The position numbers were made by a program, and so were the translations under genes. A DNA stretch of 64,000 nucleotides from positions 10,045-74,044 of the forward strand of contig JAAYZR010000009.1 of assembly GCA_012514745.1 (NCBI GenBank), read 5' to 3'. Below are positions 1 through 64,000 of this stretch, one piece after another (position 1 is the stretch's first letter; each line of letters begins with the position of its first letter). Below the pieces are notes generated by a model that worked only from the letters and a program-made list of their open reading frames with translations, was not told the origin of the DNA and searched no databases. Origin of the DNA: Candidatus Undivivens industriae (GTDB lineage: Bacteria > Omnitrophota > Gorgyraeia > Gygaellales > Profunditerraquicolaceae).

Positions 1-935
1 GCTCCACATCCTGTCCACACGTCATTTTGAGAAAGAAGATGATGGAAGAAGTCCTGAAGGACAGGCGTGTCCCGTTGCTGCTACTGGACCTGGCGGTGCC
101 CAGGGATATCGACCCGCAAGTCAAGGGGATACCCGGGGCGCTGCTTTACGATCTGGACGATCTGAAGCCGTTGGTTGAGGAGAGCTATAGGAATAGGATT
201 AAAGAAGCGGAGAGAGCGGAGGATGTTATCGAAGAAGCGATGGGAACGTTATATAAATGCGGAGCGTTGTTGAGGATAGGTACCAGGAACAGTCCGCTTG
301 CCTTGAAACAGGTGCAGGAGATTATCGGTTACCTGCGTGATCGCGGGGTAACGGTTAACGCGGAGATCGTGGGCATAGATACGGCCGGAGACAGGAACAA
401 GAATGTGCCGATATCGGAAATAGAGGGGACTGATTTCTTTACCCGGGAAATAGAAGAAGCGCTTTTGGACAGGACCGTGGATATAGCGGTGCACAGCGCC
501 AAGGATCTCGCCGATTCTCTTCCCGCAGGCCTGCGCGTGGCGGCGGTGACACGCTGTATTGATATTTACGATGCTCTGGTATCAAAGAACAATTTGCCCC
601 TGGAAAAGCTGCCGTGCGGGGCAAAGGTCGCGGCGAGCAGTTCCCGAAGGAAAGAGCAGTTAAAATCCTATAGGGATGATCTCGATATCGTGGATATAAG
701 AGGCAATGTGGAGGAACGTCTGAAGAAATTCGACGAATCCGGTCTTGACGCGATGGTGCTCGCCGCTTGTGGATTAAAACGCCTCGGACTGGAACACCGG
801 ATCGCCCAGCGTATACCGCTGGAAATTTTGAGGCCACATCCTTTGCAGGGCCGTCTCGCGGTTCAGACGCGTAATGACGACATTGAATTGGCCGGAATGC
901 TCTCTGGAATAGATACGCGGAAGGCGGTGTCGTGA
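1..935 (+). CDS. hemC: Hydroxymethylbilane synthase (porphobilinogen deaminase). The first ~80 codons are the C-terminal part of glutamyl-tRNA reductase (HemA) read through in the same frame; the frame is open from the window edge.
   Basis: HemA-like motifs LLLDLAVPRDIDP and LYDLDDL, then the HemC signature ALLRIGTRNSPLALKQ ... DIAVHSAKDL. No stop codon between the two parts. Confidence 0.8.
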   Translation, partial: STSCPHVILRKKMMEEVLKDRRVPLLLLDLAVPRDIDPQVKGIPGALLYDLDDLKPLVEESYRNRIKEAERAEDVIEEAMGTLYKCGALLRIGTRNSPLALKQVQEIIGYLRDRGVTVNAEIVGIDTAGDRNKNVPISEIEGTDFFTREIEEALLDRTVDIAVHSAKDLADSLPAGLRVAAVTRCIDIYDALVSKNNLPLEKLPCGAKVAASSSRRKEQLKSYRDDLDIVDIRGNVEERLKKFDESGLDAMVLAACGLKRLGLEHRIAQRIPLEILRPHPLQGRLAVQTRNDDIELAGMLSGIDTRKAVS

Positions 936-2338
936 GCGCGCAAAAGGTTTATCTTGTGGGAGCGGGTCCGGAGGCCTCACTGATCACGGTGCGGGGGCTT
1001 GAGGTGCTGCGACAGGCGGACGTGGTGATCTACGATTATCTGGTTGATGAAAGGCTTATAGAGAATGTTAAGGAAGGCGCCGAACTCATTGCCTGCGGTG
1101 GATTGGGTAAAAGTAAGTGTTTGGGCGCTGCCCCTGATCCGCAAAAGAAGATTAACGCCCTGATGGTCAAGAAGGCCGGGGAAGGCAGGCGGGTCGTCAG
1201 GCTGAAAAGCGGGGACCCGGCCATTTTTAGCAGGCTTTCCGAGGAGCTGGATGTTTTATCGGAGCTCGGGATAGAGTTCGAAGTGATCCCTGGAGTGAGT
1301 GCGGCGAGTGCCGCCGCCTGTCTGTCCGGGATATCCCTGACCGGGAGGAAAACGGCTTCGAGCCTGGTTTTCGTAACTGGTCATGAAGACGATAAAAAAG
1401 GGGCCGAGGCCGTGGACTGGGGACAGGTTTCACGATGCGGGACTATCGTTTTGTATATGTCAGCGGGGAATATCGGGGAAATCGCCGGTAAATTGATGAA
1501 AACCGGTAAACCCGGGAATACCCCGGTTGTCGCTGTCGAGCGGATCGGAAGCGCTGATGGTAGAATGGTTCGTTCAACTCTGGAAAACATTGCCTCCGCT
1601 TCCTCAGAAGGGGGAATAGGGTCTCCAGCGGTATTCATCATGGGAAGGAGCGCCGCTACCGGAAAAAGCTCGGCTGCCACCGTGGGCAGGGCTTTGTTTA
1701 CCGGATTGTCGGAGGAAAGATTTTTCGCTGGCAGACGGTGTTTCCATCTGCCTATGATAAGGATCGCCCCTTTAACGGACTATGGGGAATTGGACGCGCA
1801 TTTGAAAAATATAGGGAATTTTGACCGGATAATATTTACCAGCCGCTACGGCGCCCGCTATTTTTTCATGCGGCTGAATGCCTTGGGTTTAGATTCACGG
1901 GCGCTTCGGGGGATCGGTATAACGGCAATAGGAAGTTCCACCCGGAAATGCCTGCAAGGTTTCGGCATCCTCGCCGATATGGTGCCGGAGAGGGAATCCT
2001 CCGAGGGGCTGCTTGATGAATTCGCGAAGATGAACATGCGCGGGGAGAAAATATTCCTGCCGCGTTCCGACCTTTCCGACAAAGGTATGACCGAAAGGCT
2101 CGAGAGGATGGGCGCTGAAGTCACCGCCTGCGTAGCCTACAGGAACATGGCGCCTTCCTTTCTGCCCGATATCGATTTCAGCGTTTTTGACGAGATAATA
2201 TTCACTAGTCCTTCGGGCGTGCGCAACTTCGTGAAGAGGTACGGTAATGAACTGCCGGTGAGGGTCAGAATAACCTGTATCGGCGGGGTGACTTTAAGAG
2301 AGGCGGGAAAATGCGGTTTAGCAGAACTCGAAGATTGA
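932..2338 (+). CDS. cobA-hemD: Bifunctional uroporphyrinogen-III C-methyltransferase (SUMT) / uroporphyrinogen-III synthase (CobA-HemD fusion).
   Basis: N-terminal VYLVGAGPE...VVIYD...GDP tetrapyrrole methylase motifs. The C-terminal ~230 aa resemble HemD (IIFTS...GVRNF). Start overlaps the hemC stop by 4 nt. Confidence 0.8.
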   Translation: MSAQKVYLVGAGPEASLITVRGLEVLRQADVVIYDYLVDERLIENVKEGAELIACGGLGKSKCLGAAPDPQKKINALMVKKAGEGRRVVRLKSGDPAIFSRLSEELDVLSELGIEFEVIPGVSAASAAACLSGISLTGRKTASSLVFVTGHEDDKKGAEAVDWGQVSRCGTIVLYMSAGNIGEIAGKLMKTGKPGNTPVVAVERIGSADGRMVRSTLENIASASSEGGIGSPAVFIMGRSAATGKSSAATVGRALFTGLSEERFFAGRRCFHLPMIRIAPLTDYGELDAHLKNIGNFDRIIFTSRYGARYFFMRLNALGLDSRALRGIGITAIGSSTRKCLQGFGILADMVPERESSEGLLDEFAKMNMRGEKIFLPRSDLSDKGMTERLERMGAEVTACVAYRNMAPSFLPDIDFSVFDEIIFTSPSGVRNFVKRYGNELPVRVRITCIGGVTLREAGKCGLAELED

Positions 2339-3297
2339 GGGGAAGCGGTTCTCTCAGGGACCTTGTCGGCCAGACCTGTCTTCTCCCCGGAGAATTGATA
2401 ATGCCCTGTTTCGTCCTGGAGGGTGCCGGCAGGAAAGAACGGATCGAGCGTATGTCGGGGGTTTTCCGTTTATCGGTGGACAATCTGCTGGGAGAATTGG
2501 ATGAAGCACTGGCCGCGGGGATAAAGACCGTGCTTCTTTTCGGTGTTCCCGGCCGCAAGGACGCGAAAGCCTCGGTGGCTTATTCGGAAAGCGGGATCGT
2601 CCAGAAAACCGTGCGCGCGATCAAAAAGCGCATCAGCGGCATGACGGTGATCACCGACGTCTGTCTCTGCGCCTATACCGCGCACGGGCATTGCGGTATC
2701 GTCAGGAAACGCAGCGGCGGATTCACCATAGACAATGATGAGAGTATAGCGGTTTTGTCCAGGATCGCCTTGTCCCATGCCGCCGCGGGGGCGGATTTCG
2801 TGGCACCGTCGGCGATGATGGACGGGCAGGTGGGGGCGATAAGGGAAGGATTGGACGCGAACGGTTTCAAGGAGGCGGGGATACTGGCTTATTCTGCGAA
2901 ATACTGCTCGAATTTCTACGGTCCCTTCCGGGAAGCGCTTGATTCCGCTCCGGAATTCGGGGACAGGAAGACCTACCAGATGGACTTTCGTAATTCCGAC
3001 GAGGCGCTCAGAGAGATAAAGAACGATATAGATGAGGGGGCGGATATAGTGATGGTGAAGCCGGCCTTGGCTTACCTGGACATTATAAGCCGGGCAAAAC
3101 GTTCGTTCAATGTCCCTCTCGCCGCTTACAGCGTCAGCGGAGAATATGCGATGCTAAAGGAATACGCGCGGGACAAAGAGGAGGAAAAACGCCTGTTTTT
3201 CGAGACCCTGACCGGGATAAAAAGGGCGGGGGCGGATATGATTATTACCTATTACGCCAAAGAGGCGGCAAAATTGCTTAAGGAAAGAAAGTTTTGA
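2311..3297 (+). CDS. hemB: Porphobilinogen synthase (delta-aminolevulinate dehydratase).
   Basis: RTRRLRGS N-terminus, DVCLCAYTAHGHCG metal site, and the active-site lysine region MVKPALAYLDII. Confidence 0.85.
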   Translation: MRFSRTRRLRGSGSLRDLVGQTCLLPGELIMPCFVLEGAGRKERIERMSGVFRLSVDNLLGELDEALAAGIKTVLLFGVPGRKDAKASVAYSESGIVQKTVRAIKKRISGMTVITDVCLCAYTAHGHCGIVRKRSGGFTIDNDESIAVLSRIALSHAAAGADFVAPSAMMDGQVGAIREGLDANGFKEAGILAYSAKYCSNFYGPFREALDSAPEFGDRKTYQMDFRNSDEALREIKNDIDEGADIVMVKPALAYLDIISRAKRSFNVPLAAYSVSGEYAMLKEYARDKEEEKRLFFETLTGIKRAGADMIITYYAKEAAKLLKERKF

Positions 3298-4589
3298 AGA
3301 TAGAGAATTCAAGACGTCTGTTCGAGGAAGCGCGAAAATACATCCCCGGCGGCGTGGACAGCCCGGTGCGGTCTTATAAAGCCGTGGGCGGCACCCCGCT
3401 GTTCATCGACAGCGCCCGGGGAGCGTTGATCCGCGACGCCGACGGCAACGAATATCTGGATTACGTGATGTCCTGGGGGGCGCTGATTCTTGGGCACGCC
3501 CATCCGCTGGTGGTGGAAGCGGTATGTAAGGCGGCCGGAAAGGGGACGAGTTTCGGCGCGCCGACGTATAAGGAAACGGAACTGGCCCGGATGATCTGCG
3601 GGGCTTTCCCTTCGATCGGCATGGTGAGGTTCGTCAGTTCCGGGACAGAGGCGGCAATGAGCGCGCTAAGGCTGGCGCGGGCTTATACCGGACGTGATAA
3701 AATCATAAAATTTGCCGGCTGTTACCACGGCCACGCCGACAGCCTGTTGGCGGAAGCCGGTTCAGGCGCAGCCGCGCTGGGGATCCCTGGCAGTGCGGGA
3801 GTGACGAAAGGCGCTGCGGCGGATACGCTCGTTCTGCCGTATAACGACATTGGAGTTTTCCGCAAGACTATGGAGCAATACGGAGAGCGGATTGCCTGCG
3901 TTATCGTAGAGCCGGCGGCAGGCAATATGGGGACCGTTCCAGGGGACCCGGCATTTCTTGTTTCTCTGCGTTCTCTCACGCGGGAGTTCGGGGCGCTTCT
4001 TATCTTCGACGAGGTGATCTCCGGATTCCGTCTGGCCTATGGGGGCGCGCAAACAATATATAACATAACGCCAGATTTGACATGCCTCGGCAAGATAATC
4101 GGGGGGGGATTGCCGGCCGGGGCTTTCGGCGGGAGAAAAGAGATAATGGAATACCTTGCTCCGCTCGGCCCGGTGTATCAGGCCGGGACCTTGTCCGGCA
4201 ACCCTGTCGCCATGTCGGCTGGCGTCGAAACCCTCAAGCTTCTCCTGAACGGAAAAGTATACGGACAGCTTGAAGCGAAAGCGCGGGCTTTACAAACGGG
4301 ATTCGAAGAAAATGCAGGGAAGTCTGGCCTCGTCGTATCCTGTGTCCGGTCGGCTTCCATGCTTACGTTGTTTTTTACCGGCAGGAAGGTTGTCAATTAT
4401 GATACGGCGCAGAGTTCTGACCAGGTGGCTTACACCGATTATTTCCGGGCTATGCTTGAGAGCGGCGTCTATCTGCCTCCGGCGCAGTTCGAGGCGTTGT
4501 TCGTTTCAGCAAGCCATACGGACGATGACATTGAACGGACGATCACGGTTTTTAAGAAATATTGCGCGTCATTGAAGCCTCTCCTTTGA
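3294..4589 (+). CDS. hemL: Glutamate-1-semialdehyde 2,1-aminomutase.
   Basis: SPVRSYKAVGG...YLDYVMSWGALILGHAHP class-III aminotransferase pattern typical of HemL; overlaps the hemB stop by 4 nt. Confidence 0.9.
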   Translation: MKIENSRRLFEEARKYIPGGVDSPVRSYKAVGGTPLFIDSARGALIRDADGNEYLDYVMSWGALILGHAHPLVVEAVCKAAGKGTSFGAPTYKETELARMICGAFPSIGMVRFVSSGTEAAMSALRLARAYTGRDKIIKFAGCYHGHADSLLAEAGSGAAALGIPGSAGVTKGAAADTLVLPYNDIGVFRKTMEQYGERIACVIVEPAAGNMGTVPGDPAFLVSLRSLTREFGALLIFDEVISGFRLAYGGAQTIYNITPDLTCLGKIIGGGLPAGAFGGRKEIMEYLAPLGPVYQAGTLSGNPVAMSAGVETLKLLLNGKVYGQLEAKARALQTGFEENAGKSGLVVSCVRSASMLTLFFTGRKVVNYDTAQSSDQVAYTDYFRAMLESGVYLPPAQFEALFVSASHTDDDIERTITVFKKYCASLKPLL

Positions 4590-4783
4590 GATGAGGCGGA
4601 ATATTCTTTCTGCCGGTCGCAGCGCGGCGCCCGGGTTTGACGTCAACGATATACTATCAGTACATTAAATGGCATATATAGGTTTTACCCTGTCTTTCCG
4701 GGAAAAACTCAGGCGGTGCGGGAGTTCATCCCCTCTCCGGATAAAACGGGCAGGAGACATTTCTACCGGAAGGATAACCGGAA

Positions 4784-6097
4784 ATGAACGTCAAGGAACA
4801 GGCCGTGCCGGGTAACGACGATATTCCTTCCTGCGTCCTTGCGCAGGGGCTTGGCCGCTGCATTGACTGCGGGAAATACGTCCCGGCGCGCTTGGTCTTT
4901 GAGGACGGGTTCACCTATATTCTCAAGGAGTGCCCTTTCGACAAGACGAAATCGAAAGAGCTCTGGTTCAAGGGCAAATGGAAAGGCAATCCCTGGAAAA
5001 GGATTCCCGCTTACTGGCCTCATAAAGAGGCGCACAGTGATCGGAGTCTGCATTGGGAACAGTCCGACCACAAACTCCTTATACTTTCCATAAAACTCGG
5101 CACTGAATGCTCCGCCCGCTGCCGCATCTGCACGCTTGCCTCCCGGAGGATCAACAAAGGGCAGTCCGTCCGGTTCGACCCGGCCACGGCCGAGAAGATG
5201 ATCGCCTCCCATAAAGGGAAGATTATTTCGTTCTGCATGGTGGAACCCACGGAAAGCGAATATTTACCCGGCCTTATCAGGTTCGCTTCACGGAGGAAAT
5301 TCGTGACCGTCATCTCCAGCAACGGCCTGAAACTCGCCGACTGTGCTTATCTGAAAATCCTGAAAGACGCCGGGTTGAATTATCTTTTTCTTTCTTTCGA
5401 TGGCTTCGACGAAGAGCTCTGCGAGGTCCTGAGGGGAGGAAGGCACCAGTATCACCTGAAACTCAAGGCGCTTGAGAATCTTAAGGCGGAAAAGATGAAA
5501 GTTGGCATCAAAGCGGTTATGGTCAAGGGGCTGAACGAGAAGCAGGTCGGGCCGCTGCTGGATTACGCGCTAAAGAACAATTTTATCAGCGAGATGTCCT
5601 TCCAGTCCTTGAGCCTCGGCGGAGCGGAAGAGGGCGGCGGTTTCGACAAGAACAGCCTGATGTCCGTGGACGAAATGAAGGAACTTGTAAACGGGGCGCT
5701 CGGCATATCCGGAGAATATTTTGAATACTGGGACGAGTTGAAGATCAACCTCGCGGCGATCCTGGCAAGATTCCCTTTTATCAGGGTTCCCCCGTTCGAG
5801 CTAGATACCATTTATTTCCTGAGAAAAAAAGGGGGGGCGTTTCCATTGCTCGATATAGCACTCCTGAAACGGATAGTCGCGTTGCTGCGCGACGGCAGGG
5901 CGGTTGGGCTGACTGCGGCCTGTTTTCATTTTCTCAACTCGCTGTCCGGTTTTATCCTGAAAGAGATGATCATCGGAAGGCGCTCCCTGGAGACCAACGA
6001 CAGCGTCTTGCGCGTCAAAATAAGGTCTTTCGCCGGGACCCGTTTCTTCAGCTATCCCGGGATGACGGTGCGCAGGAAAGCGATGTTCAGGCCATGA
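4784..6097 (+). CDS. Radical SAM protein with an N-terminal Cys4 (zinc-ribbon-like) domain; specific function unknown.
   Basis: CxxxCxxC motif CSARCRIC about 110 aa from the N-terminus. N-terminal C-x9-C-x2-C-x19-C. No C-terminal Cys cluster (no SPASM). Lies directly after the heme precursor operon behind a ~190-nt leader. Confidence 0.6.
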   Translation: MNVKEQAVPGNDDIPSCVLAQGLGRCIDCGKYVPARLVFEDGFTYILKECPFDKTKSKELWFKGKWKGNPWKRIPAYWPHKEAHSDRSLHWEQSDHKLLILSIKLGTECSARCRICTLASRRINKGQSVRFDPATAEKMIASHKGKIISFCMVEPTESEYLPGLIRFASRRKFVTVISSNGLKLADCAYLKILKDAGLNYLFLSFDGFDEELCEVLRGGRHQYHLKLKALENLKAEKMKVGIKAVMVKGLNEKQVGPLLDYALKNNFISEMSFQSLSLGGAEEGGGFDKNSLMSVDEMKELVNGALGISGEYFEYWDELKINLAAILARFPFIRVPPFELDTIYFLRKKGGAFPLLDIALLKRIVALLRDGRAVGLTAACFHFLNSLSGFILKEMIIGRRSLETNDSVLRVKIRSFAGTRFFSYPGMTVRRKAMFRP

Positions 6098-6116
6098 TGA
6101 TGAGGGATGGGACGGC

Positions 6117-7484
6117 ATGATAAAGATCAGAGGGCTTACTTATACCTATCCGGCAGCGGAGGCTCCGTCTTTACGGGGGATAGACCTGGATATAGGCGGC
6201 GGAGAGGTTGTTTTGCTGGAAGGTGATTCCGGATCTGGCAAATCCACGCTCTTGTATTGTTTGAACGGTATTATCCCCCGGTTTTACGGCGGGCGTTTTG
6301 AAGGGGAAGTGGTCGTGAACGGTTTTGATCCTTCAGCTCTTCCCGTGCCGCGGATGGCGCGGGAAGCCGGGATGGTCTTTCAGAATCCCGAATCGCAGAT
6401 ATTCATGCCCACTGTCCTGGAGGACGTGGCCTTCGGCTGCAGAAACTTCGGGATGCCGGAACCGGAAGCGCGGATTCGTTCGCTCGCCGCGCTCGAATAC
6501 ATCAGCCTTGCGCGGCTGACCGGAGCTGCCGTTGATGAATTATCAGGCGGACAGAAACAGCGCCTGGCCATAGCCGGCGTATACGCCCCCGGGCCGAAGG
6601 TTTTTCTTTTCGATGAAGCCGCAGGCGACCTCGACGGGAAAGGGAAGGCCGGGTTCGCCGGGATAATAGGAAAATTGAAGTCGCAGGGAGCAGCGATAAT
6701 CATTGCCGAGCATGAGCCGGAATATCTCGGGGAAGTTATTGACCGGAAAATATATCTTGAAGACGGGCGCATCCTGCCGGGGAAACCCGCGGAAGCGCCT
6801 TTCACTTCCCGGAAAAAGTCTCTTCATGTTTGCGGAGGGCCGCTTCTGGAGATAAAAAGAATGGGTTTTCGTTATAACCGCGGCGGGCAAGTCTTGCGGG
6901 AGATTGGTTTGGAATTCCGGACAGGGGAATTCACGGCTGTCACCGGCGATAACGGCAGTGGCAAGACCACGCTTTTCAAGTTGATCTCCGGGGTACTCAA
7001 ACCTTCAGAAGGCCGGGTCGCATTCGACGGCCTGCCACGCTACGGGCTGGATGATGTTTGCGGCAGAATAGGGCTCCTTTTTCAGAATCCGGACGAACAA
7101 CTGTTCGCGGCCACGGTGGAGGACGAAATAGCTTTCGGCCCGCGCCGTCTCGGCAGGGAATTCGACGCCGGCGAATACCTTAAGAAATCCGGGATGGTAA
7201 AATACGCCAAGTCATCCCCCTTTCATCTTTCCAGGGGAAAACGGCAGATGGTTGCTTTTCATTCCATATTATCCATGCGTCCCGATCTTCTTATCCTGGA
7301 TGAGCCGACCACCGGTCTCGACCGGTCCGGCTGGTTCGGGCTTATGGAGCTGGCGGCGCGCTTGAACGAGGAAGGCATGACGGTAATCTTTTCGTCTCAT
7401 AATAAGCATGTTGTCGAAATGTACGCCCGCAGGGTGATACGTCTTGAGGAGGGGGAGGTTTCAGAGGATGAGATACGAGTATAA
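6117..7484 (+). CDS. ECF/CbiO-type ABC transporter ATPase with two fused nucleotide-binding domains.
   Basis: Two Walker A sites (GDSGSGKST, GDNGSGKTT), the ABC signature LSGGQKQR, and a degenerate second signature LSRGKRQM. Confidence 0.8.
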   Translation: MIKIRGLTYTYPAAEAPSLRGIDLDIGGGEVVLLEGDSGSGKSTLLYCLNGIIPRFYGGRFEGEVVVNGFDPSALPVPRMAREAGMVFQNPESQIFMPTVLEDVAFGCRNFGMPEPEARIRSLAALEYISLARLTGAAVDELSGGQKQRLAIAGVYAPGPKVFLFDEAAGDLDGKGKAGFAGIIGKLKSQGAAIIIAEHEPEYLGEVIDRKIYLEDGRILPGKPAEAPFTSRKKSLHVCGGPLLEIKRMGFRYNRGGQVLREIGLEFRTGEFTAVTGDNGSGKTTLFKLISGVLKPSEGRVAFDGLPRYGLDDVCGRIGLLFQNPDEQLFAATVEDEIAFGPRRLGREFDAGEYLKKSGMVKYAKSSPFHLSRGKRQMVAFHSILSMRPDLLILDEPTTGLDRSGWFGLMELAARLNEEGMTVIFSSHNKHVVEMYARRVIRLEEGEVSEDEIRV

Positions 7485-8721
7485 CGATACGCTGATACAC
7501 CGCCTGTCTCCGTCGGTGAAGATGATCTACAGCGTGTTGGTTTCATTATCCGCCGCCGTTTCGAATTCCCCCCGCGGGCTGTTGTTTCTGACGGCGGCAG
7601 CGCTGTTCGTGCTTGCGCTTGCCCGCCCCGGTCCGCGCAGGATACGTTTCCTGTTTTTTGCCGCCACAGCCGGAACGGCGGCGACCGTCGCCACCCAGGC
7701 GCTGTTTTATTCTCTTGAGCCGAGGACAGCCGTTTTCACGATCATACCAGCGGGGGATAGCCTGCTTGCACGTTTGACCGGAGGGATTAGCGTTTATAAA
7801 GAAGGGGCGTTCTACGGACTAGTGCAGTCTTTGCGTTTTATCGCGGTCATGCTTATGGCCTCTACGCTGGTGATAAGCACACACCCTGCGCACATACTCA
7901 GGGAATTCAACCGTATGAGGCTGCCGCGTGCCTTTGGTTTCGTCATAGCCATGAGCGTGAAGTTCCTTCCATATTCTCTGGAACGGGCGCACAGGATCAT
8001 CCTGGCTTTGCGGATGCGCGGTATAAAACTGAAGGCCCCGGGAGGGGTGTTTAAGATAGCGAGGTTCGTTCTTACGCCGCTGGTTATGAGTTCCCTGCAG
8101 CAGGCCAGGATCACGGCATTGGCGGTCGAGGTTAGAGGGGGTTCGTTTACGGTTCCGGAGCAGGGGGAGAAGCTGCCGCGGCGGTTTTTCAACTTCAGCA
8201 CCCTGGAACTCGTCACAATGGCCTTTTTCATCGTCCTTATGTACGCAGCGTCGCTGCCTTTCAAAATGGGCCTAAACAGGGCGCCGTTTATGCATAACCT
8301 CTTTTTCTCCTTGCCGTTTTCCTGTATGCTCTTCGCGTGTATACGGCTTATCCCAAAGCGCGGGACGGCCATGTTCCTGATCTGCGGGTACAGCCTGCTC
8401 GTGCAAACCTTGTTCACCGGTATAAATCCTATAAGGTTCATATCGCCGCTGGCGGAGGCGGTAAGTCTGGAATTGTTCTTTCTCTTCAGCCGTAGATACG
8501 CCGACTCATACACTTCGGTTGTCATTGCCGGTATCCTGCGCGGCTTCGTGGTTTGCTTGTTTTTCTATCTGGTAGCCGCGCCTTATATATGGCATAGATT
8601 TTACGCGCCCTGGTACGTCTGGTTCCACATCATCCAGAACGTTGCGGGATCGGTCGCCGGCGGTATCCTTGGGTTCCGGCTCGGTTCTTTAATCAAGACT
8701 GCGGATAACCGGGCTGATTGA
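7444..8721 (+). CDS. ECF transporter transmembrane (EcfT/CbiQ-like) protein with an extra ~180-aa polytopic C-terminal domain, possibly a fused S component. The true start may be the second ATG at 7468.
   Basis: CbiQ-like N-terminal half ([11 protein letters not shown]...ALRMRGI). Hydrophobic multi-helix C-terminal half. Overlaps the ATPase gene. Confidence 0.6.
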
Positions 8722-8725
8722 TCGT

Positions 8726-9154
8726 ATGGATAAAAAGAGGGTTTTGTTCATTTGCGCGCATAATTCAGCCAGGTCTCAGATGGCCGAGGCTTTCCTGAAG
8801 AAATACGCGGGAGACCGTTTTGAAGTGGAAAGCGCGGGGCTTCAGCCAGGGGTGTTGAATCCGGCGGCGGTGGAGGTGATGAGAGAAGCAGGGATCGATA
8901 TCTCGCGGAACAAGACCAAAAGCGTTCTGGATCTGCATAAACAAGGCAGGCAGTACGATTATGTCATCACCGTCTGCGATGAATCGCAATCCGGGACATG
9001 CCCGGTTTTCCCCGGCGCGGGGGAGCGTCTTCATTGGGATTTTCCGGATCCCGCGCGCTTCGAGGGAACTTTCGAGGATAGGCTCGGGCAGACAAGGAAG
9101 GTTAGAGATGCAATCGAGTCCGGAATAAAGCAATGGCTGTTGGAACATCCTTGA
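8726..9154 (+). CDS. arsC: Arsenate reductase, low-molecular-weight phosphotyrosine phosphatase type (thioredoxin-coupled).
   Basis: CAHNSARS P-loop (CX5R) at the N-terminus plus the downstream Cys pair (CDESQSGTC). Confidence 0.7.
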
Positions 9155-9182
9155 TCCCATAGATACAGATAAGGAGCGGAGA

Positions 9183-9896
9183 ATGCGCGTGAAAGTGCTT
9201 TTTGACAAGACCGCGAGTAACAAAAAACTCCATACAGGCTGGGGAATTTCTTTCCTGGTGAGCGGCAGGATCATTTTCGACACCGGAGAGAAGGGCTCCT
9301 GGCTGGCGGAGAATATGAGAATGTTGAAGGTGGACCCGGGCAAGATCGAAGCGGCGGTGATCTCGCACGACCATTGGGACCATCAGGGAGGTTTGTGGGA
9401 ATTGCTTAGGCGCAGGAAAGGGCTGCCGGTTTACGCCTGCCCGAATTTCAGCCGGGAATTCAAAGAAAAGGTAAAAAAGCTGAGAGGGCATCTCATAGAG
9501 GCGAAAAAGAAGATGATGGTCGCGGAAGATATTTTCGTCACGGGAGAGGTTGCCGGAGAATACGACGGAAAATATATGCCGGAGCAGGCCATGGTCGTGC
9601 GGACGAAGAAGGGAATATCTGTTTTGACCGGCTGCGCGCATCCCGGCATAATCAGGATACTGCGCAGGGCAAAGAAGATTCTTCCGAAAGAAAAGATACA
9701 CGCCGTCCTGGGAGGTTTTCACCTTGTGAACCGGGATAAAGAAGATATAGAGAAAATAGCCGGTCAATTCAGAAAGTTGGGCGTCCAGAAAGCCGGGGCC
9801 GCGCATTGTTCCGGAGCCGCCGCGGAAATGATATTTAAAGCGTTTTTCAAGAATGACTTTATACGGGTCCAGGCCGGCACGGGAATAGAGGTTTAG
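9183..9896 (+). CDS. MBL-fold metallo-hydrolase.
   Basis: HDHWDH (HxHxDH) metal-binding motif and downstream His/Asp ligands. The overlapping 308-aa minus-strand ORF is treated as a shadow. Confidence 0.6.
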   Translation: MRVKVLFDKTASNKKLHTGWGISFLVSGRIIFDTGEKGSWLAENMRMLKVDPGKIEAAVISHDHWDHQGGLWELLRRRKGLPVYACPNFSREFKEKVKKLRGHLIEAKKKMMVAEDIFVTGEVAGEYDGKYMPEQAMVVRTKKGISVLTGCAHPGIIRILRRAKKILPKEKIHAVLGGFHLVNRDKEDIEKIAGQFRKLGVQKAGAAHCSGAAAEMIFKAFFKNDFIRVQAGTGIEV

Positions 9897-9990
9897 CGGC
9901 GTTACCGTGAAATCCCGGCGTTTACCTCGGCTTCCAGGGCGCCGGCCCCTGATGCCGACATGCGAGCCGGTCGCCGGCCGGAATATTTTC

Positions 9991-10019
9991 TTGAGATAGA
10001 ATATTCGCGGGTTTATAAT
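9991..10019 (+). promoter_or_regulatory. Sigma70-like promoter TTGAGA-17-TATAAT upstream of the sulfotransferase cassette.
   Basis: -35 TTGAGA at 9991-9996, 17-nt spacer, -10 TATAAT at 10014-10019; strong RBS GGGGGAG before the ATG at 10090. Confidence 0.5.
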
Positions 10020-10089
10020 AAATCTCATTATAAGGCATATACGCGGCTAAGGACAAAAGCGCAATTACTTTCGGGGGAGAAGTGATCGT

Positions 10090-10857
10090 ATGAACAAAGA
10101 TGAGATTCCCATTTTATTCATCGGCCAGTGCAAGAGCGGAAGCAACACGCTTTTCGAAAAGATCGCCGCCGTGGAGGGATTTGTTGGCGGGCAAGTGCGC
10201 AGGGCTTCTTACCGGGCAAGGCGGGAATTGGGAGATTATTATTCCAACTGGCCGGATGAGAAGATAAACGAAAAGACCAGATTTCTGCTCGATAAGACCA
10301 TGATCGCCCCGAGTATCTTCGATTACCGCATCGGCCGTTTCCCCGAGAAAAACAAGATGATATACCAGATCAGAGACCCCTACAAAACGCTCAAATCGCA
10401 GTTCCTTTTCGCCATCGCAGGGGAGACCTGCTGGCGGGTCGGCCGTGAAGTAAGGCCCATCAAGAAAGACCGCGAAAATTATTCTTTTGATGACGTCTGC
10501 GCTGTGATCGAATGGAACCTTGAAAAGGTCACGCATTACCAGAACATCAACTATATTTTGGAGAATCATATCTTCAAGAGAGAGAATATTCTGTTTACTA
10601 CTCTGGAAAATATGAGGACAGGGGAAGATTTGAAACGCGTCGAGAAGTTCCTGGAGATCAAATTCGCCGATTACGATTATCCGTTGACCCAGGAAGGTAT
10701 CGCGCGCTATGAAAAGCTTCAGGAATACGCGGACTGGGAGGGGGTTTTCGATTCCTTTTCAGAAAAAGTCAACTCCAGGTACGTGGTCAGGGAGGATTAC
10801 GAGAAATTATCTAAGATCGTGGGATTCGATCTTGTAAAGATGTACAACATAACTTGA
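10090..10857 (+). CDS. Sulfotransferase-family protein (PAPS-dependent).
   Basis: N-terminal PSB-like loop IGQCKSGSNTL (compare PKSGTTW) and a 3'-phosphate-binding-like RDPYKTLKS (compare RDPRD). Confidence 0.5.
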   Translation: MNKDEIPILFIGQCKSGSNTLFEKIAAVEGFVGGQVRRASYRARRELGDYYSNWPDEKINEKTRFLLDKTMIAPSIFDYRIGRFPEKNKMIYQIRDPYKTLKSQFLFAIAGETCWRVGREVRPIKKDRENYSFDDVCAVIEWNLEKVTHYQNINYILENHIFKRENILFTTLENMRTGEDLKRVEKFLEIKFADYDYPLTQEGIARYEKLQEYADWEGVFDSFSEKVNSRYVVREDYEKLSKIVGFDLVKMYNIT

Positions 10858-12035
10858 GAATGATCTATTTCGACCATAATTCAACGACCCCCGTTCATCC
10901 GAAAGCCCTGGAAGAGATGCTGCCGTTCTTGAAGGAAGAATGGGGAAATCCCTCCAGCCGGCATGAAATGGGATACCGCGCCAGGGACGCGGTTGAGACC
11001 GCGCGGGAAAGGGCCGCCCGCCTTATCAATGCCGATAAAAAACAGATTATATTCACCGGCAGCGGCACTGAAGCGAATAATCTTATCTTCAACAGCATTG
11101 TCCGGCAAAACCGGCCGGAAGAAGGGCAGATCATCATTTCGGCAGTGGAACATCCTTCGGTATTGGAAACCGCAGTCTATTTCGAGTCTCAAGGATATAA
11201 AATAACCAAAGTCGGGGTTGATAGGTCAGGAGTTATCCTGCTGGATGACCTGCGGCAGGCGCTGGAAGAGAAGACCGTTTTTATTTCGATTATGCACGCC
11301 AATAACGAAACCGGCAGCATTCAGCCGATCGCAGAAATCGCGCGCCTGGCGGAAAAACGCAATGTTTTCCTTCATACCGACGCCGTTCAGTCGGCCGGCA
11401 AGATTCCGCTGGACGTCTCAAGAATCAGGATCGGCGCACTGACCTTTTCCGCACATAAGATAAACGGTCCGAAAGGTGCGGGGGCGTTGTTTATCAGTGA
11501 CCCGTTGAAACTCACTCCGCAGATTTTCGGGGGAGGCCAGGAAAACGGCAAACGTTCCGGGACCGAAAACGTTGCCGGGATTGCCGGGTTCGGTAAAGCC
11601 GCGGAACTCGCGCGGGGGAATTTGGAAAAGTTCAAGCGGATAGAACGTTTGAGGGATCTGCTCGAAGACGGCATTGTTCGGCAGGTTGAGAATTGCCGGG
11701 TTAATGCGGCGGGCGCGGCGCGTATCCAGAATACCTCCAGCATTTCATTCTATTTTACGGAAGGTGACGCGCTTGCCGCCGCCTTGAACGAAGCCGGGCT
11801 GGCGGTTTCTACCGGCTCGGCGTGCTCCTCGAGAGAATTCAAGTATTCCCATGTTTTACCGGCAATGGGCCAGCCGGCTGAATATTACCAGGGCGCGATC
11901 AGGTTCTCGCTCGGATTGGAGAATACCGGGGAAGAGGTTGAGAGGGCGGTCGAGATAGTCAAGAAAACTGTCGGGCAGGTGAGGGCGGTATCGGCGTTAT
12001 ACTGGGATCTGGCTAACAAGCGGGAGAAAGGTTGA
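10854..12035 (+). CDS. Cysteine desulfurase (class V aminotransferase, NifS/IscS family).
   Basis: SAHKINGPKGAGALFI PLP-lysine region, and SGTENV / SSREFKYSHV characteristic segments. Confidence 0.85.
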   Translation: MRMIYFDHNSTTPVHPKALEEMLPFLKEEWGNPSSRHEMGYRARDAVETARERAARLINADKKQIIFTGSGTEANNLIFNSIVRQNRPEEGQIIISAVEHPSVLETAVYFESQGYKITKVGVDRSGVILLDDLRQALEEKTVFISIMHANNETGSIQPIAEIARLAEKRNVFLHTDAVQSAGKIPLDVSRIRIGALTFSAHKINGPKGAGALFISDPLKLTPQIFGGGQENGKRSGTENVAGIAGFGKAAELARGNLEKFKRIERLRDLLEDGIVRQVENCRVNAAGAARIQNTSSISFYFTEGDALAAALNEAGLAVSTGSACSSREFKYSHVLPAMGQPAEYYQGAIRFSLGLENTGEEVERAVEIVKKTVGQVRAVSALYWDLANKREKG

Positions 12036-12592
12036 AGATGTCCGATAGAAACGGGCTTGTCATTGTCTTTACCGGATTGTCGGGTTCCGGAAAAACCACC
12101 GTGGCGCAGGCTTTGAAAAAGGAGTTTGACCGGCTGGGCCGGTTATCGTTCGTTTTGGACGGAGATGAACTAAGGTGCTTTGCTCCCGAGATAGGATATT
12201 CGCGGGACGACCGGATAAAGAGCGCTAGGTTAAAGATGAGCTACGCCAAAATCCTTTATGAGGCGGGGGTTATCCCTATCTGCGCCTTTATCCTTGGTTT
12301 CCGGGAGCAACGGGAATACGCGCGTTCTCTTTTTGATGAAGCCCATTATCTTGAATGTTATTTAAGGTGCCCGGCGGAGGTCTGCGCGCGCAGGGACCCC
12401 AAGGGCATCTACCGGAAAGCCGCTTCCAAAGAAATAAATAACGTGGTGGGAATAGATCTGGAATATGAGGAGCCTGTCGATTCTTCGCTGGTGATTGATA
12501 CGGATAAAGTGTCCGCCGGGGAAGCGGCGGCAGTCATTATAAAGCATATCGAAGAGAAAAGGATGTTGGATCGCGGTCAAGGGAAGTTGTGA
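12032..12592 (+). CDS. cysC: Adenylylsulfate (APS) kinase.
   Basis: GLSGSGKTT P-loop and full APS-kinase architecture (~186 aa); start overlaps the upstream stop. Confidence 0.85.
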   Translation: MKMSDRNGLVIVFTGLSGSGKTTVAQALKKEFDRLGRLSFVLDGDELRCFAPEIGYSRDDRIKSARLKMSYAKILYEAGVIPICAFILGFREQREYARSLFDEAHYLECYLRCPAEVCARRDPKGIYRKAASKEINNVVGIDLEYEEPVDSSLVIDTDKVSAGEAAAVIIKHIEEKRMLDRGQGKL

Positions 12593-13146
12593 AGAAATAT
12601 AACAACGGGTTGATAGTCGGCAGGTTTCAGCCGTTTCATCTGGAGCATCTGCGTCTGGCGGTTGCTGCCGCCGGCAGGGTAAAGCATCTTTGGGTCGGCA
12701 TCACCCGTCCTTTCGGGAAATGTATCCCGGAGATCGGCGGAGCACGGGCCGTCGATGGCGCCAATCCGTTGCCTTACTGGCTGCGCTATCAATGCGTCGA
12801 GTGCGCGTTAATAAACGACGCCGGTTTTTCGCCAACTTCATTTTCCATCCTCCCGGTCCCTTTGGTAAAGGAGATCATCAAGCAGATCGTTCCCCGCGGC
12901 ACCGTTTTCCTGACCACCATAATGGAACAATGGGGGGTGGAGAAGGAGGAACTCTTCCGTAAATCCGGGTTAGAAACCATCAGAATGGATCTCGGCGCTA
13001 AAACCATCTCCGGAACCATGATCCGGGACAAGATCGCCGGCAGAGACCAGTCCTGGAAAGATTTCGTCCCAAAGCATATGCGCGAACGATACGCCTCCGT
13101 GATCGAAACCTACGTCCTTAATTCCGGGGACATAATACTTAATTAA
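12589..13146 (+). CDS. NadM-like (archaeal-type NMN adenylyltransferase family) HIGH-motif nucleotidyltransferase.
   Basis: GRFQPFHLEHL (compare NadM GRFQPFHKGHL). C-terminal ISGTMIRDKIAGRDQSWKDFVP resembles NadM YSGTEIRRRM...WEHLVP. Confidence 0.6.
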   Translation: MKKYNNGLIVGRFQPFHLEHLRLAVAAAGRVKHLWVGITRPFGKCIPEIGGARAVDGANPLPYWLRYQCVECALINDAGFSPTSFSILPVPLVKEIIKQIVPRGTVFLTTIMEQWGVEKEELFRKSGLETIRMDLGAKTISGTMIRDKIAGRDQSWKDFVPKHMRERYASVIETYVLNSGDIILN

Positions 13147-13166
13147 CGGGCAAAGCGCTCCAGCGC

Positions 13167-13856
13167 ATGATAAAAATAGCTTATAAAGATATCCTTTTAT
13201 TGATAAACGGGCTTTCTTCCGTGCAAGCGGGGGCGGCGTTGCGCACAAGAGACGTTTTGACCTTCAATTCTATCGCGGTTGTCGGCTCAAGCTGCGCCGG
13301 CAAGACGACCATGCTTCGTAGAATCAAAGGTTCTCCGCTCTCCCAAAGAGCCCAAATATCCATTCCTGTCAGATACACCACCAGGCCGGGAAGAATGAAC
13401 GACGCTTCCGGAGAGAATTTCCATCTTTCGCGGACCGCTTTTGCAAAAAAAATCAGGCGGGGGGAGATCGTTTTTTACTGGAGAAAACGGATGGACGCGC
13501 GTTCCGAGGAACTGTTCGGTTTCGGGCCGCCAGTTCCCGGCGTTATCCCGATATATTCAGGCAACAACGGCCTGCTTTTTAACCGCAAGACCGTCCATCC
13601 TAAAAGCGCCTTGAACACGACTTTATTTATCGGAATCTATGCCCCGGACGAGATAAGACGGAAACGTTTGCTTCGGCGGAGCCCGGATTTAGCCAGCAAT
13701 AAACCGGCTGAATTGAAATACCGCCTGGAAGACGGCGCGGAAAAGGTGTTGAGCCGGGTTCCTATAGTTATCAATAACCACGGCCCCTTTATGCGGCGCT
13801 CGGGGCAGGATGTGGTGAAATTGTTGACGAGGATTATCCGGGGACACAATACTTAA
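13167..13856 (+). CDS. P-loop kinase of the guanylate-kinase-like fold, PhnN-like (ribose 1,5-bisphosphate phosphokinase family).
   Basis: GSSCAGKTT P-loop. RYTTRPGRMNDASGENFHLS resembles PhnN RYITRDASAGSENHIALS. Confidence 0.5.
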   Translation: MIKIAYKDILLLINGLSSVQAGAALRTRDVLTFNSIAVVGSSCAGKTTMLRRIKGSPLSQRAQISIPVRYTTRPGRMNDASGENFHLSRTAFAKKIRRGEIVFYWRKRMDARSEELFGFGPPVPGVIPIYSGNNGLLFNRKTVHPKSALNTTLFIGIYAPDEIRRKRLLRRSPDLASNKPAELKYRLEDGAEKVLSRVPIVINNHGPFMRRSGQDVVKLLTRIIRGHNT

Positions 13857-13935
13857 TTATTGGCAGCCGGCCTCCGGTTGTCGGCAGAAGGCTTGTGGTG
13901 ATTGATACGGCCGTACTTTTCCATTCATAAATACA

Positions 13936-14259
13936 ATGCCGCGAAAATTTAAGCGCAAAGGCAGGTTCTGGGTTTATATTGTGCGGTGTAAGGACGGAAC
14001 GTATTACACCGGAAGCACGAGTAATTTAAAGCGCAGGATAGGCGAGCATAATGAAAGCAAGAAGGGAGCGAGGTATACCAGATATAAAAGGCCGGTAAAG
14101 TTGGTATGGCGGCTGGAGTACCGGCAGTTCAAATCTGCTTTTAAGCTCGAGATGAGAATCAAGAAATTAACGCGTTTGAAAAAAGAGATGCTGATCCGGG
14201 GGAGACGTCTGGACAGGGTATTGGCGGGGAAAAGAAGATGCGCAAAGAAGAGATGCTAA
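13936..14259 (+). CDS. GIY-YIG nuclease-domain protein (UPF0213-like).
   Basis: FWVYIVRCKDGTYYTGSTSNLKRRIGEHN is the GIY-YIG core. Confidence 0.7.
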   Translation: MPRKFKRKGRFWVYIVRCKDGTYYTGSTSNLKRRIGEHNESKKGARYTRYKRPVKLVWRLEYRQFKSAFKLEMRIKKLTRLKKEMLIRGRRLDRVLAGKRRCAKKRC

Positions 14260-14500
14260 GGGAAGTATTGAGGATATTATGACAGAACGCGAAAAAATGG
14301 CAGCCGGCGAGCCTTATAATGCCGGCGATCCAGAACTGGTTAGCTTGATTAAACCGCTCCTGTCCGGGATTACCCGGCCAGTTTTACATTCATCCTGGAA
14401 TACATTCAGCCAAGGCGGCCGGCGGCCAGAGGCGCGCTCAATAAGTATTGGGCGTTCGGGCCTCTTGTGGTAAAATAAAATAACTTACTTCAAAGAGCTT

Positions 14501-15313
14501 ATGATACGATCGATTCAGTGTTTACATCCTCTTTTTCAGGCGTTGATCGCGGGTATCTTCACGTGGGCTTTGACCGCGGTCGGCGCGTCGCTTGTTTTCG
14601 CGGCGAAGGAATTCAGCCAAAAGATATTCGATGCCATGCTGGGTTTTGCCGCCGGAATGATGCTCGCCGCAAGTTTCTGGTCGCTTTTAGCTCCCGCCAT
14701 CGAGATGTCGGCAAGCTGCGGAATGATCCCGTGGGTTCCCGCCGCCTTCGGCTTTCTGCTCGGGACAATTTTTCTGCGTCTAATCGATAAATCCTTACCG
14801 CATTTGCACCTTGGTTTTCCGAATAATGAGGCCGAAGGCGTGAAAACATCATGGCATCGCAGTGTTTTGCTTGTTCTGGCGATAACCCTTCACAATATTC
14901 CGGAAGGGCTCGCGGTGGGTGTTGCGATAGGAGCTGCCGCTTCTGGTCTGCCTGGCGCCTCCGGTACCGCCGCTATGGCTCTGGCGTTGGGGATCGGAAT
15001 CCAGAATATTCCCGAGGGTTTTGCCGTGTCGGTTTCTTTGCGCCGGGAGAGGATGTCAAGACTAAAGAGTTTTTGGTATGGCCAACTTTCAGCGATAGTC
15101 GAACCGGTTGCGGCTGTCCTGGGAGCGGCAGCTGTAATATGGGCTAAACCCTTATTGCCATATGCGCTGGGGTTCGCGGCAGGGGCGATGATCTTTGTCG
15201 TTGTCGAAGAGGTAATTCCGGAATCGCAGCGCAATGGCCATACGGATTTAGCTACGGCAGGAACTATCATCGGTTTCTTGGCTATGATGATACTGGATGT
15301 GGCTTTTAGCTGA
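14501..15313 (+). CDS. zupT: ZIP-family metal (zinc) transporter.
   Basis: HNIPEGLAVGVAIG and IQNIPEGFAVS ZIP signature helices; multiple TM segments. Confidence 0.85.
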   Translation: MIRSIQCLHPLFQALIAGIFTWALTAVGASLVFAAKEFSQKIFDAMLGFAAGMMLAASFWSLLAPAIEMSASCGMIPWVPAAFGFLLGTIFLRLIDKSLPHLHLGFPNNEAEGVKTSWHRSVLLVLAITLHNIPEGLAVGVAIGAAASGLPGASGTAAMALALGIGIQNIPEGFAVSVSLRRERMSRLKSFWYGQLSAIVEPVAAVLGAAAVIWAKPLLPYALGFAAGAMIFVVVEEVIPESQRNGHTDLATAGTIIGFLAMMILDVAFS

Positions 15314-15369
15314 TCAAGAAGCTGAAATAACCTGTTCGAGTGGAGCCCCGCGGGCTTAACAGCGGTGAG

Positions 15370-15402
15370 TACTTTCCCACAAGGGAACACTTGCCCAATT
15401 CC
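15370..15402. repeat. Left copy of a perfect 33-bp inverted repeat (partner at 22564-22596); imperfect similarity extends ~18 bp further right.
   Basis: TACTTTCCCACAAGGGAACACTTGCCCAATTCC is the exact reverse complement of 22564-22596. Confidence 0.9.
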
Positions 15403-15479
15403 GCTAAGGGCAATGTGCTATCCCGACCGGGTTAAAATCCGGGATTTCTGGGAGAGGGAATTAAAAAGGAGGAGATAAA

Positions 15480-15959
15480 ATGGGAACAAAAGGAAAAGCT
15501 ATTGTAGAAGTGGATGTTAAAAAACTGCTGGAGATGTTGAATAAGGCATACGCGGACGAATGGCTGGCCTATTATCAATACTGGGTAGGCTCCAAAGTCG
15601 CCTGCGGCAGGATGAGGGGGATCATTGCCGGTGAATTAGCCGAACACGCGGCGGAAGAATTAAAGCACGCCGAGATGCTGACGAAAAGGATCATCACCCT
15701 GGGAGGTACTCCTCTATTAACACCTGAAGATCTGCTGAAAGAGACCAATTGCGGTTACGACGCGCCAAGCGATCCCGATACCATAAAACTCCTGAAACAA
15801 AACATCAAGGGCGAGCAGTGTGCGATTGAGACCTATAAGAAGCTCTTGGATTTTGTGAAAGACAATGACCCGATAACTTATCGCATCATTCTTGAAATTC
15901 TTGAGGATGAGGTTGAACATGAAGAGGATCTGGAGTCTCTTCTTTCAGACATGAAATAA
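15480..15959 (+). CDS. Ferritin-like diiron domain protein (bacterioferritin/Dps-like superfamily).
   Basis: E...EExxH...E...EH pattern (ELAEHAAEELKHAE ... EDEVEHEED) typical of ferritin-like four-helix bundles. Confidence 0.65.
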   Translation: MGTKGKAIVEVDVKKLLEMLNKAYADEWLAYYQYWVGSKVACGRMRGIIAGELAEHAAEELKHAEMLTKRIITLGGTPLLTPEDLLKETNCGYDAPSDPDTIKLLKQNIKGEQCAIETYKKLLDFVKDNDPITYRIILEILEDEVEHEEDLESLLSDMK

Positions 15960-15983
15960 TAGTTAACGGTGAATTGCCTGGAA

Positions 15984-16015
15984 GGACCGTTTATCTATTC
16001 AAACGGCCTTTTTTG
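15984..16015 (+). terminator. Rho-independent terminator-like hairpin after the ferritin-like gene.
   Basis: GGACCGTTT-atctattc-AAACGGCCT followed by TTTTTT. Confidence 0.5.
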
Positions 16016-16136
16016 ATTGTTACAAAAGTTTCTGATAGTCGAGAGTCTAAGAGAAAAAATAAAGAGGTTCTCCTATGGATATAGCGAGAGATAATGTCCG
16101 GAGGACGGATGGGCAGGTTATTTAATCAAGATGCAA

Positions 16137-16300
16137 GAAACCCCGGCTTGGAAGTCGGGGTTTCTTGCGCCCATAGGATAGCTAAGTATTCGCTTGTGCG
16201 ATATACCTTAGCCAATTGGAAGGCCAAGTATTCGCTTGTGCGATATACCTTGGCCAATTGGAAGGCCAAGTATTCGCTTGTGCGATACCTTCATGGAAAG
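16137..16300. repeat. Perfect 9-bp-stem hairpin (16137-16164) followed by a 42-bp tandem direct repeat, ~2.7 copies (16185-16300).
   Basis: GAAACCCCG-loop-CGGGGTTTC. Unit AAGTATTCGCTTGTGCGATATACCTT(A/G)GCCAATTGGAAGGCC repeated at 16185, 16227 and 16269 (third copy partial). Shares the core ATACCTTAGCCAA with 22494 and 22597. Confidence 0.85.
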
Positions 16301-17212
16301 CAGAAAATCGGCATACTATATGTCGCCATAGGCGCGTTCATGATAAGTTTCTCGTCGGTATTCGTGAAACTTGCCCATGTCCAGCCGACGGTTATAGGTT
16401 TTTACAGAATGCTTTTCGGAGGTATCGTTCTTTTCGCCATAACAAAGTCAATGAGAGGCCGATTGTGGCAAGGCCGGCGGCATTTCGTTTTAGCGCTTTC
16501 CTGCGGGCTCATTTTTAGTCTGGACCTTATTTTATGGCACAGGAGTATTTTGTATATCGGCCCCGGGCTGGCCACACTTTTATCCAGCTTGCAGGTTTTT
16601 TTCCTCGCGGGCTTCAGTATCCTGATCTTGAAGGAAAAAATTACATTAAAGTCGGTATTTTCCGTTCTACTGGCCGTAGCAGGATTATTCATGATCTTCG
16701 GCATAGATTGGCACGTTTTGGATTCTCTGCATAAGCTCGGCATTTTCTTTGGATTGGTCACGGCCGCGTGTTATGCCGCTTATTTGCTTTTATTGCGCAG
16801 GATTGTTTCTAAAAAAGGGACGTTTTTAGTCAATAACCTGGCGACGCTTACTTTGATCACGATCACAAATATGTTCATAATGGGGATCGCGTCGGTTTTA
16901 TTCAAAGAAAGTTTTAGTATTCCCGATACTCAAAGCTGGTTGGCATTGCTAGGGTACGGTATTTTCCCGCAGGTTTTAGCCTGGATATTTATTTCAGCGG
17001 GACTTTCCCGGATATCTCCGCTGCACGCGGGTTTGATATTGATTTTACAACCGGTTCTGGCTTTTGTCTGGGACATCATATTTTTTGCCCGTTACACGCC
17101 GTTTCTGGAAATTCTCGGGGTTGTCGTATCGCTATCCGGGATATATGCCGGCACCGTCCAAAGCGGCGCGTATCATAAGAAAAATAGCGACGAAATGAGG
17201 GCGCAGATATGA
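16280..17212 (+). CDS. EamA/DMT-family transporter. The ATG at 16094 given in the ORF track just translates the tandem repeats; the real start is probably GTG 16280 or ATG 16340.
   Basis: Ten predicted TM helices in a two-EamA-domain arrangement. N-terminal KYSLVRYTLANW repeats are an artefact of the DNA tandem repeat. Confidence 0.7.
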   Translation: MRYLHGKQKIGILYVAIGAFMISFSSVFVKLAHVQPTVIGFYRMLFGGIVLFAITKSMRGRLWQGRRHFVLALSCGLIFSLDLILWHRSILYIGPGLATLLSSLQVFFLAGFSILILKEKITLKSVFSVLLAVAGLFMIFGIDWHVLDSLHKLGIFFGLVTAACYAAYLLLLRRIVSKKGTFLVNNLATLTLITITNMFIMGIASVLFKESFSIPDTQSWLALLGYGIFPQVLAWIFISAGLSRISPLHAGLILILQPVLAFVWDIIFFARYTPFLEILGVVVSLSGIYAGTVQSGAYHKKNSDEMRAQI

Positions 17213-17541
17213 GAAAGTCCAGTTTAGATAAAATGATACGGGGTTGGTTCATAGGTAATTTCCCCAGAGCGGTTTATAGGACTACGGAATTCGAGGTCGC
17301 CGTAAAAAGTGAAAAAGCGGGCGCCCGCGTAAATAAACACTTTCATAAAGTCGCCAGCGAGATAACCCTGGTGGTCAAAGGTATTATACTTTTTAATAAC
17401 AAAAGATTCGCTGAAGGAGATATAATCGTGATCGCTCCCGGCGAGGCGGTTGATTACAGAGTTGTCAAAGACGCGGTCACGGTTATTGTCAAGGTGCCTT
17501 CGGTACAAAAAGATAAATACTATACGGAGCGGGGAAAGTGA
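17209..17541 (+). CDS. Cupin-domain protein (possible sugar ketoisomerase-type cupin).
   Basis: Small beta-barrel pattern with the HFH motif ([17 protein letters not shown]...[11 protein letters not shown]); translationally coupled to flanking genes. Confidence 0.5.
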
Positions 17542-18584
17542 AAAAAAGAAAGAAGATATTTATTTTAGGGATAAACGGTTTTATAGGGAATATGATCGCT
17601 GAAAGACTTCTTAAGAAAGGGGATTATGAAGTTTCCGGGGTCGATTTACGTTCTTTCAATATCGGCCGCCTTCTTCCGTATAAAAACTTTCATTTTAAGC
17701 AGGGGGATATACGGACCCATCGACGCTGGGTCGAAAAAGAGATTGCGGCCAGCGATCAGATATTACCTCTTGCGGCGCTGGTTACGCCGATAGATTATGT
17801 GCGCAGGCCGCTTTCGGTCTTCGAGGTGGATTTTGAGGAGAATGTAAAGATAGTGCGATATTGTGCCAAGTATGGGAAACGGCTTATTTTTCCTTCAACG
17901 TCGGAAGTTTACGGGATGTGCTGGGATGAAGAATTTGACGAGAATAACTCTTCATTTGTGCTTGGCCCGACCAGGATGCAGCGTTGGATTTACTCATGCT
18001 GCAAACAGTTATTGGAAAGGGTCATTTGGGCTTATGGAAAACAAGAGAATTTGCAATTTACGCTTTTTCGGCCGTTCAATTGGATAGGCCCTCGTTTGGA
18101 CAGCCTGGAGTCCGCCAGAAAGAGAAGCTCGCGCGTAGTGACTCAACTTATTTTGAGCCTGGTGCAGGGAAGGCCCATTTTGCTGGTTGACGGCGGCAAA
18201 CAAAAGCGGTGTTTTACCGATGTATCTGACGGTATAGATTGTTTGTTCAGGATCATAGAGAATAAAAATAATGTCTGCGACGGCAAGATATTCAATATCG
18301 GCAATCCCGATAACGAATTTACCGTCAAGGAATTGGCGCGAATGCTTATGGAAAAATTCAAACGCCATCCTTTATACGGCAAATTCCCTAAAATCGCCGG
18401 TGTGAAAGATATTAAAGGCAGTTCTTTTTATGGGGAAGGTTATCAGGACGTTCTCCATCGAAAACCCCGCATTCATAACGCTCGAAAGCTTCTGGGATGG
18501 AGGCCTTCCGTGAAGCTGTCGGATTCTTTAAGCCGAACATTGGACTATTTTTTACGGCAGGCGGCCGAAAAAGGGCAAGGGTAA
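17538..18584 (+). CDS. NAD-dependent epimerase/dehydratase resembling the ArnA C-terminal UDP-glucuronate decarboxylase domain.
   Basis: [15 protein letters not shown] Rossmann motif, STSEVYG, and the YSCCK catalytic YxxxK. Confidence 0.75.
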
Positions 18585-18585
18585 G

Positions 18586-19737
18586 ATGAAGATAGACTTT
18601 TTTAAGCATAATATCGGGACTAAAGAAAAAAGAGACCTCTGCAAAGTATTAGACTCGATTTTTCTTACCACCGGGGACGCTGTCAGGGAGTTCGAAAAAA
18701 GGTTCTCCAAATATATTGACTGTAAATACACAATCGGGTTAATGAGCTGCACCTCGGCGCTGCATTTATCCATGCTCGCTTACGGGATCGGACCGGGCGA
18801 TGAGGTTATTACAACTCCTATGACTTTTGTCGCGACCGCCGCTTCCATAATGCATGCCGGGGCTAAACCGGTTTTCGTCGATGTTGAGCCTGCGACGGGG
18901 AATTTAAACGCGGATTTGATTGAGGAGGCCGTTACAAACAGGACTAAAGCCATTTTACCGGTCCATCTTTACGGAAATATGTGCGATATGAGGGAAATAA
19001 GACGTATCGCCAAGAAATATGGTCTTATCGTCATAGAAGACGCGGCGCATGCCATCGAAGCTCAAAGAGACGGATATAAGGCGGGTGAATTGGCAGATGC
19101 GGTATGTTTCAGTTTTTACGCGACCAAAAGTATTACCTGCGGAGAAGGCGGAGCAGTCTCGTTGAATGACAAAGAAAAATCCGGTTTAATAAGAAAACTC
19201 AGTTTGCACGGTCTAACCAGAGGGGCCGCCGATAGATACGTAGGTAAATATAGACATTGGGAAATGAATATGTTGGGCTGGAAATGTAATATGTCGAATA
19301 TACAGGCCTCGTTGCTATTGAATCAGCTCGCGAATATAGAAAAATACAGGGCAAAGAGAGAAAAGATCGCAAGAAGGTATGAAGAGGCTTTCTCGGATGT
19401 AAAAGGGATGAACTTTCCCAAGGTGCCGAAAAACAGCAAGAGCGGCCGGCATTTATTCACGATATGGGTGGATCCCAGGGAACGAGACGAGGCCCTGCAT
19501 TATCTTCAGACAAAAGGGATCGGCGCCGCCGTGAATTATCGGGCTATTCATACGCTGGATTATTTTAAAAAGGTATTGGGTTATCATATCGGAGATTTTC
19601 CGGTTGCGGAAATGATAGGCGATTCCACAATATCCCTGCCTCTATACCCGAAGTTAAGTGTTAAGGAAACGGATTATATTATAAAATCAGTCAGGCAAAT
19701 GAAGTTAAGTCATACGCGCTTCGGAATAACACCTTAA
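18586..19737 (+). CDS. DegT/DnrJ/EryC1-family PLP aminotransferase (ArnB-like UDP-4-keto-sugar aminotransferase).
   Basis: Family-wide architecture with the lysine region FSFYATKSITCGEGGAV. Confidence 0.8.
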   Translation: MKIDFFKHNIGTKEKRDLCKVLDSIFLTTGDAVREFEKRFSKYIDCKYTIGLMSCTSALHLSMLAYGIGPGDEVITTPMTFVATAASIMHAGAKPVFVDVEPATGNLNADLIEEAVTNRTKAILPVHLYGNMCDMREIRRIAKKYGLIVIEDAAHAIEAQRDGYKAGELADAVCFSFYATKSITCGEGGAVSLNDKEKSGLIRKLSLHGLTRGAADRYVGKYRHWEMNMLGWKCNMSNIQASLLLNQLANIEKYRAKREKIARRYEEAFSDVKGMNFPKVPKNSKSGRHLFTIWVDPRERDEALHYLQTKGIGAAVNYRAIHTLDYFKKVLGYHIGDFPVAEMIGDSTISLPLYPKLSVKETDYIIKSVRQMKLSHTRFGITP

Positions 19738-19819
19738 ATGCGAAGAACAACAAAAACCAACGTAATTTCGCCATATATTGTGCCCGGCAAGATCGCCGAG
19801 AGAGAAATGAGGAAGAAAA

Positions 19820-20653
19820 ATGAGCGAGGCCGATAGCATCAAAAGAATGAAACTCTATCGTCATCCCGAAAGAATCTATAATGACCTTCGTTCCGCAGGG
19901 CTTAAAGAGAGCGGCCTGTTAAAGGAAAGGGATGTGTCATGTTTTGATCAGTACCATTATTTCGGGACAGATGCGCTTGATGAAGCCATAGATCTGCTTA
20001 AGATAGACTCTAAAAAAAGAATCATAGAGATCGGCTCCGGGATAGGAGGCTGCGCGCGATATCTGGCGGAGAAGACCGGTTGTCATCTAACGGCTGTCGA
20101 GATCCAGCCGGACCTGGACGCAATAGCGTCTTATTTGTCCTCGCGCTGTTCCCTCTCAGGGTTTATCCGCCACGTGTGCGCGGATATCCTGGATTTTCGA
20201 AAGGAAGGAGACGGTTATGATATAGCTGTAAGCTGGCTTTCTTTTTTGCATATCCCGGATCGTCAAGCTCTTCTTAAGAAATGTTATTCGCTCCTGAAAC
20301 CCGGAGGGCAGATCTTTATTGAGGATTATTACAAGCGTAATAAATTTACGAAAGAAGAGGCCGATGTACTGCGCGAAGACGTTTATTGCCCTTACCTGCC
20401 GGCATCCGAAGAATATAAAGAACAGCTTGCCGGGAACGGTTTTACGGATATCGAGATGTCCGATAAAACAGAATGCTGGAAGAATTTTGTGAAAGAGCGT
20501 ATGCGGCAATTCGGTGAGAGCCGTGACCGGCAGGTAAAGGTGCACGGTATCGACACAGTAAATGATCTGGAGGATTTCTATAAAAAAGTATCCCGGCTCT
20601 TCGAAGGTAATAACCTTGGCGGATTAAGAATCTCAGCTAAAAAACAGCCGTAA
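19820..20653 (+). CDS. Class I SAM-dependent methyltransferase.
   Basis: IIEIGSGIGGCARYLA (motif I) and LLKPGGQIFIED (post-I/II). Confidence 0.7.
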   Translation: MSEADSIKRMKLYRHPERIYNDLRSAGLKESGLLKERDVSCFDQYHYFGTDALDEAIDLLKIDSKKRIIEIGSGIGGCARYLAEKTGCHLTAVEIQPDLDAIASYLSSRCSLSGFIRHVCADILDFRKEGDGYDIAVSWLSFLHIPDRQALLKKCYSLLKPGGQIFIEDYYKRNKFTKEEADVLREDVYCPYLPASEEYKEQLAGNGFTDIEMSDKTECWKNFVKERMRQFGESRDRQVKVHGIDTVNDLEDFYKKVSRLFEGNNLGGLRISAKKQP

Positions 20654-20742
20654 TTCCGGGGACACGTACTTATTTCACCTGTAACCTGTTTGTTTATCGC
20701 CCGGAGCCGATCGTCTGTTATGTAAGAAAAGGAGATATACGA

Positions 20743-21588
20743 ATGTTCCTTAAACGCGGTTTTACTCTAGGTTCACTGATTCTCGTTGTTATTCCGTTCT
20801 TCGTTTTCTCTCGTGTGCATGCGGAGAATACGCAAGGCATTGCTCAATCCGCCCTGGGGATAAGAGAACAACCCGAGATGAAAACGATCGGAATGATCGC
20901 AGGAGTAAGCTGGGTGTCGTCTATCGAATACTACCGTTTGATGAACGAAATAGCCGGGGCCAAGCTCGGCGGGCTTCATTCCGCAAAGATACTGATGTAT
21001 TCCGTTGAATTCGGTGATTTCTCAAAGCAGGAAAGGCTTGCAAAAGACGGGGACTGGGTTCCTTTAAGAAAAACGATGATAGACGCCGCGCAAAGACTTG
21101 AACGCGGCGGCGCGGATTTTATCATAATATGCTCCAATACGATGAACTCTACGGCAGATATCATCGAGCAGAACGTCAAAATACCGGTACTTAGTATCGT
21201 AGATGCCACCGGAGAGAAAGTGAAGTCCGCGGGAATAAAGACCGTCGCATTATTGGGCACCAGATACACTATGGAAGAGGATTTCTACGGCGGCCGCCTG
21301 GAAAAGAAATACGGGCTAAAAGTGGTGATTCCCAATAAAAGCGAGAGGGAATATATCAATAACGTTATTTTCGATGAATTATGCGCCGGTAAATTCTATA
21401 GCGAGTCAAAAAAGAGATATCTCAAGATCATTAACCGGCTCATAAAAGAAGAGGGCGTAGAGGGTGTGATATTGGGCTGCACCGAGATACCGTTGCTGAT
21501 TGAGCAGAAAGATGTCCGCGTGCCTGTTTTTGATACTACAGCCATACACTCCGAAGCGGCGGTGAATTTGGCGATAGGGGATAGATAA
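20743..21588 (+). CDS. Aspartate/glutamate racemase family protein. The start may be at 20878 (MKTIGMIAG); the upstream ~45 aa look like a signal/TM segment.
   Basis: Two catalytic Cys regions, CSNTMNS and ILGCTEIPLL, as in Asp/Glu/hydantoin racemases. Confidence 0.7.
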   Translation: MFLKRGFTLGSLILVVIPFFVFSRVHAENTQGIAQSALGIREQPEMKTIGMIAGVSWVSSIEYYRLMNEIAGAKLGGLHSAKILMYSVEFGDFSKQERLAKDGDWVPLRKTMIDAAQRLERGGADFIIICSNTMNSTADIIEQNVKIPVLSIVDATGEKVKSAGIKTVALLGTRYTMEEDFYGGRLEKKYGLKVVIPNKSEREYINNVIFDELCAGKFYSESKKRYLKIINRLIKEEGVEGVILGCTEIPLLIEQKDVRVPVFDTTAIHSEAAVNLAIGDR

Positions 21589-21658
21589 CGAGTGATGGGC
21601 GAGGCGCAGGGAAATCAGCTAAAAGGGCATGGGTTGGAGGCGATAGGGAGAACAGCCC

Positions 21659-22447
21659 GTGTTTCTACTCGATAAGGGGTTTACTATGAAACAATGGTAT
21701 GAAGCATTATTCGAGAACTACGCGCGCAAATACGATAAAGAATGTTTTGTCCAGGGGACTGTGGGTGAGTGCGATTTTATCGAGGCTGAGGCCGGACAAG
21801 ATAAATCCATAAAGATCATTGATATCGGATGTGGTACCGGTCGCCACGCCATTGAGTTGGCGAAAAGAGGATATAAAGTGAGCGGCGTCGACCTTTCCGA
21901 GTCACAGCTTGCAAGGGCGCGGGAGAAAGCCAAAGAAGCAGGGGTGGCGATCGATTTTAAGAAGCATGATGCGCGGGCCCTTCCGTTTGAGGGCGAATTC
22001 GATCTGGCCATTATGCTATGCGAAGGCGGGTTTCCTCTTATGGAAACGGATGAAATGAATTTCGCGATCCTCAAGAGCGCGGCAAGAGCTTTAAACGTCC
22101 AGGGGAAGCTCATTTTTACCACATTGAACGGATTGTTCCCGTTGTTTCATTCGGTCAGTGAATTTTATAAGTCGGCGCAGAAAGAAGGCCAGTCACAGTG
22201 CAAAGAGTGCTCCTTTGACCTGATGACCTTCCGTGATCATAACACCGTTGTTTTTGAGGACGATTCCGGCAATAAAAGGGAGTTTAAGTGCAACGAGCGT
22301 TATTACATACCCAGTGAAATAACGGGGCTTTTAAAAACGCTCGGGTTTAAGAAAATAGACATTTTCGGCGCGAAGCTCGGGGCGTATTCAAGAAACGAAA
22401 AATTGACTACCGATGATTTCGAAATGCTTGTAGTCGCGGAGAAGTAA
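21659..22447 (+). CDS. Class I SAM-dependent methyltransferase.
   Basis: IIDIGCGTGRHAIELAKRGYKVSGVDLS motif I/II. Confidence 0.7.
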   Translation: MFLLDKGFTMKQWYEALFENYARKYDKECFVQGTVGECDFIEAEAGQDKSIKIIDIGCGTGRHAIELAKRGYKVSGVDLSESQLARAREKAKEAGVAIDFKKHDARALPFEGEFDLAIMLCEGGFPLMETDEMNFAILKSAARALNVQGKLIFTTLNGLFPLFHSVSEFYKSAQKEGQSQCKECSFDLMTFRDHNTVVFEDDSGNKREFKCNERYYIPSEITGLLKTLGFKKIDIFGAKLGAYSRNEKLTTDDFEMLVVAEK

Positions 22448-22464
22448 GAATTTGATCTCTTCCC

Positions 22465-22483
22465 CCGGAAATCCCCGGGTTTT
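22465..22483 (+). terminator. Short GC hairpin plus T-run after the methyltransferase gene (weak terminator).
   Basis: CCCGG-aatcc-CCGGG followed by TTTT. Confidence 0.35.
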
Positions 22484-22493
22484 AGGCCGGGTG

Positions 22494-22609
22494 TACCTTA
22501 GCCAATCGGAGTAACACCCTGCCTTTGTGGGATAACACCTTGCCCTTATGGGGAATTGGGCAAGTGTTCCCTTGTGGGAAAGTATACATCGCTGTGTTAT
22601 ACCTTAGCC
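22494..22609. repeat. Cluster of short related repeats, including the right copy of the 33-bp inverted repeat (22564-22596).
   Basis: Three ~20-bp units (AACACCCTGCCTTTGTGGGA, AACACCTTGCCCTTATGGGG, CAAGTGTTCCCTTGTGGGAA) plus two copies of TACCTTAGCCAA at 22494-22507 and 22597-22609. Confidence 0.85.
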
Positions 22610-22627
22610 AAGTTGAATACTCATCAA

Positions 22628-22727
22628 GTTACCATACAATACTTGAAATTCTATCAATCGTATGGTAACTTTTTATTTGACATCAGTTACCATACAAGAT
22701 ATGCTATTTAGTAGTTTGTATGGTAAC
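22628..22727 (+). promoter_or_regulatory. Two palindromic operators (12-bp arms GTTACCATACAA / TTGTATGGTAAC, 18-bp spacers) with a sigma70-like promoter TTGACA-17-TATGCT embedded in the second.
   Basis: Arms at 22628-22639, 22658-22669 (one mismatch), 22686-22697 and 22716-22727. -35 at 22677-22682, -10 at 22700-22705. Confidence 0.6.
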
Positions 22728-22752
22728 TATTTAACCTTACGGAGAGTTTGAC

Positions 22753-23070
22753 ATGGGAGTGATAAAGGGAGTGCTTAAAGAAGAATTCGAGAATTCTCTG
22801 CGCATGAAGGGTGGATACGAGCGCGAATTGGCAAAATTGCCCAAAGGTAGCCTCATTAAAAAAAAGGTTAAAGGCCATGAGTATTATTATCTTCTATTGC
22901 GGCAGAAGGGAAAGGTAAAATTTATCTATAAGGGCAAGGTTTCCGAAGAAGAGATAAAGAAATATCAAGAAGCGAAAGAATACAGGGCTAAGTATCGAAA
23001 GCTATTATCTCAAGTGAAAAAACAAATCAGGTTTTTACGGAGCGCTCTTCGTGGAAAAGAATCAGTATAA
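22753..23070 (+). CDS. Small lysine-rich protein of unknown function; candidate regulator/antitoxin partner of the downstream nucleotidyltransferase.
   Basis: 105 aa, 25% K/R. AT-rich codon usage typical of the island. Its stop overlaps the next start by 20 nt. Confidence 0.5.
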   Translation: MGVIKGVLKEEFENSLRMKGGYERELAKLPKGSLIKKKVKGHEYYYLLLRQKGKVKFIYKGKVSEEEIKKYQEAKEYRAKYRKLLSQVKKQIRFLRSALRGKESV

Positions 23071-23737
23071 ATTGTGTCTTGAAGTATTGAAGAGATTAGA
23101 AGAATCCGGCATTCTCAGGGATGTCGTTCTTATAGGCAGTTGGTGTATTTCTTTTTACAAAGATTATTTTGGAAGCGTGCAGTATCCCACTGCAATCAAG
23201 ACCCGAGACGTCGACTTTTTAGTTCCGATACCATCGAAAGCGAAGAAAAAGGTAGATATTCCTAACCTGTTAAAAGATTTAGGATTTATTGTTAATTTTA
23301 AGGGATCAGAAGGATATATCCAGTTAGAACACTCAGATCTTATTATCGAGTTTTTGGTTCCTGAAAAGGGCCGCAGTTCAGATAAACCATACCAATTGCC
23401 ACAATTCGGCCTTAATGCCCAACCTCTGCGGTTTCTGGATTTGTTAATACTGGATATAATAAAGGTAAAGATAGAGGGTATTGAAATTAATCTTCCTCAT
23501 CCCGCTAATTTCGCCTTACATAAATTAATCATCTTTCAAAGGCGCACTAAAGAGGAGAAAGTAAGCAAGGACAGAAATGCTGCCGTAGAAATTCTTATGG
23601 CTTTGATAGCGAAGGGTGAGGCGGCGACCATCAAGCGTGTTTATAATACTATGATTCCGAGATGGCAGAAGAAAGTTATCAAAGGATTAGAAGAGGTAAA
23701 AGAAAAGGAGATTTTAAAAATTTTCATGGGAATATGA
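23051..23737 (+). CDS. Nucleotidyltransferase-fold protein (AbiEii/GSU2403-like minimal NTase).
   Basis: VLIGSWCISFY ... TRDVDFLV matches the hG[GS]...h[DE]hDh pattern of pol-beta-type NTases and AbiEii toxins. Confidence 0.5.
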   Translation: MEKNQYKLCLEVLKRLEESGILRDVVLIGSWCISFYKDYFGSVQYPTAIKTRDVDFLVPIPSKAKKKVDIPNLLKDLGFIVNFKGSEGYIQLEHSDLIIEFLVPEKGRSSDKPYQLPQFGLNAQPLRFLDLLILDIIKVKIEGIEINLPHPANFALHKLIIFQRRTKEEKVSKDRNAAVEILMALIAKGEAATIKRVYNTMIPRWQKKVIKGLEEVKEKEILKIFMGI

Positions 23738-23904
23738 TATATGTGAGCGGGCCGGAAGATAACGACGCGAATTAATTTTAAAGTAAGGCTGTTCAATACC
23801 GATGACAAATAAGAGCGATACACAAAAAAGAGTATTTTCACGACCTACGGCTGGCCGGTGGCAGAGTTATAGTAATGCCATGAGGAGCTTGGCTGAAGCG
23901 GTGG

Positions 23905-24711
23905 TTGGGGAATAAAAACATGATTATGAAAAGATTCATTCTGATTATTGGGTTTTTGCTTATAAGCGCAGTTTCGTTTGCTCAAGAGATCGACAAGTCT
24001 CTTTTGCAAGGGTATGACGCGGCTCTGGTGATCTATAACCGGGCTAACGGAGAGACAGTCAACATCGATTCCGCGCGTAGTGGCCAGCGCCTTGCGCCAT
24101 GCTCGACATTCAAGATTTACAATACCCTAATCGGGCTTGAGCTGGGGCTCATCAAGGAGGCTGGCGAGCCGTGGTATAAATGGGATGGGGTGAAGCGTGA
24201 TATAGAAGGGTGGAATCAGGATCTAACACTGCGTGAGGCGTTTAAAGTGTCGGCCGTGCCAGCATATCAGATCTTGGCGCGGGAAATTGGCGAAGCCCGG
24301 ATGAAGGAGTATATTGAAAAAATCGCGTATGGTTCACAGGATATCTCGGCCGGGATTGATATCTTCTGGCTTCCGCGTCCGGATACTACATCCATCAAGA
24401 TCAGCGCGTATGAGCAAGTTGTTCTTTTAAACAAGCTTTTGGACGGCCAACTTCCGTTTGCTGAAAAGAATATCGCGATCTTGCGCGATATCATGCAGGC
24501 AGAGAAGACCGACAAAGGCACGCTTTACGGCAAGACCGGCTCCGGAACAGAGCCGGATGGTAAATGGAACTTGGGCTGGTTTGTGGGTTTCTTGGAGCAT
24601 GACGGCATGACCTACGTATTTGCCTGCAATATTACCGGAGGCGAGAATCCATCGGGCAAGACTGCCAGGACGATCATAGAGAACATCTTTAAGTCGCAGA
24701 ACCTGTTGTAA
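23905..24711 (+). CDS. Class D (OXA-type) beta-lactamase with signal peptide.
   Basis: STFK active-site tetrad, SAV, YGS(Q), KTG(SG) and WFVGFLE motifs in canonical order; N-terminal hydrophobic signal sequence. Confidence 0.8.
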   Translation: MGNKNMIMKRFILIIGFLLISAVSFAQEIDKSLLQGYDAALVIYNRANGETVNIDSARSGQRLAPCSTFKIYNTLIGLELGLIKEAGEPWYKWDGVKRDIEGWNQDLTLREAFKVSAVPAYQILAREIGEARMKEYIEKIAYGSQDISAGIDIFWLPRPDTTSIKISAYEQVVLLNKLLDGQLPFAEKNIAILRDIMQAEKTDKGTLYGKTGSGTEPDGKWNLGWFVGFLEHDGMTYVFACNITGGENPSGKTARTIIENIFKSQNLL

Positions 24712-24862
24712 TAATCCGCCATCCCTATGATCGTATTGAGAAGCTCGGTCAGAGGGATTTTTTATGCGGCGATTTTTAGTATTCTGCGGGCACCCGGGAG
24801 GGTCAGAAAAAGGCTGGCCGGAAAGTCCGTGGTTTGGATTCCTTTAGCCAAAGCCACATTTT

Positions 24863-24926
24863 GATGGACATGGATGGACACGTAAATGTCCACTAAATCG
24901 AAATGTCTCATAAATAGTGGACATTT
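24863..24926 (+). promoter_or_regulatory. Operator-like region upstream of DUF6088-fic.
   Basis: Inverted repeat AAATGTCCACTA-N19-TAGTGGACATTT, plus tandem GATGGACA copies. A second inverted repeat TGTCAGAA-N14-TTCTGACA overlaps a TATATTAT -10-like element at 24990-25017. Confidence 0.45.
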
Positions 24927-25034
24927 CCGACCAGTGAACATTTTGGGGGCGAATTATGACACTGGAACTTAGAAATAGCTTTACTTTGTGTCAGAAGTGC
25001 GATATATTATTTCTGACATTAAAAAGAGATATAT

Positions 25035-25634
25035 ATGACTGAATCTATTGAGAGCAAGATTTTTCGTCGGATTATCGGCAAGAAAAAGGGATGGGTGTTT
25101 GCCCCAAGTCATTTTCTTGATCTTGGCAATCGTGCGGCTATTGATCAGGCGTTGAGCCGGTTAGTTCGATCTGGTGACATTCGCCGGTTAGCGCGTGGGC
25201 TTTATGATTATCCACGGAAGCATCCGGATTTTGGAGAAATGCCGCCAAACGTTAATCGTATAACTGCTGCGCTTGCCGAAAAAGATAATCTTAAGATTCA
25301 ACCGTCTGGAGCATATGCGGCTAACTTACTGGGGTTGTCGGATCAAGTCCCGGCAAAGATTGTTTTATTAACAGACGGCTCTACCCGGGTGGTTCAGGTT
25401 GGTAACTGGCACATTATGTTTAGGAAGACATCGCCAAAAAATATGGCGACTGCCGGGCGCGTGAGCGGCTTGGTTATTCAGGCTCTACGGTACATGAAAC
25501 AAAGAAATATCGACGATAAAGTAATTAATTCGCTTAAAAGAAGATTATCGGCCGAAGATAAAAAACAGCTTATCAACGATATCCGTTATGCCCCGGCTTG
25601 GATAGGTGAAATATTTAAACAGATCAATTCGTAG
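25035..25634 (+). CDS. DUF6088 / AbiEi-antitoxin-like N-terminal domain protein, a typical partner of Fic proteins.
   Basis: ESIESKIFRRI...GWVFAPSHFLDLGNRAAIDQALSRLVRSGDIRRLARGLYDYP matches the conserved DUF6088 core. Confidence 0.6.
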   Translation: MTESIESKIFRRIIGKKKGWVFAPSHFLDLGNRAAIDQALSRLVRSGDIRRLARGLYDYPRKHPDFGEMPPNVNRITAALAEKDNLKIQPSGAYAANLLGLSDQVPAKIVLLTDGSTRVVQVGNWHIMFRKTSPKNMATAGRVSGLVIQALRYMKQRNIDDKVINSLKRRLSAEDKKQLINDIRYAPAWIGEIFKQINS

Positions 25635-25673
25635 CAGTTTCTTGGCTTTAAAGCCAGTAAGGATGGAGGCCAT

Positions 25674-26414
25674 ATGAAAGAGATTTCGAGTAAGGTTGAT
25701 GAGGCGCAGGCAAGAATAAACGCATTGCGCCCCTTTAGCAATGAAATGAATCACCAGATAAAGGAATATTTTCGTATTGGGCTTACCTATTCAAGCAACG
25801 CGCTTGAGGGGAACTCTCTGACTATATCGGAAACAAAAGTGGTCATCGAGGATGGGCTTACCATTGCCGGAAAGCCGCTTAGAGATCATTACGAGGCCAC
25901 CGGGCACAGTGACGCGTTCGATTACATGTATGCGCTTGCTACCGGGAAGACAATAACAGAAGAAGACATCAAGAAGTTGCACGCGCTCTTTTATCACCGC
26001 ATCAAGGAAGAAGATGCCGGTGTATATCGGAAGGTGCAGGCTATTATTACGGGTTCCCAATACCCTTTGCCAACACCAGACGCGCTTCCCGGGATGATGC
26101 AGAAACTTATTAAGGATTTGCCCCGTTTGAAGAAAGATACTCATCCTGTTGTCTATGCCGCCAAGCTTCATAAAGAGTTTGTGTTTATTCATCCGTTTGT
26201 TGACGGCAATGGACGAGTCGCCAGACTTTTAATGAACGTGGCTCTTATGCAGGCAGGATATATTATTGCGATCATTCCGCCGCTCAAGCGCTCTGAATAC
26301 ATCAGCGCTCTTGAAAAAGCGCATAAAAATGATACGGATTTTATTAAGCTGATCGCGTCATGCGTCTATGAGACACAGAATGATCTCCTGCGCATGGCTA
26401 ATGGAAAGAGCTAA
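25674..26414 (+). CDS. Fic/DOC-family protein (AMPylase-type).
   Basis: Canonical Fic motif HPFVDGNGRVARLLMN. Confidence 0.85.
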   Translation: MKEISSKVDEAQARINALRPFSNEMNHQIKEYFRIGLTYSSNALEGNSLTISETKVVIEDGLTIAGKPLRDHYEATGHSDAFDYMYALATGKTITEEDIKKLHALFYHRIKEEDAGVYRKVQAIITGSQYPLPTPDALPGMMQKLIKDLPRLKKDTHPVVYAAKLHKEFVFIHPFVDGNGRVARLLMNVALMQAGYIIAIIPPLKRSEYISALEKAHKNDTDFIKLIASCVYETQNDLLRMANGKS

Positions 26415-26416
26415 TA

Positions 26417-26655
26417 TGATTCTTGTTCTCGCAGGGAATAAAGGTGAATTCAACGAATTCTTAAAAAGGCATACGCCTAAAAGCATTTTTCGTTTTGTAA
26501 CCGGTGAGGACGATTATGAAGGACAGAAGAATTGCGATTTGGTTCTTGTTGGTTCCTACGAAGATAATCCCTTGTGGAGAAAAGTTGAACTGAGAGGCAA
26601 GATGCATGACTATTGTCGAGAGCACGCGATAGATATTATTGAGAGACGAAATTAG
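26417..26655 (+). CDS. Small hypothetical protein.
   Basis: ORF directly after the fic stop with upstream GGAAAG; no recognisable domain. Confidence 0.35.
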
Positions 26656-26658
26656 GCT

Positions 26659-26793
26659 ATGACCAAAAAATGCAAGAAATGCAAAGTGCCGCTGGAAGGA
26701 TTTTTGTACCGGCTGATCGCGAAAACGCTGTTCGGCGTGCGTCCGTCGGCCAAGGATCCAGAGCTGTGTAATAAGTGCGAAGACAAGAAATAA
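26659..26793 (+). CDS. Candidate 44-aa zinc-ribbon mini-protein (CxxC...CxxC).
   Basis: MTKKCKKCKVPLEGFLYRLIAKTLFGVRPSAKDPELCNKCEDKK. Not in the ORF track (below length cut-off); GC-rich unlike its surroundings. Confidence 0.3.
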   Translation: MTKKCKKCKVPLEGFLYRLIAKTLFGVRPSAKDPELCNKCEDKK

Positions 26794-27300
26794 AAGGTTT
26801 CAGGCGGTGCCGCCAGCAGGGCATTGTGACCACCAGGAATGACTATGCAATACTTGGAATGGAATGAGTTGATTTCTAAGCAATTATTTAATCAAACCGC
26901 AGAAATCCCCGGCTTTCAAGCCGGGATAAATGCGGAGTAGATTACCCCAGACTTCAAGCCCGGGGAGTTTCATTAACTGATAAGCTAATATGAAAGGGAG
27001 TGTCTATGGACGATTTTAAAAAGGCTTTGATTTATTATAAAATCCCGAGACGTTGAAATTTTTATAACACTATGATTAGTAAAGAGATATCAAAAAAGAA
27101 GATTTTTTTGCGCACCTACGGCTGCAAGATGGACAAGTTGTTACAAACCGATTTTACAATTCTTGGCAGCAGTGCATAATAAGAATTAATCCATTGATTT
27201 GTATAGAGTTACGGAAAGAGTCGTAAGAAAACCGAACGTAAGTGAAAAACGAGGTAGTGTGCAGAGACAGCGATTTGTACATAGTTAAGGAGGTTGAGGT

Positions 27301-29241
27301 ATGGATAATACAAGGGCATTGGTCAATTTCGCTATCTTAAATGCCAATAGAAGAATAGGGCAGAATTATTTAGATAGTTTAGCACCATTTGTTGAGGAGT
27401 TGTTTATAAGACGTGGTTATGAAGAAGTTAATATTGATCGTATTTGTCAGGATTTTTACAGCGAATTTCTGTTTAAAATTCCAATTTATCCAATGAAAGT
27501 AGTTTTGAAACGATTAGTTAGGGCAGGCAAAATAATTTATTGTCAGGGTGACGTCTGGAAGAAAAAAAATATTCTCGAAAAGCCGATACGCACTACCCGA
27601 AATGAATATGAAACCAAGTTTAAGAAAGTTCTGCAAGCATTTGTCGAATTCATGAAACACGATTGTAATGAGGATATTAAAGAGCAAGAGGCTAGTGATG
27701 CCCTCATAGCTTTCCTAGAGAAACAAGATGCAAATTTGCTTTTTTTCGCGAAGAAAGATCTGATATTATTCCCAGCGGTGAAATTTGAAAGAAAAAACAT
27801 CAAGTGTTTAGCTGCCTTTTTGCAGAAAGAATCTATCGCCAATACCGAAGTTTTTCAATACGTCGTTGAGATAGCCTCAGGTCATATTGTAGCTTCGACT
27901 ATCATTAATGAAGAAAAGCAATTGCACGAAGAGAAAGTACAGAAGGTTAAAATATATTGCGATACAGCACATATATTGAAAGTTCTAGGATTGTCTGGTG
28001 AAATTCCACAAAGAATGGTTGAGGATCTTTTTCGCGTGTTTATTGAATCTAGAAGTCAGTTAATATTATTTAAGCATACATATGACGAGATTCTGCATAA
28101 TATTAATAATGCAAAGAAATGGTTTAATAAGCCTGATTGCGATATGACAAAAGCTTCAAGAACAACCTTGTATTTTATTGAAAATAATTTTACCGAATTA
28201 GATGTTGATAGGGTTTTAAATAGCATCGATGCTCAGATAAGTAAGTTTGGCATTCAAATTGAAGATACTTCTTATGAGCGAGATGCAGATGAAGGGCAGG
28301 TTAATGAAAACGAGTTAAGAGATCGTATTATAAAAGAATATAGAGCAAGTAATATAGATTTTGACGAGACTATAAACAAATTTTTATTAGATAATGATAT
28401 CCGTTCTATTGTTATGGTATACAGAAAAGTGCGCCGAGCATTTCCCCAGCGGTTTAAAGATTTAAAAATTGTATTTATGTGCTCAAATAGTTCTCTTGCT
28501 AAAGCATGCAGGAAATATCATTTAGAAATCGAAGAGCCTGGGAGAGGGAATTTTATCCCAATCTGCGTTACTGACATTTTTCTAGGAACATATATGTGGC
28601 TTCAATCGCCGCAAGAAATTAATAAATTAGCCAAAAGTAAAATCATTGCTGAGGTTTACGCTGTACTACAACCTACGGATTCAATGATCAGAAAATATTT
28701 ATCCGAACTGCAGAAATATTATAAAAGTAAAGAAATAACTGAGGACGAATACCTGCTTTTGCGAGCATCTTCCGTTATATCCGAGTTATTACCAGAAACT
28801 GCTGATACGGTAGAACAGATCACAGATAAAACACCAATGGATGTTTTGGAAAAGATAAAAAGTCAATCGCGAGAAGAGGGATTAAGGAAATACTATGAAG
28901 AAAAAGAAGAGCATAGAAAAGCAAGGGAAGAACTTGAAAGAGAACGGGAAGACAGAATAAACCGTAAATTAACAAAGAAAAAGGGACTCGAAGATTTTAT
29001 TTCTCCCGTTTTTGATTTGATGATTTTACTGATCATTTTTCTCATTATATTCTCGGCAACGTTTCTTTTTAATTTCAATAATTTTGGTTTAAAAATTATC
29101 GCGGCAATGTTTTTAGGATTTATTGGTTCAGGAAGTTTTTGGGGACTAGCGAGAGGGCATATTTTTTATGAACAACGAAAGAAAAAACTTATTATTCCTT
29201 TCATTGACTGGCTATTTAATAAAATCTGGAACGATTTATAA
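27301..29241 (+). CDS. Large orphan protein (646 aa), cytoplasmic N-terminal region and two C-terminal TM helices; no recognisable catalytic motif.
   Basis: Good RBS AAGGAGG 8 nt upstream. Very AT-rich. C-terminal hydrophobic helices (ILLIIFLIIFSATFLF, IIAAMFLGFIGSGSFWGL). Coiled-coil/charged segment EEKEEHRKAREELEREREDR. Confidence 0.6.
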   Translation: MDNTRALVNFAILNANRRIGQNYLDSLAPFVEELFIRRGYEEVNIDRICQDFYSEFLFKIPIYPMKVVLKRLVRAGKIIYCQGDVWKKKNILEKPIRTTRNEYETKFKKVLQAFVEFMKHDCNEDIKEQEASDALIAFLEKQDANLLFFAKKDLILFPAVKFERKNIKCLAAFLQKESIANTEVFQYVVEIASGHIVASTIINEEKQLHEEKVQKVKIYCDTAHILKVLGLSGEIPQRMVEDLFRVFIESRSQLILFKHTYDEILHNINNAKKWFNKPDCDMTKASRTTLYFIENNFTELDVDRVLNSIDAQISKFGIQIEDTSYERDADEGQVNENELRDRIIKEYRASNIDFDETINKFLLDNDIRSIVMVYRKVRRAFPQRFKDLKIVFMCSNSSLAKACRKYHLEIEEPGRGNFIPICVTDIFLGTYMWLQSPQEINKLAKSKIIAEVYAVLQPTDSMIRKYLSELQKYYKSKEITEDEYLLLRASSVISELLPETADTVEQITDKTPMDVLEKIKSQSREEGLRKYYEEKEEHRKAREELEREREDRINRKLTKKKGLEDFISPVFDLMILLIIFLIIFSATFLFNFNNFGLKIIAAMFLGFIGSGSFWGLARGHIFYEQRKKKLIIPFIDWLFNKIWNDL

Positions 29242-29303
29242 TCAGTTATAAATAGATCCTTTCAAATTTACGAAGGCAATAAGGTTATACGAGAGAGTGC
29301 TAT

Positions 29304-29672
29304 ATGAATAACGATGAAGAGCAGTTACGGCTTCAGGAATTTGTTAACATATTACATCAGGCAGATAAAAGATACCTGGGAGAATTGTTGGGTAAGAAAG
29401 CTGACAGAAGCTCAGAATTAGATGATCAGATAGAAAAAACTGATAGGAAAATCATCCAGAGAAAAATTATCCGATCATCAAAGAATTATAACTTAACGCA
29501 AGTAGCGCATTTACTGAAAGTTCATAGGCAAACGTTATACTACTGGATTAAGAGAGGTTGGCTTAATCCGAAACGTGACAGTCGCAACTATCCCGTTTGT
29601 ACAGTTTTAGACATAGAGAACCTAATAAAATGGCGAAATTTGGTCAAAAAAGAGAGCCTTTCTACTCTATAA
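29304..29672 (+). CDS. Helix-turn-helix DNA-binding protein (excisionase/MerR-like HTH_17).
   Basis: LTQVAHLLKVHRQTLYYWIKRGWLNPKR HTH segment. Confidence 0.5.
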   Translation: MNNDEEQLRLQEFVNILHQADKRYLGELLGKKADRSSELDDQIEKTDRKIIQRKIIRSSKNYNLTQVAHLLKVHRQTLYYWIKRGWLNPKRDSRNYPVCTVLDIENLIKWRNLVKKESLSTL

Positions 29673-29724
29673 CGTTCGGTTATACACTTTTAGACACGAA
29701 AGTGCAAAGTCATAACTTATTGAT

Positions 29725-30987
29725 ATGAAAGAAGATAGAAACCGAGTGTACATACGCACGTTCGGATGCCAAATGAACGTCCGCGATTCTGAAGTGATCG
29801 CCGGTATTCTCATGCAGGTGGGGTTTGAGTTGGTTGGTTCGGAGGATGAAGCCGATGTGGTGGTCTTCAATACCTGCGCGGTGAGGGAGCACGCTGAGGA
29901 GAAGGTTTGGTCGGAGATCGGGAGAGTATGTAAAGCAAGAAGGAATAAAGAGAGAGCGGCGCGGGGACTGGCCGGAAACGCGCGAGAGTTAAGAAAAGGC
30001 GTCCCGGGCCCGATAGGCCGAAAACCTGTAATCGGGCTCGTGGGGTGCATGGGGAGGAATTACGGGGCGGGAGCGTTTGAGCGTTCACCGTTCGTGGATT
30101 TTGTGGCCGGGCCGCAGGATATCTCTAAGATCCCGGAGATACTGAAAAGGATATTTCACAGCCGGCCATCCGCGCTATATGGTAAAGGCGAAGACGAGGC
30201 CAACCTTTTCGAACGTAAGATCTGGGAAATCGACGGGGATGTCAGGCCGGAGCAGATATATCATAGCGGGTTCCGTTCGGGCAAGACGCAGGCTTATATC
30301 GTGATCTCTGAGGGATGTTCGAATCATTGTTCTTATTGTATCGTTCCTTACGTGCGGGGCCCGTTGCGGCACCGCAGGCGTGAGGATATATTGCGCGAGG
30401 TGCGGGACGCGGTTTCGCGGGGATTGAGCGAGATATTTCTGTTGGGGCAGAATGTGAATTCCTACCGTTCAGGTGATAAAGGGGACTTCGTGGATCTGCT
30501 GGAGGATGCGCACGCGATAGAAGGGGTCAAGGAGATAACTTTTACTTCTTCTCATCCCAGGGACAGCGGCATCCGACTTTTTAAGGCCGTCGGCGGCCTG
30601 GAGCGCGTGAAAAAATGGCTGCACCTGCCGTTCCAGTCCGGTTCGGACCGTGTGCTGAAGGCGATGAACCGCGGGTATAATAGCAAATATTATTTGGAAT
30701 TAGCGCGCGAATATCGTAGAATAGTGCCGGGCGGGGAATTGAGCACGGACGTGATCGTGGGGTTCCCCGGAGAAACGGAGGAGGACTTCCAGGCCACCTG
30801 CCGGATACTGGAAGAGGTGCGTTTCAATAAGGCGTATATCTTTAAATACTCGCCGAGGCCGCACAGCAGAGCCGCGGACATGGAAGACGATGTGCCGCGC
30901 CGGGAAAAGGAGCGGCGCCATAAACTGGCCCTCGACCTGCAGAAACGCATATCGCTGTCCGGCAAACAGTGGAGAAAGGCGAAATGA
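29725..30987 (+). CDS. miaB: tRNA-2-methylthio-N6-dimethylallyladenosine synthase (methylthiotransferase).
   Basis: MTTase N-domain YIRTFGCQMN, radical-SAM CSNHCSYC, C-terminal TRAM domain. Confidence 0.85.
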   Translation: MKEDRNRVYIRTFGCQMNVRDSEVIAGILMQVGFELVGSEDEADVVVFNTCAVREHAEEKVWSEIGRVCKARRNKERAARGLAGNARELRKGVPGPIGRKPVIGLVGCMGRNYGAGAFERSPFVDFVAGPQDISKIPEILKRIFHSRPSALYGKGEDEANLFERKIWEIDGDVRPEQIYHSGFRSGKTQAYIVISEGCSNHCSYCIVPYVRGPLRHRRREDILREVRDAVSRGLSEIFLLGQNVNSYRSGDKGDFVDLLEDAHAIEGVKEITFTSSHPRDSGIRLFKAVGGLERVKKWLHLPFQSGSDRVLKAMNRGYNSKYYLELAREYRRIVPGGELSTDVIVGFPGETEEDFQATCRILEEVRFNKAYIFKYSPRPHSRAADMEDDVPRREKERRHKLALDLQKRISLSGKQWRKAK

Positions 30988-31814
30988 ATGATCGATACCG
31001 CCTGAAACATACCGGTAAAATCTACGGCCGCGCGCCGTTCTTATTCGCGGCGGCCGCTCTTTCGGCTGTCGTTTTACTGTTTGCCATCCGGCTGATCCCG
31101 GCTGCCTGCGGAATGAACCTGGATAAGCCCAAGTTTTATTTTCTTAAAGGGGATTACAAGAAGGCGATAAAAGAAGGCGAGAGGATGCTGGCCCAGGCCG
31201 GCAAGGATTCCCGCGGCCTCAATGAATTATACTATATCCTGGGAGTCAGTTATATGAAGGACGGTAATCTTCTGCGGGCCTCGGATATCTTCGAGATCAT
31301 ACTGCGCGAGTCGCGAAGTTCGGAATTCAGGACTGAAGCGGAGATCGGCCTGGCGGACACATACTTTCTGCGCGGGGATTACGCTACGGCGGAGAAGCAT
31401 TATAAAGAGATGGAGGAGCGAAGGGCATACGCCCGTTTCGCGGACGGTATCTATTACCGTCTGAAGCGCTGCGCCGAGAAGAAAGGCGACAACGCGGCGG
31501 CCGCCGCTTACGCCGCGAAAATAAGCGGGAATTTTCCGCCTCCGGCTGAAGATAACGGACTGGATGTGCTGCGCAATCCCGGGTTTTTTTACACCGTGCA
31601 GGCCGGTTCTTTTTCCCGTCAGGCCAACGCAAACGGCTTGAAAGAGGAACTTTTCAGGAAGGGTTACGACGCTTATGTGGAGAAATACCAGAAACCGGGC
31701 GGCGGAAACATCCTTTTCAGGGTAAAGGTCGGTAGGTTCAACGACCGCGGCCAAGCCGAGGAATCCGCGAAGAAGCTCTCCAAAGAAGGTTATCCCATCC
31801 GCATCTGTCCTTGA
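30969..31814 (+). CDS. TPR-repeat protein with C-terminal SPOR (peptidoglycan-binding) domain.
   Basis: N-terminal TM helix, TPR-like helices. C-terminal FYTVQAGSFSRQANANGLKEEL...FRVKVGRFNDRGQAEESAKKL is SPOR-like. Confidence 0.65.
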   Translation: MEKGEMNDRYRLKHTGKIYGRAPFLFAAAALSAVVLLFAIRLIPAACGMNLDKPKFYFLKGDYKKAIKEGERMLAQAGKDSRGLNELYYILGVSYMKDGNLLRASDIFEIILRESRSSEFRTEAEIGLADTYFLRGDYATAEKHYKEMEERRAYARFADGIYYRLKRCAEKKGDNAAAAAYAAKISGNFPPPAEDNGLDVLRNPGFFYTVQAGSFSRQANANGLKEELFRKGYDAYVEKYQKPGGGNILFRVKVGRFNDRGQAEESAKKLSKEGYPIRICP

Positions 31815-31821
31815 AGCCATA

Positions 31822-32742
31822 ATGAATAAAAAGATAATTTTTATCACCGGTCCCACAGCCTCCGGTAAATCTTCAACCGCCATGATCCTGGCCGAGCGCA
31901 TCGGAGCGGAGATAATTTCCTGCGACTCCATGCAGGTTTACAAAGGGATGGACATCATTACCTCCAAGCCTTCGGCTTCCGACAGGGCGCGGGTGCCGCA
32001 TCATTTGCTGGATATCGTGCCGCCCACTGAAGAATACAACGCTTTCCGTTATTATGAGGAAGCGGCCGGGAAGGTCGAAGATATCTTTATAAGGGGCAAG
32101 GTTCCGCTTTTCGTGGGAGGGACCGGGTTATACGTTTCCGCGGTCCTGAACGGGCTCTTTGCCTGCGCGCCTGAACGGAGCTTATTGCGGGAGGAGTTTT
32201 ACCGGCAGGCAGCTTCACCGGAAGGAGCGGCGGCGCTGCACGCGAGGCTGAGTGAACACGACCCGGCGGCCGGCAAGCGTATCCATCCTAACGACGTCAG
32301 GAGAATTGTCCGCGCGCTGGAGGTTTGGGATTCTACCGGGAAATCGATTTCAGACAAACAGAAAGAGCGCAAAGGGCTTTCGGAACTTTACGCGACGGAG
32401 ATATTCTGTTTGAATCCGGAGCGGGAGCAGTTGTACCGAAGGATAGAGGAGAGGGTGGACGAGATGTTCGCCTCCGGGCTGGAAAAGGAGGCGCGCGGTC
32501 TGCTGGAGATGCCGCTTTCGCGCACCGCGGCCTTTGCCATCGGTTTGAATGAATTGAAGGAATATTTCGAAGGTAGATGCGCGCTGGATGAGGCGCGGCG
32601 GCTGATGAAGTTGAATACCAGGCATTACGCCAAACGGCAGATGACCTGGTTCAGGAAGGATAAACGCGTGCGCTGGATCAACCGGCCGGCGGCGCGCCCG
32701 GAGGAGGCGGCGGAGATCATATGGAAAGAGTTATCACGGTAA
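31822..32742 (+). CDS. miaA: tRNA dimethylallyltransferase.
   Basis: GPTASGKSS P-loop and the ISCDSMQVYKGMDIITSKP signature. Confidence 0.85.
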   Translation: MNKKIIFITGPTASGKSSTAMILAERIGAEIISCDSMQVYKGMDIITSKPSASDRARVPHHLLDIVPPTEEYNAFRYYEEAAGKVEDIFIRGKVPLFVGGTGLYVSAVLNGLFACAPERSLLREEFYRQAASPEGAAALHARLSEHDPAAGKRIHPNDVRRIVRALEVWDSTGKSISDKQKERKGLSELYATEIFCLNPEREQLYRRIEERVDEMFASGLEKEARGLLEMPLSRTAAFAIGLNELKEYFEGRCALDEARRLMKLNTRHYAKRQMTWFRKDKRVRWINRPAARPEEAAEIIWKELSR

Positions 32743-33980
32743 CGGTCAGGTTCAGCCATGGAGCGGACGACGGTTGGACGGTGGAAGACAACGCCGGGGA
32801 AATGGCGGAACTTACCGCCAACACCGGCGTTGAACTGGTGGATAATATCATTTGTCTGCGTGACAAACCCACCGCGAGCCTGCTTATCGGCAGCGGCAAG
32901 GCCGAAGAGCTCGCGTTGATCTGCGCGGCGGAGAACGTGGACACGGTTATTTTCAATAAGGACTTGACCGGCACGCAGCAGCGCAATCTTGAGGATATAA
33001 TCGGTAAGCGCGTAATAGACCGCACACAGCTGATTTTGGATATTTTCGCCAGGCACGCGGCCAGCGGCGAGGGAAAAGCGCAGGTGGAATTGGCCCAGTT
33101 GGAATATATGCTGCCTCGGCTTGCCGGCAGGGGAAAACTGCTTTCCCGTCCGGGCGGCGGCATCGGCACCAGCGGCCCCGGAGAGACCAAACTGGAGACG
33201 GACCGCCGGCGCATACGCAAGCGCATAGACAGCTTGAAACGGGACCTCCGGGACCTGAACAGTCATCGTCAGCTGCTGCGCAAGAAGAGAAAAGAGAAGG
33301 AACTCCCGCTGGTGGCGCTGGTAGGCTATACCAATGCCGGAAAATCCACGCTTTTGAACGCCCTCTGCAACGCCGGGCAAAAGGTACAGAACGCGCTTTT
33401 TACCACGCTGGACCCGCTGTCGAAGTCTTTACAACTGCCGCGCGGAGAAAACGTGGTGCTCACCGATACCGTCGGGTTCCTGCACGACCTGCCGCACAAT
33501 CTTATCGAGGCATTCAAGGCCACCCTTGAGGAAACGGCGCATGCCGACCTCCTGGTGCACGTGATAGATTGCAGCCATCATTTGGCTTATGAGCACGCCC
33601 GTTCCGCGCGGCAGGTGTTGGAGCAGATCGGCGCCCGGGATATCCCGGTGGTCACGGCTTTGAATAAACTCGACCTTGTGGAGGACAAAAGCTGGTTGGC
33701 GGCGTTACAGGCGGATATGCCTAGGCCGGTCGCCATCTCCGCCAAGCTGGGGACTAACCTGGACAAGCTGCTGGCAGAGATTGAGAAGGAATTCAAGGGA
33801 AGGATGACTTGGGTGGAATTGCTGATTCCGCACAGCCTTATGCATATGCTGGACCAATTCTACCGGCACGGCAAGGTCGAGTCAGTGGAATATCTTGCGG
33901 AAGGGGTGAAGGTCAAGGGAAATCTCCCGGTAGTGGAGGCTAAGCGCATGCAGGATGCCTGTGCCGGACGGGAAAAATAA
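32721..33980 (+). CDS. hflX: GTPase HflX.
   Basis: HflX N-domain, G1 GYTNAGKST, G3 DTVGF, G4 NKLD. Confidence 0.85.
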   Translation: MERVITVTVRFSHGADDGWTVEDNAGEMAELTANTGVELVDNIICLRDKPTASLLIGSGKAEELALICAAENVDTVIFNKDLTGTQQRNLEDIIGKRVIDRTQLILDIFARHAASGEGKAQVELAQLEYMLPRLAGRGKLLSRPGGGIGTSGPGETKLETDRRRIRKRIDSLKRDLRDLNSHRQLLRKKRKEKELPLVALVGYTNAGKSTLLNALCNAGQKVQNALFTTLDPLSKSLQLPRGENVVLTDTVGFLHDLPHNLIEAFKATLEETAHADLLVHVIDCSHHLAYEHARSARQVLEQIGARDIPVVTALNKLDLVEDKSWLAALQADMPRPVAISAKLGTNLDKLLAEIEKEFKGRMTWVELLIPHSLMHMLDQFYRHGKVESVEYLAEGVKVKGNLPVVEAKRMQDACAGREK

Positions 33981-33993
33981 GGGCGGGTTTACC

Positions 33994-34056
33994 TGTTAGA
34001 TATTCTAACAAAATTTGTTAATTTATCTTGACAAGATTGTTAGAATGTGTTACTAT
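33994..34056 (+). promoter_or_regulatory. Promoter TTGACA-17-TACTAT with five TGTTA/TAACA repeats, including the perfect palindrome TGTTAGA-tat-TCTAACA. Putative operator of the MerR/HspR-like regulator.
   Basis: Palindrome at 33994-34010; -35 at 34028-34033; -10 at 34051-34056. Does not match the actinobacterial HAIR consensus. Confidence 0.45.
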
Positions 34057-34092
34057 TTTTCTAAATCCGGGTAACAGCAGGGAGGGAGCATC

Positions 34093-34368
34093 ATGCCGGT
34101 GTTTAAGGTGCGTATACGGCCGGAAGAACCAGTATATATCATCAGCGTGGTCAGCAGGCTGGTCGGTATCCCTGTCTGGACATTACGCCAGCTCGATAAA
34201 GCGGGTATTGTTTCTCCAAAACGCCAGGGAAAGAAATCCAGGTTATACTGTCAAAAGGATATAGAGCGGTTGGAATACATTCATTTTTTGATGGAAGAAA
34301 AGCGCGTTAATATCAGCGGGATCCGCATCATACTGCAGATGAATAATAAGGAAAGCAGAGCAAAATAA
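34093..34368 (+). CDS. MerR-family heat-shock regulator (HspR-like).
   Basis: MerR HTH IISVVSRLVGIPVWTLRQLDKAGIVSP; located immediately upstream of clpB as hspR typically is. Confidence 0.6.
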   Translation: MPVFKVRIRPEEPVYIISVVSRLVGIPVWTLRQLDKAGIVSPKRQGKKSRLYCQKDIERLEYIHFLMEEKRVNISGIRIILQMNNKESRAK

Positions 34369-34401
34369 GCCGAGAGAAGGGGAAAAATTTTTGTTTCTAT
34401 T

Positions 34402-34428
34402 TTAGCACTCCTATGCTATGATTGCTAA
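34402..34428 (+). promoter_or_regulatory. CIRCE-like HrcA operator upstream of clpB.
   Basis: TTAGCACTC-N9-GATTGCTAA versus consensus TTAGCACTC-N9-GAGTGCTAA (one mismatch). Confidence 0.55.
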
Positions 34429-34450
34429 AGCGCGATAAGGAGGAATAAAA

Positions 34451-37024
34451 ATGGATATAAACAAATTCACGGTTAAGTTCCAGGAGGCTTTACAATCTGC
34501 CGCCGCTTTCGCCCAGGAGCATTCGCATCAGCAGGTAGAACCTGAACATCTGCTGCTGGCCGTATTACGCCAGGATGACAGTCTGCTTTTGGAGATACTG
34601 GATAAGGCCGGGGTTCCGAGTTTTGAGGTCATCAAATCCCTGGAGAAACATTTGAAGGAACAGCCGCGCGTGAGCGGAGTTTCCAAAGATGTTTATTTTT
34701 CCCAGCGCGCGGCTGCTGCTCTCAAGGCCGCGGTAAAAGAGGCCGGGGCGTTGAAAGATGAGTTTGTCTCCGGGGAGCATTTTCTTCTGGCTTTACTGGA
34801 GCACGGAGGCTCGCAGCTTACACGTGAATTCCATTCTCTCGGTTTGACCCGGGATAAGGTATTGCAGGCGATGCGGGAGGTGCGCGGCAGCCGGCGCATC
34901 ACCGACCAGGATCCCGAGGCTTCTTTCGGGGCTTTGGAAAAATACGGGCAGGACCTTACTGCATTGGCCTCCAAGATGAAACTCGATCCGGTGATCGGCA
35001 GGGACGGCGAGATACGCAGGTTGATGCAGGTGCTTTCCCGCCGCACCAAGAACAATCCGGTGCTGATCGGGGAAGCAGGCGTGGGCAAGACCGCCATTGT
35101 GGAGGGTCTGGCCCTGCGCGTGGTCTCCGGTGACGTCCCCGAGGGGCTGAAAGACAAGCGCATCATCTCCCTGGATATGGGAAGCCTGGTAGCGGGCGCC
35201 AAGTTCAGGGGCGATTTCGAGAACAGGCTCAAGGCCTTGCTGAAAGAAGTGCGCGACAGCGACGGCCGTATCATACTTTTCATAGACGAATTACACACCA
35301 TCGTGGGCGCCGGAGCCGCCGAGGGCTCGATAGACGCCTCCAATATGCTCAAGCCGCTGCTTGCCAGGGGCCAGCTTCGTTGTATCGGGGCCACTACCCT
35401 CGAGGAATACCGCAAGTATATAGAGAAGGACAGCGCTTTGGAACGCAGGTTTCAGCCGGTTTTCGTGGGAGAGCCGACCGTAGAAGACACGATTTCCATC
35501 CTGCGCGGGCTGAAGGAAAAATACGAGATACACCACGGGGTGCGCATCAAGGATTCCGCTTTGATCGCCGCAGCTTCGCTTTCTGCGCGCTACATAACCG
35601 ACCGTCGTCTGCCCGACAAGGCCATCGATCTGGTGGATGAGGCGGCGTCGCGCCTGCGCATAGAGATAGACAGTATGCCGCAGGAGGTGGATTCGGTTCA
35701 GCGTCGCATTATGCAGATGGAGATAGAGAAACAGGCTTTGAAGAAGGAGAAAGACGCCTCCTCCACTGAACGCCTGGGAAAGCTCGAGGCGCAGCTGGAG
35801 GGATTGAAACGCGACCTCGGCGAAAAGAAGAAACAATGGGAGGAAGAGAAGCGGGTTATCCAGAGCATCCAGCAGATAAAAGAGAAGATACAGGATGCCA
35901 AGAACGAGGCTTCGGCGGCCGAGAAGGTCGGGAACCTGGACAAGGTGGCGGAGATACGCTACGGCGTGCTGATAGAGCTTGATAAAGAGATGAAAAAACG
36001 CAACCAGGAACTGGCTGCCTTGCAAAAACACAGCCTGATGCTCAAAGAAGAGGTTGGCGACGAAGATATCGCGCGGGTGGTCGGAGAATGGACCGGCATT
36101 CCAGTCTCCAACCTTATGGAGGGTGACACCGAGAAACTGTTGAAGATGGAAGAGCGCCTGAAGAGCAGGGTCATCGGCCAGGACCAGGCGATAGAGGAGA
36201 TATCGGCTTGCGTGCGCCGCGCCCGTTCCGGACTGGGCGACGAAAAGCGTCCGCTGGGGTCGTTCATCTTTCTGGGGCCGACCGGAGTGGGAAAGACCAA
36301 GCTGGCCAAGACGCTGGCCTGGTTTCTTTTCGACGACGAGGACGCGCTGGTGCGCATAGATATGTCCGAATATATGGAGAAGTTCAGCGTCTCGAGGCTG
36401 ATCGGCGCGCCGCCGGGATACGTGGGCTATGAGGAAGGCGGACAGTTGAGCGAAAAGGTGCGGCGCAGACCGTATTCGGTCATACTGCTGGATGAGATAG
36501 AGAAGGCGCATCCCGACGTCTTTAACGTGCTGCTGCAGATACTGGACGACGGCCGCCTTACCGACGGCCAGGGGCGCACCGTGAATTTTAAGAACACGGT
36601 GATCATAATGACCTCCAATATCGGGCAGGATATACTGCAGAGCGGGGCTCCGAAGGAGCGCCTGATGGCGGAAGTGAAGAAGATATTCAAACCGGAGTTC
36701 ATCAACCGTCTGGATGACATAATCATCTTTAACCCGCTGGACAAGGCGGAGATCGCGCGCATCCTGGATCTGGAGACGGCTCCGCTGAAAGAAAAGCTGG
36801 AGGCCAGAAAAGTTACATTGGAGCTGACGCAAAAGGCCCGCGATTTTCTGCTGGAAAAAGGCTTCGATTCCCAGTACGGGGCGCGCCCGTTGAAACGCAC
36901 CGTCCAGCATTATCTGCAGGACCCGCTGGCGATAATGCTTTTGCAAGGAAAGCTCGCGCAGGGCGATAAGGTCAAAGCTGATCATCCCGCTAATAGCGAC
37001 GGCATTTCGTTGACAAAGCGGTAA
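34451..37024 (+). CDS. clpB: ATP-dependent chaperone ClpB.
   Basis: Two AAA+ modules ([17 protein letters not shown]), long middle coiled-coil, Clp N-domain. Confidence 0.95.
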
Positions 37025-37083
37025 GCTGTGTTAAAATTAAAGTTCCCGCGAAAGAGTTTCCTGCGAAAAAGGGAGAGAATATC

Positions 37084-37818
37084 GTGAAGACGGTTGATCA
37101 TGACGCAAGGCGTAAAGCGGTATTGAGTTCCGCCATCAATTTTTATATCAGGGAGGCGGAACCGGTGGCTTCGGGCGACCTTTCAGCCGAATTCGATCTT
37201 AGCCCGGCCACCATCCGGAATATCTTCGCCGAGCTGGAAGAAGCGGGATACCTCACGCATCCGCATACCTCTGCCGGCCGTATGCCGACCGACAAGGGCT
37301 ATCGTTACTACGTGGATTTCCTGCTTTCTCAGCTGGAACTGATAGAGGAAGAAAAGGCGCGCATATTCGGCGCCTACGAACGCGGTTCCGAGACGCTGGA
37401 CGCCGTACTGGAGAAGACTTCCGACTTGCTGTCCGAGGTCACCCACTGCGCAGGTATCGCCGCCCTGCCGGACATGGACGAAAGATTCGTTTACCGCGGA
37501 GTGCGTTACATAATCGAACAGCCGGAGTTCCGGGATGCCTCAAGTATCCGTTTTCTGATCCGGCTGATCGAGGAGAAGCGGTTGCTGCTGGAGATCATCC
37601 GCAAACACAACAGCCGCAAAGTGGCGGTTTATATAGGAGAGGAACTCGGCTGCGAAGGCACCGAGAACTGCGCTATCCTGATATCTTCCTATAACGTTAA
37701 GGAGCAGCCGGTCGGCAGGCTGGCGGTGCTGGGACCGCGGAGAATGGAATATAGTCATGTTATCCCGGCGCTGGAGTATGTTTCCGAGGTGCTTTCGGAA
37801 GTGCTGAGTGACATATAA
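37084..37818 (+). CDS. hrcA: Heat-inducible transcription repressor HrcA (short form, GTG start).
   Basis: N-terminal winged helix AVLSSAINFYIREAEPVASGDLS... typical of HrcA. Confidence 0.8.
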   Translation: MKTVDHDARRKAVLSSAINFYIREAEPVASGDLSAEFDLSPATIRNIFAELEEAGYLTHPHTSAGRMPTDKGYRYYVDFLLSQLELIEEEKARIFGAYERGSETLDAVLEKTSDLLSEVTHCAGIAALPDMDERFVYRGVRYIIEQPEFRDASSIRFLIRLIEEKRLLLEIIRKHNSRKVAVYIGEELGCEGTENCAILISSYNVKEQPVGRLAVLGPRRMEYSHVIPALEYVSEVLSEVLSDI

Positions 37819-37878
37819 AAACAAAAGAAGTCTTGTAATTCCTTGATACTCGAAGAGAAGAAAGCGATTTAACCATCC

Positions 37879-38502
37879 ATGAACAATAAAGAGAATCACA
37901 ATAAGAAGAGCGGTGCTAAGGAATCAGAGATAAAAGAAGAAAAGCCGCAAGCCGGGGTTTCTCCAGACGGAGTATGTTCGACGGATAAAGAAGTCAGCGT
38001 TAAGGAATCGGAACTACGGAAGCTGAAAGAGGATGCCGCCAAGGCCGCCGAATACTGGGAGAGGCTGCTGCGCCAGCAGGCGGAATTCGAGAATATCCGC
38101 AAGCGTATGGAACGCGAAAGACAGGATTTTCTGAAATTCGCGAATGAGGGCTTGATCGACGAACTGCTGGACGTGCTCGACGATCTCGAGCGCACGGTGG
38201 GCCTGGCGGAAAATAATTGCCGGGACGTGTCTGTTTTTCTGAAAGGTGTTGAAATGATACTGGCGCATCTTTACGAACTGCTGAAGCGCCACGGTGTCAA
38301 GCCGCTGGAAGCGTCCGGCAAGCAGTTTGATCCTCATTACCATGAGGCATTGATGCAGTGTGATGATGCGTCAGTGCCAGAGCACACGGTGCTGGAGGAA
38401 ATGCAAAAAGGGTATCTTTTGCACGACCGGGTCTTACGCACGGCGAAGGTGAAAGTATCGAAAAAGCCTTGCGAGCCGCCGCAGACCGAAAAGCAATCTT
38501 AA
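37879..38502 (+). CDS. grpE: Nucleotide exchange factor GrpE.
   Basis: Coiled-coil N-terminus and the conserved C-terminal segment HEALMQ...VLEEMQKGYLLHDRVLRTAKV. Confidence 0.85.
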   Translation: MNNKENHNKKSGAKESEIKEEKPQAGVSPDGVCSTDKEVSVKESELRKLKEDAAKAAEYWERLLRQQAEFENIRKRMERERQDFLKFANEGLIDELLDVLDDLERTVGLAENNCRDVSVFLKGVEMILAHLYELLKRHGVKPLEASGKQFDPHYHEALMQCDDASVPEHTVLEEMQKGYLLHDRVLRTAKVKVSKKPCEPPQTEKQS

Positions 38503-38505
38503 GCC

Positions 38506-38765
38506 GGGTAAATTTAACTTCGTGAATGTTTTAAGTATTGCCCTGATCCTGCGAAACAGGATCAGGGTAACCCGACAAGCGCTCGAAAATCTCCCCTGGG
38601 GGAGAGATTTTTTCGGTCGGCCCTGCGGGTAAATTTAACTTCGTGAATGTTTTAAGTATTGCCCTGATCCTACGAAACAGGATCAGGGTAACCCGACAAG
38701 CGCTCGAAAATCTCCCCTGGGGGAGAGATTTTCTCGGTCGGCCCTGCGGGTAAATTTAACTTCGT
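38506..38765 (+). repeat. Tandem direct duplication of a 121-bp unit (2 copies plus an 18-bp third start) filling the grpE-dnaK spacer; each unit carries two hairpins, the second terminator-like.
   Basis: Units at 38506-38626 and 38627-38747, near identical. Hairpins CCCTGATCCTG-cgaaa-CAGGATCAGGG and TCTCCCC-tg-GGGGAGAG followed by a T-run. The dnaK RBS lies in the partial third copy. Confidence 0.9.
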
Positions 38766-38788
38766 TAAATTTAGTTAGGAGGTGCGAT

Positions 38789-40678
38789 ATGGCTAAAGTT
38801 ATAGGGATCGATTTAGGAACATCTAATTCTGCCGCCGCCGTTATGGAGAACGGCAGGCCGGTGATTGTCCCCTCGGCGGAAGGCGCGGGAGTCGCTTCCG
38901 GCAAGGCCTTTCCTTCCTGGGTGGCTTTTACCAAAGACGGTCAGAAGCTGGTAGGCGAGCCTGCCAGGCGCCAGGCGTCGATAAACCCGGAGGGGACGAT
39001 TTTCGCTGCCAAGCGTAAAATGGGGACCGATTTCAAATTCAAGGTAATGGATAAGGAATTCACCCCTCAGCAGGTTTCCGCTTTTATCCTGCAGAAGATA
39101 AAGCAGGACGCGGAGGCTTACCTGGGAGATAAAGTGGAGGAGGTGGTGATCACCTGCCCCGCGTATTTCAACGATAATCAGCGCACGGCTACCAAGGACG
39201 CCGGGGAGATCGCCGGCTTGAATGTGCTGCGCATTATCAATGAGCCTACCGCCGCTTGCTTGGCTTACGGCTTGGACAAGGTAGGGAAGGAATTGAAGAT
39301 CATGGTCTTCGATTTCGGCGGAGGGACGCTGGACGTTACCATTATGGAGATGTGGGCGGAAGGCGGATTCAAGGTCATGTCCACGAACGGCGACACCCAG
39401 TTGGGCGGCACGGATATGGATAACGTGTTGATAGAATACATAGCCGATCAATTCAAGAGAGAGACCGGTATAGACCTGCGCGGCGACAAGATGGCGATGC
39501 AAAGACTGCGCGAGGCGGCGGAAAAGGCCAAGGTGGAGCTTTCTTCCACCGTGCAGACGGACATCAATCTGCCGTTCATCACGGCCGACGCCTCAGGCCC
39601 CAAGCATCTGACGATGACGGTCACCCGGGCCAAGCTCGAGGACCTGATAGCGCCGATCATCGAGCGCTGCCGTAAGCCGATAGAGGAGGCTCTGAAGGAC
39701 GCGAAGCTGTCGGCCAATAATGTCGACCGCATCATCATGGTCGGCGGGCCCACCCGCATCCCGGCGGTCCAGAAATTCGTCGAGGATTTTGTGGGCAAGA
39801 AGATCGAACGCGGGGTGGACCCGATGGAATGCGTCGCGCTGGGCGCGGCCATTCAGGCCTCTATCATCAAGGGAGAGACCAAGGACGTGCTTCTTCTGGA
39901 TGTCACTCCGCTTTCTCTTGGTATCGAGACGCTGGGAGGCGTGAACACCAAGTTAATCGAGCGCAACACCACCATACCCTCTCGCAAGAGCCAGGTATTC
40001 TCTACCGCGGCGGATAACCAGACCGCGGTTACGGTGCGCGTCATACAGGGTGAGCGTCAGATAGCGGACGCCGAGGGTAACGTCGAGCTCGGCAGATTCG
40101 ACCTGATAGGGATACCTGCGGCTCCCAGAGGAGTTCCTCAGATAGAGGTCTCTTTCGACATAGACGCAAACGGTATCGTGCACGTCTCCGCCAAGGACCT
40201 CGGGACCGGGAAGGAACAGTCCATACGCATCACCGCTCCCAAGAAGCTCTCCAAGGAAGAGATAGAAAAAATGGTCAAGGAGGCGGAGAAATACGCTTCC
40301 GAGGACAGCAAGAAGAAGGAAGAGGTAGAGCTGATAAACCAGGCCGATGCCCTGGTTTATTCCACCGAGAAATCCCTTAAGGACTACGGCGACAAGATAA
40401 ACCAGCAGGAGCGGGCCGGTATAGAGACCGACCTGACCGACCTGAAACAGTCCATAAAGGACAAGAACGTCGATAAGATAAAGAAAGGGATGGAGGCGTT
40501 GACCAAGTCGGCGCATAAGCTCGCCGAGGAAGTCTATAAACAGGCGGCGGCCAAATCCCAGCAGTCCGCGGGAGAACAGGCGTCCGGCGGTGCCGGAACC
40601 GAGGGGCCCCGGGAGGAGCCGGATAAAGGTAAAGAGGAGGTCATCGACGCCGAGTATAAGGACGAGGACAAGAAATAA
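38789..40678 (+). CDS. dnaK: Molecular chaperone DnaK (Hsp70).
   Basis: [19 protein letters not shown], and the substrate-binding and lid domains. Confidence 0.95.
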
Positions 40679-40831
40679 CAGCGATATTCCTTAGTGGTTT
40701 GATCAAAGGCAGCGGCTACGATGTCCGTTCCGTCGAGCGGCAAGGGTGGCGGTCTTAAAGTTACCTTAACCGCATTCGACACGGGCTTCGTAGCCTTAGC
40801 CGTTATAAACGCTATGGCGGAAGGCGGATAG

Positions 40832-41998
40832 ATGAGCAGTAAGAAGGATTACTACGAGATACTCGGGCTTAAAAAAGGCGCAGGGGTGGATGAGATCAGG
40901 AAGTCCTACCGGGAAGCGGCCATGCGCTGTCACCCGGACCGGGTCCCCGCCGACAAGAAGAAAGAGGCGGAGGAGAATTTCAAAGAGATATCCGAGGCCT
41001 ACGCGGTGCTTTCCGACCCGCAGAAGAAACAGCTTTACGACCAGTACGGACATTCGGGTATAGACCAGAATTACGCCTACGAAGATATCTTTAAGGGCGC
41101 TGATTTCAGCAGTATCTTCCGTGATATGGGCGGCGGCGACGCAGCCTACGGGGGGAACATTTTCGACAGCATCTTCAGCGACCTCGGTTTCGATATCTTC
41201 GGCGCCGGCGAAAGCCGCAGAGGCCGCAGCCGGCGGGGCCGCGACCTGGAGATAGCCGTGGCGGTTACCCTGGAAGAGGCGTATCACGGCGTCGAGAAAC
41301 GTATAAACGTGCCGCGTTATGAATCCTGCAGGACGTGTTCCGGCAGCGGAGCCAAGCCCGGCACCAAAAAAACGGCCTGCCCGCAGTGCAAGGGCAGCGG
41401 CAGGGTAGTGACCTCCAACGGATTCTTTCAGATGGCGCAGACCTGCCATAAATGCGGAGGGCAGGGCCAGATCATTCAGACCCCTTGCCCGGATTGCGGA
41501 GGCGAGGGCAGGGTAAAGATCACCAGGCATATAACGGTCAAGATCCCGCCCGGGGTGGACAACGGTTCCACCCTGCGCATAAAAGGGGAAGGAGAGGCCG
41601 GGCAGTCCGGCAGCGGAGACCTTTATGTGGTGACAGAGATGCTTCCGCATTCTCTGTTCAGCCGTAGAGGCGCGGACATACTCAGCGAAATCGGCATCAG
41701 CCTTCCCAAAGCGGTTCTCGGAGGGGAGGCGGAGATAGATACCTTGAGCGGCAAGGTAAAGATGAAGATACCCGCCGGCACGCAGAGCGGCAGGATATTC
41801 CGTCTTAAAGGCAAGGGTATGCCCGACGTGCACGGCCGCGGGATTACCGGCGATCACCTGGTAAAGGTGGACGTTGAGATACCGCGCAGCCTGAATTCCG
41901 AACAGCGCAGAGCGATGGAAGAGTTCGCCCGCGCCTCCGGTGAATCCGGAGATTCACGGGAAAGCTTTGTGGACAAGTTCAAAAAAAGTTTCAAATAA
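40832..41998 (+). CDS. dnaJ: Chaperone DnaJ.
   Basis: J domain with HPD, G/F-rich linker, four CxxCxGxG zinc-finger repeats. Confidence 0.95.
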   Translation: MSSKKDYYEILGLKKGAGVDEIRKSYREAAMRCHPDRVPADKKKEAEENFKEISEAYAVLSDPQKKQLYDQYGHSGIDQNYAYEDIFKGADFSSIFRDMGGGDAAYGGNIFDSIFSDLGFDIFGAGESRRGRSRRGRDLEIAVAVTLEEAYHGVEKRINVPRYESCRTCSGSGAKPGTKKTACPQCKGSGRVVTSNGFFQMAQTCHKCGGQGQIIQTPCPDCGGEGRVKITRHITVKIPPGVDNGSTLRIKGEGEAGQSGSGDLYVVTEMLPHSLFSRRGADILSEIGISLPKAVLGGEAEIDTLSGKVKMKIPAGTQSGRIFRLKGKGMPDVHGRGITGDHLVKVDVEIPRSLNSEQRRAMEEFARASGESGDSRESFVDKFKKSFK

Positions 41999-42040
41999 CG
42001 GGTCCGCGGTGAAAAACCGCGGTTACCCGAGTAACGGAGG

Positions 42041-42337
42041 TTGAAAATGCCTACATACGATTATGAGTGTTCGGCCTGCGGCGCGGTCTTCGAGGCCTTC
42101 CAGAGCATGACCGCCGAACCGCTGCAGAAATGCGAAAAGTGCGGCGAGACCGGCAAGCTGCGCAGATTGATCGGGACCGGCGCCGGGATAATCTTCAAAG
42201 GGAGCGGTTTTTACGTCACCGATTACTGCCGCAAGCCCGCTGCGTGTTGTGAACAGTCCAAACCGGCAGACACCAAGGCAGGAAGCGCGTGTCCTTCCGC
42301 GGGCGATTGTTCCGGATGCAAGAAGGCCGATGAGTAA
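42041..42337 (+). CDS. FmdB-family zinc-ribbon regulatory protein.
   Basis: MPTYDYECSACG ... CEKCG N-terminal double CxxC ribbon typical of the FmdB family. Confidence 0.65.
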   Translation: MKMPTYDYECSACGAVFEAFQSMTAEPLQKCEKCGETGKLRRLIGTGAGIIFKGSGFYVTDYCRKPAACCEQSKPADTKAGSACPSAGDCSGCKKADE

Positions 42338-42683
42338 GCTCTTGCCATGGATCCCGGCGGCAGGGGTGATGGCCGTTGCTTTTATCCTCTCGAGCATTCC
42401 CGGCAGCGGCATACCTTATTTATTTTCCTTCCAAGATACGGCGGTTCATGTTATTATATATGCCGCACTCGGGTTCTTCGTTTACCCGGCGCTGCGCTCA
42501 AGCCTGCCTATGCTCACCGGCAGACAGGCGTTATTCTCGACGCTGGGATTTTGTGTATTGTACGGAATAAGCGACGAATTCCACCAGTCTTTTGTCCCCG
42601 GCCGCACCGCGTCCCTTTTTGACGTTATGATAAATTCAGCCGGAGGCTTCATAGGAGTTTTATTCCGGGGACACAATACTTAA
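42330..42683 (+). CDS. VanZ-family membrane protein (start chosen at the internal ATG; the track ORF begins at 42249).
   Basis: DEFHQSFVPGR(T) VanZ signature and 3-4 TM helices. Confidence 0.6.
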   Translation: MSKLLPWIPAAGVMAVAFILSSIPGSGIPYLFSFQDTAVHVIIYAALGFFVYPALRSSLPMLTGRQALFSTLGFCVLYGISDEFHQSFVPGRTASLFDVMINSAGGFIGVLFRGHNT

Positions 42684-42762
42684 TTCGGTCACGGCTACAG
42701 TAATCAACAAAGCTCAACCTACAGTAGAATTGCCCGGTTTAAAAGCCGGCTTTACCTTTAAT

Positions 42763-44040
42763 AAAATGACGAAAATAAGGCCTTTTCGCGCCGTGGTATA
42801 TAACCAGGAGAGAATAGCGGGTATCGACAGGGTCGTCTGTCCGCCTTACGACGTCATTTCCCCGGCGCAGCAGGAGAATTACCTGCGCCGCGATCCGTTC
42901 AATTTCATCCATATAATACTGGGTAAGGACGTTGGAGGAGAGAACAAATACCGCCGCGCGGCCGCTTATTTTAACGGATGGATTGACCAGGGGATATTGC
43001 GCCGGGACGATGAACCGGCTTTTTATTTCTACAGCCAGAAATACGAGGTGGACGGCAGTGTGATGCTGCGCACCGGTTTTATGGGGCTGCTGAAGCTTGA
43101 AGACAGGAATTGTTCCGTTTACGGACACGAACACACGCGTCTGGAGGCAAAAGAAGACAGGCTGAGGCTTATCAAAGAGGTAAAAGCGAACCTTAGCCCG
43201 ATCTTTGCGGTTTTCCCCGATAAAAAGAAGTTCATGCCGGCATTCGTGCGCAAATACGTTATTCCCCGCGATCCGGATGTCTTTTTCACGGACGACGCGG
43301 GTGTCGAACACAAGATGTGGCGGATCACCGACCCCGCGTTAGTGAAGATGGTGCAGGAGGCCTTAAGCGGAGAATGTATCTTTATTGCCGACGGACACCA
43401 CCGTTACGAAGTCTCCTGCGTTTACCGCAGGCAGATGAAGGAGAAGGCCGGCGGAAAAAAAGGTGAACAGAGCCGAGACTACACTCTGGCCTATTTTACC
43501 GGCGCCGATCCCCGCGGGTTGAGCATTCTTCCGATACACCGCCTGGTGAAAACATCCCTGCCGCAAGGCGAGAAGAAATTCCTGGAACAGCTTAAAGAAC
43601 ATTTCGAGGTCTCCGCTCCCATGGGCAAGGCCGGACTTTTCGCGGCCCTGCGTTCGGCGCCGTCTTGCACGCATGTTATAGGTATGTATATATCAGGCAA
43701 ATACCGTCTGCTGCGCCTGAAAGACAAGAAGGCGCTCGATAAACTCATGCCGGATAAACCCCGGGAGTACCGCCTGCTGGACGTTTCGATATTGAACCAG
43801 CTCGTTTTCCTCGGTATTCTCGGCCTGCGCCCGGAGTCGAAGGACGCGTTGAAATACTCCGAAGACCGCGAGGAGACGGTCAAGGCCGTGGACGCCGGAG
43901 AGGGGCGCATGGCGTTTTTCCTGCGTCCGGTAACAATGGAGCAGATAATCTCCGTGGCGTTGAAGGGAGAAAAGATGCCCGCGAAATCGACTTTTTTCTA
44001 CCCTAAACTGATCTCCGGCCTGGTCGTGCACAAACATTAA
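42763..44040 (+). CDS. DUF1015-family protein (start at MTKIRPF; the track ORF begins at 42730).
   Basis: N-terminal I(R)PFRA(V)RY and the DGHHRY segment characteristic of DUF1015. Confidence 0.6.
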   Translation, partial: KMTKIRPFRAVVYNQERIAGIDRVVCPPYDVISPAQQENYLRRDPFNFIHIILGKDVGGENKYRRAAAYFNGWIDQGILRRDDEPAFYFYSQKYEVDGSVMLRTGFMGLLKLEDRNCSVYGHEHTRLEAKEDRLRLIKEVKANLSPIFAVFPDKKKFMPAFVRKYVIPRDPDVFFTDDAGVEHKMWRITDPALVKMVQEALSGECIFIADGHHRYEVSCVYRRQMKEKAGGKKGEQSRDYTLAYFTGADPRGLSILPIHRLVKTSLPQGEKKFLEQLKEHFEVSAPMGKAGLFAALRSAPSCTHVIGMYISGKYRLLRLKDKKALDKLMPDKPREYRLLDVSILNQLVFLGILGLRPESKDALKYSEDREETVKAVDAGEGRMAFFLRPVTMEQIISVALKGEKMPAKSTFFYPKLISGLVVHKH

Positions 44041-44049
44041 GGAAGATAT

Positions 44050-44901
44050 ATGTCTCTTTTCGGCAAGCCCAAATACACGGTAGTAAAGATAAAGAAAAAG
44101 GAGATACCGGACGGTCTCTGGACCAAGTGCGAGGAGTGCTTCGAGACCCTTTACAATAAGACCCTGGAGGAGAACCTGCGGGTCTGCCCGAAATGCAATT
44201 ACCATTTCACCCTGGACGCCGTCTCCAGGGTGAATCTGTTAATTGATAAGGATACCTTTAAGGAGTTCGACGCGGATATGCTCGCCGCGGACCCGCTGGA
44301 GTTTAAAGGCCCCAAGACTTACATTGAGAAGCTCGATCAGGACAGAAAAGCCACCAATCTAAAAGACGCGGTCGTCACCGGCGAGGGGCTGATTAACGGG
44401 CACAGGGCGGTGCTGGCGGTTACGGATTCTCGTTTCATAATGGGTTCGATGGGGTCTGTGGTGGGAGAGAAGATAACCCGCGCCGTGGAGTTCGCCACGG
44501 CCGGCCGGCTTCCGGTAATCATAGTCTCGGGTTCCGGCGGCGGGGCGAGGATGTATGAGGGGGTTTTGAGCCTTATGCAGATGGCCAAGACCTCGGCGGC
44601 CCTGGCGTATCATCACCGCGGCGGCCTGCCGTATCTTTCGGTGCTGACCAATCCGACCATGGCCGGTATAATGGCTTCTTTCGCCGCTCTGGGGGACATA
44701 ACCCTTGCCGAACCGAAAGCGCTGATCGGTTTCACCGGCCCGAGAGTCATCGAGCAGACCATAAGACAGAAGCTCCCCCCGGGATTCCAGCGCTCGGAAT
44801 TCCTCCAGGAACACGGGATGATAGACATCATCGTCAACCGCAAGAACATGAAGAACACCATAAGCTTGCTGCTTGACTATCTTGCGAACAAGGGTGTATA
44901 A
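44050..44901 (+). CDS. accD: Acetyl-CoA carboxylase carboxyltransferase subunit beta.
   Basis: N-terminal C4 zinc finger CEECFETLY...CPKCNYHF and the carboxyltransferase domain. Confidence 0.85.
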   Translation: MSLFGKPKYTVVKIKKKEIPDGLWTKCEECFETLYNKTLEENLRVCPKCNYHFTLDAVSRVNLLIDKDTFKEFDADMLAADPLEFKGPKTYIEKLDQDRKATNLKDAVVTGEGLINGHRAVLAVTDSRFIMGSMGSVVGEKITRAVEFATAGRLPVIIVSGSGGGARMYEGVLSLMQMAKTSAALAYHHRGGLPYLSVLTNPTMAGIMASFAALGDITLAEPKALIGFTGPRVIEQTIRQKLPPGFQRSEFLQEHGMIDIIVNRKNMKNTISLLLDYLANKGV

Positions 44902-44963
44902 TACACAATTTAAGGCTGTTTTCGGCATAAAAAATCCATTCAGATAATGCGGGAGAGACAGAC

Positions 44964-46067
44964 ATGGCACAGGTAAGCCTGAAGAATGTATCGAAGATAT
45001 ACAGTACCGGCGCGAAAGTGGTCAATAACGTAAACCTGGGAGTGGAAAACAAGGAATTTATGGTCTTGGTCGGGCCTTCCGGCTGCGGGAAATCCACCAC
45101 CCTAAGGATGATCGCGGGGCTCGAAGAGATAAGCGACGGCGACATCTATATAGGCAATAAACGCGTCAACGATGTTCCGGCCAAGGACCGCGACATAGCT
45201 ATGGTCTTTCAGAACTACGCACTTTATCCTCATATGACGGTTTTCGAGAATATGTCGTTCGGGCTGCGCCTGCGCCATTATCCTAAAACCGAGATCGCCC
45301 AGCGGGTTAACGAAGCGGCCGACATATTAGGCATAAAGCATCTTCTGGAGCGCAGGCCGAGGGAGCTTTCCGGCGGGGAGCGCCAGCGGGTGGCGCTGGG
45401 CAGGGCGATCGTGCGCAAGCCGATGGTCTTTCTTTTTGACGAGCCCTTAAGCAATCTCGACGCCAAACTGCGCGTGCAGATGCGCACCGAGATTCACAAA
45501 CTGTATATCCGTATCCAGACCACCATTATTTATGTCACGCACGACCAGACCGAGGCCATGACTATGGGCGACCGCATTGCCGTTATGAAAGGCGGGGTGA
45601 TCCAGCAGGTGGCCGATCCGATGACCATCTACGACAAGCCCAAGAACAAGTTCGTCGCCGGGTTTATCGGGATGCCCCCGATGAATTTCATGAACGGAAA
45701 AATAGTAAAAAAGGACGGCCGTCTTTATTTCGAGGAAGGGCGGGTCAAGGTCAAGATAGTGGATGAGATGACGGCCAAGCTGGCGCCTTACGCCGGCAAA
45801 GAGATCATTTTCGGCATCAGGTCCGAGGATATCTACGACAAGCTCTTCGCTTCCGACGCAGCCCCGGAGAACATCGTCAGGGTCAACTGCGAGGTGGTCG
45901 AGCCCATGGGTTCGGAGGTCTATCTTTATCTTAATACCGGAAAGCACACTTTCATCGCCCGGGTAGGGGCGCATGACCGTCCCAAGGTCAACCAGGACAT
46001 CGAGGTCGTCTTCGATATGAGCAAGGTGCATTTCTTCGATAAAGCGAGCGAAGAGACCATCGTTTAG
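44964..46067 (+). CDS. Sugar-type ABC transporter ATP-binding protein (MalK/UgpC-like) with C-terminal TOBE-like domain; no permease gene adjacent.
   Basis: GPSGCGKST, LSGGERQRVALGRA, and the MalK-like C-terminal regulatory domain. Confidence 0.8.
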   Translation: MAQVSLKNVSKIYSTGAKVVNNVNLGVENKEFMVLVGPSGCGKSTTLRMIAGLEEISDGDIYIGNKRVNDVPAKDRDIAMVFQNYALYPHMTVFENMSFGLRLRHYPKTEIAQRVNEAADILGIKHLLERRPRELSGGERQRVALGRAIVRKPMVFLFDEPLSNLDAKLRVQMRTEIHKLYIRIQTTIIYVTHDQTEAMTMGDRIAVMKGGVIQQVADPMTIYDKPKNKFVAGFIGMPPMNFMNGKIVKKDGRLYFEEGRVKVKIVDEMTAKLAPYAGKEIIFGIRSEDIYDKLFASDAAPENIVRVNCEVVEPMGSEVYLYLNTGKHTFIARVGAHDRPKVNQDIEVVFDMSKVHFFDKASEETIV

Positions 46068-46095
46068 AAGCAAAACAGGCTGTTTTTTTCGCCTG

Positions 46096-46125
46096 TTGAC
46101 TCCCGGCGCCGCTTTGCGCTATAAT
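46096..46125 (+). promoter_or_regulatory. Near-consensus sigma70 promoter TTGACT-18-TATAAT placing the transcription start on or next to the GGDEF-gene ATG (leaderless).
   Basis: -35 at 46096-46101, -10 at 46120-46125, ATG at 46135. Confidence 0.5.
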
Positions 46126-46134
46126 ATAGGCACG

Positions 46135-47436
46135 ATGAGACCCGATAAAGTTTCCCGGGCAAAACCGCGCGGCGTTCCGCAGAGGCTGTTCCTTGCGGCC
46201 TCGGCAGGAGCCGTATTTCTTCTCCCCGCTTTTTTTCTCAAAGCGGTCCCGCCGTTCAGCCTCTTTTTATTCTATCTCGGATTCATTTCTTTTACCGTAT
46301 GGATTTTCGCGCGCTACAGTTCCGGGCTCAGAAAGATATCTTTCGACGCGGAGTGCCTGCAGGAGCGCATTAATCTCGCCGGAGATTCGGTCCGCAAGCA
46401 GAAGAGGGAAATAGAATCCGCGCGCGCCAGGTCTGTGCTCTACGGCGAGCTGAAAGAGATCGTCGAGAAGGTCAATAACGACCTCAGCCTGGATTCGGTG
46501 GCGCATAATCTTACCGGAGTGGTCTTCGACCTGATCGGCGGGAAGGCGGGCACCTGTTCCTTATATTTAGCCGATCCCTACAGCCGCAGGCTCACCCTTT
46601 TTAAAACCCGCAAAGAGGACAAAAAAAGCGTGGTCAAGGACAAGGAGGGCGACATATTCGATCTCTGGGTGATGCGGCATTCCGGCAACCTGCTGGTCGA
46701 AGACACGCGCAGCGATTTCCGTTTCGACCTGGAAAAGGCCGCGGATGCCGGCTCCAGGCCGGTGCGTTCCCTGATAAGCGCTCCTCTGGCAAGCGCTGAT
46801 TCTTTTCTGGGGTTACTGCGGCTGGACAACCAGCGTCCGGGCGCTTATACCCAGGAGGACCTGCGTTTCCTTTCCGTTATCTGCGGCATAGGCGCGGTCG
46901 CCCTGGAGAACAGCATGCTTTTCCAACGTACCAAGGAATTCGCCATACACGACGGGCTTACCGGGCTTTATACCAAAGGTTACCTGATCGAGCGTCTGCG
47001 GGAGGAGATCCGCAGGAGCGTGCGCCGCAAGAACAGTTATTTCTCCCTGTTGATGGTGGATATCGACCATTTCAAGCAGTATAACGATAATTTCGGTCAC
47101 ATCGCCGGCGACATAGTGCTCAAGAACTTGAGCCGGCTGCTGACCGATTCGCTGGGGGAGTTCAGCCCGGTGATAAGCAGGTTCGGCGGAGAAGAATTCT
47201 GCGTGATACTTCCGGACACGGACAAGAAGAAAGGGGCGCGTCTTGCCGAAGAACTGCGTTCCGTGGTCGCGGCTTCCAGGATAAGCCTGCGTCAGCAGCA
47301 GGAAAAGATGACGGTATCGATAGGAGTTTCGGCTTTTCCTACCGACGCCGGTTACGAGGATGAGCTGATCATAAAGGCTGATAAGGCGATGTATGCGGCC
47401 AAGAACGGCGGCAGGAACAGGGTGGTGATTGCGTGA
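46135..47436 (+). CDS. Membrane-anchored GAF-GGDEF diguanylate cyclase (start moved to 46135 because 46096 lies inside the promoter).
   Basis: N-terminal TM helices, GAF domain, and a GGDEF domain with RFGGEEF active site and RxxD I-site region. Confidence 0.8.
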   Translation: MRPDKVSRAKPRGVPQRLFLAASAGAVFLLPAFFLKAVPPFSLFLFYLGFISFTVWIFARYSSGLRKISFDAECLQERINLAGDSVRKQKREIESARARSVLYGELKEIVEKVNNDLSLDSVAHNLTGVVFDLIGGKAGTCSLYLADPYSRRLTLFKTRKEDKKSVVKDKEGDIFDLWVMRHSGNLLVEDTRSDFRFDLEKAADAGSRPVRSLISAPLASADSFLGLLRLDNQRPGAYTQEDLRFLSVICGIGAVALENSMLFQRTKEFAIHDGLTGLYTKGYLIERLREEIRRSVRRKNSYFSLLMVDIDHFKQYNDNFGHIAGDIVLKNLSRLLTDSLGEFSPVISRFGGEEFCVILPDTDKKKGARLAEELRSVVAASRISLRQQQEKMTVSIGVSAFPTDAGYEDELIIKADKAMYAAKNGGRNRVVIA

Positions 47437-48440
47437 AAGGCGGCGCTATGATCTGGTTTGTGCTTCTTTTGTCCCTGACGGTCTATGCAGAGGTCCTGCG
47501 CAGATTGCTGGGTTTACTGTTGAAACGCCGGCAAGATGAAGTGCCGCTTTTGCGCCGCGAGCTGGAGAAACTTAACGAGGAGGATGCCGCGCTGCGTTCA
47601 GTCCTTGAGGAAGAGAAGGGAAAACTCTCCAGGACCGCGGCCATTTACGAACTGACCGGAGAGGTTTGCAAGTCTCTTGAAGAAGATAAACTGGCGGCGG
47701 TCTTCCGGGAGCAAGCGGTTAAATACTTCGGCGGTGAAGTGCATTGCGGTTTTTTCCGGCAGGAGCAGATACCCGAAAAGCGCCGGGAAGGGGAGTATTT
47801 CTTTCCGCTTTCCATCGACGAGAAGATGTTCGGGTACCTCGGAGTATATGGCTTGAGGATGGAGGATAAAGAACAATTCCAGATATTCGGCCAGCAGTTC
47901 ATCCTTGGACTGAAACGCGCGGAATTGTTCAAACGGGTGCAGACCCTGGCGGTCACCGATTCACTGACCAGCGCCTTCAGCCGCCGCTATTGGGCGGAAC
48001 GCTTCCGCGAGGAGATACTCCGTTCGAAGCGTTTCAACTACCGGTTCTCTTTCCTGATGATAGATATCGACCATTTTAAGTTCTACAACGACCATTACGG
48101 GCATCTGGTGGGGGATGTCATCCTGAAAGAAACCGCGGCCATTATCAGGGAGAATATCCGCCAGATAGATCTGCTCGGCAGATACGGCGGGGAGGAGTTT
48201 TCCCTTATTCTTACCGAGACAGACAAGGCGGGAGCGCTTTTCGCCGCCGAACGTATCAGGCACGCGGTCGAATCCAGGCAGATCAAGGCTTACGACGAAG
48301 ATCTGCGCATAACCATCAGCATCGGCGTGGCGACCTTCCCGCAGGACGCCTGCGAGATGGAGAGCCTGGTGGACAGCGCCGACAAATTCCTTTATATGGC
48401 GAAGCACGGCGGACGTAACCGCGTCTGCTCCGCCTCCTGA
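47433..48440 (+). CDS. Diguanylate cyclase (GGDEF) with N-terminal TM helix and coiled-coil/GAF-like sensor.
   Basis: RYGGEEF active site; overlaps the upstream stop by 4 nt. Confidence 0.8.
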   Translation: MKGGAMIWFVLLLSLTVYAEVLRRLLGLLLKRRQDEVPLLRRELEKLNEEDAALRSVLEEEKGKLSRTAAIYELTGEVCKSLEEDKLAAVFREQAVKYFGGEVHCGFFRQEQIPEKRREGEYFFPLSIDEKMFGYLGVYGLRMEDKEQFQIFGQQFILGLKRAELFKRVQTLAVTDSLTSAFSRRYWAERFREEILRSKRFNYRFSFLMIDIDHFKFYNDHYGHLVGDVILKETAAIIRENIRQIDLLGRYGGEEFSLILTETDKAGALFAAERIRHAVESRQIKAYDEDLRITISIGVATFPQDACEMESLVDSADKFLYMAKHGGRNRVCSAS

Positions 48441-48677
48441 CGCCCCGTTTTTCGGCCCTCTTTTAGGAACTTTCCCGCGAATACGATTGTTCATCATCCG
48501 GCGGCATCAAAGAGGCCGCGCTCGGTGCTTATCGCGGGGCCCTCGACGGTCTTGCCGAAGGAAGCATTTTTTTATCAAGGATAAAAGCCGGGGCCCGGGA
48601 AAATAAAAGCGGCGGGCTCATCCTTGAAAGAACTGTGGGCATTTCTTCAAATCCGGCTTTCTAAATCCCGTCTCAGA

Positions 48678-48686
48678 TGCTATAAT
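48678..48686 (+). promoter_or_regulatory. Extended -10 element TGcTATAAT about 200-260 nt upstream of the first B12-radical-SAM gene.
   Basis: TG at 48678-48679, TATAAT at 48681-48686; weak -35. Confidence 0.3.
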
Positions 48687-48946
48687 CATAAAATCGCCGG
48701 AGGACATACTGCGGTAAGTCCCCGCACCGGTGTTGTCCTGGACCGATCCCTCGATACGGCAAAAAAAAGTCTCAGCTTGCCCGGAAGGCACACCTGGGAA
48801 GATATTTATTCCCGCTTAAAAGCGCGAATAAACAGGCTTACTGCCAGGTATTATCAAAGGATCAGCTCGCGAAGCTTCATTTGCGAATCCCCGGTTTTTA
48901 CGAATTCAAACGAATGCGGGTAGAAAGGGGGCTTGTTCACTCGTTT

Positions 48947-50524
48947 ATGTCTCATTACGCGGATATCAGGAAAATCCTGCTGGTGCGGCCTCCCCGTTAT
49001 TTATGGCCGTTTATAAACGAATCGGATAATTTTCTTCTGCCGCTCGGGCTCCCCTGTATAGCCGCTTCCGTGCGCAGGGCCTTTCCGGAGATAACGGTCA
49101 AGATAATCGACTGTCCTCCCTTAAAAATGGGCTGGAAGAGCTTGCGTGATATAATCGAGCTCGAAAGGCCGGATATGATAGGGGCCGGGGAGGAGGCTCT
49201 TTATCATCATGAGGCGGCCCGTCTTTTTTCTCTCGCCAAGGATATAGATCCGCGCATAGTTACCGTGGCAGGCGGGCATTTCTTCTCCTGGATGTATGAA
49301 CACAGCCTTAAGTCATTCCCTCTGGATTTTATCGTGCGTTTCGAAGGTGAAGAGACGATCGTGGAGCTTATCGCCGCCCTGCGCAGAGGGACGGATCTTT
49401 CCGGGGTTAAAGGGATCGCCTATCTCAAGAACGGCAGGGCTGTGCGCACGGCCCTGCGCGAAATGGTTTCCGACCTGGACAGCCTGCCGTTGCCGGCTTA
49501 TGACCTTATGCCGATGGGCAGATATTCCCGTTTCGGCTACATCTGGCCGCAGAGCGCCACACTGGAGCATTCCCGTGGCTGCGTGGACCGCTGCAATTTT
49601 TGTTCCTTATGGACGTTCTGGGGTACGCAAAAACGCAATGATATCGAGAAAGGCGAGCTTGAAGTTTCTCCGCGCTACCGGACCAAGAGCGTTCAGCGAA
49701 CGCTGGAAGAAGTCGATATCGTCTATAAAAAATACGGCCGGCGTTATATTCTTTGGGCTGATCCTACCTTCAATGTTCAGCCCGAGTGGACAAACGAGTT
49801 TTGCGAAGGCCTTCTGAAAAGGAATTACAAAGACCTTTACTGGTGGGCTTTTATCCGGGCCGATTTCACTTTGCGAGACGAGAAACTCGGCATACTCGCG
49901 AAGATGGTCCGGGCCGGGATGGTGCATCCGCTGATCGGGGTGGAGCGGTGCTGTTCTGAAGATCTGCGGCTCCTCAAAAAAACCGCCTATACTCGTGATA
50001 TGATCAAGGAGGTTTTTGCGATATTCAAGAATAAATACCCGCACGTTTTCCGACAGGGGACGTTTGTTACCTGCCTGCCGTTCGACACCAAGGAGTCCAT
50101 GCTTGATCTCGTTAAATACGCGGTTGAGATCGATATAGATTATCCCGCTTTTCATCCGGTCGCTCCGGTGCCCGGGACGTTCCTGTACCAGGAGGTCAAA
50201 GCGCAGGGCCGTCTCCTGGAACCCGATTTCAGCAAATACGATTGGGCAACTCCATTGATGCCTTCCGAGACCGGATTGTCCAGGGCGGAGCTTTCAGATC
50301 TGAATATGGAATTGAACAAGCGTTATGTGCTTTACAGGCCGCACTGGTTAATACGCGGGCTTTTTTCACGGCATAAACATAAGAGGGGTCTTTACCGCTG
50401 GTTTCTCAAGAATACCTTGAAGATGTTTTTTTTGTCTCTTTGGGATGCCCTGCGCGGCAAAAGAAGCGTTGAAGGGTTCACCGGTTTTATGCGCTTGAAG
50501 CGCCCCGGATGGTACGAAAGCTGA
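48947..50524 (+). CDS. B12-binding domain-containing radical SAM protein, paralog 1 (the track ORF starts at 48881).
   Basis: N-terminal ILLVRPP Rossmann-like cobalamin-binding domain; radical-SAM CVDRCNFC. Confidence 0.8.
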   Translation: MSHYADIRKILLVRPPRYLWPFINESDNFLLPLGLPCIAASVRRAFPEITVKIIDCPPLKMGWKSLRDIIELERPDMIGAGEEALYHHEAARLFSLAKDIDPRIVTVAGGHFFSWMYEHSLKSFPLDFIVRFEGEETIVELIAALRRGTDLSGVKGIAYLKNGRAVRTALREMVSDLDSLPLPAYDLMPMGRYSRFGYIWPQSATLEHSRGCVDRCNFCSLWTFWGTQKRNDIEKGELEVSPRYRTKSVQRTLEEVDIVYKKYGRRYILWADPTFNVQPEWTNEFCEGLLKRNYKDLYWWAFIRADFTLRDEKLGILAKMVRAGMVHPLIGVERCCSEDLRLLKKTAYTRDMIKEVFAIFKNKYPHVFRQGTFVTCLPFDTKESMLDLVKYAVEIDIDYPAFHPVAPVPGTFLYQEVKAQGRLLEPDFSKYDWATPLMPSETGLSRAELSDLNMELNKRYVLYRPHWLIRGLFSRHKHKRGLYRWFLKNTLKMFFLSLWDALRGKRSVEGFTGFMRLKRPGWYES

Positions 50525-50569
50525 GTTTTTTTATCCTTTCGAACGGCTGCGGTCCGGGCAGGATATTGC

Positions 50570-52222
50570 ATGAAAGATAGACAATGTTCCACTCGGGGGC
50601 TTATGAATAAACGTGTCGCGATATCATTTCTGGTTTTCGCACTGTTGACAGGAGCCGCTGTCCGTCTTAACGGATTGGCGGAGAGAGCGTTGTGGTTTGA
50701 TGAAGCTCTTGTGGTCCTGGAGGCCGGCAAACCGCTGTCCAGGGTGCTTGGTCAGCGCGCGGAAGGTATCCATCCGCCACTTTTTCGCTTTATGGCACAC
50801 TGGTTGATGAAAAGCGCCTCCGGGGAGCTGGTGGAAGATCACACATCTTGCCTTCCCGAAGGGAAAAGCGCCCCTGCGTTAATGGCGACCGACCTGCGGG
50901 AAAGTCCGCGTGAGATCGTTCTGCGCCTGCTTTCGGTGTTTTTCAGTCTCATTTCCATTCTTTTGTTTTTTTTGCTCGGCAAGGCGCTTTTTGGCGCCGG
51001 CACGGCCGCGCTGGCGGCGGGAATAATGAGCATTTCCGCTTTCCAGGTTTATTACGCGCAGGAAATAAAGATGTATGCCTTGCTGCAATTCTTAAGTTTG
51101 TTGTCCTGTTTATTTTTCATAAAAGCTCTGAAGAGCGATAAAAGATTATACTGGGGAGTATACGCGGTCACCAGCGCTCTGGCGCTTTACACCCACTATT
51201 TCGCCTCGATGTTGCTGGCCGCGCAGGCGGTTTTTGTCCTGCTCTATTTATTGCGCCGCGGCGCCCTACGGAAGTTGAAATACTGGGCCGGTTCTTTATT
51301 CCTGGTGCTCTTATTGTTTTTACCGTGGAGCATTAACGCCCTGAAACACATCCGCCGGGTGAGCGACAATTTTTGGTTGCCGTCTTTGACCATCGCGGAT
51401 TTTATCGGGGTTTTCAGGAATTTCTTTTTCGGTTATCACACGGGTTTTTCGTGGTTTTTCTCCGGATGGATAGTTGTCCCGGCTGTTTCACTGTTTGGAG
51501 CTGTGTCTATATTCAGGGAGGCTCGCGAGAGTGGGAAGGAGAGTCTCTGGGAACCCAGGGATTCTGCCGTTTTCATATTTTCTCTTCTGCTGGTCCCGAT
51601 AGCGGCAGCGGTGCTTCTTTCCTTTGTGTTCCGCCCTGTATTCTTCGACCGGCCGTTCATTTTTCTCTCCGGCCTATGTTATCTGCTTTTTGCCGCCGGG
51701 ATACATGTGATCTGGCGCAGGCGGAGGGCCGCGGCAGTATGCCTGGCGGCTCTATTCCTGCTGGTCTCTCTGTTTTCTCTGCGCGCCTATTACCGTAATG
51801 AATATTTCAAGCCTTCTCCCGGCGTGGTGATGCAGAAGCCGATGAGGGAGCTCGGCGGATACATAACGCGCAATTACCATGCCGGGGACATCGTGCTATT
51901 GTTTCATCATAGCATCGTATATCCGCTCGCCTGTTATTTGCCGCAGGGGGTTCGCTCCAGGATGTTCTTGCTGGATTTACCTATAGAAAGCAAATATGAC
52001 CGGAGTACCCTTTTCGGTATGCAGAGAACCTTCAGAGTAAGAACGTTGCATTGGCGCGACCTGCCGTCCGAAGGCGGGTTGTGGCTCGTTTGCGGCGGCT
52101 GGAACAGGGAGATAATCCGGCCTCCGGCCGGGATGGCGGAATTTCTTTCCCGGCAGAGGCTCGTAAAGGAAAACCGCGCGTTCGAAGGAGTAGAGATCTA
52201 TTATTACGAACTGCGGAGATGA
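50570..52222 (+). CDS. GT-C fold membrane glycosyltransferase (family 39 / ArnT-PMT-like).
   Basis: About 12 TM helices and the first-loop LWFDEALVV (DE motif) typical of GT39/GT83. Confidence 0.6.
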   Translation: MKDRQCSTRGLMNKRVAISFLVFALLTGAAVRLNGLAERALWFDEALVVLEAGKPLSRVLGQRAEGIHPPLFRFMAHWLMKSASGELVEDHTSCLPEGKSAPALMATDLRESPREIVLRLLSVFFSLISILLFFLLGKALFGAGTAALAAGIMSISAFQVYYAQEIKMYALLQFLSLLSCLFFIKALKSDKRLYWGVYAVTSALALYTHYFASMLLAAQAVFVLLYLLRRGALRKLKYWAGSLFLVLLLFLPWSINALKHIRRVSDNFWLPSLTIADFIGVFRNFFFGYHTGFSWFFSGWIVVPAVSLFGAVSIFREARESGKESLWEPRDSAVFIFSLLLVPIAAAVLLSFVFRPVFFDRPFIFLSGLCYLLFAAGIHVIWRRRRAAAVCLAALFLLVSLFSLRAYYRNEYFKPSPGVVMQKPMRELGGYITRNYHAGDIVLLFHHSIVYPLACYLPQGVRSRMFLLDLPIESKYDRSTLFGMQRTFRVRTLHWRDLPSEGGLWLVCGGWNREIIRPPAGMAEFLSRQRLVKENRAFEGVEIYYYELRR

Positions 52223-52241
52223 TACTATACGCGGGGAAAAT

Positions 52242-53708
52242 ATGAGAGTATTGTTGATCAATCCTGATTCCAGCGTGGTATCTAAAAGCTGGGCTTATCG
52301 CAAGTTTTGCGCGCCGATAGCCCCTTTGGGGCTGGCCTATCTCTCGGCCGTGCTGGAAAAAGACGGTTTTGAGGTCGCCGTGTATGACCAGTTCGCGCTG
52401 AAAACCGGGGATGACGCCCTTTTGCGGAAGATAGCTTCATTTAAGCCCGAGGTGATAGGCGCCGCGGCTTTAACTACAGTTGTCCCCGACATTAAGAGGA
52501 TGATATCCCGTATCCGCGCAGAAAATGCGGACGTTACGATAATTCTGGGCCATATTCACGCCACGTGTTTTCCTTCGGACATGCTGGGAGACGGTATGGC
52601 GGATATCGTAGTGAGGGGAGAAGGGGAGGATACCCTGCTGGAGGTCTGCCGTAACATCCGTTGCGGCAAATCCTGGAGAGAAACGCCCGGCATAAGCTAC
52701 AATGACGACGGCGCGGTTGTCGACAACCCGGACAGGCCTCTGCGCGGCGACCTCGATTCTCTGCCGCTGCCGGCCTGGCATTTGTTCGACGCCGACCTTT
52801 ATAAGGAGGCGCCTCTGGTAGCGATTAACAGGTCCCGCGCGTTCCCGATTATCGCTTCCCGGGGATGCAAATATCGCTGTTATTATTGTTCCCAGGATAA
52901 GGTATATCCGCGCATGCGTTTCCGTGACCTTGAAAAAGTGGCCGACGAAATGGAGTATTTTGCCGATACCTTGCGGGTCGGATATTTCGGTTTCAGCGAC
53001 GCTTATTTCCCCTGGAACGAAGATAGCGGCCTGCGTTTCTGCCGGATAATCACCCGGCGCGGTCTGCATAAAAAGGTCCGTTGGTGCACGGAGACCAGAG
53101 TGGATAAAGTGACTCCGCGCCTGCTGCGCGCGATGAAGGAAGCCGGGGCGCACCTTATCATGTACGGGATAGAGGTGGGAAGCCGGGAGGTGCTCGAGCG
53201 GTTGAATAAGCACACCACCCTTGAACAGGCCCGGTTCGCGGTGAGGGAGACCGCGAAAGCGGGTATCTTTTCGCAGGGGTTATTTATCCTCGGCCTGCCA
53301 GGGGAAACGCCGGCTACATGCAGGCAGACGATAGATTTCGCCAAAGAGTTGAATTGCGACATAGTAAAGTTCAATCTTGCGGTGCCTTATCCGGGGTCCC
53401 GTTTCTTCGAGGAACACGGAAAAAACCTGATAAGAGAATCCCCGGAGAAGTTTACCAGCTGGGCTGATTGGACGCATCTGGGCGGAGGACTGGTTTATGC
53501 CCCGCAAGGTATGAGCGGCGACACCTTGCGCCATTTCCAGCGCAAGGGTATGATGGAATACTACGCCCGTCCGGGAGTCATAATAAAAAACCTCGCCCGC
53601 GGGACAATAACCCTGCGCAATCTTATTCTCGGCGGGGCCTGGCTGTTGTTCATTTTTCTCTTCGGCAGTTTGAAAAAAACAAAAAGAATATTTCTAAAAC
53701 GATCATGA
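52242..53708 (+). CDS. B12-binding domain-containing radical SAM protein, paralog 2.
   Basis: MRVLLINPD B12-binding domain start; CKYRCYYC. Confidence 0.8.
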   Translation: MRVLLINPDSSVVSKSWAYRKFCAPIAPLGLAYLSAVLEKDGFEVAVYDQFALKTGDDALLRKIASFKPEVIGAAALTTVVPDIKRMISRIRAENADVTIILGHIHATCFPSDMLGDGMADIVVRGEGEDTLLEVCRNIRCGKSWRETPGISYNDDGAVVDNPDRPLRGDLDSLPLPAWHLFDADLYKEAPLVAINRSRAFPIIASRGCKYRCYYCSQDKVYPRMRFRDLEKVADEMEYFADTLRVGYFGFSDAYFPWNEDSGLRFCRIITRRGLHKKVRWCTETRVDKVTPRLLRAMKEAGAHLIMYGIEVGSREVLERLNKHTTLEQARFAVRETAKAGIFSQGLFILGLPGETPATCRQTIDFAKELNCDIVKFNLAVPYPGSRFFEEHGKNLIRESPEKFTSWADWTHLGGGLVYAPQGMSGDTLRHFQRKGMMEYYARPGVIIKNLARGTITLRNLILGGAWLLFIFLFGSLKKTKRIFLKRS

Positions 53709-54228
53709 AATTGATAGTCCCGACGAACTGGCAGGACGATATTCTGCGAGAGCTCCCCTTACAGGAGATAAGCGGGTTTTACGGACAGCTTGACCGGGAT
53801 TTTACCGGGGGCGGCAGGCCTTCCTGCATTTTACCCGTTGTCGGTCGCGCGAAAGCCGCCGCGCATATCGCTTCGATCCGCGCCAAAGGGCTGTCTTTCA
53901 ACTATCTGTTGAATTCGGCTTGTATGGGCAACACCGAATCGACCACACCGTCGGCAACGGACGTCAACCGCGATTTCGGCCTGATAAAATCCATACGCGC
54001 CGCCGTGTCTTGCGAACTGAGGCTGTCCGCGCAAAGCCTGACGGCTTCATTGAAAGGCTTCACGAAGGCGGTTGCAACGGCGAGTCCTGCGGTGAATGCC
54101 GGTTCTGCGCCGAAAAAGCGCGCGAGGCGGTAAAATACGAAGATAATGAGCGACTGCGCGTGTTAAGGAGCCTTGAGATGGTTTTGAAGAACATAACCGG
54201 AGAGGGAGCCAAAAGGAGAGCGCATTGA
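53705..54228 (+). pseudogene. Truncated, frameshifted paralog of the U32-family gene at 62870. The N-terminal ~115 aa and the last ~35 aa are conserved; the middle is deleted and the reading frame shifts.
   Basis: Frame 1 (53705-54133): MKLIVPTNWQDD...GGGRPSCILP...FNYLLNSAC...VSCELRLSAQS aligns to the N-terminus of the 62870 protein. Frame 2 (to 54228): GFIERLHEGGCNGESCGECRFCAEKAREA aligns to the 62870 protein's FIGKFVTAGCPPEGCSDCGYCARVAGEA. Confidence 0.55.
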
Positions 54229-55670
54229 GGATAGCGCTTATTTATCCGAGGATCAGGGGATACGATCGGGAATCCTTCGGCACGAACGGTTACATCGCCA
54301 ATATGAGCGGTTATCCTCCTTTGAGCCTGGCCTATGCGGCTTCGATTATACGCCGGGCCGGGCACGACGTTTTGATCATAGACGCCAACATAATGTCTCT
54401 TTCTGGGAAAGAGATAGTTTCGCGCTTAAAGAAGTTTTCTCCCGATTTGCTGGGTTTCACCCTCACGACCCCAACTTTTCATGGGGTGCGTGCGTGGATC
54501 AGGCGTATACGCGTGGAGGTGAATGTCCCTGTGCTGGCAGGAGGCGCCCTTCTTGGCCTTTTTCCGCGCGAGGTGATGGGGTATCAGGAATTCGATTATG
54601 GTATCGTTGGCACGGCGCGTGATTCCTTACCGGCGCTGCTGGGGGCGCTGAAAAAAGGGCGCGCTCCGAAGATGATCCCCGGAGTCTGCTTGCGCGATGG
54701 AGGTAAGGTGCTGGTGAATTTTCCCGTCTCAGGGGAAGAAGGGGTGGAAGATCTTTTATTTCCGGCGCGCGATCTGCTGCCGTATGAACGTTATTTCTCT
54801 CCTTTTAGCGGTGGCGGCGGCTTTACCGCGATGCTGGCTTCCTGCGGATGTCCCTTTTCCTGTTCTTACTGCTGTCTCGCGGGGAATTTGCGTTTCCGCA
54901 AATTGGACGGCGTCACCGCGGAAATGGAAGAATGTTTCAAGCGATACGATATCAGGAACATCGATTTTTATGACTCGGTTTTTACTTGCGACAGAGAACG
55001 GGTGTTGCGTTTGTGCGGCGCGATACGCAGGCTGAATCTGCCTTTTTCCTGGACCGCGAGGACGCGTCTTGATCTGGTGGACGAAGAGATACTCGGCGCG
55101 ATGTCCGCGTCCGGATGCAGGATGCTGATGTATGGCATCGAGACTTTTCACGCGAGTTCCTTGCGTCGGGTGAACCGCCCTGTTTTGTCCGTCGCGCAGA
55201 TCCGGGAGAGTATCCGCCTCACGCGAAAGAAAGGTATCGCCGCTTTCGGATTTTTTATGCTGGGAATTCCGGGAGAGACAGAAGAAATTATGAAGCGCAC
55301 CATAAATTTATCGAAGTGCGTAGGGCTTGATTTCGCGCAATTCACGAAATTGACTCCCATTGGCGGGACCGCGCTCTACGATCTGCAGATAAAGGCTACC
55401 GGGGATGATTATTGGCGGGATTATATCGGCAGGGGAAATAGAGATGATGATATAGCATCCGTAGGCTGCACTATTCCTCAGGTTACCCTTTTGAAAGCAG
55501 TGCACCGGGCTAATATCGGTTTCTATTTTCGTCTGCCGCAGATCATGCGGATACTTTTCGAGGCGCGTTCCTTCCGCCGGCTGTTACGCTATGCGAGATC
55601 GGCCTTGAATATGGCGTTTTCCCGTTTGAAAGAGGGGAAAAAGGCTGGGGCTCCGGAGAATATGGTATAA
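54225..55670 (+). CDS. B12-binding domain-containing radical SAM protein, paralog 3.
   Basis: MRIALIYP B12-domain start; CPFSCSYC. Confidence 0.8.
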   Translation: MRIALIYPRIRGYDRESFGTNGYIANMSGYPPLSLAYAASIIRRAGHDVLIIDANIMSLSGKEIVSRLKKFSPDLLGFTLTTPTFHGVRAWIRRIRVEVNVPVLAGGALLGLFPREVMGYQEFDYGIVGTARDSLPALLGALKKGRAPKMIPGVCLRDGGKVLVNFPVSGEEGVEDLLFPARDLLPYERYFSPFSGGGGFTAMLASCGCPFSCSYCCLAGNLRFRKLDGVTAEMEECFKRYDIRNIDFYDSVFTCDRERVLRLCGAIRRLNLPFSWTARTRLDLVDEEILGAMSASGCRMLMYGIETFHASSLRRVNRPVLSVAQIRESIRLTRKKGIAAFGFFMLGIPGETEEIMKRTINLSKCVGLDFAQFTKLTPIGGTALYDLQIKATGDDYWRDYIGRGNRDDDIASVGCTIPQVTLLKAVHRANIGFYFRLPQIMRILFEARSFRRLLRYARSALNMAFSRLKEGKKAGAPENMV

Positions 55671-55697
55671 TATCGCGGTACAGGAGGTGCGGTTTAC

Positions 55698-57428
55698 ATG
55701 CGCGCAGAGAAACAAAAATCGTTTAAATACCTAAAACCTCATTTGCCTTTTATATTGTTGGCACTACTTTTTACGACCTTCAGGGTAGTTCAATTGTATT
55801 GTTGCAGACACGTCGCTCATCCCGAAGAAGCCGTACTGGGGTTGTTCATAAAACACGTTATCGAGGGCGATAGTCCGGTTACGCTTTCGAACTATTTCCT
55901 TTCGTATTCCGGGGGTTCTCTTATTTCCTGCCTGCTTTCGCTGCCGTTGTGCAAAATGTTCGGCGTTTCGATATTGTCGTTGCGCTGGTGTTCCTTTTTG
56001 CATAGCGCCGCCATTCTGCTATTGCTTTATTGCTTCGTTAGAAGGTTTTGGGGCGGGACCGCGGCCATTTTTGCCGCTCTTTTTTACGTCTTGTCACCGC
56101 CGTCTTATTCTCATTACACTTCGCTTTTTCTGAGCGGCGAATATCTGGTGATTTTTCTTGATATAGGGTTGATGTATATTCTTCTTGCCATGTTTGTTCC
56201 TCAGGGAGGATGCGGAGAAAGAAAAAGAATGTTTCTTACCGCGGCCCTGGGGTTCGGTTCCGGCCTGGCGGTATATTTTCTGTTTTCCTCCGTTTTGTTT
56301 GCGGTACTCGCTTTCGGCACCTGGCTTATGCTGCGCGGCAGATCTCTGCGCAGAGGAGAATTGCTGTTATACGGCACATTCCTGCTGCTTGGGCTGCTGC
56401 CGTATTTCTATTTTTCATTCCTGTATCCGGAGCAGAGCCGTCTATTCCTGGGTTCGCTCCTGGAGGCGCCCGCGGGGTTGGCGCAAAAAATAAGATGGTT
56501 TTTCCCTTTTCTTGTTTCCGAATTCACGCGCTCTTTCCATTTTGAATTCTTCGGCTATTACCCGGGACGGGCTTGCTGGAATTACATCTACGTTTTGATC
56601 TTCTGCGGCGCGTGGCTGCATTTGATATGGGTGAACCGTTCGTTTTTCCGGAGTATGACTACCGTCCTTTTTCTAAAAGGAAAGGAGAAGCTCGGCGCGC
56701 CTTCCGATGTCAGACCGGAGTCGCCTCTGTTGTTGCTGCCGGTATTATTCATTGTCGCTTGTTTTTTTAGCGCTTATTGCCGGCCGCCGTTCTTTCATTA
56801 CAGGTATTTCTTTCCTCTATACCCGATGTTCCAGATTTTTTGCGCGGTTTCGTTATCGTCGTTGTTTTCAGGAAAAGGCAGAGCGGTTAAGGCCTGCGCG
56901 CTGGCGGTAGTGTCGTTTATTGTCTTGATATCCTGGCGCGGGGTGACCGGTATAGCGGGTAAACAGGATTTCTGGGAGTCCTATCCATTGCCGGAGACGA
57001 TATCGCGCTTGAAGGAAAAGGGGATTGAATATGTTTACACGGAGTATTTTCTGAAATGGCAGATATTGTTTGAAAGTGGGGAAGAAATCATCGCTTCCTG
57101 TGAAGGGATGCCGTTCTTCTATTTTTCTGATTTTGAGGGTGTAAGCGACTCGCGTGTCTATGGTAGCCCGTACCGCTTAGGCGAGAAAGTTGTGGATAAT
57201 GCGGTGCGGCAGGGCGTTTCTTACGCCTATCTTTTTCGCCTGGATCCCCGCCTTCCGTATTACGGGATGCTGAGAAATTATTTGTCCGCTGCAGGAGTGG
57301 GATACCAGATGGAGACGTTTGGAAATGAACTGGTATTGTTTTACGGTTTCGGGCGTCCGGTTACGCCCGCGCAAGCCGGGCTTGAGTCCGGTATGAAGAA
57401 ATATCTGCGTACAAATGGCGAACGGTAA
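55698..57428 (+). CDS. Polytopic membrane protein, probable GT-C-type glycosyltransferase (second ArnT/PMT-like).
   Basis: More than ten hydrophobic helices, HPEEAVLGL first-loop acidic motif, large C-terminal soluble domain. Confidence 0.45.
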   Translation: MRAEKQKSFKYLKPHLPFILLALLFTTFRVVQLYCCRHVAHPEEAVLGLFIKHVIEGDSPVTLSNYFLSYSGGSLISCLLSLPLCKMFGVSILSLRWCSFLHSAAILLLLYCFVRRFWGGTAAIFAALFYVLSPPSYSHYTSLFLSGEYLVIFLDIGLMYILLAMFVPQGGCGERKRMFLTAALGFGSGLAVYFLFSSVLFAVLAFGTWLMLRGRSLRRGELLLYGTFLLLGLLPYFYFSFLYPEQSRLFLGSLLEAPAGLAQKIRWFFPFLVSEFTRSFHFEFFGYYPGRACWNYIYVLIFCGAWLHLIWVNRSFFRSMTTVLFLKGKEKLGAPSDVRPESPLLLLPVLFIVACFFSAYCRPPFFHYRYFFPLYPMFQIFCAVSLSSLFSGKGRAVKACALAVVSFIVLISWRGVTGIAGKQDFWESYPLPETISRLKEKGIEYVYTEYFLKWQILFESGEEIIASCEGMPFFYFSDFEGVSDSRVYGSPYRLGEKVVDNAVRQGVSYAYLFRLDPRLPYYGMLRNYLSAAGVGYQMETFGNELVLFYGFGRPVTPAQAGLESGMKKYLRTNGER

Positions 57429-58764
57429 AATGGTGCTGCTGCTAAACGCTCCGTGCGATAACCGTTTTTTTGTCTCCAGGCAGGCGCCCCTGGGGTTATT
57501 GTATATAGCTTCTTATCTTCGTAAGCACGGGGTGGCGGTATCTCTTTTAGACCTGAACGTTATGCCGTTTTGGCGCGGCAGGCTTAATTATCTGGTAAAG
57601 AGATTCAGACCAGCCATAATAGGCGTATCGGTCAACTATTCCAGCCGTAAGGAGGCCGTTGAGATTTGTGGGATTATCAAGGCCGCCGATCCGGGGATAA
57701 CGATAGTGCTGGGCGGCCCTCAGCCTACGATTTCTCCCGGAGAATTTTCCGCCAGCAGAGCGGATTATATAATACCTTACGAAGGGGAAAGAGCGATGCT
57801 GGAATTTGCGCGGGCGGGATCGGACAGGTCGGCGCTTAAGAATGTGTTTTCTTGCAGGGACGCCGGGCTGGCGGATTTAGTGCGGAAGTCTGACAGGTAT
57901 TCCGTCGAAGATCTAAATAACCTGCCTTTTCCGGCGTATGACCTTATCGACATCCGGCCTTATTACATAAACAGTTACAAGAGGAAGCCGATCGTTTCCG
58001 TGCTTACCTCTCGGGGATGCCCGAACAACTGTATTTTTTGCAGCCAGGCCGTTTCCGGGCGTTCCTGGAGGGCGCGTTCCGCCGGTAACGTAGCCGACGA
58101 GTTCGAATGGCTCACAGGGGAGATAGGCGCCGCTGAGATATCGATAGAGGATGACAACTTCACCGCCGATATCGGCAGGGTTTACGAGTTCTGCGGACTG
58201 TTGAGAAAACGGGGGATCAGCGTTCCCTGGCAGCTGGCCAACGGCGTGCGCGCCGACCGTTTAACCAGGGATCTCCTTTGCGAACTCAAGGGATCCGGCT
58301 GCTGGAAGATAGCCATCGCGCCCGAGGTCGGCGACGATGAGAGCATGAAAAGAATACGCAAGGGGATGAACATGGAGCATTTTCGGAAAGCAGCGAGATG
58401 GTGCCGGGAGACCGGCATGGTTTATTACGCTTATTTTCTGATGGGATTCCCTTTTCAGGGGGAAAAAGAACTGCGGGCGATAATAGACTTTGCCGAAGAG
58501 CTGGATCCCCTGCTGATGGATCTGTCCAAGATCGTCCCTTTTCCCGGTACGGAGATATATGATCCGCTTGCTTCAGGCGCCGGAACTGACATCTCCTATT
58601 ACTATAGAGGACGGGATCCGCTTGTAGAGCGTTATTACCGAAAAGCGTATCTTGATTTCTATCTGCGTCCGGGAAAACTGCGCAGGATAATCTCGGCCAT
58701 AGGGTTAAGACAGTTTTATTCGTTGTTACGTTACGCCTGCCGGGTGCTCCTGGCTGGACGTTGA
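57415..58764 (+). CDS. B12-binding domain-containing radical SAM protein, paralog 4.
   Basis: TSRGCPNNCIFCSQ; ~50% identical to paralog 5. Confidence 0.8.
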   Translation: MANGKMVLLLNAPCDNRFFVSRQAPLGLLYIASYLRKHGVAVSLLDLNVMPFWRGRLNYLVKRFRPAIIGVSVNYSSRKEAVEICGIIKAADPGITIVLGGPQPTISPGEFSASRADYIIPYEGERAMLEFARAGSDRSALKNVFSCRDAGLADLVRKSDRYSVEDLNNLPFPAYDLIDIRPYYINSYKRKPIVSVLTSRGCPNNCIFCSQAVSGRSWRARSAGNVADEFEWLTGEIGAAEISIEDDNFTADIGRVYEFCGLLRKRGISVPWQLANGVRADRLTRDLLCELKGSGCWKIAIAPEVGDDESMKRIRKGMNMEHFRKAARWCRETGMVYYAYFLMGFPFQGEKELRAIIDFAEELDPLLMDLSKIVPFPGTEIYDPLASGAGTDISYYYRGRDPLVERYYRKAYLDFYLRPGKLRRIISAIGLRQFYSLLRYACRVLLAGR

Positions 58765-58775
58765 CGGTACCGTAA

Positions 58776-60110
58776 ATGAGAGAAAAAATACTTCTTATAA
58801 ATCCTCCGTCCAGTCGAGAAGATTGCATCTGCGTGTTGCCTCCGTTAGGGGTGCTTTCCTTAGCGGCATTCATGAGGCGGGCCGGCTTTGGAGTCGCGGT
58901 AGCCGATTTCAACATCGATAGGCGTTGGCGCGAAAATCTGCATACTATTATGCGAAGGGAGAGGCCCGATGTCGTAGGGATCTCCAGCAACTTCTCCAAT
59001 AAGGCCCTGGCATTAGAGATCGCCTTGATGATCAAACGGTTCGCTGGGAACATAACCGTGGTGGTAGGTGGGCCGCACCCCACGATCGCTCCGGAGGAGT
59101 ACACAGGCGGTTCCATAGATTATGTTATTCCTTACGAGGCGGAGTTGCCGCTTCTGGATTTTCTTTCTTCCTCTGATAAAAGCTCCGTTCTCGGAGCCGT
59201 CTCTCTGAGGCGGAAGGACGTGAATAAAGCGGTAGCTGGTATCCAGCGCAACTGTGTGGAAGATATGGATAGTCTTCCCTTTCCGGCCTATGACATGGTG
59301 GACCTGCGCGGGTATATAGGGAGCATATACAGGAAAAGACCGTTAGCGTCCATAGTTACTTCCAGGGGGTGTCCGTATAGTTGTATATTCTGCAGTCAGG
59401 GGGTATTCGACCGCCGCTGGCGCGCTTTTTCCGCCGGTTATGTGGCGGAACAGATGCTCTGGATGACGGAATCTCTGGGGATAAGGGAACTCCTCATAGA
59501 GGACGATAATTTTACTTATGACACCGAGCGCGTCTTCAGGATATGCGAGCTTATTCTTTCCAGCGGAAAGAAAATCAATTGGCAGCTTTCAAACGGGGTA
59601 AGGGCCGATAAGCTGAGCAGGGAACTATTGACCCTTATGAAACAAGCCGGGTGCTGGAAGATATCCATTGCCCCGGAGGTCGGAGATGAGGAGAGTCTGA
59701 AGGTCCTGAGTAAAGGCATGACTATGGAGCATTTTATCCGCGCCGCGCAATGGTGCAAAGAGCTCAAGATTGAATTCTTCTGTTTCTTTCTGATGGGATT
59801 CCCTTTTCAGGACCGCGTTAACATGGAGAATACCGTGAATTTCGCCATGCGTCTGGATCCTTTAATGATGGATCTGAACAAGATAGTGCCTTTTCCGGAT
59901 ACTCCGTATTTTTCCAGGTTCCCGGATCGGAGCATATACAAAAAAGCGCACAGTTATCAATACAAAGGCAGTGACCGTGAAGTAGACCGGATGTGCACTA
60001 GGGCATACCTGCGCTTTTATGCTAGACCGGCGAAACTAATGCGTATCTTGCTGGCCATGGGGCCGCTCCAATTCCTGCGTTTCGTCAAATACGCAGGTAA
60101 TGTTCTATGA
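58776..60110 (+). CDS. B12-binding domain-containing radical SAM protein, paralog 5 (tandem duplicate of paralog 4).
   Basis: TSRGCPYSCIFCSQ; shares WQLSNGVRADKLSRELL and GCWKISIAPEVGDEES with paralog 4. Confidence 0.8.
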   Translation: MREKILLINPPSSREDCICVLPPLGVLSLAAFMRRAGFGVAVADFNIDRRWRENLHTIMRRERPDVVGISSNFSNKALALEIALMIKRFAGNITVVVGGPHPTIAPEEYTGGSIDYVIPYEAELPLLDFLSSSDKSSVLGAVSLRRKDVNKAVAGIQRNCVEDMDSLPFPAYDMVDLRGYIGSIYRKRPLASIVTSRGCPYSCIFCSQGVFDRRWRAFSAGYVAEQMLWMTESLGIRELLIEDDNFTYDTERVFRICELILSSGKKINWQLSNGVRADKLSRELLTLMKQAGCWKISIAPEVGDEESLKVLSKGMTMEHFIRAAQWCKELKIEFFCFFLMGFPFQDRVNMENTVNFAMRLDPLMMDLNKIVPFPDTPYFSRFPDRSIYKKAHSYQYKGSDREVDRMCTRAYLRFYARPAKLMRILLAMGPLQFLRFVKYAGNVL

Positions 60111-60141
60111 TTTTGCCTTATGGTGATATGTAGGTGAATAT

Positions 60142-61542
60142 ATGGAAAGGGAACCGATTAAAGAACGGGACCGGATAATGCTCGTACGTTTTTCCCCGCG
60201 GCAGGGAAGGAAACTGACGCATCCTTTGGGGGTGATGCCGCCGTTTACTCTTAAATACGTCCAGGCTATGCTGGAGAAAGAAGGTCCCTTCCGCGTTGAA
60301 TTGGCGGATTGTTCGCTTTATCCTCTTACGCCGGAGGGCCTGGCGTTAAAGGCAGCGTCTTTCGCTCCAGACTGTCTGGTGATACAGGCAGATGTGTTGA
60401 CGTATCGGCCGGCGCGGGAGTTTGCCGAACTGGCGCGCGCGCGGGGGATGGGATCGTTCATTTTGACAGGTCCCGGGATCGATCCTTCCGATGCCGCTGA
60501 GCTCTTTCCGTTATACATATGCGGAGAGGGAGAAGTAAAAATTGCGGAGATCATAAAAGAGTGCTCGCGCGCGCGCGATTTCTCTTCCAAACGTCTGCGT
60601 TCCCGGGCCCGGGAATGCGCGGGCAAGGAATTCCTCGTGGAGGATCCGGACAGCCTGCCGTTCCCGTCTTACAGCCGCCGTGAGATCGAAGGTTACTCGG
60701 GGATATTCCCGCTGCGTTTCAACGGCAGAGCCAGGTATGGTTTTGTGCTCTCCGGCAGGGGGTGTCCCCACGACTGCGGTTTTTGTTCCGGGGCGATCAG
60801 GGTAAGCTGCGGTTCCCGTGTGCGTTTTCGGAGTCCCGGGAACGTGGTGGACGAGATGGCGTCACTTACCGGAGCCGGAGTCAACGTCATTTCTTTCGCC
60901 GACGATGATTTTAGTTGTTCGGAGAGGCATGCGGCCGGGATATGCGAGGAGATACTGCGCAGAAAATTAAACGTGTATTGGACGGCGCAGGCGCGGCTGG
61001 ACGAACTCTCGCGGGAAACCTTGCGTTTGATGAAGCGTTCCGGTTGCATCCTTTTGCGACTGGGAGTGGAATCCGGCTGCGAACGGGTTCTGAAAGGGCT
61101 TAAAAAATGCGCGGATCCGGTTGAGTGGAAGCGGCTGGCCGGACAGGTTTCCGGTTGGCTGGCTCACGAAGGGATCGCCTGCGACGCAATGTTTATGATC
61201 GGCAGCCCGGGAGAGACGGGTGCGGAGATCGAAGAGACGATGAGGCTTTGTTCTTTCATGAAGCCTGATTTCATCCAGGTGCATTATTACGCTCCTTATG
61301 CGGATTCACGGATGTCTGCTGGAGCTGCTGCATCGTGCCGTCCGCCGCATCATTACGCGCTTCCGGAGCGCAGTTTGAGCGCGGTGGATATTCCCGCATT
61401 GAGAAGGCTGAGGGCTTTTTTCTATCTGCGGCTTTGCCTGGATCCTTTTTTCATATTGCGTCATTTGAGCAGGTATGGTTTTTTCTATTTGCGCAATCCC
61501 CGGGTGTTGCTGCGACTGTCAGGGATGCTGTTGAGTTTCTGA
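60142..61542 (+). CDS. B12-binding domain-containing radical SAM protein, paralog 6 (most divergent).
   Basis: SGRGCPHDCGFC. Confidence 0.75.
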   Translation: MEREPIKERDRIMLVRFSPRQGRKLTHPLGVMPPFTLKYVQAMLEKEGPFRVELADCSLYPLTPEGLALKAASFAPDCLVIQADVLTYRPAREFAELARARGMGSFILTGPGIDPSDAAELFPLYICGEGEVKIAEIIKECSRARDFSSKRLRSRARECAGKEFLVEDPDSLPFPSYSRREIEGYSGIFPLRFNGRARYGFVLSGRGCPHDCGFCSGAIRVSCGSRVRFRSPGNVVDEMASLTGAGVNVISFADDDFSCSERHAAGICEEILRRKLNVYWTAQARLDELSRETLRLMKRSGCILLRLGVESGCERVLKGLKKCADPVEWKRLAGQVSGWLAHEGIACDAMFMIGSPGETGAEIEETMRLCSFMKPDFIQVHYYAPYADSRMSAGAAASCRPPHHYALPERSLSAVDIPALRRLRAFFYLRLCLDPFFILRHLSRYGFFYLRNPRVLLRLSGMLLSF

Positions 61543-61563
61543 GAAGTTCTGTGAAGGAGGAAA

Positions 61564-62778
61564 ATGCGCAAGTTTCCCAAAAGAAGCATTTATATCAATG
61601 TTGGAGAACCGGCAAGAATTTTCAAGTTGGCGCTTTCGGGGGAATTGCTACGTGGAGGTGAAATAGAAAGGTTCGAGCGCGCCATAGCTGAATTCACCGG
61701 AGCCGGGTATGCGGCGGCGGCCGGGTCCGGGCGCTGCGCGCTTTCTTTGATCCTCAAGGCTGCGGGATTGCGCGCAGGGGATGAGATAATCGTTTGCGCT
61801 TATAACTATCCCGGTTTGGTGGCGGCACTTCTGAAAGAGAATTACCGGGTCGTCCCGGTGGACGCCGGGCCCGGAGGGTTCCAGATGGACGCGTCCGGGG
61901 TGGAGAGCAGCATAGGGTCTCGCACGCGCGCCGTAATCGCCACCCATTTGTACGGGCAACCCTGCGATATTCGGGGGATTTGCGCCGTCGCGCGCAGGCG
62001 CGGCCTGACGGTTATAGAGGATGCCGCGCATTCTCTGGGAACGATGATCGGTGGCAGGCATGCCGGCACTTTCGGGGATTTCGCTTTCTTGAGTTTCTCG
62101 GGTTCTAAACCGCTTAATACCTCTTGCGGCGGAATGGTCCTGACGAATAGCGAAGAATTATACCGGAAGATAGTTTCCGGGCTTGACGCCTGCGTTTATC
62201 CTGATCCCCTGGACTTGATCCGGATGCGCCTTTTTACTTACGCGTATTCTTTTATCACGGGGAGGGTCTTTTTCGACCTGGCCGGCTATCCGGCGGCCGT
62301 GCTGGCAGGATTGTCCGGTTGGGATCCCTGGGTGAAGTATAACAGTATGCCGCGCGGCGAATTTGCAGATCGGAGGTTAAGGTTCAGCAATATGCAGGCC
62401 TGCGTCGGTCTGGGGTATATGGATCGGCTCAGAGAGATATTGGCCGCGAGGTGCCGCTGCGGCGAGAGGCTGTACCGGCAATTAAGAGGGACGGGCGCGT
62501 CCCCGGACCCCGCGGAGGGATCGAATTATTTTATGATACCGCTGCTGGCAAAGGACAGGAGAAGGCTGTACCGGGGACTGCTGCTGCGGGGGATAGACGC
62601 TAATATCGGGTACGCCTATGACTGTTCGTTCCTGCTGGGCACGAAAAATCCCCGCGCCGCTTTGCTCGAACGAAGCACGCTTCTGCTTAATCTGCCGTTT
62701 GATACGAAGGATAATGAAGTGGATTATCTGGCGGAGCAGTTGAACGCGCTCTCCGGTGAAATGTTGAGGGCCGTGTAG
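61564..62778 (+). CDS. DegT/DnrJ/EryC1/StrS-family PLP-dependent aminotransferase/dehydratase-like protein.
   Basis: AAGSGRCALSL...DEIIVCAYN, DAAHSLG, and the lysine region FLSFSGSKPL. Confidence 0.7.
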   Translation: MRKFPKRSIYINVGEPARIFKLALSGELLRGGEIERFERAIAEFTGAGYAAAAGSGRCALSLILKAAGLRAGDEIIVCAYNYPGLVAALLKENYRVVPVDAGPGGFQMDASGVESSIGSRTRAVIATHLYGQPCDIRGICAVARRRGLTVIEDAAHSLGTMIGGRHAGTFGDFAFLSFSGSKPLNTSCGGMVLTNSEELYRKIVSGLDACVYPDPLDLIRMRLFTYAYSFITGRVFFDLAGYPAAVLAGLSGWDPWVKYNSMPRGEFADRRLRFSNMQACVGLGYMDRLREILAARCRCGERLYRQLRGTGASPDPAEGSNYFMIPLLAKDRRRLYRGLLLRGIDANIGYAYDCSFLLGTKNPRAALLERSTLLLNLPFDTKDNEVDYLAEQLNALSGEMLRAV

Positions 62779-62869
62779 GGCCGCGCGGCTTTTTAGCCTG
62801 AATTACCGCATAAGGCCGGTATTATATACTTCGAAGGCGCAGAAACCGCTGTTTATGGAGAGGTGGAAG

Positions 62870-64000
62870 ATGAAACTTGTGATGCCTACGAACTGGGACG
62901 ACGCGCTGGTCCCCGAATATAAGAAGCTGGGGATAGCCGAATGTTACGGTAAGCTTGCCGTGGACGTCGTGGGAGGCGGCCGGTCGGCGTTCATTCTTCC
63001 GAACGTTTCCCGTGCCCGGGTCGCCGGGCATATCCGCAAGCTGCACGGGGCGGGGATTAAATTTAATTATCTTTTGAACGCTGCCTGCGGTTCTTTCCGG
63101 GAGTTTAGCCGTTCCGGGGATAAGGAGGTGCGGAAACTGCTGGGTTGGCTGGCTGACGCCGGGGTGGATTCCGTTACCGTGACCTCGCCGTATTTTTTGC
63201 AGATGATAAAAAAGAAATACCCGGTTTTTAAAATCTGTGTTTCTACCAATGCCGAGGTCGCCTCCCTGCAAAAAGCGCTTTTCTGGCAGGATTTCGGGGC
63301 GGACCAGATCACGCTTTCGCATAACCTGGCGAATCGCGATTTCGCTCTGATAAGGCTGCTGAAGAAGAAAGTCTCCTGCGAATTGAGGCTGATCGCCAAC
63401 ACCAGCTGCCTGCTGGATTGTCCTCTCTCCAGGTATCATACCGCTTACGACGCCCACAGCTCGCAGGCGGATTCTGCGCGCAGGCCCGGGTTCGCCGTGG
63501 ATTATTGCAATCTTTTCTGCAAGTTTATCCGTCTGAGCGACCCGGTGAGGTTCATCTCTTCCCAGTGGATCAGGCCTGAAGATCTGGCCGTTTATGAATC
63601 CGCCGGTATCGGGACGTTCAAATTGATCGACAGGCGTTGCTCCACGGAGAAACTATTGCTCATCGCGCGGGCTTACGCCGGCCGTAGATACGACGGCAAC
63701 CTGGTGGATCTGCTGCCGATATTTCACGGCAAAACCGTGCTTGATTTCCGCACGCTGCCGTTGAAACTTAGGTATTTTTTTCATCCCCGCGAGCTTAACC
63801 TCTTTTCCCTGGTTGAACTTGGGAGCATACTGCAGGATTTTAGAATTCGCATAGACAACACCAAACTGAACGGCTTCATCGGGAAATTCGTCACTGCCGG
63901 CTGTCCGCCTGAAGGATGCTCCGATTGCGGTTATTGCGCGCGGGTTGCCGGAGAGGCGTTGAGCTACGATAAGGAATACCTGATTTCCCTGCGTGAAAGA
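62870..64000 (+). CDS. Peptidase U32-family protein (UbiU/UbiV/RlhA-type, probable Fe-S dependent O2-independent hydroxylase). Runs off the 3' window edge; not in the ORF track because it is open-ended.
   Basis: Manual translation MKLVMPTNWDD...GIKFNYLLNAAC...ICVSTNAEV...ELRLIANTSCLLDCP parallels U32 landmarks (ELLSPAG, FYVVVN, HLSVQANA, FVHGALCMAYSGRC). The 636-nt minus-strand ORF here is a shadow. Confidence 0.65.
   Translation, partial: MKLVMPTNWDDALVPEYKKLGIAECYGKLAVDVVGGGRSAFILPNVSRARVAGHIRKLHGAGIKFNYLLNAACGSFREFSRSGDKEVRKLLGWLADAGVDSVTVTSPYFLQMIKKKYPVFKICVSTNAEVASLQKALFWQDFGADQITLSHNLANRDFALIRLLKKKVSCELRLIANTSCLLDCPLSRYHTAYDAHSSQADSARRPGFAVDYCNLFCKFIRLSDPVRFISSQWIRPEDLAVYESAGIGTFKLIDRRCSTEKLLLIARAYAGRRYDGNLVDLLPIFHGKTVLDFRTLPLKLRYFFHPRELNLFSLVELGSILQDFRIRIDNTKLNGFIGKFVTAGCPPEGCSDCGYCARVAGEALSYDKEYLISLRER

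Follow-up and report, generated by a model that had tools for sequence, protein, structure and literature searches.

A deeply conserved double operator precedes a translationally coupled gene pair encoding a small basic protein and a GSU2403-family nucleotidyltransferase, a candidate toxin-antitoxin module of uncultivated bacteria

What kind of system is controlled by a double palindrome that lies in front of a gene for a small lysine-rich protein and a gene for a nucleotidyltransferase? This question is raised by a locus of Candidatus Undivivens industriae, which we analyzed within a stretch of 64,000 nucleotides, here called the window. A first-pass annotation had described four copies of a 12-bp site forming two 12-N18-12 palindromes 58 bp apart, and this was borne out by the sequence and by a shuffle test. 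Exact copies of GTTACCATACAA are found at 22628-22639 (+), 22686-22697 (+) and 22716-22727 (-), and the fourth copy, GTTACCATACGA at 22658-22669 (-), has one mismatch. Four matches with at most one mismatch occur in the window, compared to 0.19 expected from shuffles, and none of 100 shuffles reached four. The distal palindrome (22628-22669) reads GTTACCATACAA-N18-TCGTATGGTAAC with the mismatch in its right arm, and the proximal palindrome (22686-22727), GTTACCATACAA-N18-TTGTATGGTAAC, is perfect; their starts are 58 bp apart.

The same annotation had placed a promoter, TTGACA-17-TATGCT (10 of 12 consensus positions), inside the second palindrome. This is correct for the -10 hexamer (22700-22705, + strand), which sits within the spacer of the proximal palindrome 2 bp past its left arm, but not for the -35 hexamer (22677-22682, + strand), which is located 3 bp upstream of the palindrome. 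The left arm itself fills the -35/-10 spacer, and the right arm would cover approximately positions +5 to +16 of the transcript, given the predicted transcription start. A Shine-Dalgarno-like GGAGAG (22741-22746, + strand) can be read from the sequence 6 nt 5' of the ATG of the small gene. Another promoter-like match, TTGAAT-16-TACAAT at 22613-22640, was taken as a chance match, since distal palindromes elsewhere carry no conserved hexamers. An Rfam scan of positions 20000-27000 at permissive thresholds returned no RNA family, and the idea that the leader contains a riboswitch or sRNA was abandoned.

The operator is not a peculiarity of this genome. In a set of 80 species genomes spanning at least eight phyla, 76 have at least one 12-N18-12 palindrome 5' of the homologous gene pair; two copies are present in 61 of the 80 loci and one copy in 15, and the spacer measures 18 bp in all but two homologous loci. 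The footprint upstream of the related genes consists of the arms, TTGAc (conserved 3 bp 5' of the proximal left arm across 75 loci) and TATaaT, the family consensus of the -10 hexamer, while the spacers are not conserved. At the distal palindrome, found in 61/80 related loci, conservation is limited to the arms. The family consensus of the operator is two copies with TTACC-NN-ACAA arms and an 18-bp spacer, and the operator-promoter layout is still present at 32% protein identity. Variants of the half-site follow protein clades. One of them, GTTACC[CT]AACAA, was seen at 7 loci; ten residues set the corresponding clade apart, and 6 of these map to the three-stranded sheet predicted for the small protein. 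In a clade with a small protein of 104 amino acids, the half-site is TTACCAAACAA and the spacer is 2 bp longer. The palindromes are a genuine, deeply conserved operator around the promoter, which agrees with the autoregulation-type architecture originally suggested for this site.

The first gene of the operon (22753-23070, + strand) encodes a protein of 105 amino acids with 22 Lys and 8 Arg (pI 10.1), which we propose to be an autorepressor and antitoxin. The protein had been described as having no recognisable fold, and this description did not hold. Structure prediction yielded a helix (2-28), three strands (33-39, 42-51 and 54-61) and a second helix (65-99) at a pLDDT of 94.9; the helix/three-strand sheet/helix fold is thus confidently predicted, and it has no solved relative. 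The net charge is +10 for the sheet and +7 for helix 2. No match at E ≤ 1e-3 was obtained with Foldseek against the PDB and viral structures, a PDB-wide chain sequence search with both family profiles gave no relative, and NCBIfam matched neither protein. In overall shape the helix/beta/helix hairpin is similar to prefoldin beta (2zdi_B, TM 0.54, probability 0.97), and the three-stranded sheet is weakly similar to integrase arm-binding domains (3jtz, 3rmp). These are analogies of shape and not memberships, with neither a match at E 1e-3 nor kinship in sequence. The weak resemblance to integrase arm-type DNA-binding domains is also seen in one family member that matches Pfam Arm-DNA-bind_1 at 1e-4.

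With regard to its family, the small protein is most reasonably placed in DUF6788 (PF20586), as a divergent branch. A local Pfam search gave no match of this model to the window protein at E ≤ 1, and a precomputed match on record is labeled 'weak'. Support for the assignment comes from the relatives: 8 of 45 match DUF6788 (best E 1.5e-4), and the distant relatives P0382 and P0366 match it firmly. AbiEi-family Pfam models matched neither the small protein nor its 45 relatives, and the predicted structure contains no helix-turn-helix.

The second gene (23051-23737, + strand, GTG start) encodes a protein of 228 amino acids, the proposed toxin, for which an AbiEii/GSU2403-like nucleotidyltransferase fold had been suggested. 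The fold was confirmed by an AlphaFold model (pLDDT 89.2) and Foldseek: all eleven matches at E ≤ 1e-3 were nucleotidyltransferases, including the toxin MenT1 (E 2e-5), ANT(2'')-Ia (E 3e-5 to 2e-4), LnuA (1e-3) and MenT3, so that aminoglycoside and lincosamide transferases are matched as well as MenT1. As to the family, the GSU2403 part of the suggestion stood. PF12281 (NTP_transf_8) matched at 88.1 bits (E 1e-24, cutoff 26.3) with residues 11-200 aligned to positions 5-215 of the 218 in the model, and homologues are named 'GSU2403 family nucleotidyltransferase fold protein' by NCBI. The AbiEii part did not stand at the sequence level; PF08843 (DUF1814/AbiEii) gave no match at E ≤ 1, and beyond PF12281 there was only a sub-threshold match to NTP_transf_2.

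The GS and DVD motifs correspond to G29 S30 and D53-D55. No variation was seen among 41 homologues at G29, S30, R52, D53, D55, E100, K158, L159, R165, K173 and D174, and conservation of T51 is at least 90%; judged by these positions, the catalytic residues are intact. The hG[GS] and DxD motifs, the third acidic residue on the neighbouring strand and, in the prediction, the alpha-beta-alpha-beta core fold are those of the pol-beta nucleotidyltransferase superfamily. A DNA-binding domain is not obvious in the transferase. HEPN Pfam models matched neither protein and no Rx4-6H motif was found in the C-terminal helices; in MNT-HEPN systems (type VII HepT/MntA) the partner is a HEPN protein with Rx4-6H, whereas here it is a basic helix/sheet/helix protein.

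The pairing of the two genes is near-obligate in both directions, and the expected conservation of co-occurrence was confirmed. A transferase gene or its remnant follows the small gene in 80/80 loci, an intact small gene precedes the transferase in 67 of 70 metagenome loci selected for the transferase, and the genes are adjacent even in distant pairs (32-34% identity). The translational coupling assumed initially also appears to be real, judged by synonymous sites of the small gene. Loci with a retained transferase show, with few exceptions, the same 20-nt overlap of the genes. The codon for Arg100 is CGT in 145 of 146 loci, creating the GTG start of the transferase. An internal Shine-Dalgarno sequence, GGAG (23039-23042, + strand), lies 8 nt ahead of the GTG, within Arg-Ser codons of the small gene, and GGAG, GAGG or AGGA, usually as AAGGAG, is found upstream of the GTG in 121 of 146 loci. 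A programmed +1 frameshift joining both reading frames, an idea taken from fused homologues, was judged unlikely because the synonymous sites preserve the GTG start and the Shine-Dalgarno sequence.

The two proteins, together with their DNA sites, are present in well over a hundred uncultivated bacteria, among them Omnitrophota, Planctomycetota, Elusimicrobiota and Desulfobacterota. Distribution across phyla is patchy at 64-94% identity and the neighbouring genes are unrelated, which speaks for mobility. The two genes also decay differently. Of 77 loci that could be assessed, at least 18 combine an intact small gene with a transferase that is deleted, truncated or interrupted by stop codons, and in most of these the operator palindromes are kept. 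The opposite case, a transferase without an intact small gene, was seen in 3 of 70 loci (Fisher p = 0.0009 for two samples drawn from different collections); the asymmetry is only marginal (binomial p = 0.064) when the different lengths of the genes, 687 and 318 nt, are taken into account. Conservation is higher in the small protein than in the transferase, which is counter to the usual trend in toxin-antitoxin systems.

The organization resembles that of AbiE (Dy et al. 2014, PMC3985639), a type IV toxin-antitoxin/abortive-infection system known from Streptococcus agalactiae. AbiE is likewise bicistronic, with the gene for the regulator/antitoxin first and that for a pol-beta nucleotidyltransferase second, and it is autorepressed through widely spaced inverted repeats in the promoter (11-N27-11; PMC3985639), comparable to the 12-N18-12 arrangement of the presumed autoregulatory sites in the window. 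AbiE has one such palindrome, whereas the pair described here has two. The AbiE transferase motifs hG[GS], R..DxD, KLxAaxxR and +D (PMC3985639) are resembled by the window transferase. By eye, DUF1814 motifs I and II compare with IGS, 22 residues and T-R-D-V-D, where the spacing between G[GS] and DxD is 15 residues in the AbiE family; K158-L-I-I-F-Q-R-R165 fits motif III, KLxAaxxR, save for Ala replaced by Ile; and K173-D174 supplies the '+D' of motif IV (+DxxD), of which the second Asp is missing. The families differ, however (DUF1814/PF08843 for the AbiE transferase, PF12281 for the window transferase), and antitoxins of the AbiEi/COG5340 type have an N-terminal winged helix-turn-helix followed by a C-terminal neutralizing domain, while the 105-aa helix/sheet/helix partner has neither a winged helix-turn-helix nor a COG5340 domain.

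A second likeness is that to MenAT1 (Rv0078B/Rv0078A) of Mycobacterium tuberculosis (PMC10435456, PMC11375011), in which a short, largely helical protein is encoded 5' of a compact (~200-aa) nucleotidyltransferase, as here. MenT1 (8an5_B) was among the best structural matches to the transferase model (TM 0.42-0.50), with ~11-12% sequence identity and a different Pfam family. The phospho-acceptor of MenT1 is T39 within T39-R40-D41 (PMC11375011, PMC10435456), and these residues correspond to T51-R52-D53 of the window transferase. MenA1 (68 aa) reportedly has no DNA-binding domain (PMC10435456, PMC11375011), whereas the small protein has a basic sheet and a conserved operator. Modification of tRNA, for its part, is a proposal by analogy for the window transferase.

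Taken together, we consider it somewhat probable that the locus is an autonomous, horizontally spread two-gene module that acts like a toxin-antitoxin system of the AbiE/MenAT kind. A toxin-antitoxin or abortive-infection function is suggested by the architecture, the asymmetric decay and the structural resemblance. The genes are an adjacent, coupled and conserved pair, as toxin-antitoxin genes generally are, and the sequence points to autoregulation. In the mechanism that we propose, the four 12-bp half-sites are recognized by the small basic protein, with its positive three-stranded sheet and its C-terminal helix as the probable contact surfaces. It would bind as an oligomer of two-fold symmetry spanning half-sites with centres 30 bp apart, and a dimer whose two sheets are about 95-100 Å apart would suit this distance. 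Occupation of the proximal palindrome would bury the -35/-10 spacer and the transcription start and switch the operon off, and the distal palindrome may contribute cooperative binding. The second gene would be translated through coupled initiation at the conserved GTG, and its product would be a pol-beta nucleotidyltransferase with enzymatic activity. The analogy to MenT and AbiEii suggests that it might add nucleotides to cellular RNA, most likely to tRNA 3' ends, and arrest growth unless neutralized by the small protein. Neutralization might occur by direct binding, or the transferase might be induced to phosphorylate itself on Thr51, the conserved threonine of its T-R-D-x-D motif.

A different view of the locus is suggested by relatives on alphaproteobacterial plasmids, where both domains are combined in one chain of 340-365 amino acids with a DUF6788-like N-terminal domain followed by the transferase. 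Such fused proteins were found in 471 plasmid records. Their N-terminal ~100 residues align with the small protein (hhalign probability 88%, E 3e-6), and the remainder is a full PF12281 domain (253 bits) that is ~28-31% identical to the window transferase and conserves a T-x-D-x-D motif as in the split pair. Canonical GSU2403-family proteins therefore carry the domain of the small protein in fused form, and the partner is a detached domain of this family and not an unrelated newcomer; as a divergent DUF6788 relative it does not represent the undescribed partner class that had been suspected. Palindromes were found just 5' of the fused genes in three of four examined. In Paracoccus the palindrome is TACCCCACAA-N8-TTGTGGGGTA, with a half-site resembling TACCATACAA, and its spacing differs from the 12-N18-12 of the split pair. 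A further difference is that the fused proteins are made as one polypeptide, compared to the two overlapping genes of the split pair.

From these relatives it could be argued that an ancestral single GSU2403 chain was split into two coupled genes whose products reassemble as a complex, a two-domain regulator-enzyme with a non-toxic job such as modifying its DNA-binding partner, a metabolite or nucleic acid at the site of binding. The palindromes would then simply serve autoregulation. The homology and domain order of the fused proteins and the palindromes in front of their genes agree with a split enzyme, and the conserved overlap, GTG and Shine-Dalgarno sequence are as expected of co-produced subunits. 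The stronger constraint on the small protein fits as well, and its invariant Y44, Y46 and Y59 could, as a speculation, be modification sites. However, if the two formed one functional unit, it would be difficult to see why the transferase is often lost from loci that keep the small gene intact along with its operator, and selfish or defence modules typically show the patchy, horizontal spread and the variable neighbourhoods found here. The common single-chain fusions do not fit the classical mechanism of a labile antitoxin. Fused toxin-antitoxin and defence proteins do exist, e.g. CapRel and EzeT, and fusion is therefore compatible with toxicity. We regard a split non-toxic enzyme as unlikely, albeit as an alternative of some weight.

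Returning to the toxin-antitoxin reading, the split and fused forms can be accommodated together. Tentatively, DUF6788 and NTP_transf_8 may constitute an unrecognised, widespread toxin-antitoxin family with an antitoxin of a new type, a MenT-like toxin and fused, self-inhibited forms. The antitoxin would be a prefoldin-like helical hairpin with a DNA-binding three-stranded sheet similar to arm-type domains, and would read the 12-bp half-sites, with centres 30 bp apart, as an extended symmetric oligomer. It would switch off the MenT-like transferase, possibly by inducing auto-phosphorylation of Thr51, and in the single-chain GSU2403 proteins, which are found on plasmids of rhizobia and roseobacters, the same toxin would be present in a fused and self-inhibited form. 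If this is true, the nucleotidyltransferase toxin-antitoxin systems would gain a toxin family and an antitoxin/DNA-binding fold that are both new, the gene pair in hundreds of genomes of poorly studied phyla would be accounted for, and the fused GSU2403 proteins often carried by symbiosis and roseobacter plasmids would be given a function. So far, both protein families are listed solely as domains whose function is unknown or predicted; a literature search for DUF6788 and GSU2403/PF12281 returned a single incidental mention and no experiment or published study. The comparative data turn them into a testable model with a defined operator, a candidate repressor of unsolved fold and a transferase akin in shape and motifs to the tRNA-modifying MenT/AbiEii toxins. 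Work on specificity and anti-addiction could start from the natural half-site variants and from the many 'orphan' loci that lack the transferase.

The pair could also be an abortive-infection or anti-phage system that arrests infected cells, with the small protein or the complex as sensor. This overlaps with the toxin-antitoxin reading and does not exclude it. The transferase resembles AbiEii and MenT in structure and motifs, and the single-chain fusions look like fused defence sensors. Flanking proteins (n = 141) belong to 151 Pfam families, led by integrases (5), Fic (4) and AbiEii (2), and most neighbours are unrelated housekeeping genes. Fic, AbiEii, DUF4143 ATPases and integrases are occasional neighbours, and a DUF6088-Fic pair adjoins the module in the window. 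Such neighbours speak for an anti-phage pair, but they do not form a consistent defence island. PADLOC-DB 2.0 contained no convincing defence model for either protein (best E 0.005-0.05, on short stretches), IMG/VR scans with both families found none, and nothing else links the module to phages. A search of PLSDB with the small protein did not find the split form either, and carriage of the split form by phages or plasmids was dropped as an idea after these searches. A dedicated anti-phage role seems improbable to us.

Very improbable is a role in the modification of small molecules (antibiotics), in which the transferase would be an enzyme of the ANT(2'')-Ia or LnuA type under the control of its own repressor. 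The Foldseek scores of these enzymes are comparable to that of MenT1, and the module is adjoined by a gene (23905-24711) for a PF00905 protein with an STFK motif, which is class-D beta-lactamase-like. This neighbour, however, is not conserved. It is missing from the top neighbour families and from locus L005, where the module is identical and the context differs only downstream, from 23854 on. In addition, resistance genes are seldom lost in a quarter of their carriers with the repressor retained, and the KLxxaxxR and T-R-D-x-D motifs are those of DUF1814 toxins.

That the small protein is an Hfq/Sm-like RNA binder and the palindromes are bound by another factor is hardly credible and was rejected: two homologues carry the JGI label 'sRNA-binding regulator protein Hfq' and Pfam Hfq matches weakly (18 bits, E 0.0022), but the score is below the cutoff of 27 and limited to 3 of 45 family members, the predicted fold has three strands between two long helices instead of the five-strand Sm barrel, the top 50 Foldseek matches contain no Hfq or Sm structure, and the operator half-sites co-vary with the small protein.

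Three exact copies of the half-site GTTACCATACAA, at 22628 (+), 22686 (+) and 22716 (-), and one copy with a single mismatch, GTTACCATACGA at 22658 (-), precede the gene of the 105-aa small protein (22753-23070). Allowing one mismatch, these four half-sites in the 64-kb window compare with 0.19 expected, and four were reached in 0 of 100 shuffles. As described in the first-pass annotation, they form two 12-N18-12 palindromes with a start-to-start distance of 58 bp. With 30 bp from arm centre to arm centre, just under three helical turns, the two arms of a palindrome lie on approximately the same face of the helix. The promoter TTGACA-17 bp-TATGCT (22677 to 22705) agrees with the consensus at 10 of 12 positions. 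It had been placed inside the second, proximal palindrome, which is correct for the -10, located in the palindrome's spacer, but not for the -35, located 3 bp upstream. The stretch between -35 and -10 is taken up by the left arm; the right arm lies immediately downstream of the inferred start site. Another promoter-like sequence, TTGAAT-16-TACAAT (22613-22640, 9/12), overlaps the distal palindrome's left arm; it is probably due to chance, because hexamers at that position are not conserved in other loci. A 106-bp unit (22494-22611), lying after the upstream methyltransferase gene and before the operator, holds two 21-bp repeats, TAACACCYTGCCYTTRTGGG, at 22512 and 22533. Another assembly of this locus (L002) has the unit in 2.1 tandem copies, and 4 of 4 Logan contigs break within it, at 22582.

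Searching one genome per GTDB species with the small-protein alignment yielded 80 loci from Omnitrophota, Planctomycetota, Elusimicrobiota, Desulfobacterota, Clostridia, Saganbacteria, Kiritimatiellota, Victivallales and others. Upstream of the small gene, 61 loci carry a pair of such palindromes and 15 a single one; of the 4 in which none was found, two lack upstream DNA on their contigs. Spacers measure 18 bp with two exceptions, and the proximal left arm begins 49-74 nt upstream of the ATG with one exception. Alignment on the proximal palindrome revealed a footprint of TTGAc, 3 nt, GTTACCATACAa, 2 nt, TATaaT, a variable stretch and TTGTATGGTAAC, while conservation of the distal palindrome was limited to its arms. 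Half-sites vary with the protein clade. The variant GTTACC[CT]AACAA occurs in 7 loci, a single clade and hence one event, and 6 of the 10 residues distinguishing their small proteins are located in the beta-sheet. In a clade of 104-aa small proteins the half-site is TTACCAAACAA and the spacer 2 bp longer. A pair with a 32%-identical small protein has TTGACA, GTTACCAAACAA, the -10, TGTTAGGTAAC and the distal copy. From these clade variants and the sites of the distant pair, we infer an invariant half-site core, TTACC-NN-ACAA. Judged from the alignments, the operator appears to be real and ancient.

The small gene is followed by the transferase or a remnant of it in all 80 loci. Conversely, an intact small gene with the same overlap was found in 67 of the 70 metagenome loci that were selected by the transferase and extend far enough upstream; the proposed co-occurrence at homologous loci is thus conserved, selecting by either gene. 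The genes are adjacent in distant pairs (32-34% identity), too. The transferase ORF (23051-23737, 228 aa) starts with GTG and overlaps the small gene by 20 nt, an overlap identical in nearly all loci retaining the transferase. Of the six codons available for Arg100 of the small gene, 145 of 146 loci use CGT, thereby creating the GTG, and a GGAG-type motif, usually AAGGAG, lies upstream of it in 121 of 146. The near-universal CGT and this motif indicate that synonymous-site selection maintains independent, coupled initiation of the transferase gene. Together with the conserved overlap and GTG start, the motif bears out the translational coupling noted earlier.

The assignment of the 228-aa protein to a GSU2403-like nucleotidyltransferase fold was confirmed by a match to Pfam PF12281 (NTP_transf_8; 88 bits, cutoff 26.3) and by structure prediction. 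NCBI names the family 'GSU2403 family nucleotidyltransferase fold protein'. Significant PDB matches of the AlphaFold model (pLDDT 89.2) were nucleotidyltransferases without exception: a fungal NTase-like protein (1e-5), MenT1 alone and with MenA1 (2e-5 to 3e-4), and further ANT(2'')-Ia, TM1012, LnuA and MenT3. Across 41 homologues G29, S30, R52, D53, D55, E100, H157, K158, L159, R165, K173 and D174 do not vary, and T51 is at least 90% conserved. No solved relative was found in the PDB by sequence and the DUF1814/AbiEii HMM did not match, which places the transferase, by sequence, outside the MenT/AbiEii family. Of the motifs described for that family (PMC3985639), the Arg within motif II is paralleled, KLxAaxxR is fitted by K-L-I-I-F-Q-R-R apart from Ile in place of Ala, and a K-D pair, lacking the second Asp, stands at the place of the +DxxD site. 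T51-R52-D53 seems to have the same form as MenT1 T39-R40-D41, compared without structural superposition. T39 is the auto-phosphorylation site of MenT1 and the route by which MenA1 silences it (PMC11375011, PMC10435456).

The small protein contains 22 Lys and 8 Arg (pI 10.1). More than 1,300 relatives were found at 90% clustering, and 500 clusters at 50% identity (E <= 1e-3). Pfam DUF6788 was matched, weakly, by 8 of 45 diverse members. The window protein had no match at E <= 1 in the local Pfam copy; precomputed tables give a 'weak' match for it, and distant members have firm ones. It is best described as a putative divergent branch of DUF6788. The predicted structure (pLDDT 94.9) consists of helix 2-28, strands 33-39, 42-51 and 54-61, and helix 65-99, the sheet carrying a net charge of +10 and helix 2 one of +7. 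The first-pass annotation saw no recognisable fold; this holds insofar as the model had no match in PDB or viral models at E <= 1e-3, but not in view of the confident predicted fold and the DUF6788 relationship. As a whole, the protein comes closest in shape to prefoldin beta (TM 0.54), and its sheet to integrase arm-type DNA-binding domains; one family member matched Pfam Arm-DNA-bind_1 (1e-4). By eye, the domain is N-terminal to apparent XylR-type regulators in the cluster representatives P0305 (530 aa) and P0356 (372 aa), followed by a LacI-like sugar-binding region and an AraC-type helix-turn-helix. If correct, these fusions would add a further context that fits a regulatory or DNA-binding role.

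At least 18 of the 77 species that could be assessed have an inactivated transferase beside an intact small gene, and most of these loci keep the operator palindromes. In six (L012, L018, L031, L036, L038, L070), 'orphan' small genes are followed by merely 15-35 N-terminal transferase codons, the deletions stopping just beyond the small gene's stop codon; palindromes were found in five, all but L031. Internal deletions, frameshifts, in-frame stops and a split gene were observed at the others. The reverse, a small gene not intact beside a transferase, occurred in 3 of 70 loci. This asymmetry (Fisher p = 0.0009) weakens to p = 0.064 once the twofold larger mutational target of the transferase is allowed for, and the position of the deletion ends is more telling than the counts. 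The pattern is suggestive, not proof, of a harmful or dispensable transferase and a small protein that must not go first.

Distant transferase relatives (28-31% identity, 340-365 aa) were found on 301 plasmids, and fused-type genes on 471 plasmid records. In these proteins the N-terminal ~100 residues show homology to the small protein over the sheet (hhalign probability 88%, E 3e-6); they share its flanking helices and are followed by a full PF12281 domain. Rather than the undescribed partner class proposed earlier, the 'partner' is a domain of the GSU2403 family itself, either fused or detached. A palindrome lies just upstream of 3 of 4 fused genes examined: GTTATACTGTTTTT-G-AAAAACAGTATAAC (2638-2680) on a Rhizobium plasmid (L167), TTATACT-N14-AGTATAA some 45 nt before the gene at 2677 on a Sinorhizobium plasmid (L168), and TACCCCACAA-N8-TTGTGGGGTA, with a half-site resembling that of the window, some 80 nt before the gene at 2396 on a Paracoccus plasmid (L169). 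None was found upstream of the Phaeobacter gene (L170). The fused forms support possible DNA binding by the small-protein domain and a physical complex of both parts.

A toxin-antitoxin-like module is the best explanation, held with slightly better than even confidence. The small protein would act as repressor and neutraliser, and the transferase as a MenT/AbiEii-like toxin. As the geometry suggests, an extended symmetric oligomer may bind the half-sites, its two long helices possibly spanning the distance between the arms. The main rival, a split two-domain regulator-enzyme without toxicity, is appreciably less probable; it draws support from the fusion of both domains in plasmid relatives, which keeps this reading open. 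An abortive-infection role, itself improbable, would refine the toxin-antitoxin reading functionally and is not a true alternative. Antibiotic modification is very unlikely, and least credible is an Hfq-like role of the small protein, a label used by some sources that Pfam, family scan, model and structure search do not support. Autoregulated nucleotidyltransferase toxin-antitoxin modules are a known kind of system, e.g. AbiE and MenAT. A full-text literature search returned nothing on DUF6788, PF20586, PF12281 or NTP_transf_8, and GSU2403 came up once, in passing; within the scope of this search the transferase family, partner fold, operator and split/fused relationship are undescribed so far.

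From one locus to another the flanking genes show no relation (151 Pfam families among 141 neighbours), the commonest being tyrosine integrases (5), Fic (4), DUF4143 ATPases (3) and AbiEii (2). The module was not found in IMG/VR, nor its split form in PLSDB, and near-identical small proteins occur in different phyla. Taken together, this indicates an autonomous, horizontally transferred unit. Downstream in the window, a PF00905 protein (23905-24711) with an STFK motif and signal-like N-terminus resembles class D beta-lactamase. The related contig L005 carries an identical module and diverges from 23854 on into DsrE/DUF202 genes, so this neighbour is polymorphic between strains. A second toxin-antitoxin-like pair (25035-26414), 1.3 kb downstream of the module, comprises a DUF6088 protein (199 aa, faint AbiEi_4 match) and, after it, a Fic-domain protein (246 aa, HPFVDGNGR motif).

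Follow-up and report, generated by a model that had tools for sequence, protein, structure and literature searches.

A tandem, copy-variable terminator-like unit and a structured dnaK leader between grpE and dnaK of an Omnitrophota bacterium

The stoichiometry of DnaK, DnaJ and GrpE matters for protein folding, and bacteria set the ratio in several known ways. In the 64,000-nt stretch of DNA analysed here (the window), from an Omnitrophota bacterium, the 286-nt spacer between grpE and dnaK (38503–38788) contains two near-identical, terminator-like units arranged head to tail. The locus raises the question of whether the array influences how much transcription passes from grpE into dnaK, or whether it is a duplication without consequence for the chaperone genes on either side.

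The 121-nt unit in the heat-shock cluster

The features of the locus are collected in Table 1. Tandem Repeats Finder reports a head-to-tail repeat with a period of 121 nt at 38505–38765 (2.2 copies, or 2.16 unrounded; 98% matches). The two complete units are 98% identical and differ at exactly two positions, G/A at 38551/38672 and T/C at 38612/38733, matching the preliminary description, which had counted about two differences between near-identical 121-bp units; a repeat search places a third start at 38747–38768. The first substitution lies at the top of hairpin 1 and is the CTG versus CTA difference noted before. The second had been given as TTTTTT versus TTTCTC after hairpin 2; it does fall in the T-run, but the two forms are really TTTTTTC and TTTTCTC, separated by one substitution. 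Each unit begins with 19 nt that copy the start of the dnaK leader and continues with a hairpin of 10–14 bp (hairpin 1) and a second hairpin made up of an A-tract, a GC stem and a T-run (hairpin 2), with identical 19-mers beginning at 38505, 38626 and 38747.

Hairpin 1 has the sequence CCCTGATCCT(G/A)CGAAACAGGATCAGGG. The 11-bp stem originally ascribed to each unit is correct for the core of unit 1 but not for that of unit 2, which has 10 bp; the cores can be extended to 14 and 13 bp, respectively. Hairpin 2 reads AAAATCTCCCC-TGG-GGGAGAGATTTT, followed by T-rich sequence (its arms can also be written TCTCCCC-TGG-GGGAGAGA), and its first copy starts 84 nt past the grpE stop codon on the + strand, the strand of grpE. 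An intrinsic terminator consists of a G+C-containing stem-loop followed immediately by a U-run on the transcribed strand, and hairpin 2 has both elements. The pairing of a hairpin with a terminator-like GC stem and U-run in every unit, as first described, thus holds on the + strand within the heat-shock cluster, and RNA folding, proposed as a check, predicts both hairpins to be stable (Table 1).

Across sequence variants the stability of hairpin 2 ranges from −11 to −20 kcal/mol. It is comparable to that of the hairpin-plus-T6–7 terminators at gene ends in the window (24722–24763, 15980–16015 and 48526–48572), which were found by direct inspection of intergenic regions; a scan with loose criteria returned too many intragenic matches. 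The T-run of hairpin 2 is shorter than in these gene-end terminators, and most units of all related loci carry the form TTTTCTC. A T-run that is both short and interrupted suggests that hairpin 2 is a partial terminator. No convincing antiterminator pairing was seen between hairpin 1 and the terminator. A coding role for the unit was rejected, as the 36-codon GTG frame that it contains is not conserved, being broken by stops in one related locus (L011); no Shine–Dalgarno sequence precedes this frame.

Palindromes also occur elsewhere in the window. In a 305-nt intergenic region (22448–22752), GTTACCATACAA...TTGTATGGTAAC forms the basis of two long palindromes, and at 24712–25034 a canonical terminator (24722–24763) is followed by a spacer with several GGACA(T/C)...TGTCC palindromes.

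Table 1. Positions of the genes, promoter elements, repeat units and hairpins of the heat-shock cluster in the window.
Feature	Position	Strand	Details
merR-like gene	34093–34368	+	91 aa; first of the cluster as listed
CIRCE-like operator TTAGCACTC-N9-GATTGCTAA	34402–34428	+	upstream of clpB; read from sequence; one mismatch to consensus
clpB	34451–37024	+	CIRCE-like site in front
sigma-70-type promoter TTGACA-16-TAAAAT with upstream TG	37010–37037	+	promoter scan, 11/12 matches
hrcA-like gene	37084–37818	+	short, 244 aa; DeoR-like HTH and HrcA C-terminal domain
grpE	37879–38502	+	207 aa; Pfam GrpE E = 6e-51; stop TAA 38500–38502; upstream of array
Repeat unit 1	38505–38625	+	121 nt; Tandem Repeats Finder and repeat search; covariance model R1 160.6 bits
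Direct repeat copy 1, CGGGTAAATTTAACTTCGT	38505–38523	+	copies 5' strand of dnaK leader hairpin
Hairpin 1, unit 1	38538–38570	+	core stem 38541–38551/38557–38567, loop CGAAA; −24.0 kcal/mol predicted
Hairpin 2, unit 1	38586–38614	+	A-tract, GC stem with bulged A, TTTTTTC; −12.8 to −13.1 kcal/mol predicted
Repeat unit 2	38626–38746	+	121 nt; R1 160 bits; set apart from unit 1 by A at 38672 and C at 38733
Hairpin 1, unit 2	38659–38691	+	10-bp core, loop ACGAAAC; −20.8 kcal/mol predicted
Hairpin 2, unit 2	38707–38735	+	T-run TTTTCTC; terminator scan and folding
dnaK leader	38742–38788	+	CCCTGCGG (38742–38749), 10-bp AU-rich hairpin (38751–38773), AGGAGG (38777–38782); includes partial third copy 38747–38765
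dnaK	38789–40678	+	629 aa; Pfam HSP70 E = 1e-224; ATG 38789; downstream of array
dnaJ	40832–41998	+	3' of dnaK

The array lies in a heat-shock cluster with the order clpB–hrcA–grpE–(array)–dnaK–dnaJ, all on the + strand. The promoter scan found canonical TTGACA/TAnnAT promoters in front of hrcA and of the merR-like gene, and the one in front of the hrcA-like gene (37010–37037) is the nearest good sigma-70-type promoter 5' of the array. Between grpE and dnaK, including the stretch from the last T-run to dnaK, the consensus scan for sigma-70 sites found none, and in our own reading of the sequence there was no convincing sigma-32, sigma-54 or ECF-type motif. CIRCE is an inverted repeat with the consensus TTAGCACTC-N9-GAGTGCTAA. 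The CIRCE-like site in front of clpB possibly places transcription entering the cluster under heat control; no CIRCE was found in the hrcA-like gene's own near-consensus promoter region (37010–37083). The sequence TAAATTTAA was considered as an archaeal TATA box and rejected, as the cluster is bacterial (hrcA-like gene, CIRCE-like site, sigma-70 promoters) and the bins are from Omnitrophota.

Several further observations concern the surroundings of the array. The promoter region of the merR-like gene (33995–34060) contains the palindrome TAACAAA-A-TTTGTTA, probably that gene's operator, and further TTGTTAGAA-type repeats around a TTGACA-17-TACTAT promoter. Across the window (1–64000), 58 of the 60 crude gene calls fall on the + strand, and neither tRNAs nor Rfam families were detected in its 64 kb. 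The dnaK–dnaJ spacer (40679–40831, 153 nt) is nearly as structured as the grpE–dnaK spacer (predicted −0.40 kcal/mol per nt), and a minus-strand open reading frame (38683–38934) overlaps the start of dnaK.

Copy number, constraint and distribution of the unit

The number of units differs between assemblies of closely related strains. Where GrpE is 100% identical to that of the window, one unit is present in L003 and L010, two are present in the window itself and in L001, L002, L004 and L005, and at least three in L008, which runs into a third full unit before its contig ends. L013 (GrpE 99.5% identical) has a 735-nt spacer with about six units of three sequence variants, one unit being truncated at its 5' end. 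The 106-nt spacer of L014 (96.6%) retains the terminator half and the leader only, without the 5' region of the unit (the direct repeat) and hairpin 1; L011 and L015 (93%) have at least two units, and L012 (grpE DNA 89.6% identical) has one. Head-to-tail units that differ in number between strains make the array a minisatellite or VNTR, with the proviso that assemblies may miscount repeats: the copy numbers come from short-read-type assemblies, which can collapse or miscount tandem repeats, and the true number may be underestimated. The differences fit an array that has lately been gaining and losing units and still does, or one whose units evolve in concert. They agree with the earlier view of the near-identity of the units as a sign of recent duplication or concerted evolution, since assemblies whose GrpE is identical or nearly so differ in the number of units. 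Within the clade it is the single unit that is conserved, not the duplication.

The repeat also marks the points at which contigs end. Three contigs with identical GrpE stop inside the array (L006, L007 and L009), and the ends of L006 and L094, which fall about 30–38 nt into the repeat, are read as assembly-graph breaks at the repeat rather than as transcript ends, an assembly k-mer of about 31 being assumed. In the species-representative bin, the second unit (L011:1850–1948) is interrupted by about 100 N exactly in the repeat, which would be a scaffold gap or masking. For users of metagenomes the practical point is that several assemblies have contigs broken by the array at just this place, between grpE and dnaK.

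Comparison with relatives whose grpE DNA is about 90% identical shows strong purifying selection on the grpE–dnaK spacer. The grpE DNA of L012 is 89.6% identical to that of the window and has changed at 24.5% of third codon positions, compared with 9 changes in the 163 nt of the unit and leader (binomial P ~1e-10) and none in the 73 nt from the right arm of the terminator to the ATG (P ~1e-9); L014 differs from the window at 3 of 100 nt (P ~2e-6). The same 73 nt are identical in the window, L011, L012, L013 and L014. Unpaired segments are constrained as well: the 18-nt linker has changed once, and the 29 nt that run from the terminator loop to the end of the unit have not changed. Such broad conservation of the unpaired linker and tail suggests that the unit does more than form simple hairpins.

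Substitutions within the stems leave the fold intact. One pair in the stem of hairpin 1 passes from C–G to U–G (unit 2 of L001) and to U–A (L003, L008, L011 and L012), in relatives, C has become U at three places in the left arm of the terminator, where it faces G or the bulged A, and in unit 1 of L013 a 1-nt insertion removes the bulge, giving a perfect stem of 13 bp (−20.2 kcal/mol). Because U–G pairs work only in + sense RNA, these changes keep pairing in the RNA of the + strand only. Covariation within the unit is thin, comprising very few events and one compensated pair among close relatives, for which shuffle controls were only marginal; all the changes agree in direction.

The unit is specific to this locus. 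The exact pattern of hairpin 1 occurs at two loci among 185,579 species genomes, and since both are grpE–dnaK spacers of Candidatus Omnitrophota bins (L011 and L012), the element is not a dispersed repeat. Covariance model R1, which describes the unit, has matches only in a clade with at least 93% GrpE identity and none outside the grpE–dnaK spacer in 413 kb of related loci; the 64-kb window holds no further copy, and three motif searches gave no match in 100 shuffles. The proposed search for the unit elsewhere therefore finds it at the grpE–dnaK spacer only, including that of relatives in the narrow clade. Uniform transcript coverage together with absence from every relative had been named as the outcome that would make the array a neutral duplication; the unit is conserved in related species, so the duplication is not a neutral one-off. 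A dispersed or mobile element (REP/BIME, MIRU or MITE-like) was rejected, there being no copies at other loci in the 64-kb window, the species genomes or the related loci. A known RNA family was likewise rejected, as Rfam 15 gave no match at the gathering threshold in the window (the best sub-threshold match was BTE, with 20 bits against a threshold of 45). An 18-nt core of the repeat has six matches in viral contigs, which are attributed to chance because their flanks are unrelated, and the terminator-tail pattern has no match in viral sequences.

The dnaK leader and its counterparts in relatives

The preliminary description had a third copy of the unit beginning and then becoming the ribosome-binding site (RBS) of dnaK. 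The 19 nt in common (38747–38765) are there, but they read not as a decaying repeat but as part of the dnaK leader hairpin, the 5' strand of which is copied by the first 19–28 nt of the unit. In L011 and L012 the stretch common to the unit start and the leader grows to 24–28 nt and includes CCCTGCGGG. The leader hairpin is a perfect 10-bp inverted repeat, TAAATTTAAC-N3-GTTAAATTTA, of a kind that appeared in none of 100 shuffles, and it ends 3 nt 5' of AGGAGG. This dnaK-proximal repeat does not fit CIRCE, and the CIRCE-like site upstream of clpB is the only one. Four of the six Shine–Dalgarno bases are predicted to pair with CCCU/C bases upstream, and the pairing probability in silico is still above 0.75 at 60 °C; the fold of the leader is not significantly better than that of shuffled sequences (z = −1.4).

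RNA thermometers, in which a weak helix holds the RBS and opens within the physiological temperature range, are known from heat-shock leaders and include ROSE, fourU and the ibpA–ibpB intergenic thermometer. The dnaK leader resembles them in its AU-rich imperfect helix at or overlapping the RBS of a heat-shock gene (38742–38786). It differs in that it matches no Rfam thermometer, in that the predicted pairing stays closed up to 60 °C and in that the corresponding hairpin of relatives stops just before the RBS and does not cover it.

Eighty related loci recovered with GrpE served as the relatives compared for spacer layout. In those with 60–75% GrpE identity, grpE and dnaK overlap or lie within about 45 nt of each other in 31 distinct spacers, and in six other relatives a two-hairpin leader starts about 10–25 nt past the grpE stop (L043:3490–3584, L072:2166–2260, L079:3502–3596, L037:3523–3613, L025:2966–3059 and L050:3556–3648). 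Both arrangements indicate that co-transcription of grpE and dnaK is ancestral. The two-hairpin leader is built of an outer (G/A)UCCC...GGGA(C/U) hairpin followed by an AAAUUU-type hairpin flush with GGAGG. Compensatory changes are present in 8 of its 21 pairs, a number reached in 0 of 500 shuffles; slid controls gave at most 4. The arms of the second hairpin are 3, 11 or 16 nt apart in these relatives, and such varying spacing points to an RNA hairpin rather than a protein operator.

Covariance model R2, made from the distant relatives only, matches the window at 38724–38791 with E ~0.002, part of the score coming from the conserved GGAGGTGCGATATG; the leader of the window and that of L025 have in common GGG(A)TAAATTT ... 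AAATTTAG ... GGAGGTGCGATATG. The distant relatives with a two-hairpin leader have no terminator between grpE and the leader, and by this comparison the terminator part is new to the clade of the window. A general test of relatives for a hairpin flush with the dnaK RBS gave a weak result (mean −4.8 kcal/mol, against −3.8 kcal/mol for shuffles), and the idea that such a hairpin is universal was rejected; it holds for a subset only. The two-hairpin leader directly 5' of the dnaK RBS, which has no Rfam match, may be a cis-regulatory or stabilising RNA motif of Omnitrophota that has not been described before.

Other relatives carry different sequences in the same spacer. L041 (3503–3865), and also L071, has a 120-aa gene of the 23S rRNA-intervening-sequence family (PF05635, E = 1e-26) between grpE and dnaK; in L027, L028 and L029 the roughly 100 nt upstream of dnaK consist of GTGTGTAAGT-type short repeats that fold into a hairpin of about 70 nt; and L049 and L084 have long imperfect hairpins at the same position before dnaK. 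Within the phylum, structured insertions seem to have a hot spot in the grpE–dnaK spacer.

Possible roles of the array

The reading that we favour, with a probability of about 0.5, takes the unit to be a clade-specific module of a leaky terminator and a stem-loop, amplified by recombination between leader-derived repeats. The array would then probably damp, and may tune, the transcription that reaches dnaK. The 121-nt unit would act at the RNA level, transcribed with the heat-shock cluster of the + strand: part of the transcription that starts at the hrcA promoter, and perhaps at that of clpB, would stop at each terminator, and the resulting hrcA–grpE transcripts would end in two protective 3' hairpins. 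The read-through remainder would carry the complete dnaK leader, in which the AU-rich hairpin by the RBS, possibly together with pairing of the RBS itself, would control translation or stability of the dnaK–dnaJ mRNA. The 5' strand of the leader lies only 9 nt past the last T-run, so that a leader-bearing dnaK mRNA would most simply come through the terminator. The net effect would be less transcription into dnaK–dnaJ relative to hrcA–grpE.

Under the same reading, replication slippage or unequal recombination between the 19–28-nt repeats would add or remove whole units, and the likeness of the unit starts to the sequence before dnaK would explain why 1, 2, at least 3 and about 6 copies are found in near-identical strains. 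Extra copies could be nearly neutral, or they could act as a heritable dial on read-through into dnaK–dnaJ. Six efficient terminators, as in L013, would nearly silence dnaK–dnaJ, which implies either a low efficiency per unit or a promoter of dnaK that has escaped recognition.

Such a promoter is the basis of the first of the alternatives, which are taken here in descending order of probability. The terminators would be efficient full stops that end the hrcA–grpE transcript, and dnaK–dnaJ would be transcribed from a promoter of its own, perhaps dependent on an alternative sigma factor or controlled by a repressor, within the roughly 55 perfectly conserved nucleotides that separate the last T-run from the RBS; TAAATTTAAC-N3-GTTAAATTTA would be its operator, and the copy number upstream would be irrelevant to dnaK. 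Across the clade, identity is 100% over the 73 nt that precede the ATG, a weak TAAATT hexamer resembling a −10 element is present at 38751–38756, and the tolerance of 0.5 to about 6 units is easiest to understand if dnaK is independent of read-through. However, no site passes even relaxed sigma-70 criteria; the best candidate in our own reading matches at 7 of 12 positions and has its −35 element within the T-run, and an mRNA starting there would lack the conserved 5' strand of the leader. Arm spacings of 3, 11 and 16 nt in relatives fit an RNA and not a dimeric operator, and with a leader starting about 10–25 nt past the grpE stop, relatives have little or no room for a promoter. An independent dnaK promoter is thus unlikely, though it is the most probable of the alternatives.

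The free variation in copy number among strains with 99.5–100% identical GrpE could also mean that function is limited to the terminator-proximal part beside dnaK, with the extra units forming a neutral minisatellite in which gene conversion keeps the similarity. L014, which manages without the direct repeat and hairpin 1, and the confinement of the unit to a narrow clade (at least 93% GrpE identity) would accord with this. Against it, the single unit of L012 is conserved far beyond synonymous sites, hairpin 1 included, and has a compensated stem change; moreover, any termination at the hairpin-2 sites would mean that additional copies have an effect. We regard neutrality of the extra units as quite unlikely.

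The constraint seen outside the stems (one substitution in the 18-nt linker, none in the 29 nt from loop to unit end) bears on a third alternative, and conservation of the linker and tail is what leaves room for it: each unit would yield a trans-acting small RNA of about 100 nt, from the grpE 3' UTR or from read-through, the dose of which is raised by the duplication. Such an RNA would be built from a single-stranded 5' region, hairpin 1, the linker and the terminator, an architecture like that of 3'-UTR-derived, terminator-ended small RNAs, and its 5' region, being the leader strand that pairs with the dnaK RBS region, could pair there or at similar sites. Yet neither the sigma-70 scan nor inspection found a promoter inside or between the units, no target was identified and no Rfam family matched. 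The 5' part of the unit corresponds to a leader RNA that in relatives starts about 10–25 nt past the grpE stop, L014 lacks this region and hairpin 1, so that part is dispensable, and the interval between miaA and hflX contains no hfq in this lineage (that interval only). A small RNA is therefore a rather improbable explanation.

Finally, the breaks of several contigs in the repeat and the existence of single-unit contigs might be taken to mean that assembly created the duplication, for instance by joining two strain variants of one unit end to end, but this is very hard to sustain: the same two-unit structure recurs in four other, independent assemblies (NCBI, JGI and ENA), one of them (L001) with a different SNP combination, so that recurrence and SNP-marked junctions exclude a simple artefact, L008 continues into a third unit, and a separate bin (L011) and a separate contig (L015) show at least two units.

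The favoured reading of a leaky, amplified terminator module has partial precedents. The E. coli rpsU–dnaG–rpoD operon contains an internal leaky intrinsic terminator, or attenuator. The array shares with it a coding-strand stem-loop and U-run between co-oriented genes, from which lower downstream transcription is expected, and differs in being tandem, copy-variable and coupled to a second stable hairpin and a copy of the leader. REP/BIME elements of enterobacteria, for example at malE–malF, are intercistronic stem-loops that protect the upstream mRNA and skew operon expression. They, too, are stable intercistronic hairpins, at times in arrays of variable size; REP sequences are dispersed in hundreds and alternate in orientation, whereas the unit described here occupies one locus, head to tail, with a terminator-type U-run.

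Mycobacterial MIRUs occur at about 40 loci per genome and are known for small open reading frames linked to the adjacent genes, not for terminators. The MIRU-VNTR loci of Mycobacterium tuberculosis are used for typing (PMC5056196). The array is like them in that tandem repeats of 40–120 bp lie in operon intergenic spacers and vary in copy number from strain to strain; it is unlike them in its single locus, its lack of a conserved open reading frame and its RNA hairpin content. In Bacillus subtilis, RNase Y cleavage between hrcA and grpE uncouples expression within hrcA–grpE–dnaK (PMC11313650). There, as here, an intercistronic RNA element lies in the heat-shock operon, and there it sets different levels of neighbouring genes; the difference is one of position and type, a terminator-like element between grpE and dnaK here and endonucleolytic cleavage between hrcA and grpE there. 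In the literature we found no description of a tandem, copy-variable terminator array in a dnaK operon, the processing by RNase Y in B. subtilis being the nearest case.

A more far-reaching proposal joins two claims, that the array is a heritable attenuator tunable by copy number and that the two-hairpin leader is an undescribed cis-regulatory motif; as a joint reading of the sequences it is tentative and, on balance, unlikely. If the tunable attenuator were real, each unit would remove a fixed fraction of the transcripts, and slippage between 1 and about 6 units would generate sub-populations with different ratios of DnaK and DnaJ to GrpE, a contingency-type dial in a core chaperone operon. 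If, in addition, the hairpins weaken on heating, read-through may depend on temperature, and tandem copies would sharpen the response.

The main interest of the locus lies in the copy-number polymorphism of a terminator module and in a dnaK leader supported by covariation, a structured element in an uncultured phylum that is absent from Rfam. If the favoured reading is right, a copy-variable terminator module would be an unusual and mutation-prone way of setting chaperone stoichiometry, and the array would be a natural case of the dose-wise attenuation that synthetic biologists build by hand.

Follow-up and report, generated by a model that had tools for sequence, protein, structure and literature searches.

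The window analysed here is a 64-kb stretch of DNA, of which the part at 48.9–64.0 kb contains six radical-SAM genes of the cobalamin type (five of them clear-cut, the sixth having a B12 domain below threshold), two genes for ArnT/PMT-like GT-C proteins, one DegT-type PLP gene, and a U32 gene together with U32 remnants. These genes are tightly packed, with gaps of −14 to +91 bp between them, in an array that is at least 24 kb long and has its first two-thirds in the window; up to 48.7 kb, the window contains neither a B12 radical-SAM nor a GT-C or U32 gene. All the array genes described below are on the + strand, but this strand carries nearly all genes of the window, and co-directionality by itself is therefore weak evidence. 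The site of the array is fixed in the chromosome of these Omnitrophota-type bacteria, after DnaK-DnaJ, DUF1015, AccD, an ABC ATPase and two GGDEF genes. The latter two are diguanylate-cyclase genes by Pfam (46096–47436, with a GAF domain, and 47433–48440, both + strand), and this pair is also found directly 5′ of the array in loci L001, L003 and L170; its membership in the array system is uncertain.

With the Pfam gathering score as the cutoff, both the B12-binding (PF02310) and the Radical_SAM (PF04055) domains are found in the ORFs at 48881–50524, 52242–53708, 54225–55670, 57415–58764 and 58776–60110. The first of these, rS1 (CVDRCNFC), is a BchE-like protein and the most conserved member of the array, with orthologs of 68–85% identity in many Omnitrophota MAGs; its ORF opens at 48881, and the ortholog length of 525 aa suggests a start near 48947 (gene 48947–50524). 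The others are rS2 (52242–53708, CKYRCYYC, 78.8 and 77.3 bits), having orthologs of 46–61% identity in other loci, rS3 (54225–55670, CPFSCSYC, 65.2 and 60 bits), rS4 (57415–58764, CPNNCIFC) and rS5 (58776–60110, CPYSCIFC). The sixth protein, rS6 (60142–61542, CPHDCGFC, 18 cysteines), matches Radical_SAM with 53.3 bits, and its B12-binding match, of which the alignment spans the whole domain, scores 23.2 bits against a cutoff of 32.1; its N-terminal B12-type domain is degenerate. The six paralogs are mutually distant (24–29% identity), except for rS4 and rS5 (46%), the latter being a tandem duplicate of the former. Each of the six has exactly one CxxxCxxC motif, as given in the preliminary description, and the domain content listed there (B12 and radical-SAM, PMT_2, DegT, U32) is borne out by Pfam, with the sub-threshold domain of rS6 as the qualification. 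Tetrapyrrole and cobalt-transport genes are also present in the window; as a cofactor supply, they are counted in favor of the reading preferred below.

No array gene reaches the cutoff of a characterised equivalog. The best NCBIfam match of rS1 is BchE (189 bits, cutoff 481), no radical-SAM protein is at the cutoff of BchE, HpnJ, HpnR or the ‘ladderane’ lipid family, and GrsA/B and HpnP are absent among the families matched by these proteins at E ≤ 0.001. The weak matches are distributed about equally over lipid-, tetrapyrrole-, peptide- and sugar-acting families, which counts against a glycan reading of the array.

The membrane proteins had been described as GT-C glycosyltransferases, in agreement with their Pfam PMT_2 matches and with fold matches to ArnT, ALG12 and oligosaccharyltransferases. 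GTC1 (50570–52222; PMT_2, PF13231, 47.3 bits) is polytopic, with at least nine hydrophobic segments and an FDE motif that follows the first membrane helix. GTC2 (55698–57428; PMT_2 26.5 bits, cutoff 26.1) is very divergent, having homologs in only four clusters among 5.8 billion proteins and no BLAST-detectable similarity to GTC1; the top fold matches of its low-confidence model (pLDDT 55) are ArnT, ALG12 and AglB/STT3. The DegT/DnrJ/EryC1-family PLP enzyme (61564–62778; PF01041, 192 bits, the match being limited to the N-terminal half) keeps the catalytic Lys182 within the conserved SFSGSK, as seen in the alignment, followed by an insertion of ~40 aa. It remains below every NCBIfam equivalog cutoff (LegC 132/420, PseC 119/423, ArnB 94/631), and its pairing with rS6 is kept in L002, L170 and L171.

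The last gene of the window, U32d (62870–64000; PF01136, E = 6e-12), encodes a U32-family Fe-S protein. Its family was correctly recognized previously, but it was called intact, whereas it is cut by the window end; the full length on the identical contig L087 is 393 aa. The U32 fold is supported by its AlphaFold model (pLDDT 89), for which the U32 protein 5D88 is the best PDB match, and Cys189, Cys193, Cys226, Cys362 and Cys365 are invariant. The truncated U32-like pseudogene reported earlier is real: tblastn identifies at 53705–54228 (+ strand) a fused remnant, in which a U32b N-terminus, sharing 95% identity over its first 80 aa with a U32 gene that is intact in a close relative, is followed on the 3′ side by frame-shifted and internally deleted U32c pieces. 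The remnant leaves a 142-aa ORF (53705–54133) and an out-of-frame C-terminal piece, and a Pfam search of it gives no match; L170 and L165 have intact 399-aa and 346-aa genes at this position. A second remnant, absent from the preliminary description, is the U32a C-terminus at 48476–48601 (+ strand; 52% identity by tblastn with residues 345–400 of the L001 U32a). In close relatives (L001/L091 and L165), U32a is intact 5′ of rS1.

A sister clade of this U32 subfamily is near, and mostly directly beside, a chorismate mutase–DAHP synthase fusion in 12 loci; this fusion is a source of prephenate. In U32-dependent hydroxylation, prephenate is the oxygen donor (PMC10990095). The conserved fold and cysteines, the sister clade beside a prephenate source and the role of prephenate as donor together argue for U32d being a hydroxylase. 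The U32 substrates known so far are all aromatic or heteroaromatic rings, with no sugar among them (PMC10990095), and this counts against a glycan substrate.

It could also be argued, from weak NCBIfam matches to ApyD and RiPP C-methyltransferase models, that the array is a ribosomal-peptide or other secondary-metabolite cluster, with U32 as a protease and the B12 radical-SAM enzymes as C-methylases of a peptide or small molecule. This is very improbable. The short intergenic gaps have no space for a precursor gene except at the U32 remnants, and NRPS, PKS, leader peptidase and exporter genes are all absent. With these cysteines, a U32 protein is an Fe-S hydroxylation factor, for which a protease role is unproven (PMC10990095, PMC5727448). 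Furthermore, rS1 keeps ~70% identity in very many Omnitrophota MAGs, and the chromosomal genes that precede the array are the same in the window, L001/L091, L003 and L170, which is unlike an accessory natural-product cluster.

The array goes on downstream, as seen in contig L087, which is 100% identical to window positions 51564–64000. The order there is U32, a third PMT_2 GT-C, a seventh B12 radical-SAM, two SDRs (epimerase/dehydratase) and UbiA, followed by a protein of 240 aa whose N-terminus is hydrophobic and by an eighth B12 radical-SAM gene. The best NCBIfam matches of UbiA are decaprenyl-phosphate phosphoribosyltransferases (170 bits, cutoff 234; 153 bits, cutoff 207), compared with 34–37 bits for the generic UbiA-like and prenyltransferase models among those listed. 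The extension of this strain is the only place where this gene, below the NCBIfam cutoff, is seen, which counts against the glycan reading; in L002 and L170, the sampled DNA ends at the SDR genes and shows no UbiA.

The functional neighborhood proposed in the preliminary description recurs in many genomes. In the 35 loci (each ≥12 kb) centered on rS1 orthologs, a further B12 radical-SAM gene is present in 30, a U32 gene in 24, a GT-C gene in 22, a GT2 gene in 11, and a sulfatase/EptA-like gene and a secreted TPR protein in 8 each; in loci centered on the U32 subfamily, B12 radical-SAM genes are found in 36/83 and GT-C genes in 16/83. These counts include near-duplicates from related samples and are not fully independent. 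The linkage of radical-SAM, U32 and GT-C genes is not due to chance. In L170, the order from rS1 through the third GT-C, rS7 and SDR is kept at ~74% aa identity. In the relatives, a GT2 protein matches ArnC best and a YdjC protein HpnK or chitin-disaccharide deacetylase; GT1/GT4 genes also occur, as does a protein of the sulfatase fold with membrane helices at its N-terminus.

Close relatives are separated by gain or loss of whole genes; between the window and L001/L091, U32a, U32b, U32c and an 8.6-kb block from rS3 to DegT have been gained or lost. The GT-C genes diverge fastest, with 51–52% aa identity between flanks that are 97–98% identical in DNA. GTC1 is only 51–52% identical to its allele in L001/L091, where rS1 and rS2 are 98% identical. 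This combination of gene turnover and GT-C divergence has the appearance of surface-antigen-like variation.

An amino-sugar cassette at 17.5–22.4 kb had been proposed as the donor-sugar supply. This link is not supported, as the cassette is outside the conserved synteny of the relatives, and between it and the array there are a low-GC mobile-type island and housekeeping genes over ~20 kb (MiaB, MiaA, HflX, ClpB, HrcA-GrpE-DnaK-DnaJ).

It is possible, if rather unlikely, that the array tailors a membrane lipid. The substrate would be an isoprenoid or phenolic lipid synthesized elsewhere in the genome, which the radical-SAM and U32 proteins would methylate, cyclise, oxidise or hydroxylate; GT-C, DegT and SDR would just add and trim a sugar head group, generating a glycolipid. 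HpnJ, HpnR and a ‘lipid biosynthesis B12/radical SAM’ family are among the weak best matches of the radical-SAM proteins, and the two SDRs score best with the lipid-linked HpnA, OleD and SdmB models, which is a point against the glycan reading. The L002 YdjC gene (178 bits on HpnK, cutoff 233) has a GT2 gene on one side and a radical-SAM gene on the other, an arrangement like that of hopanoid side-chain tailoring, and CrtI/HpnE-like amino-oxidase flavoproteins, which also count against the glycan reading, occur in several related loci. However, every lipid-family equivalog cutoff is missed by a factor of at least three, and no cyclase, polyketide, fatty-acid or ether-lipid synthase is found in the window array, the readable extension or L170. 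Some U32 sister clades do adjoin type III polyketide synthases and squalene-hopene-cyclase-like genes, but these are separate from the array clade, and three very fast-diverging GT-C proteins are more in keeping with a surface glycan than with a single head group.

Protein O-glycosylation would involve the same chemistry with a protein as the acceptor, the PMT-like GT-C proteins putting radical-SAM-tailored sugars on secreted, S-layer or giant surface proteins. This appears improbable. The GT-C genes match the protein-mannosyltransferase-type PMT_2 model, but ArnT-type lipid A transferases are within PMT_2 as well, and the best fold match of the low-confidence GTC2 model is ArnT, not PMT. The secreted protein found in 8/35 rS1-centered loci is a 777-aa all-TPR protein, and a 772-aa PMT_2 protein is encoded in one related locus, but the window array has no TPR protein, and LptD or LptE is near some arrays. 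Very large surface-type proteins are known from Omnitrophota (10.64898/2026.06.07.730766), in line with such acceptors.

The preliminary description predicted an oxygen-independent pathway acting on a membrane lipid or a lipid-linked glycan. Methylation, cyclisation and hydroxylation are candidate reactions of it. The DegT protein, the SDRs, UbiA and the three GT-C proteins, together with the ArnC-like GT2 and YdjC deacetylase of the relatives, tilt the context toward a lipid-linked glycan over a bulk membrane lipid. Counted against this is that the array itself has no initiating phosphoglycosyltransferase, flippase, Wzx/Wzy or nucleotide-sugar synthase. On balance, we tentatively propose that the array is an oxygen-independent tailoring-and-transfer island for lipid-linked cell-envelope sugars; no system of such composition was found described in the literature, as had been stated before. 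For its working, we infer the substrates, the chemistry per enzyme, the order of the steps and the acceptor as follows. Unusual sugars would be built in the cytoplasm on, or for, a polyprenyl-phosphate carrier by the DegT aminotransferase, the two SDRs and the decaprenyl-phosphate-phosphoribosyltransferase-like UbiA past the window end, with the ArnC-like GT2 and YdjC deacetylase as additions in relatives. The cobalamin radical-SAM and Fe-S U32 proteins would then perform C–H chemistry for which aerobes use O2, such as C-methylation, ring contraction or oxidation, or hydroxylation, with prephenate as the probable oxygen donor. Finally, the three ArnT/PMT-like GT-C proteins would transfer the completed units to an acceptor at the outer side of the inner membrane. 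The array is conserved yet strain-variable in uncultured anaerobic Omnitrophota-type bacteria, and on the likeliest reading it would serve in these organisms for modifying and exporting sugars of the cell surface without oxygen.

Between 48.9 kb and the end of the window, eleven open reading frames are tightly packed on the + strand, separated by −14 to +91 bp. It is this spacing that counts as evidence for an array, and not the shared direction, because almost all genes of the 64 kb are on the + strand. The GC content of the array (50–56%) is the same as that of the backbone, and no further B12 radical-SAM, GT-C or U32 gene is found in the first 48.7 kb of the window. The six radical-SAM genes are rS1 (48947–50524, in a frame that is open from 48881), rS2 (52242–53708), rS3 (54225–55670), rS4 (57415–58764), rS5 (58776–60110) and rS6 (60142–61542). 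Their proteins all match the radical-SAM core in Pfam (PF04055, 44–77 bits), and five of them match the B12-binding domain (PF02310) above the gathering score, with 44–79 bits; rS6 reaches 23 bits, under the cut-off of 32, yet its alignment spans the whole domain. Each protein has one CxxxCxxC motif, and the six motifs are exactly those listed in the preliminary description, whose gene observation is thus confirmed for both the Pfam domains and the motifs. The six proteins carry the domain signatures of class B radical-SAM enzymes, for which cobalamin use is predicted. Their mutual identity is 24–29%, except for the rS4/rS5 pair (46%), and as judged from the sequences these paralogs are old. 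Because the radical-SAM and U32 proteins have no membrane segments, they would act in the cytoplasm.

The array continues on L087, a contig that is 100% identical to window positions 51564–64000. It carries in full (393 aa) the U32 gene that is cut by the window end and, beyond it, a third PMT_2 protein (GTC3) and a seventh B12 radical-SAM gene (rS7), followed by two extended SDR epimerase/dehydratases (336 aa), a UbiA-superfamily protein, a protein of 240 aa whose N-terminus is hydrophobic, and then the eighth B12 radical-SAM gene. The array is read as far as inside this eighth gene, which gives a lower bound on its length. The best NCBIfam matches of the UbiA protein are decaprenyl-phosphate phosphoribosyltransferase models (170 bits with a cut-off of 234, and 153 bits with a cut-off of 207), and the generic UbiA-like and prenyltransferase models among the matches listed score 34–37 bits. 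A scan for promoters and terminators gave no readable operon boundary: the 16 promoter-like sites are at shuffle level (12.0 ± 3.9), and the 43 terminator-like sites are more than in shuffles (24.9 ± 4.4), with the majority of them within genes. An Rfam scan of the whole 64 kb on both strands returned no family at gathering score, so that neither a cobalamin nor a c-di-GMP riboswitch model is matched.

No gene of the array, in the window or on L087, reaches the curated NCBIfam cut-off of any characterized equivalog. BchE (TIGR02026) is rejected, as the two highest scores, 190.6 bits for rS2 and 189.4 bits for rS1, are far under the equivalog cut-off of 481. BchE, itself a cobalamin radical-SAM enzyme, catalyzes O2-free oxidation and C–C bond formation (PMC13598231), and rS1 aligns with its model over near-full length; the neighbors in the array are, in contrast, glycosyltransferases and U32 genes, and no bch genes are seen in the window. 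Orthologs of rS1, with 68–85% identity, are present in more than a hundred 90%-clusters. In the 90% cluster of rS1 itself, the window's own entry is filed under an 'Elusimicrobia bacterium' MAG, and other members are named Omnitrophota. The JGI name for these orthologs is 'anaerobic magnesium-protoporphyrin IX monomethyl ester cyclase'; considering the score (189 bits versus 481) and the glycosyltransferase context, this BchE label is probably a widespread, systematic mis-annotation of these metagenome proteins. The 'ladderane-type' lipid B12 radical-SAM family (TIGR04072, cut-off 360) is likewise rejected, with a window maximum of 119 bits (rS2) and 121 bits for rS7, as are AprD4, PhpK and the RiPP methyltransferase families, all far under their curated cut-offs. 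A sequence search of the PDB with rS1 finds OxsB and CysS only, both weak.

The two GT-C genes of the window, GTC1 (50570–52222) and GTC2 (55698–57428), have no BLAST-detectable similarity to each other. The PMT_2 cut-off of 26.1 bits, which serves as the sequence signature of ArnT/PMT-like GT-C glycosyltransferases (GT39/GT83), is exceeded by GTC1 (47.3), GTC3 (35.5) and, just, by GTC2 (26.5). A crude hydropathy scan predicts 7–9 or more segments in the GT-C proteins, and the putative helix 1 is followed by FDE in GTC1 and GTC3 and by PEE in GTC2, candidates for the acidic motif. The PDB sequence search with GTC1 has zero matches. For GTC2, the top six PDB matches of a predicted model are all GT-C proteins (ArnT 5EZM/5F15, ALG12, AglB and STT3; E ~1e-3, TM ~0.3), which is suggestive only of a GT-C fold, since the alignment has only six sequences and the model is of low confidence (pLDDT 55, pTM 0.60). 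With just four homolog clusters (58–99% identity) among 5.8 billion non-redundant proteins, GTC2 is an extreme case of a lineage-restricted, fast-evolving sequence. In every locus comparison, the GT-C genes are the fastest diverging and rS1 is the slowest. A strict module of one GT-C gene and one radical-SAM gene is rejected; the radical-SAM gene directly follows the GT-C gene in 22 of 50 cases, a tendency and not a rule.

The DegT gene (61564–62778) matches PF01041 with 192 bits, and Lys182, in the sequence SFSGSK, aligns with the lysine of canonical DegT; the Pfam match covers only the first half of the gene because of an insertion of ~40 residues, and no NCBIfam equivalog cut-off is reached. 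The last gene of the window is U32d (62870 to the end), whose match to PF01136 (45.8 bits) is confined to residues 95–181. The U32d profile finds the U32 protein 5D88 with an E-value of 1e-18, and 5D88 is also the best fold match (TM 0.75 on target) of the U32d model, which has a pLDDT of 89 and is based on a 38-sequence alignment. In these 38 sequences Cys189, Cys193, Cys226, Cys362 and Cys365 are invariant and Cys82, Cys354 and Cys359 are at least 90% conserved; these cysteines are predicted to be able to hold an Fe-S cluster. A U32 remnant at 53705–54228, already described as such in the preliminary description, consists of the first 80 codons of one paralog, fused to deleted, frame-shifted pieces of the next, and a second remnant lies at 48476–48601.

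Most U32 subfamilies are uncharacterized. The U32 fold and the cysteines in the U32 motif and the C-terminal region are shared with UbiU/UbiV, TrhP and RlhA, and the tandem paralogs of the array are reminiscent of the UbiU–UbiV pair. Nevertheless, the array proteins form a separate subfamily of ~390 aa with its own C-terminal CxxxxCxxCxxC, in a context that is not quinone or RNA. The sole NCBIfam match of U32d is TrhP (22 bits versus 534), and the full-length U32 protein of L087 matches no NCBIfam model; UbiT/SCP2 or DUF3656 partner genes are not seen in the loci. Some related arrays (L007, L012 and L043, for example L043:9653–11457) have an added pair of more canonical, UbiU/UbiV-like U32-type genes, one of 344 aa with a full-length PF01136 match and a partner of 267 aa without a Pfam match.

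The array is a conserved neighborhood and not a chance grouping. The U32d homologs are named mostly Candidatus Omnitrophota, and in relatives the flank with DnaK, DnaJ, DUF1015, AccD, an ABC ATPase and two GGDEF genes is kept, followed by a variable array of the same families. The gene-neighborhood comparison that had been suggested earlier shows that the genes recur together: among the 35 loci of at least 12 kb around rS1 orthologs, more B12 radical-SAM genes are found in 30, U32 genes in 24, GT-C genes in 22, GT2 genes in 11, a sulfatase-fold membrane protein in 8 and a secreted all-TPR protein in 8, and among the 83 loci fetched around the U32 subfamily, B12 radical-SAM genes are found in 36 and GT-C genes in 16, where both sets of counts are not independent because some loci are near-duplicates. 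In the 35 loci, the genes of the array families are on the same strand as rS1, a few GT2 genes excepted. Relatives also have a GT2 protein that matches ArnC best, GT1/GT4 genes, a YdjC deacetylase and a membrane protein of EptA/sulfatase fold. The pair of GGDEF genes (46096–48440) lies directly upstream of the array and is kept in L001, L003 and L170; it hints at c-di-GMP control of a surface pathway, with no riboswitch model matched.

Within this neighborhood the gene content varies between strains. The locus L170, with a GTC2 of 74% identity, has the order of the window from rS1 to the third GT-C gene, rS7 and the first SDR, and has two intact U32 genes at the site of the window's remnant; in L171 (58%), most of the window order is kept. 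In the loci L001/L091, the flanks, rS1 and rS2 match the window with 97–98% DNA identity. An additional U32 gene stands ahead of rS1 there and two intact ones behind rS2, and the 8.6-kb block that extends from rS3 to DegT is missing; in L165, this block and the U32 genes are both present. The GTC1 proteins of L001/L091 are 51–52% identical to that of the window, with the N-terminal two-thirds replaced. The array is unlikely to be a cluster for a peptide or natural product, because the gaps leave no room for a precursor, the only extra reading frames being U32 remnants, and because the same chromosomal neighbors precede the array in the window, L001/L091, L003 and L170.

In a neighbor-joining tree of 110 members of the U32 subfamily, the grouping follows gene context, with three groups. 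The first comprises clades of radical-SAM/GT-C arrays, including the window's gene, with tandem paralogs in separate clades; the second is a clade beside type III polyketide synthases and methyltransferases; and the third is a clade beside a chorismate mutase–DAHP synthase fusion and a squalene-hopene-cyclase-like gene. Chorismate mutase produces prephenate, and the gene context of this third clade therefore speaks for prephenate use by the subfamily; to the clade of the window, this may be carried over by homology only. In hydroxylation without O2, U32 proteins act as Fe-S factors and prephenate donates the oxygen (PMC10990095, PMC6747719, PMC5727448). The third arrangement (L052:8865–14256, also L035, L058, L073 and L078), in which the U32 gene stands between the fusion gene and the gene of the cyclase-like protein (724 aa), is found in Myxococcota and deltaproteobacterial MAGs, and a prephenate-fed, oxygen-free modification of a triterpenoid is possible there. 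In the second arrangement (L083:8913–11907, also L051, L054, L040, L024 and L076), the sister U32 clade adjoins a type III polyketide synthase along with genes of UbiE/O-methyltransferase type; in some cases a YceI gene is present as well. By analogy, these loci look like an O2-independent counterpart of the hidABC/srsABC-type alkylresorcinol operon, which consists of methyltransferase, FAD oxidoreductase and PKS III (PMC10896814); the U32 protein would stand in for the flavin hydroxylase.

The favored, if tentative, reading of the array is an envelope island that would tailor and transfer sugars without O2. Sugars would be built on polyprenyl phosphate and transferred at the outward face of the membrane, by the logic of the Arn, Gtr and mycobacterial arabinan systems, in which sugars are placed on polyprenyl phosphate and transferred outside. 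This is suggested by the DegT, SDR, UbiA, GT2, YdjC, GT1/GT4 and EptA/sulfatase-fold partners together with the three GT-C genes, and an envelope island is favored because the hyper-variable GT-C genes and the gain and loss of genes resemble surface-antigen loci. The Arn pathway, which we take to consist of the ArnB aminotransferase, the GT2 protein ArnC and the GT-C protein ArnT, and the Gtr system, presumably a three-component periplasmic glycosylation, share with the array a DegT-family aminotransferase and a PMT_2/ArnT-like GT-C protein, the logic of cytoplasmic tailoring, polyprenyl-phosphate loading and outside transfer and, in relatives' loci only, a small GT2 with ArnC as best match. 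Of the Arn components, the window array has just an ArnB-like and an ArnT-like family; no ArnA, ArnD, ArnE/F or GtrA is seen, and the equivalog scores are far under the cut-off (ArnB 94/631, ArnC 65/529).

The mycobacterial decaprenyl-phosphoryl-arabinose route, which we take to comprise the UbiA-type phosphoribosyltransferase Rv3806c, DprE1/DprE2 and the Emb/Aft GT-C arabinosyltransferases, is resembled by the decaprenyl-phosphate phosphoribosyltransferase-like UbiA protein beside two SDRs, downstream of GT-C genes, a pairing that is seen only in the extension of this strain. However, the UbiA protein is under the cut-off (170/234), an FAD-type DprE1 is absent, the extended SDRs are not DprE2-like and the GT-C proteins of the array are of PMT_2 and not of Emb/Aft type. 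On the favored reading, the array would be a polyprenyl-phosphate/GT-C envelope modification system whose set of radical-SAM and U32 tailoring genes is without known precedent.

Hopanoid tailoring, presumably by the GT2 protein HpnI, the YdjC deacetylase HpnK, the B12 radical-SAM ring contraction enzyme HpnJ and the C-methylases HpnP/HpnR, is a precedent for B12 radical-SAM chemistry that targets a lipid-bound sugar as well as the carbons of a lipid. One related locus (L002) carries a GT2–YdjC–radical-SAM trio, and for rS2, rS4 and rS5, HpnJ is one of the two top matches. However, HpnJ scores of 140–166 bits, the latter being the maximum, compare with a cut-off of 578 and HpnR scores of at most 95 bits with 650, so that both are rejected, and no squalene-hopene cyclase or other hpn gene is present in the array. 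Tailoring of a lipid is a rather improbable alternative that nevertheless keeps some weight, because no flippase or initiating transferase is seen in the array, both SDRs of L087 have the lipid-linked HpnA, OleD and SdmB as top-scoring models, CrtI-like flavoproteins occur in related loci, and the U32 substrates known so far are all aromatic (PMC10990095); all of these also count against the sugar reading.

Cobalamin radical-SAM enzymes methylate unactivated carbons and contract or form rings (PMC13331322; for BchE, PMC13598231). With regard to the envelope sugars, it is conceivable, if doubtful, that the radical-SAM and prephenate-dependent U32 enzymes would act directly on polyprenyl-phosphate-linked sugars and that each donor would have its own fast-evolving GT-C enzyme, as an undescribed O2-free surface diversification in Omnitrophota-type bacteria and relatives. 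The variant of the sugar reading in which the acceptor is a protein agrees with the PMT-like enzymes and the TPR partner, and is quite improbable.

The interpretation in the preliminary description, an anaerobic lipid or glycan tailoring system, is supported in part, by the domains and the clustering. Its link to the amino-sugar cassette at 17.5–22.4 kb (epimerase, canonical DegT, two methyltransferases and racemase) is not supported: a low-GC island and housekeeping genes lie between, and the cassette is absent from the conserved synteny. This island (22500–29700; 36–40% GC versus ~53%) looks horizontally acquired and encodes a nucleotidyltransferase, a transpeptidase/beta-lactamase-like gene, DUF6088/AbiEi, Fic and a 646-aa protein without a Pfam match. 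At 27–8721, the window has tetrapyrrole genes (a HemA C-terminal part fused to HemC, CobA–HemD, HemB and HemL), a 437-aa radical-SAM gene and an ECF-type CbiO/CbiQ cobalt transporter, which may plausibly provide corrinoid and cobalt to the many B12 enzymes that are encoded 40 kb downstream.

All component families are known, and it is the combination that is new. No description of U32, B12 radical-SAM and GT-C genes together was found in full-text literature searches. To our knowledge, eight B12 radical-SAM and up to five U32 genes are not found in any Arn or Gtr system, nor does such a set surround three GT-C genes in any system of Arn, Gtr, Emb or Pmt type that has been studied. The carriers of Omnitrophota type are very small bacteria, and rS1 is kept at ~70% identity across this large, almost uncultured phylum. 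If the radical-SAM and U32 enzymes act directly on the sugars, a U32 enzyme would for the first time have a substrate that is not aromatic but a carbohydrate, and GT-C enzymes would for the first time have a donor that is tailored by radical-SAM enzymes. If the array tailors envelope sugars, it would be a route by which strict anaerobes make the methylated, hydroxylated and carbocyclic surface chemistry that is oxygenase-made in aerobes and would add a new substrate class for U32 proteins, and the gain and loss of genes and the fast transferases would point to surface selection by phages, hosts or prey.
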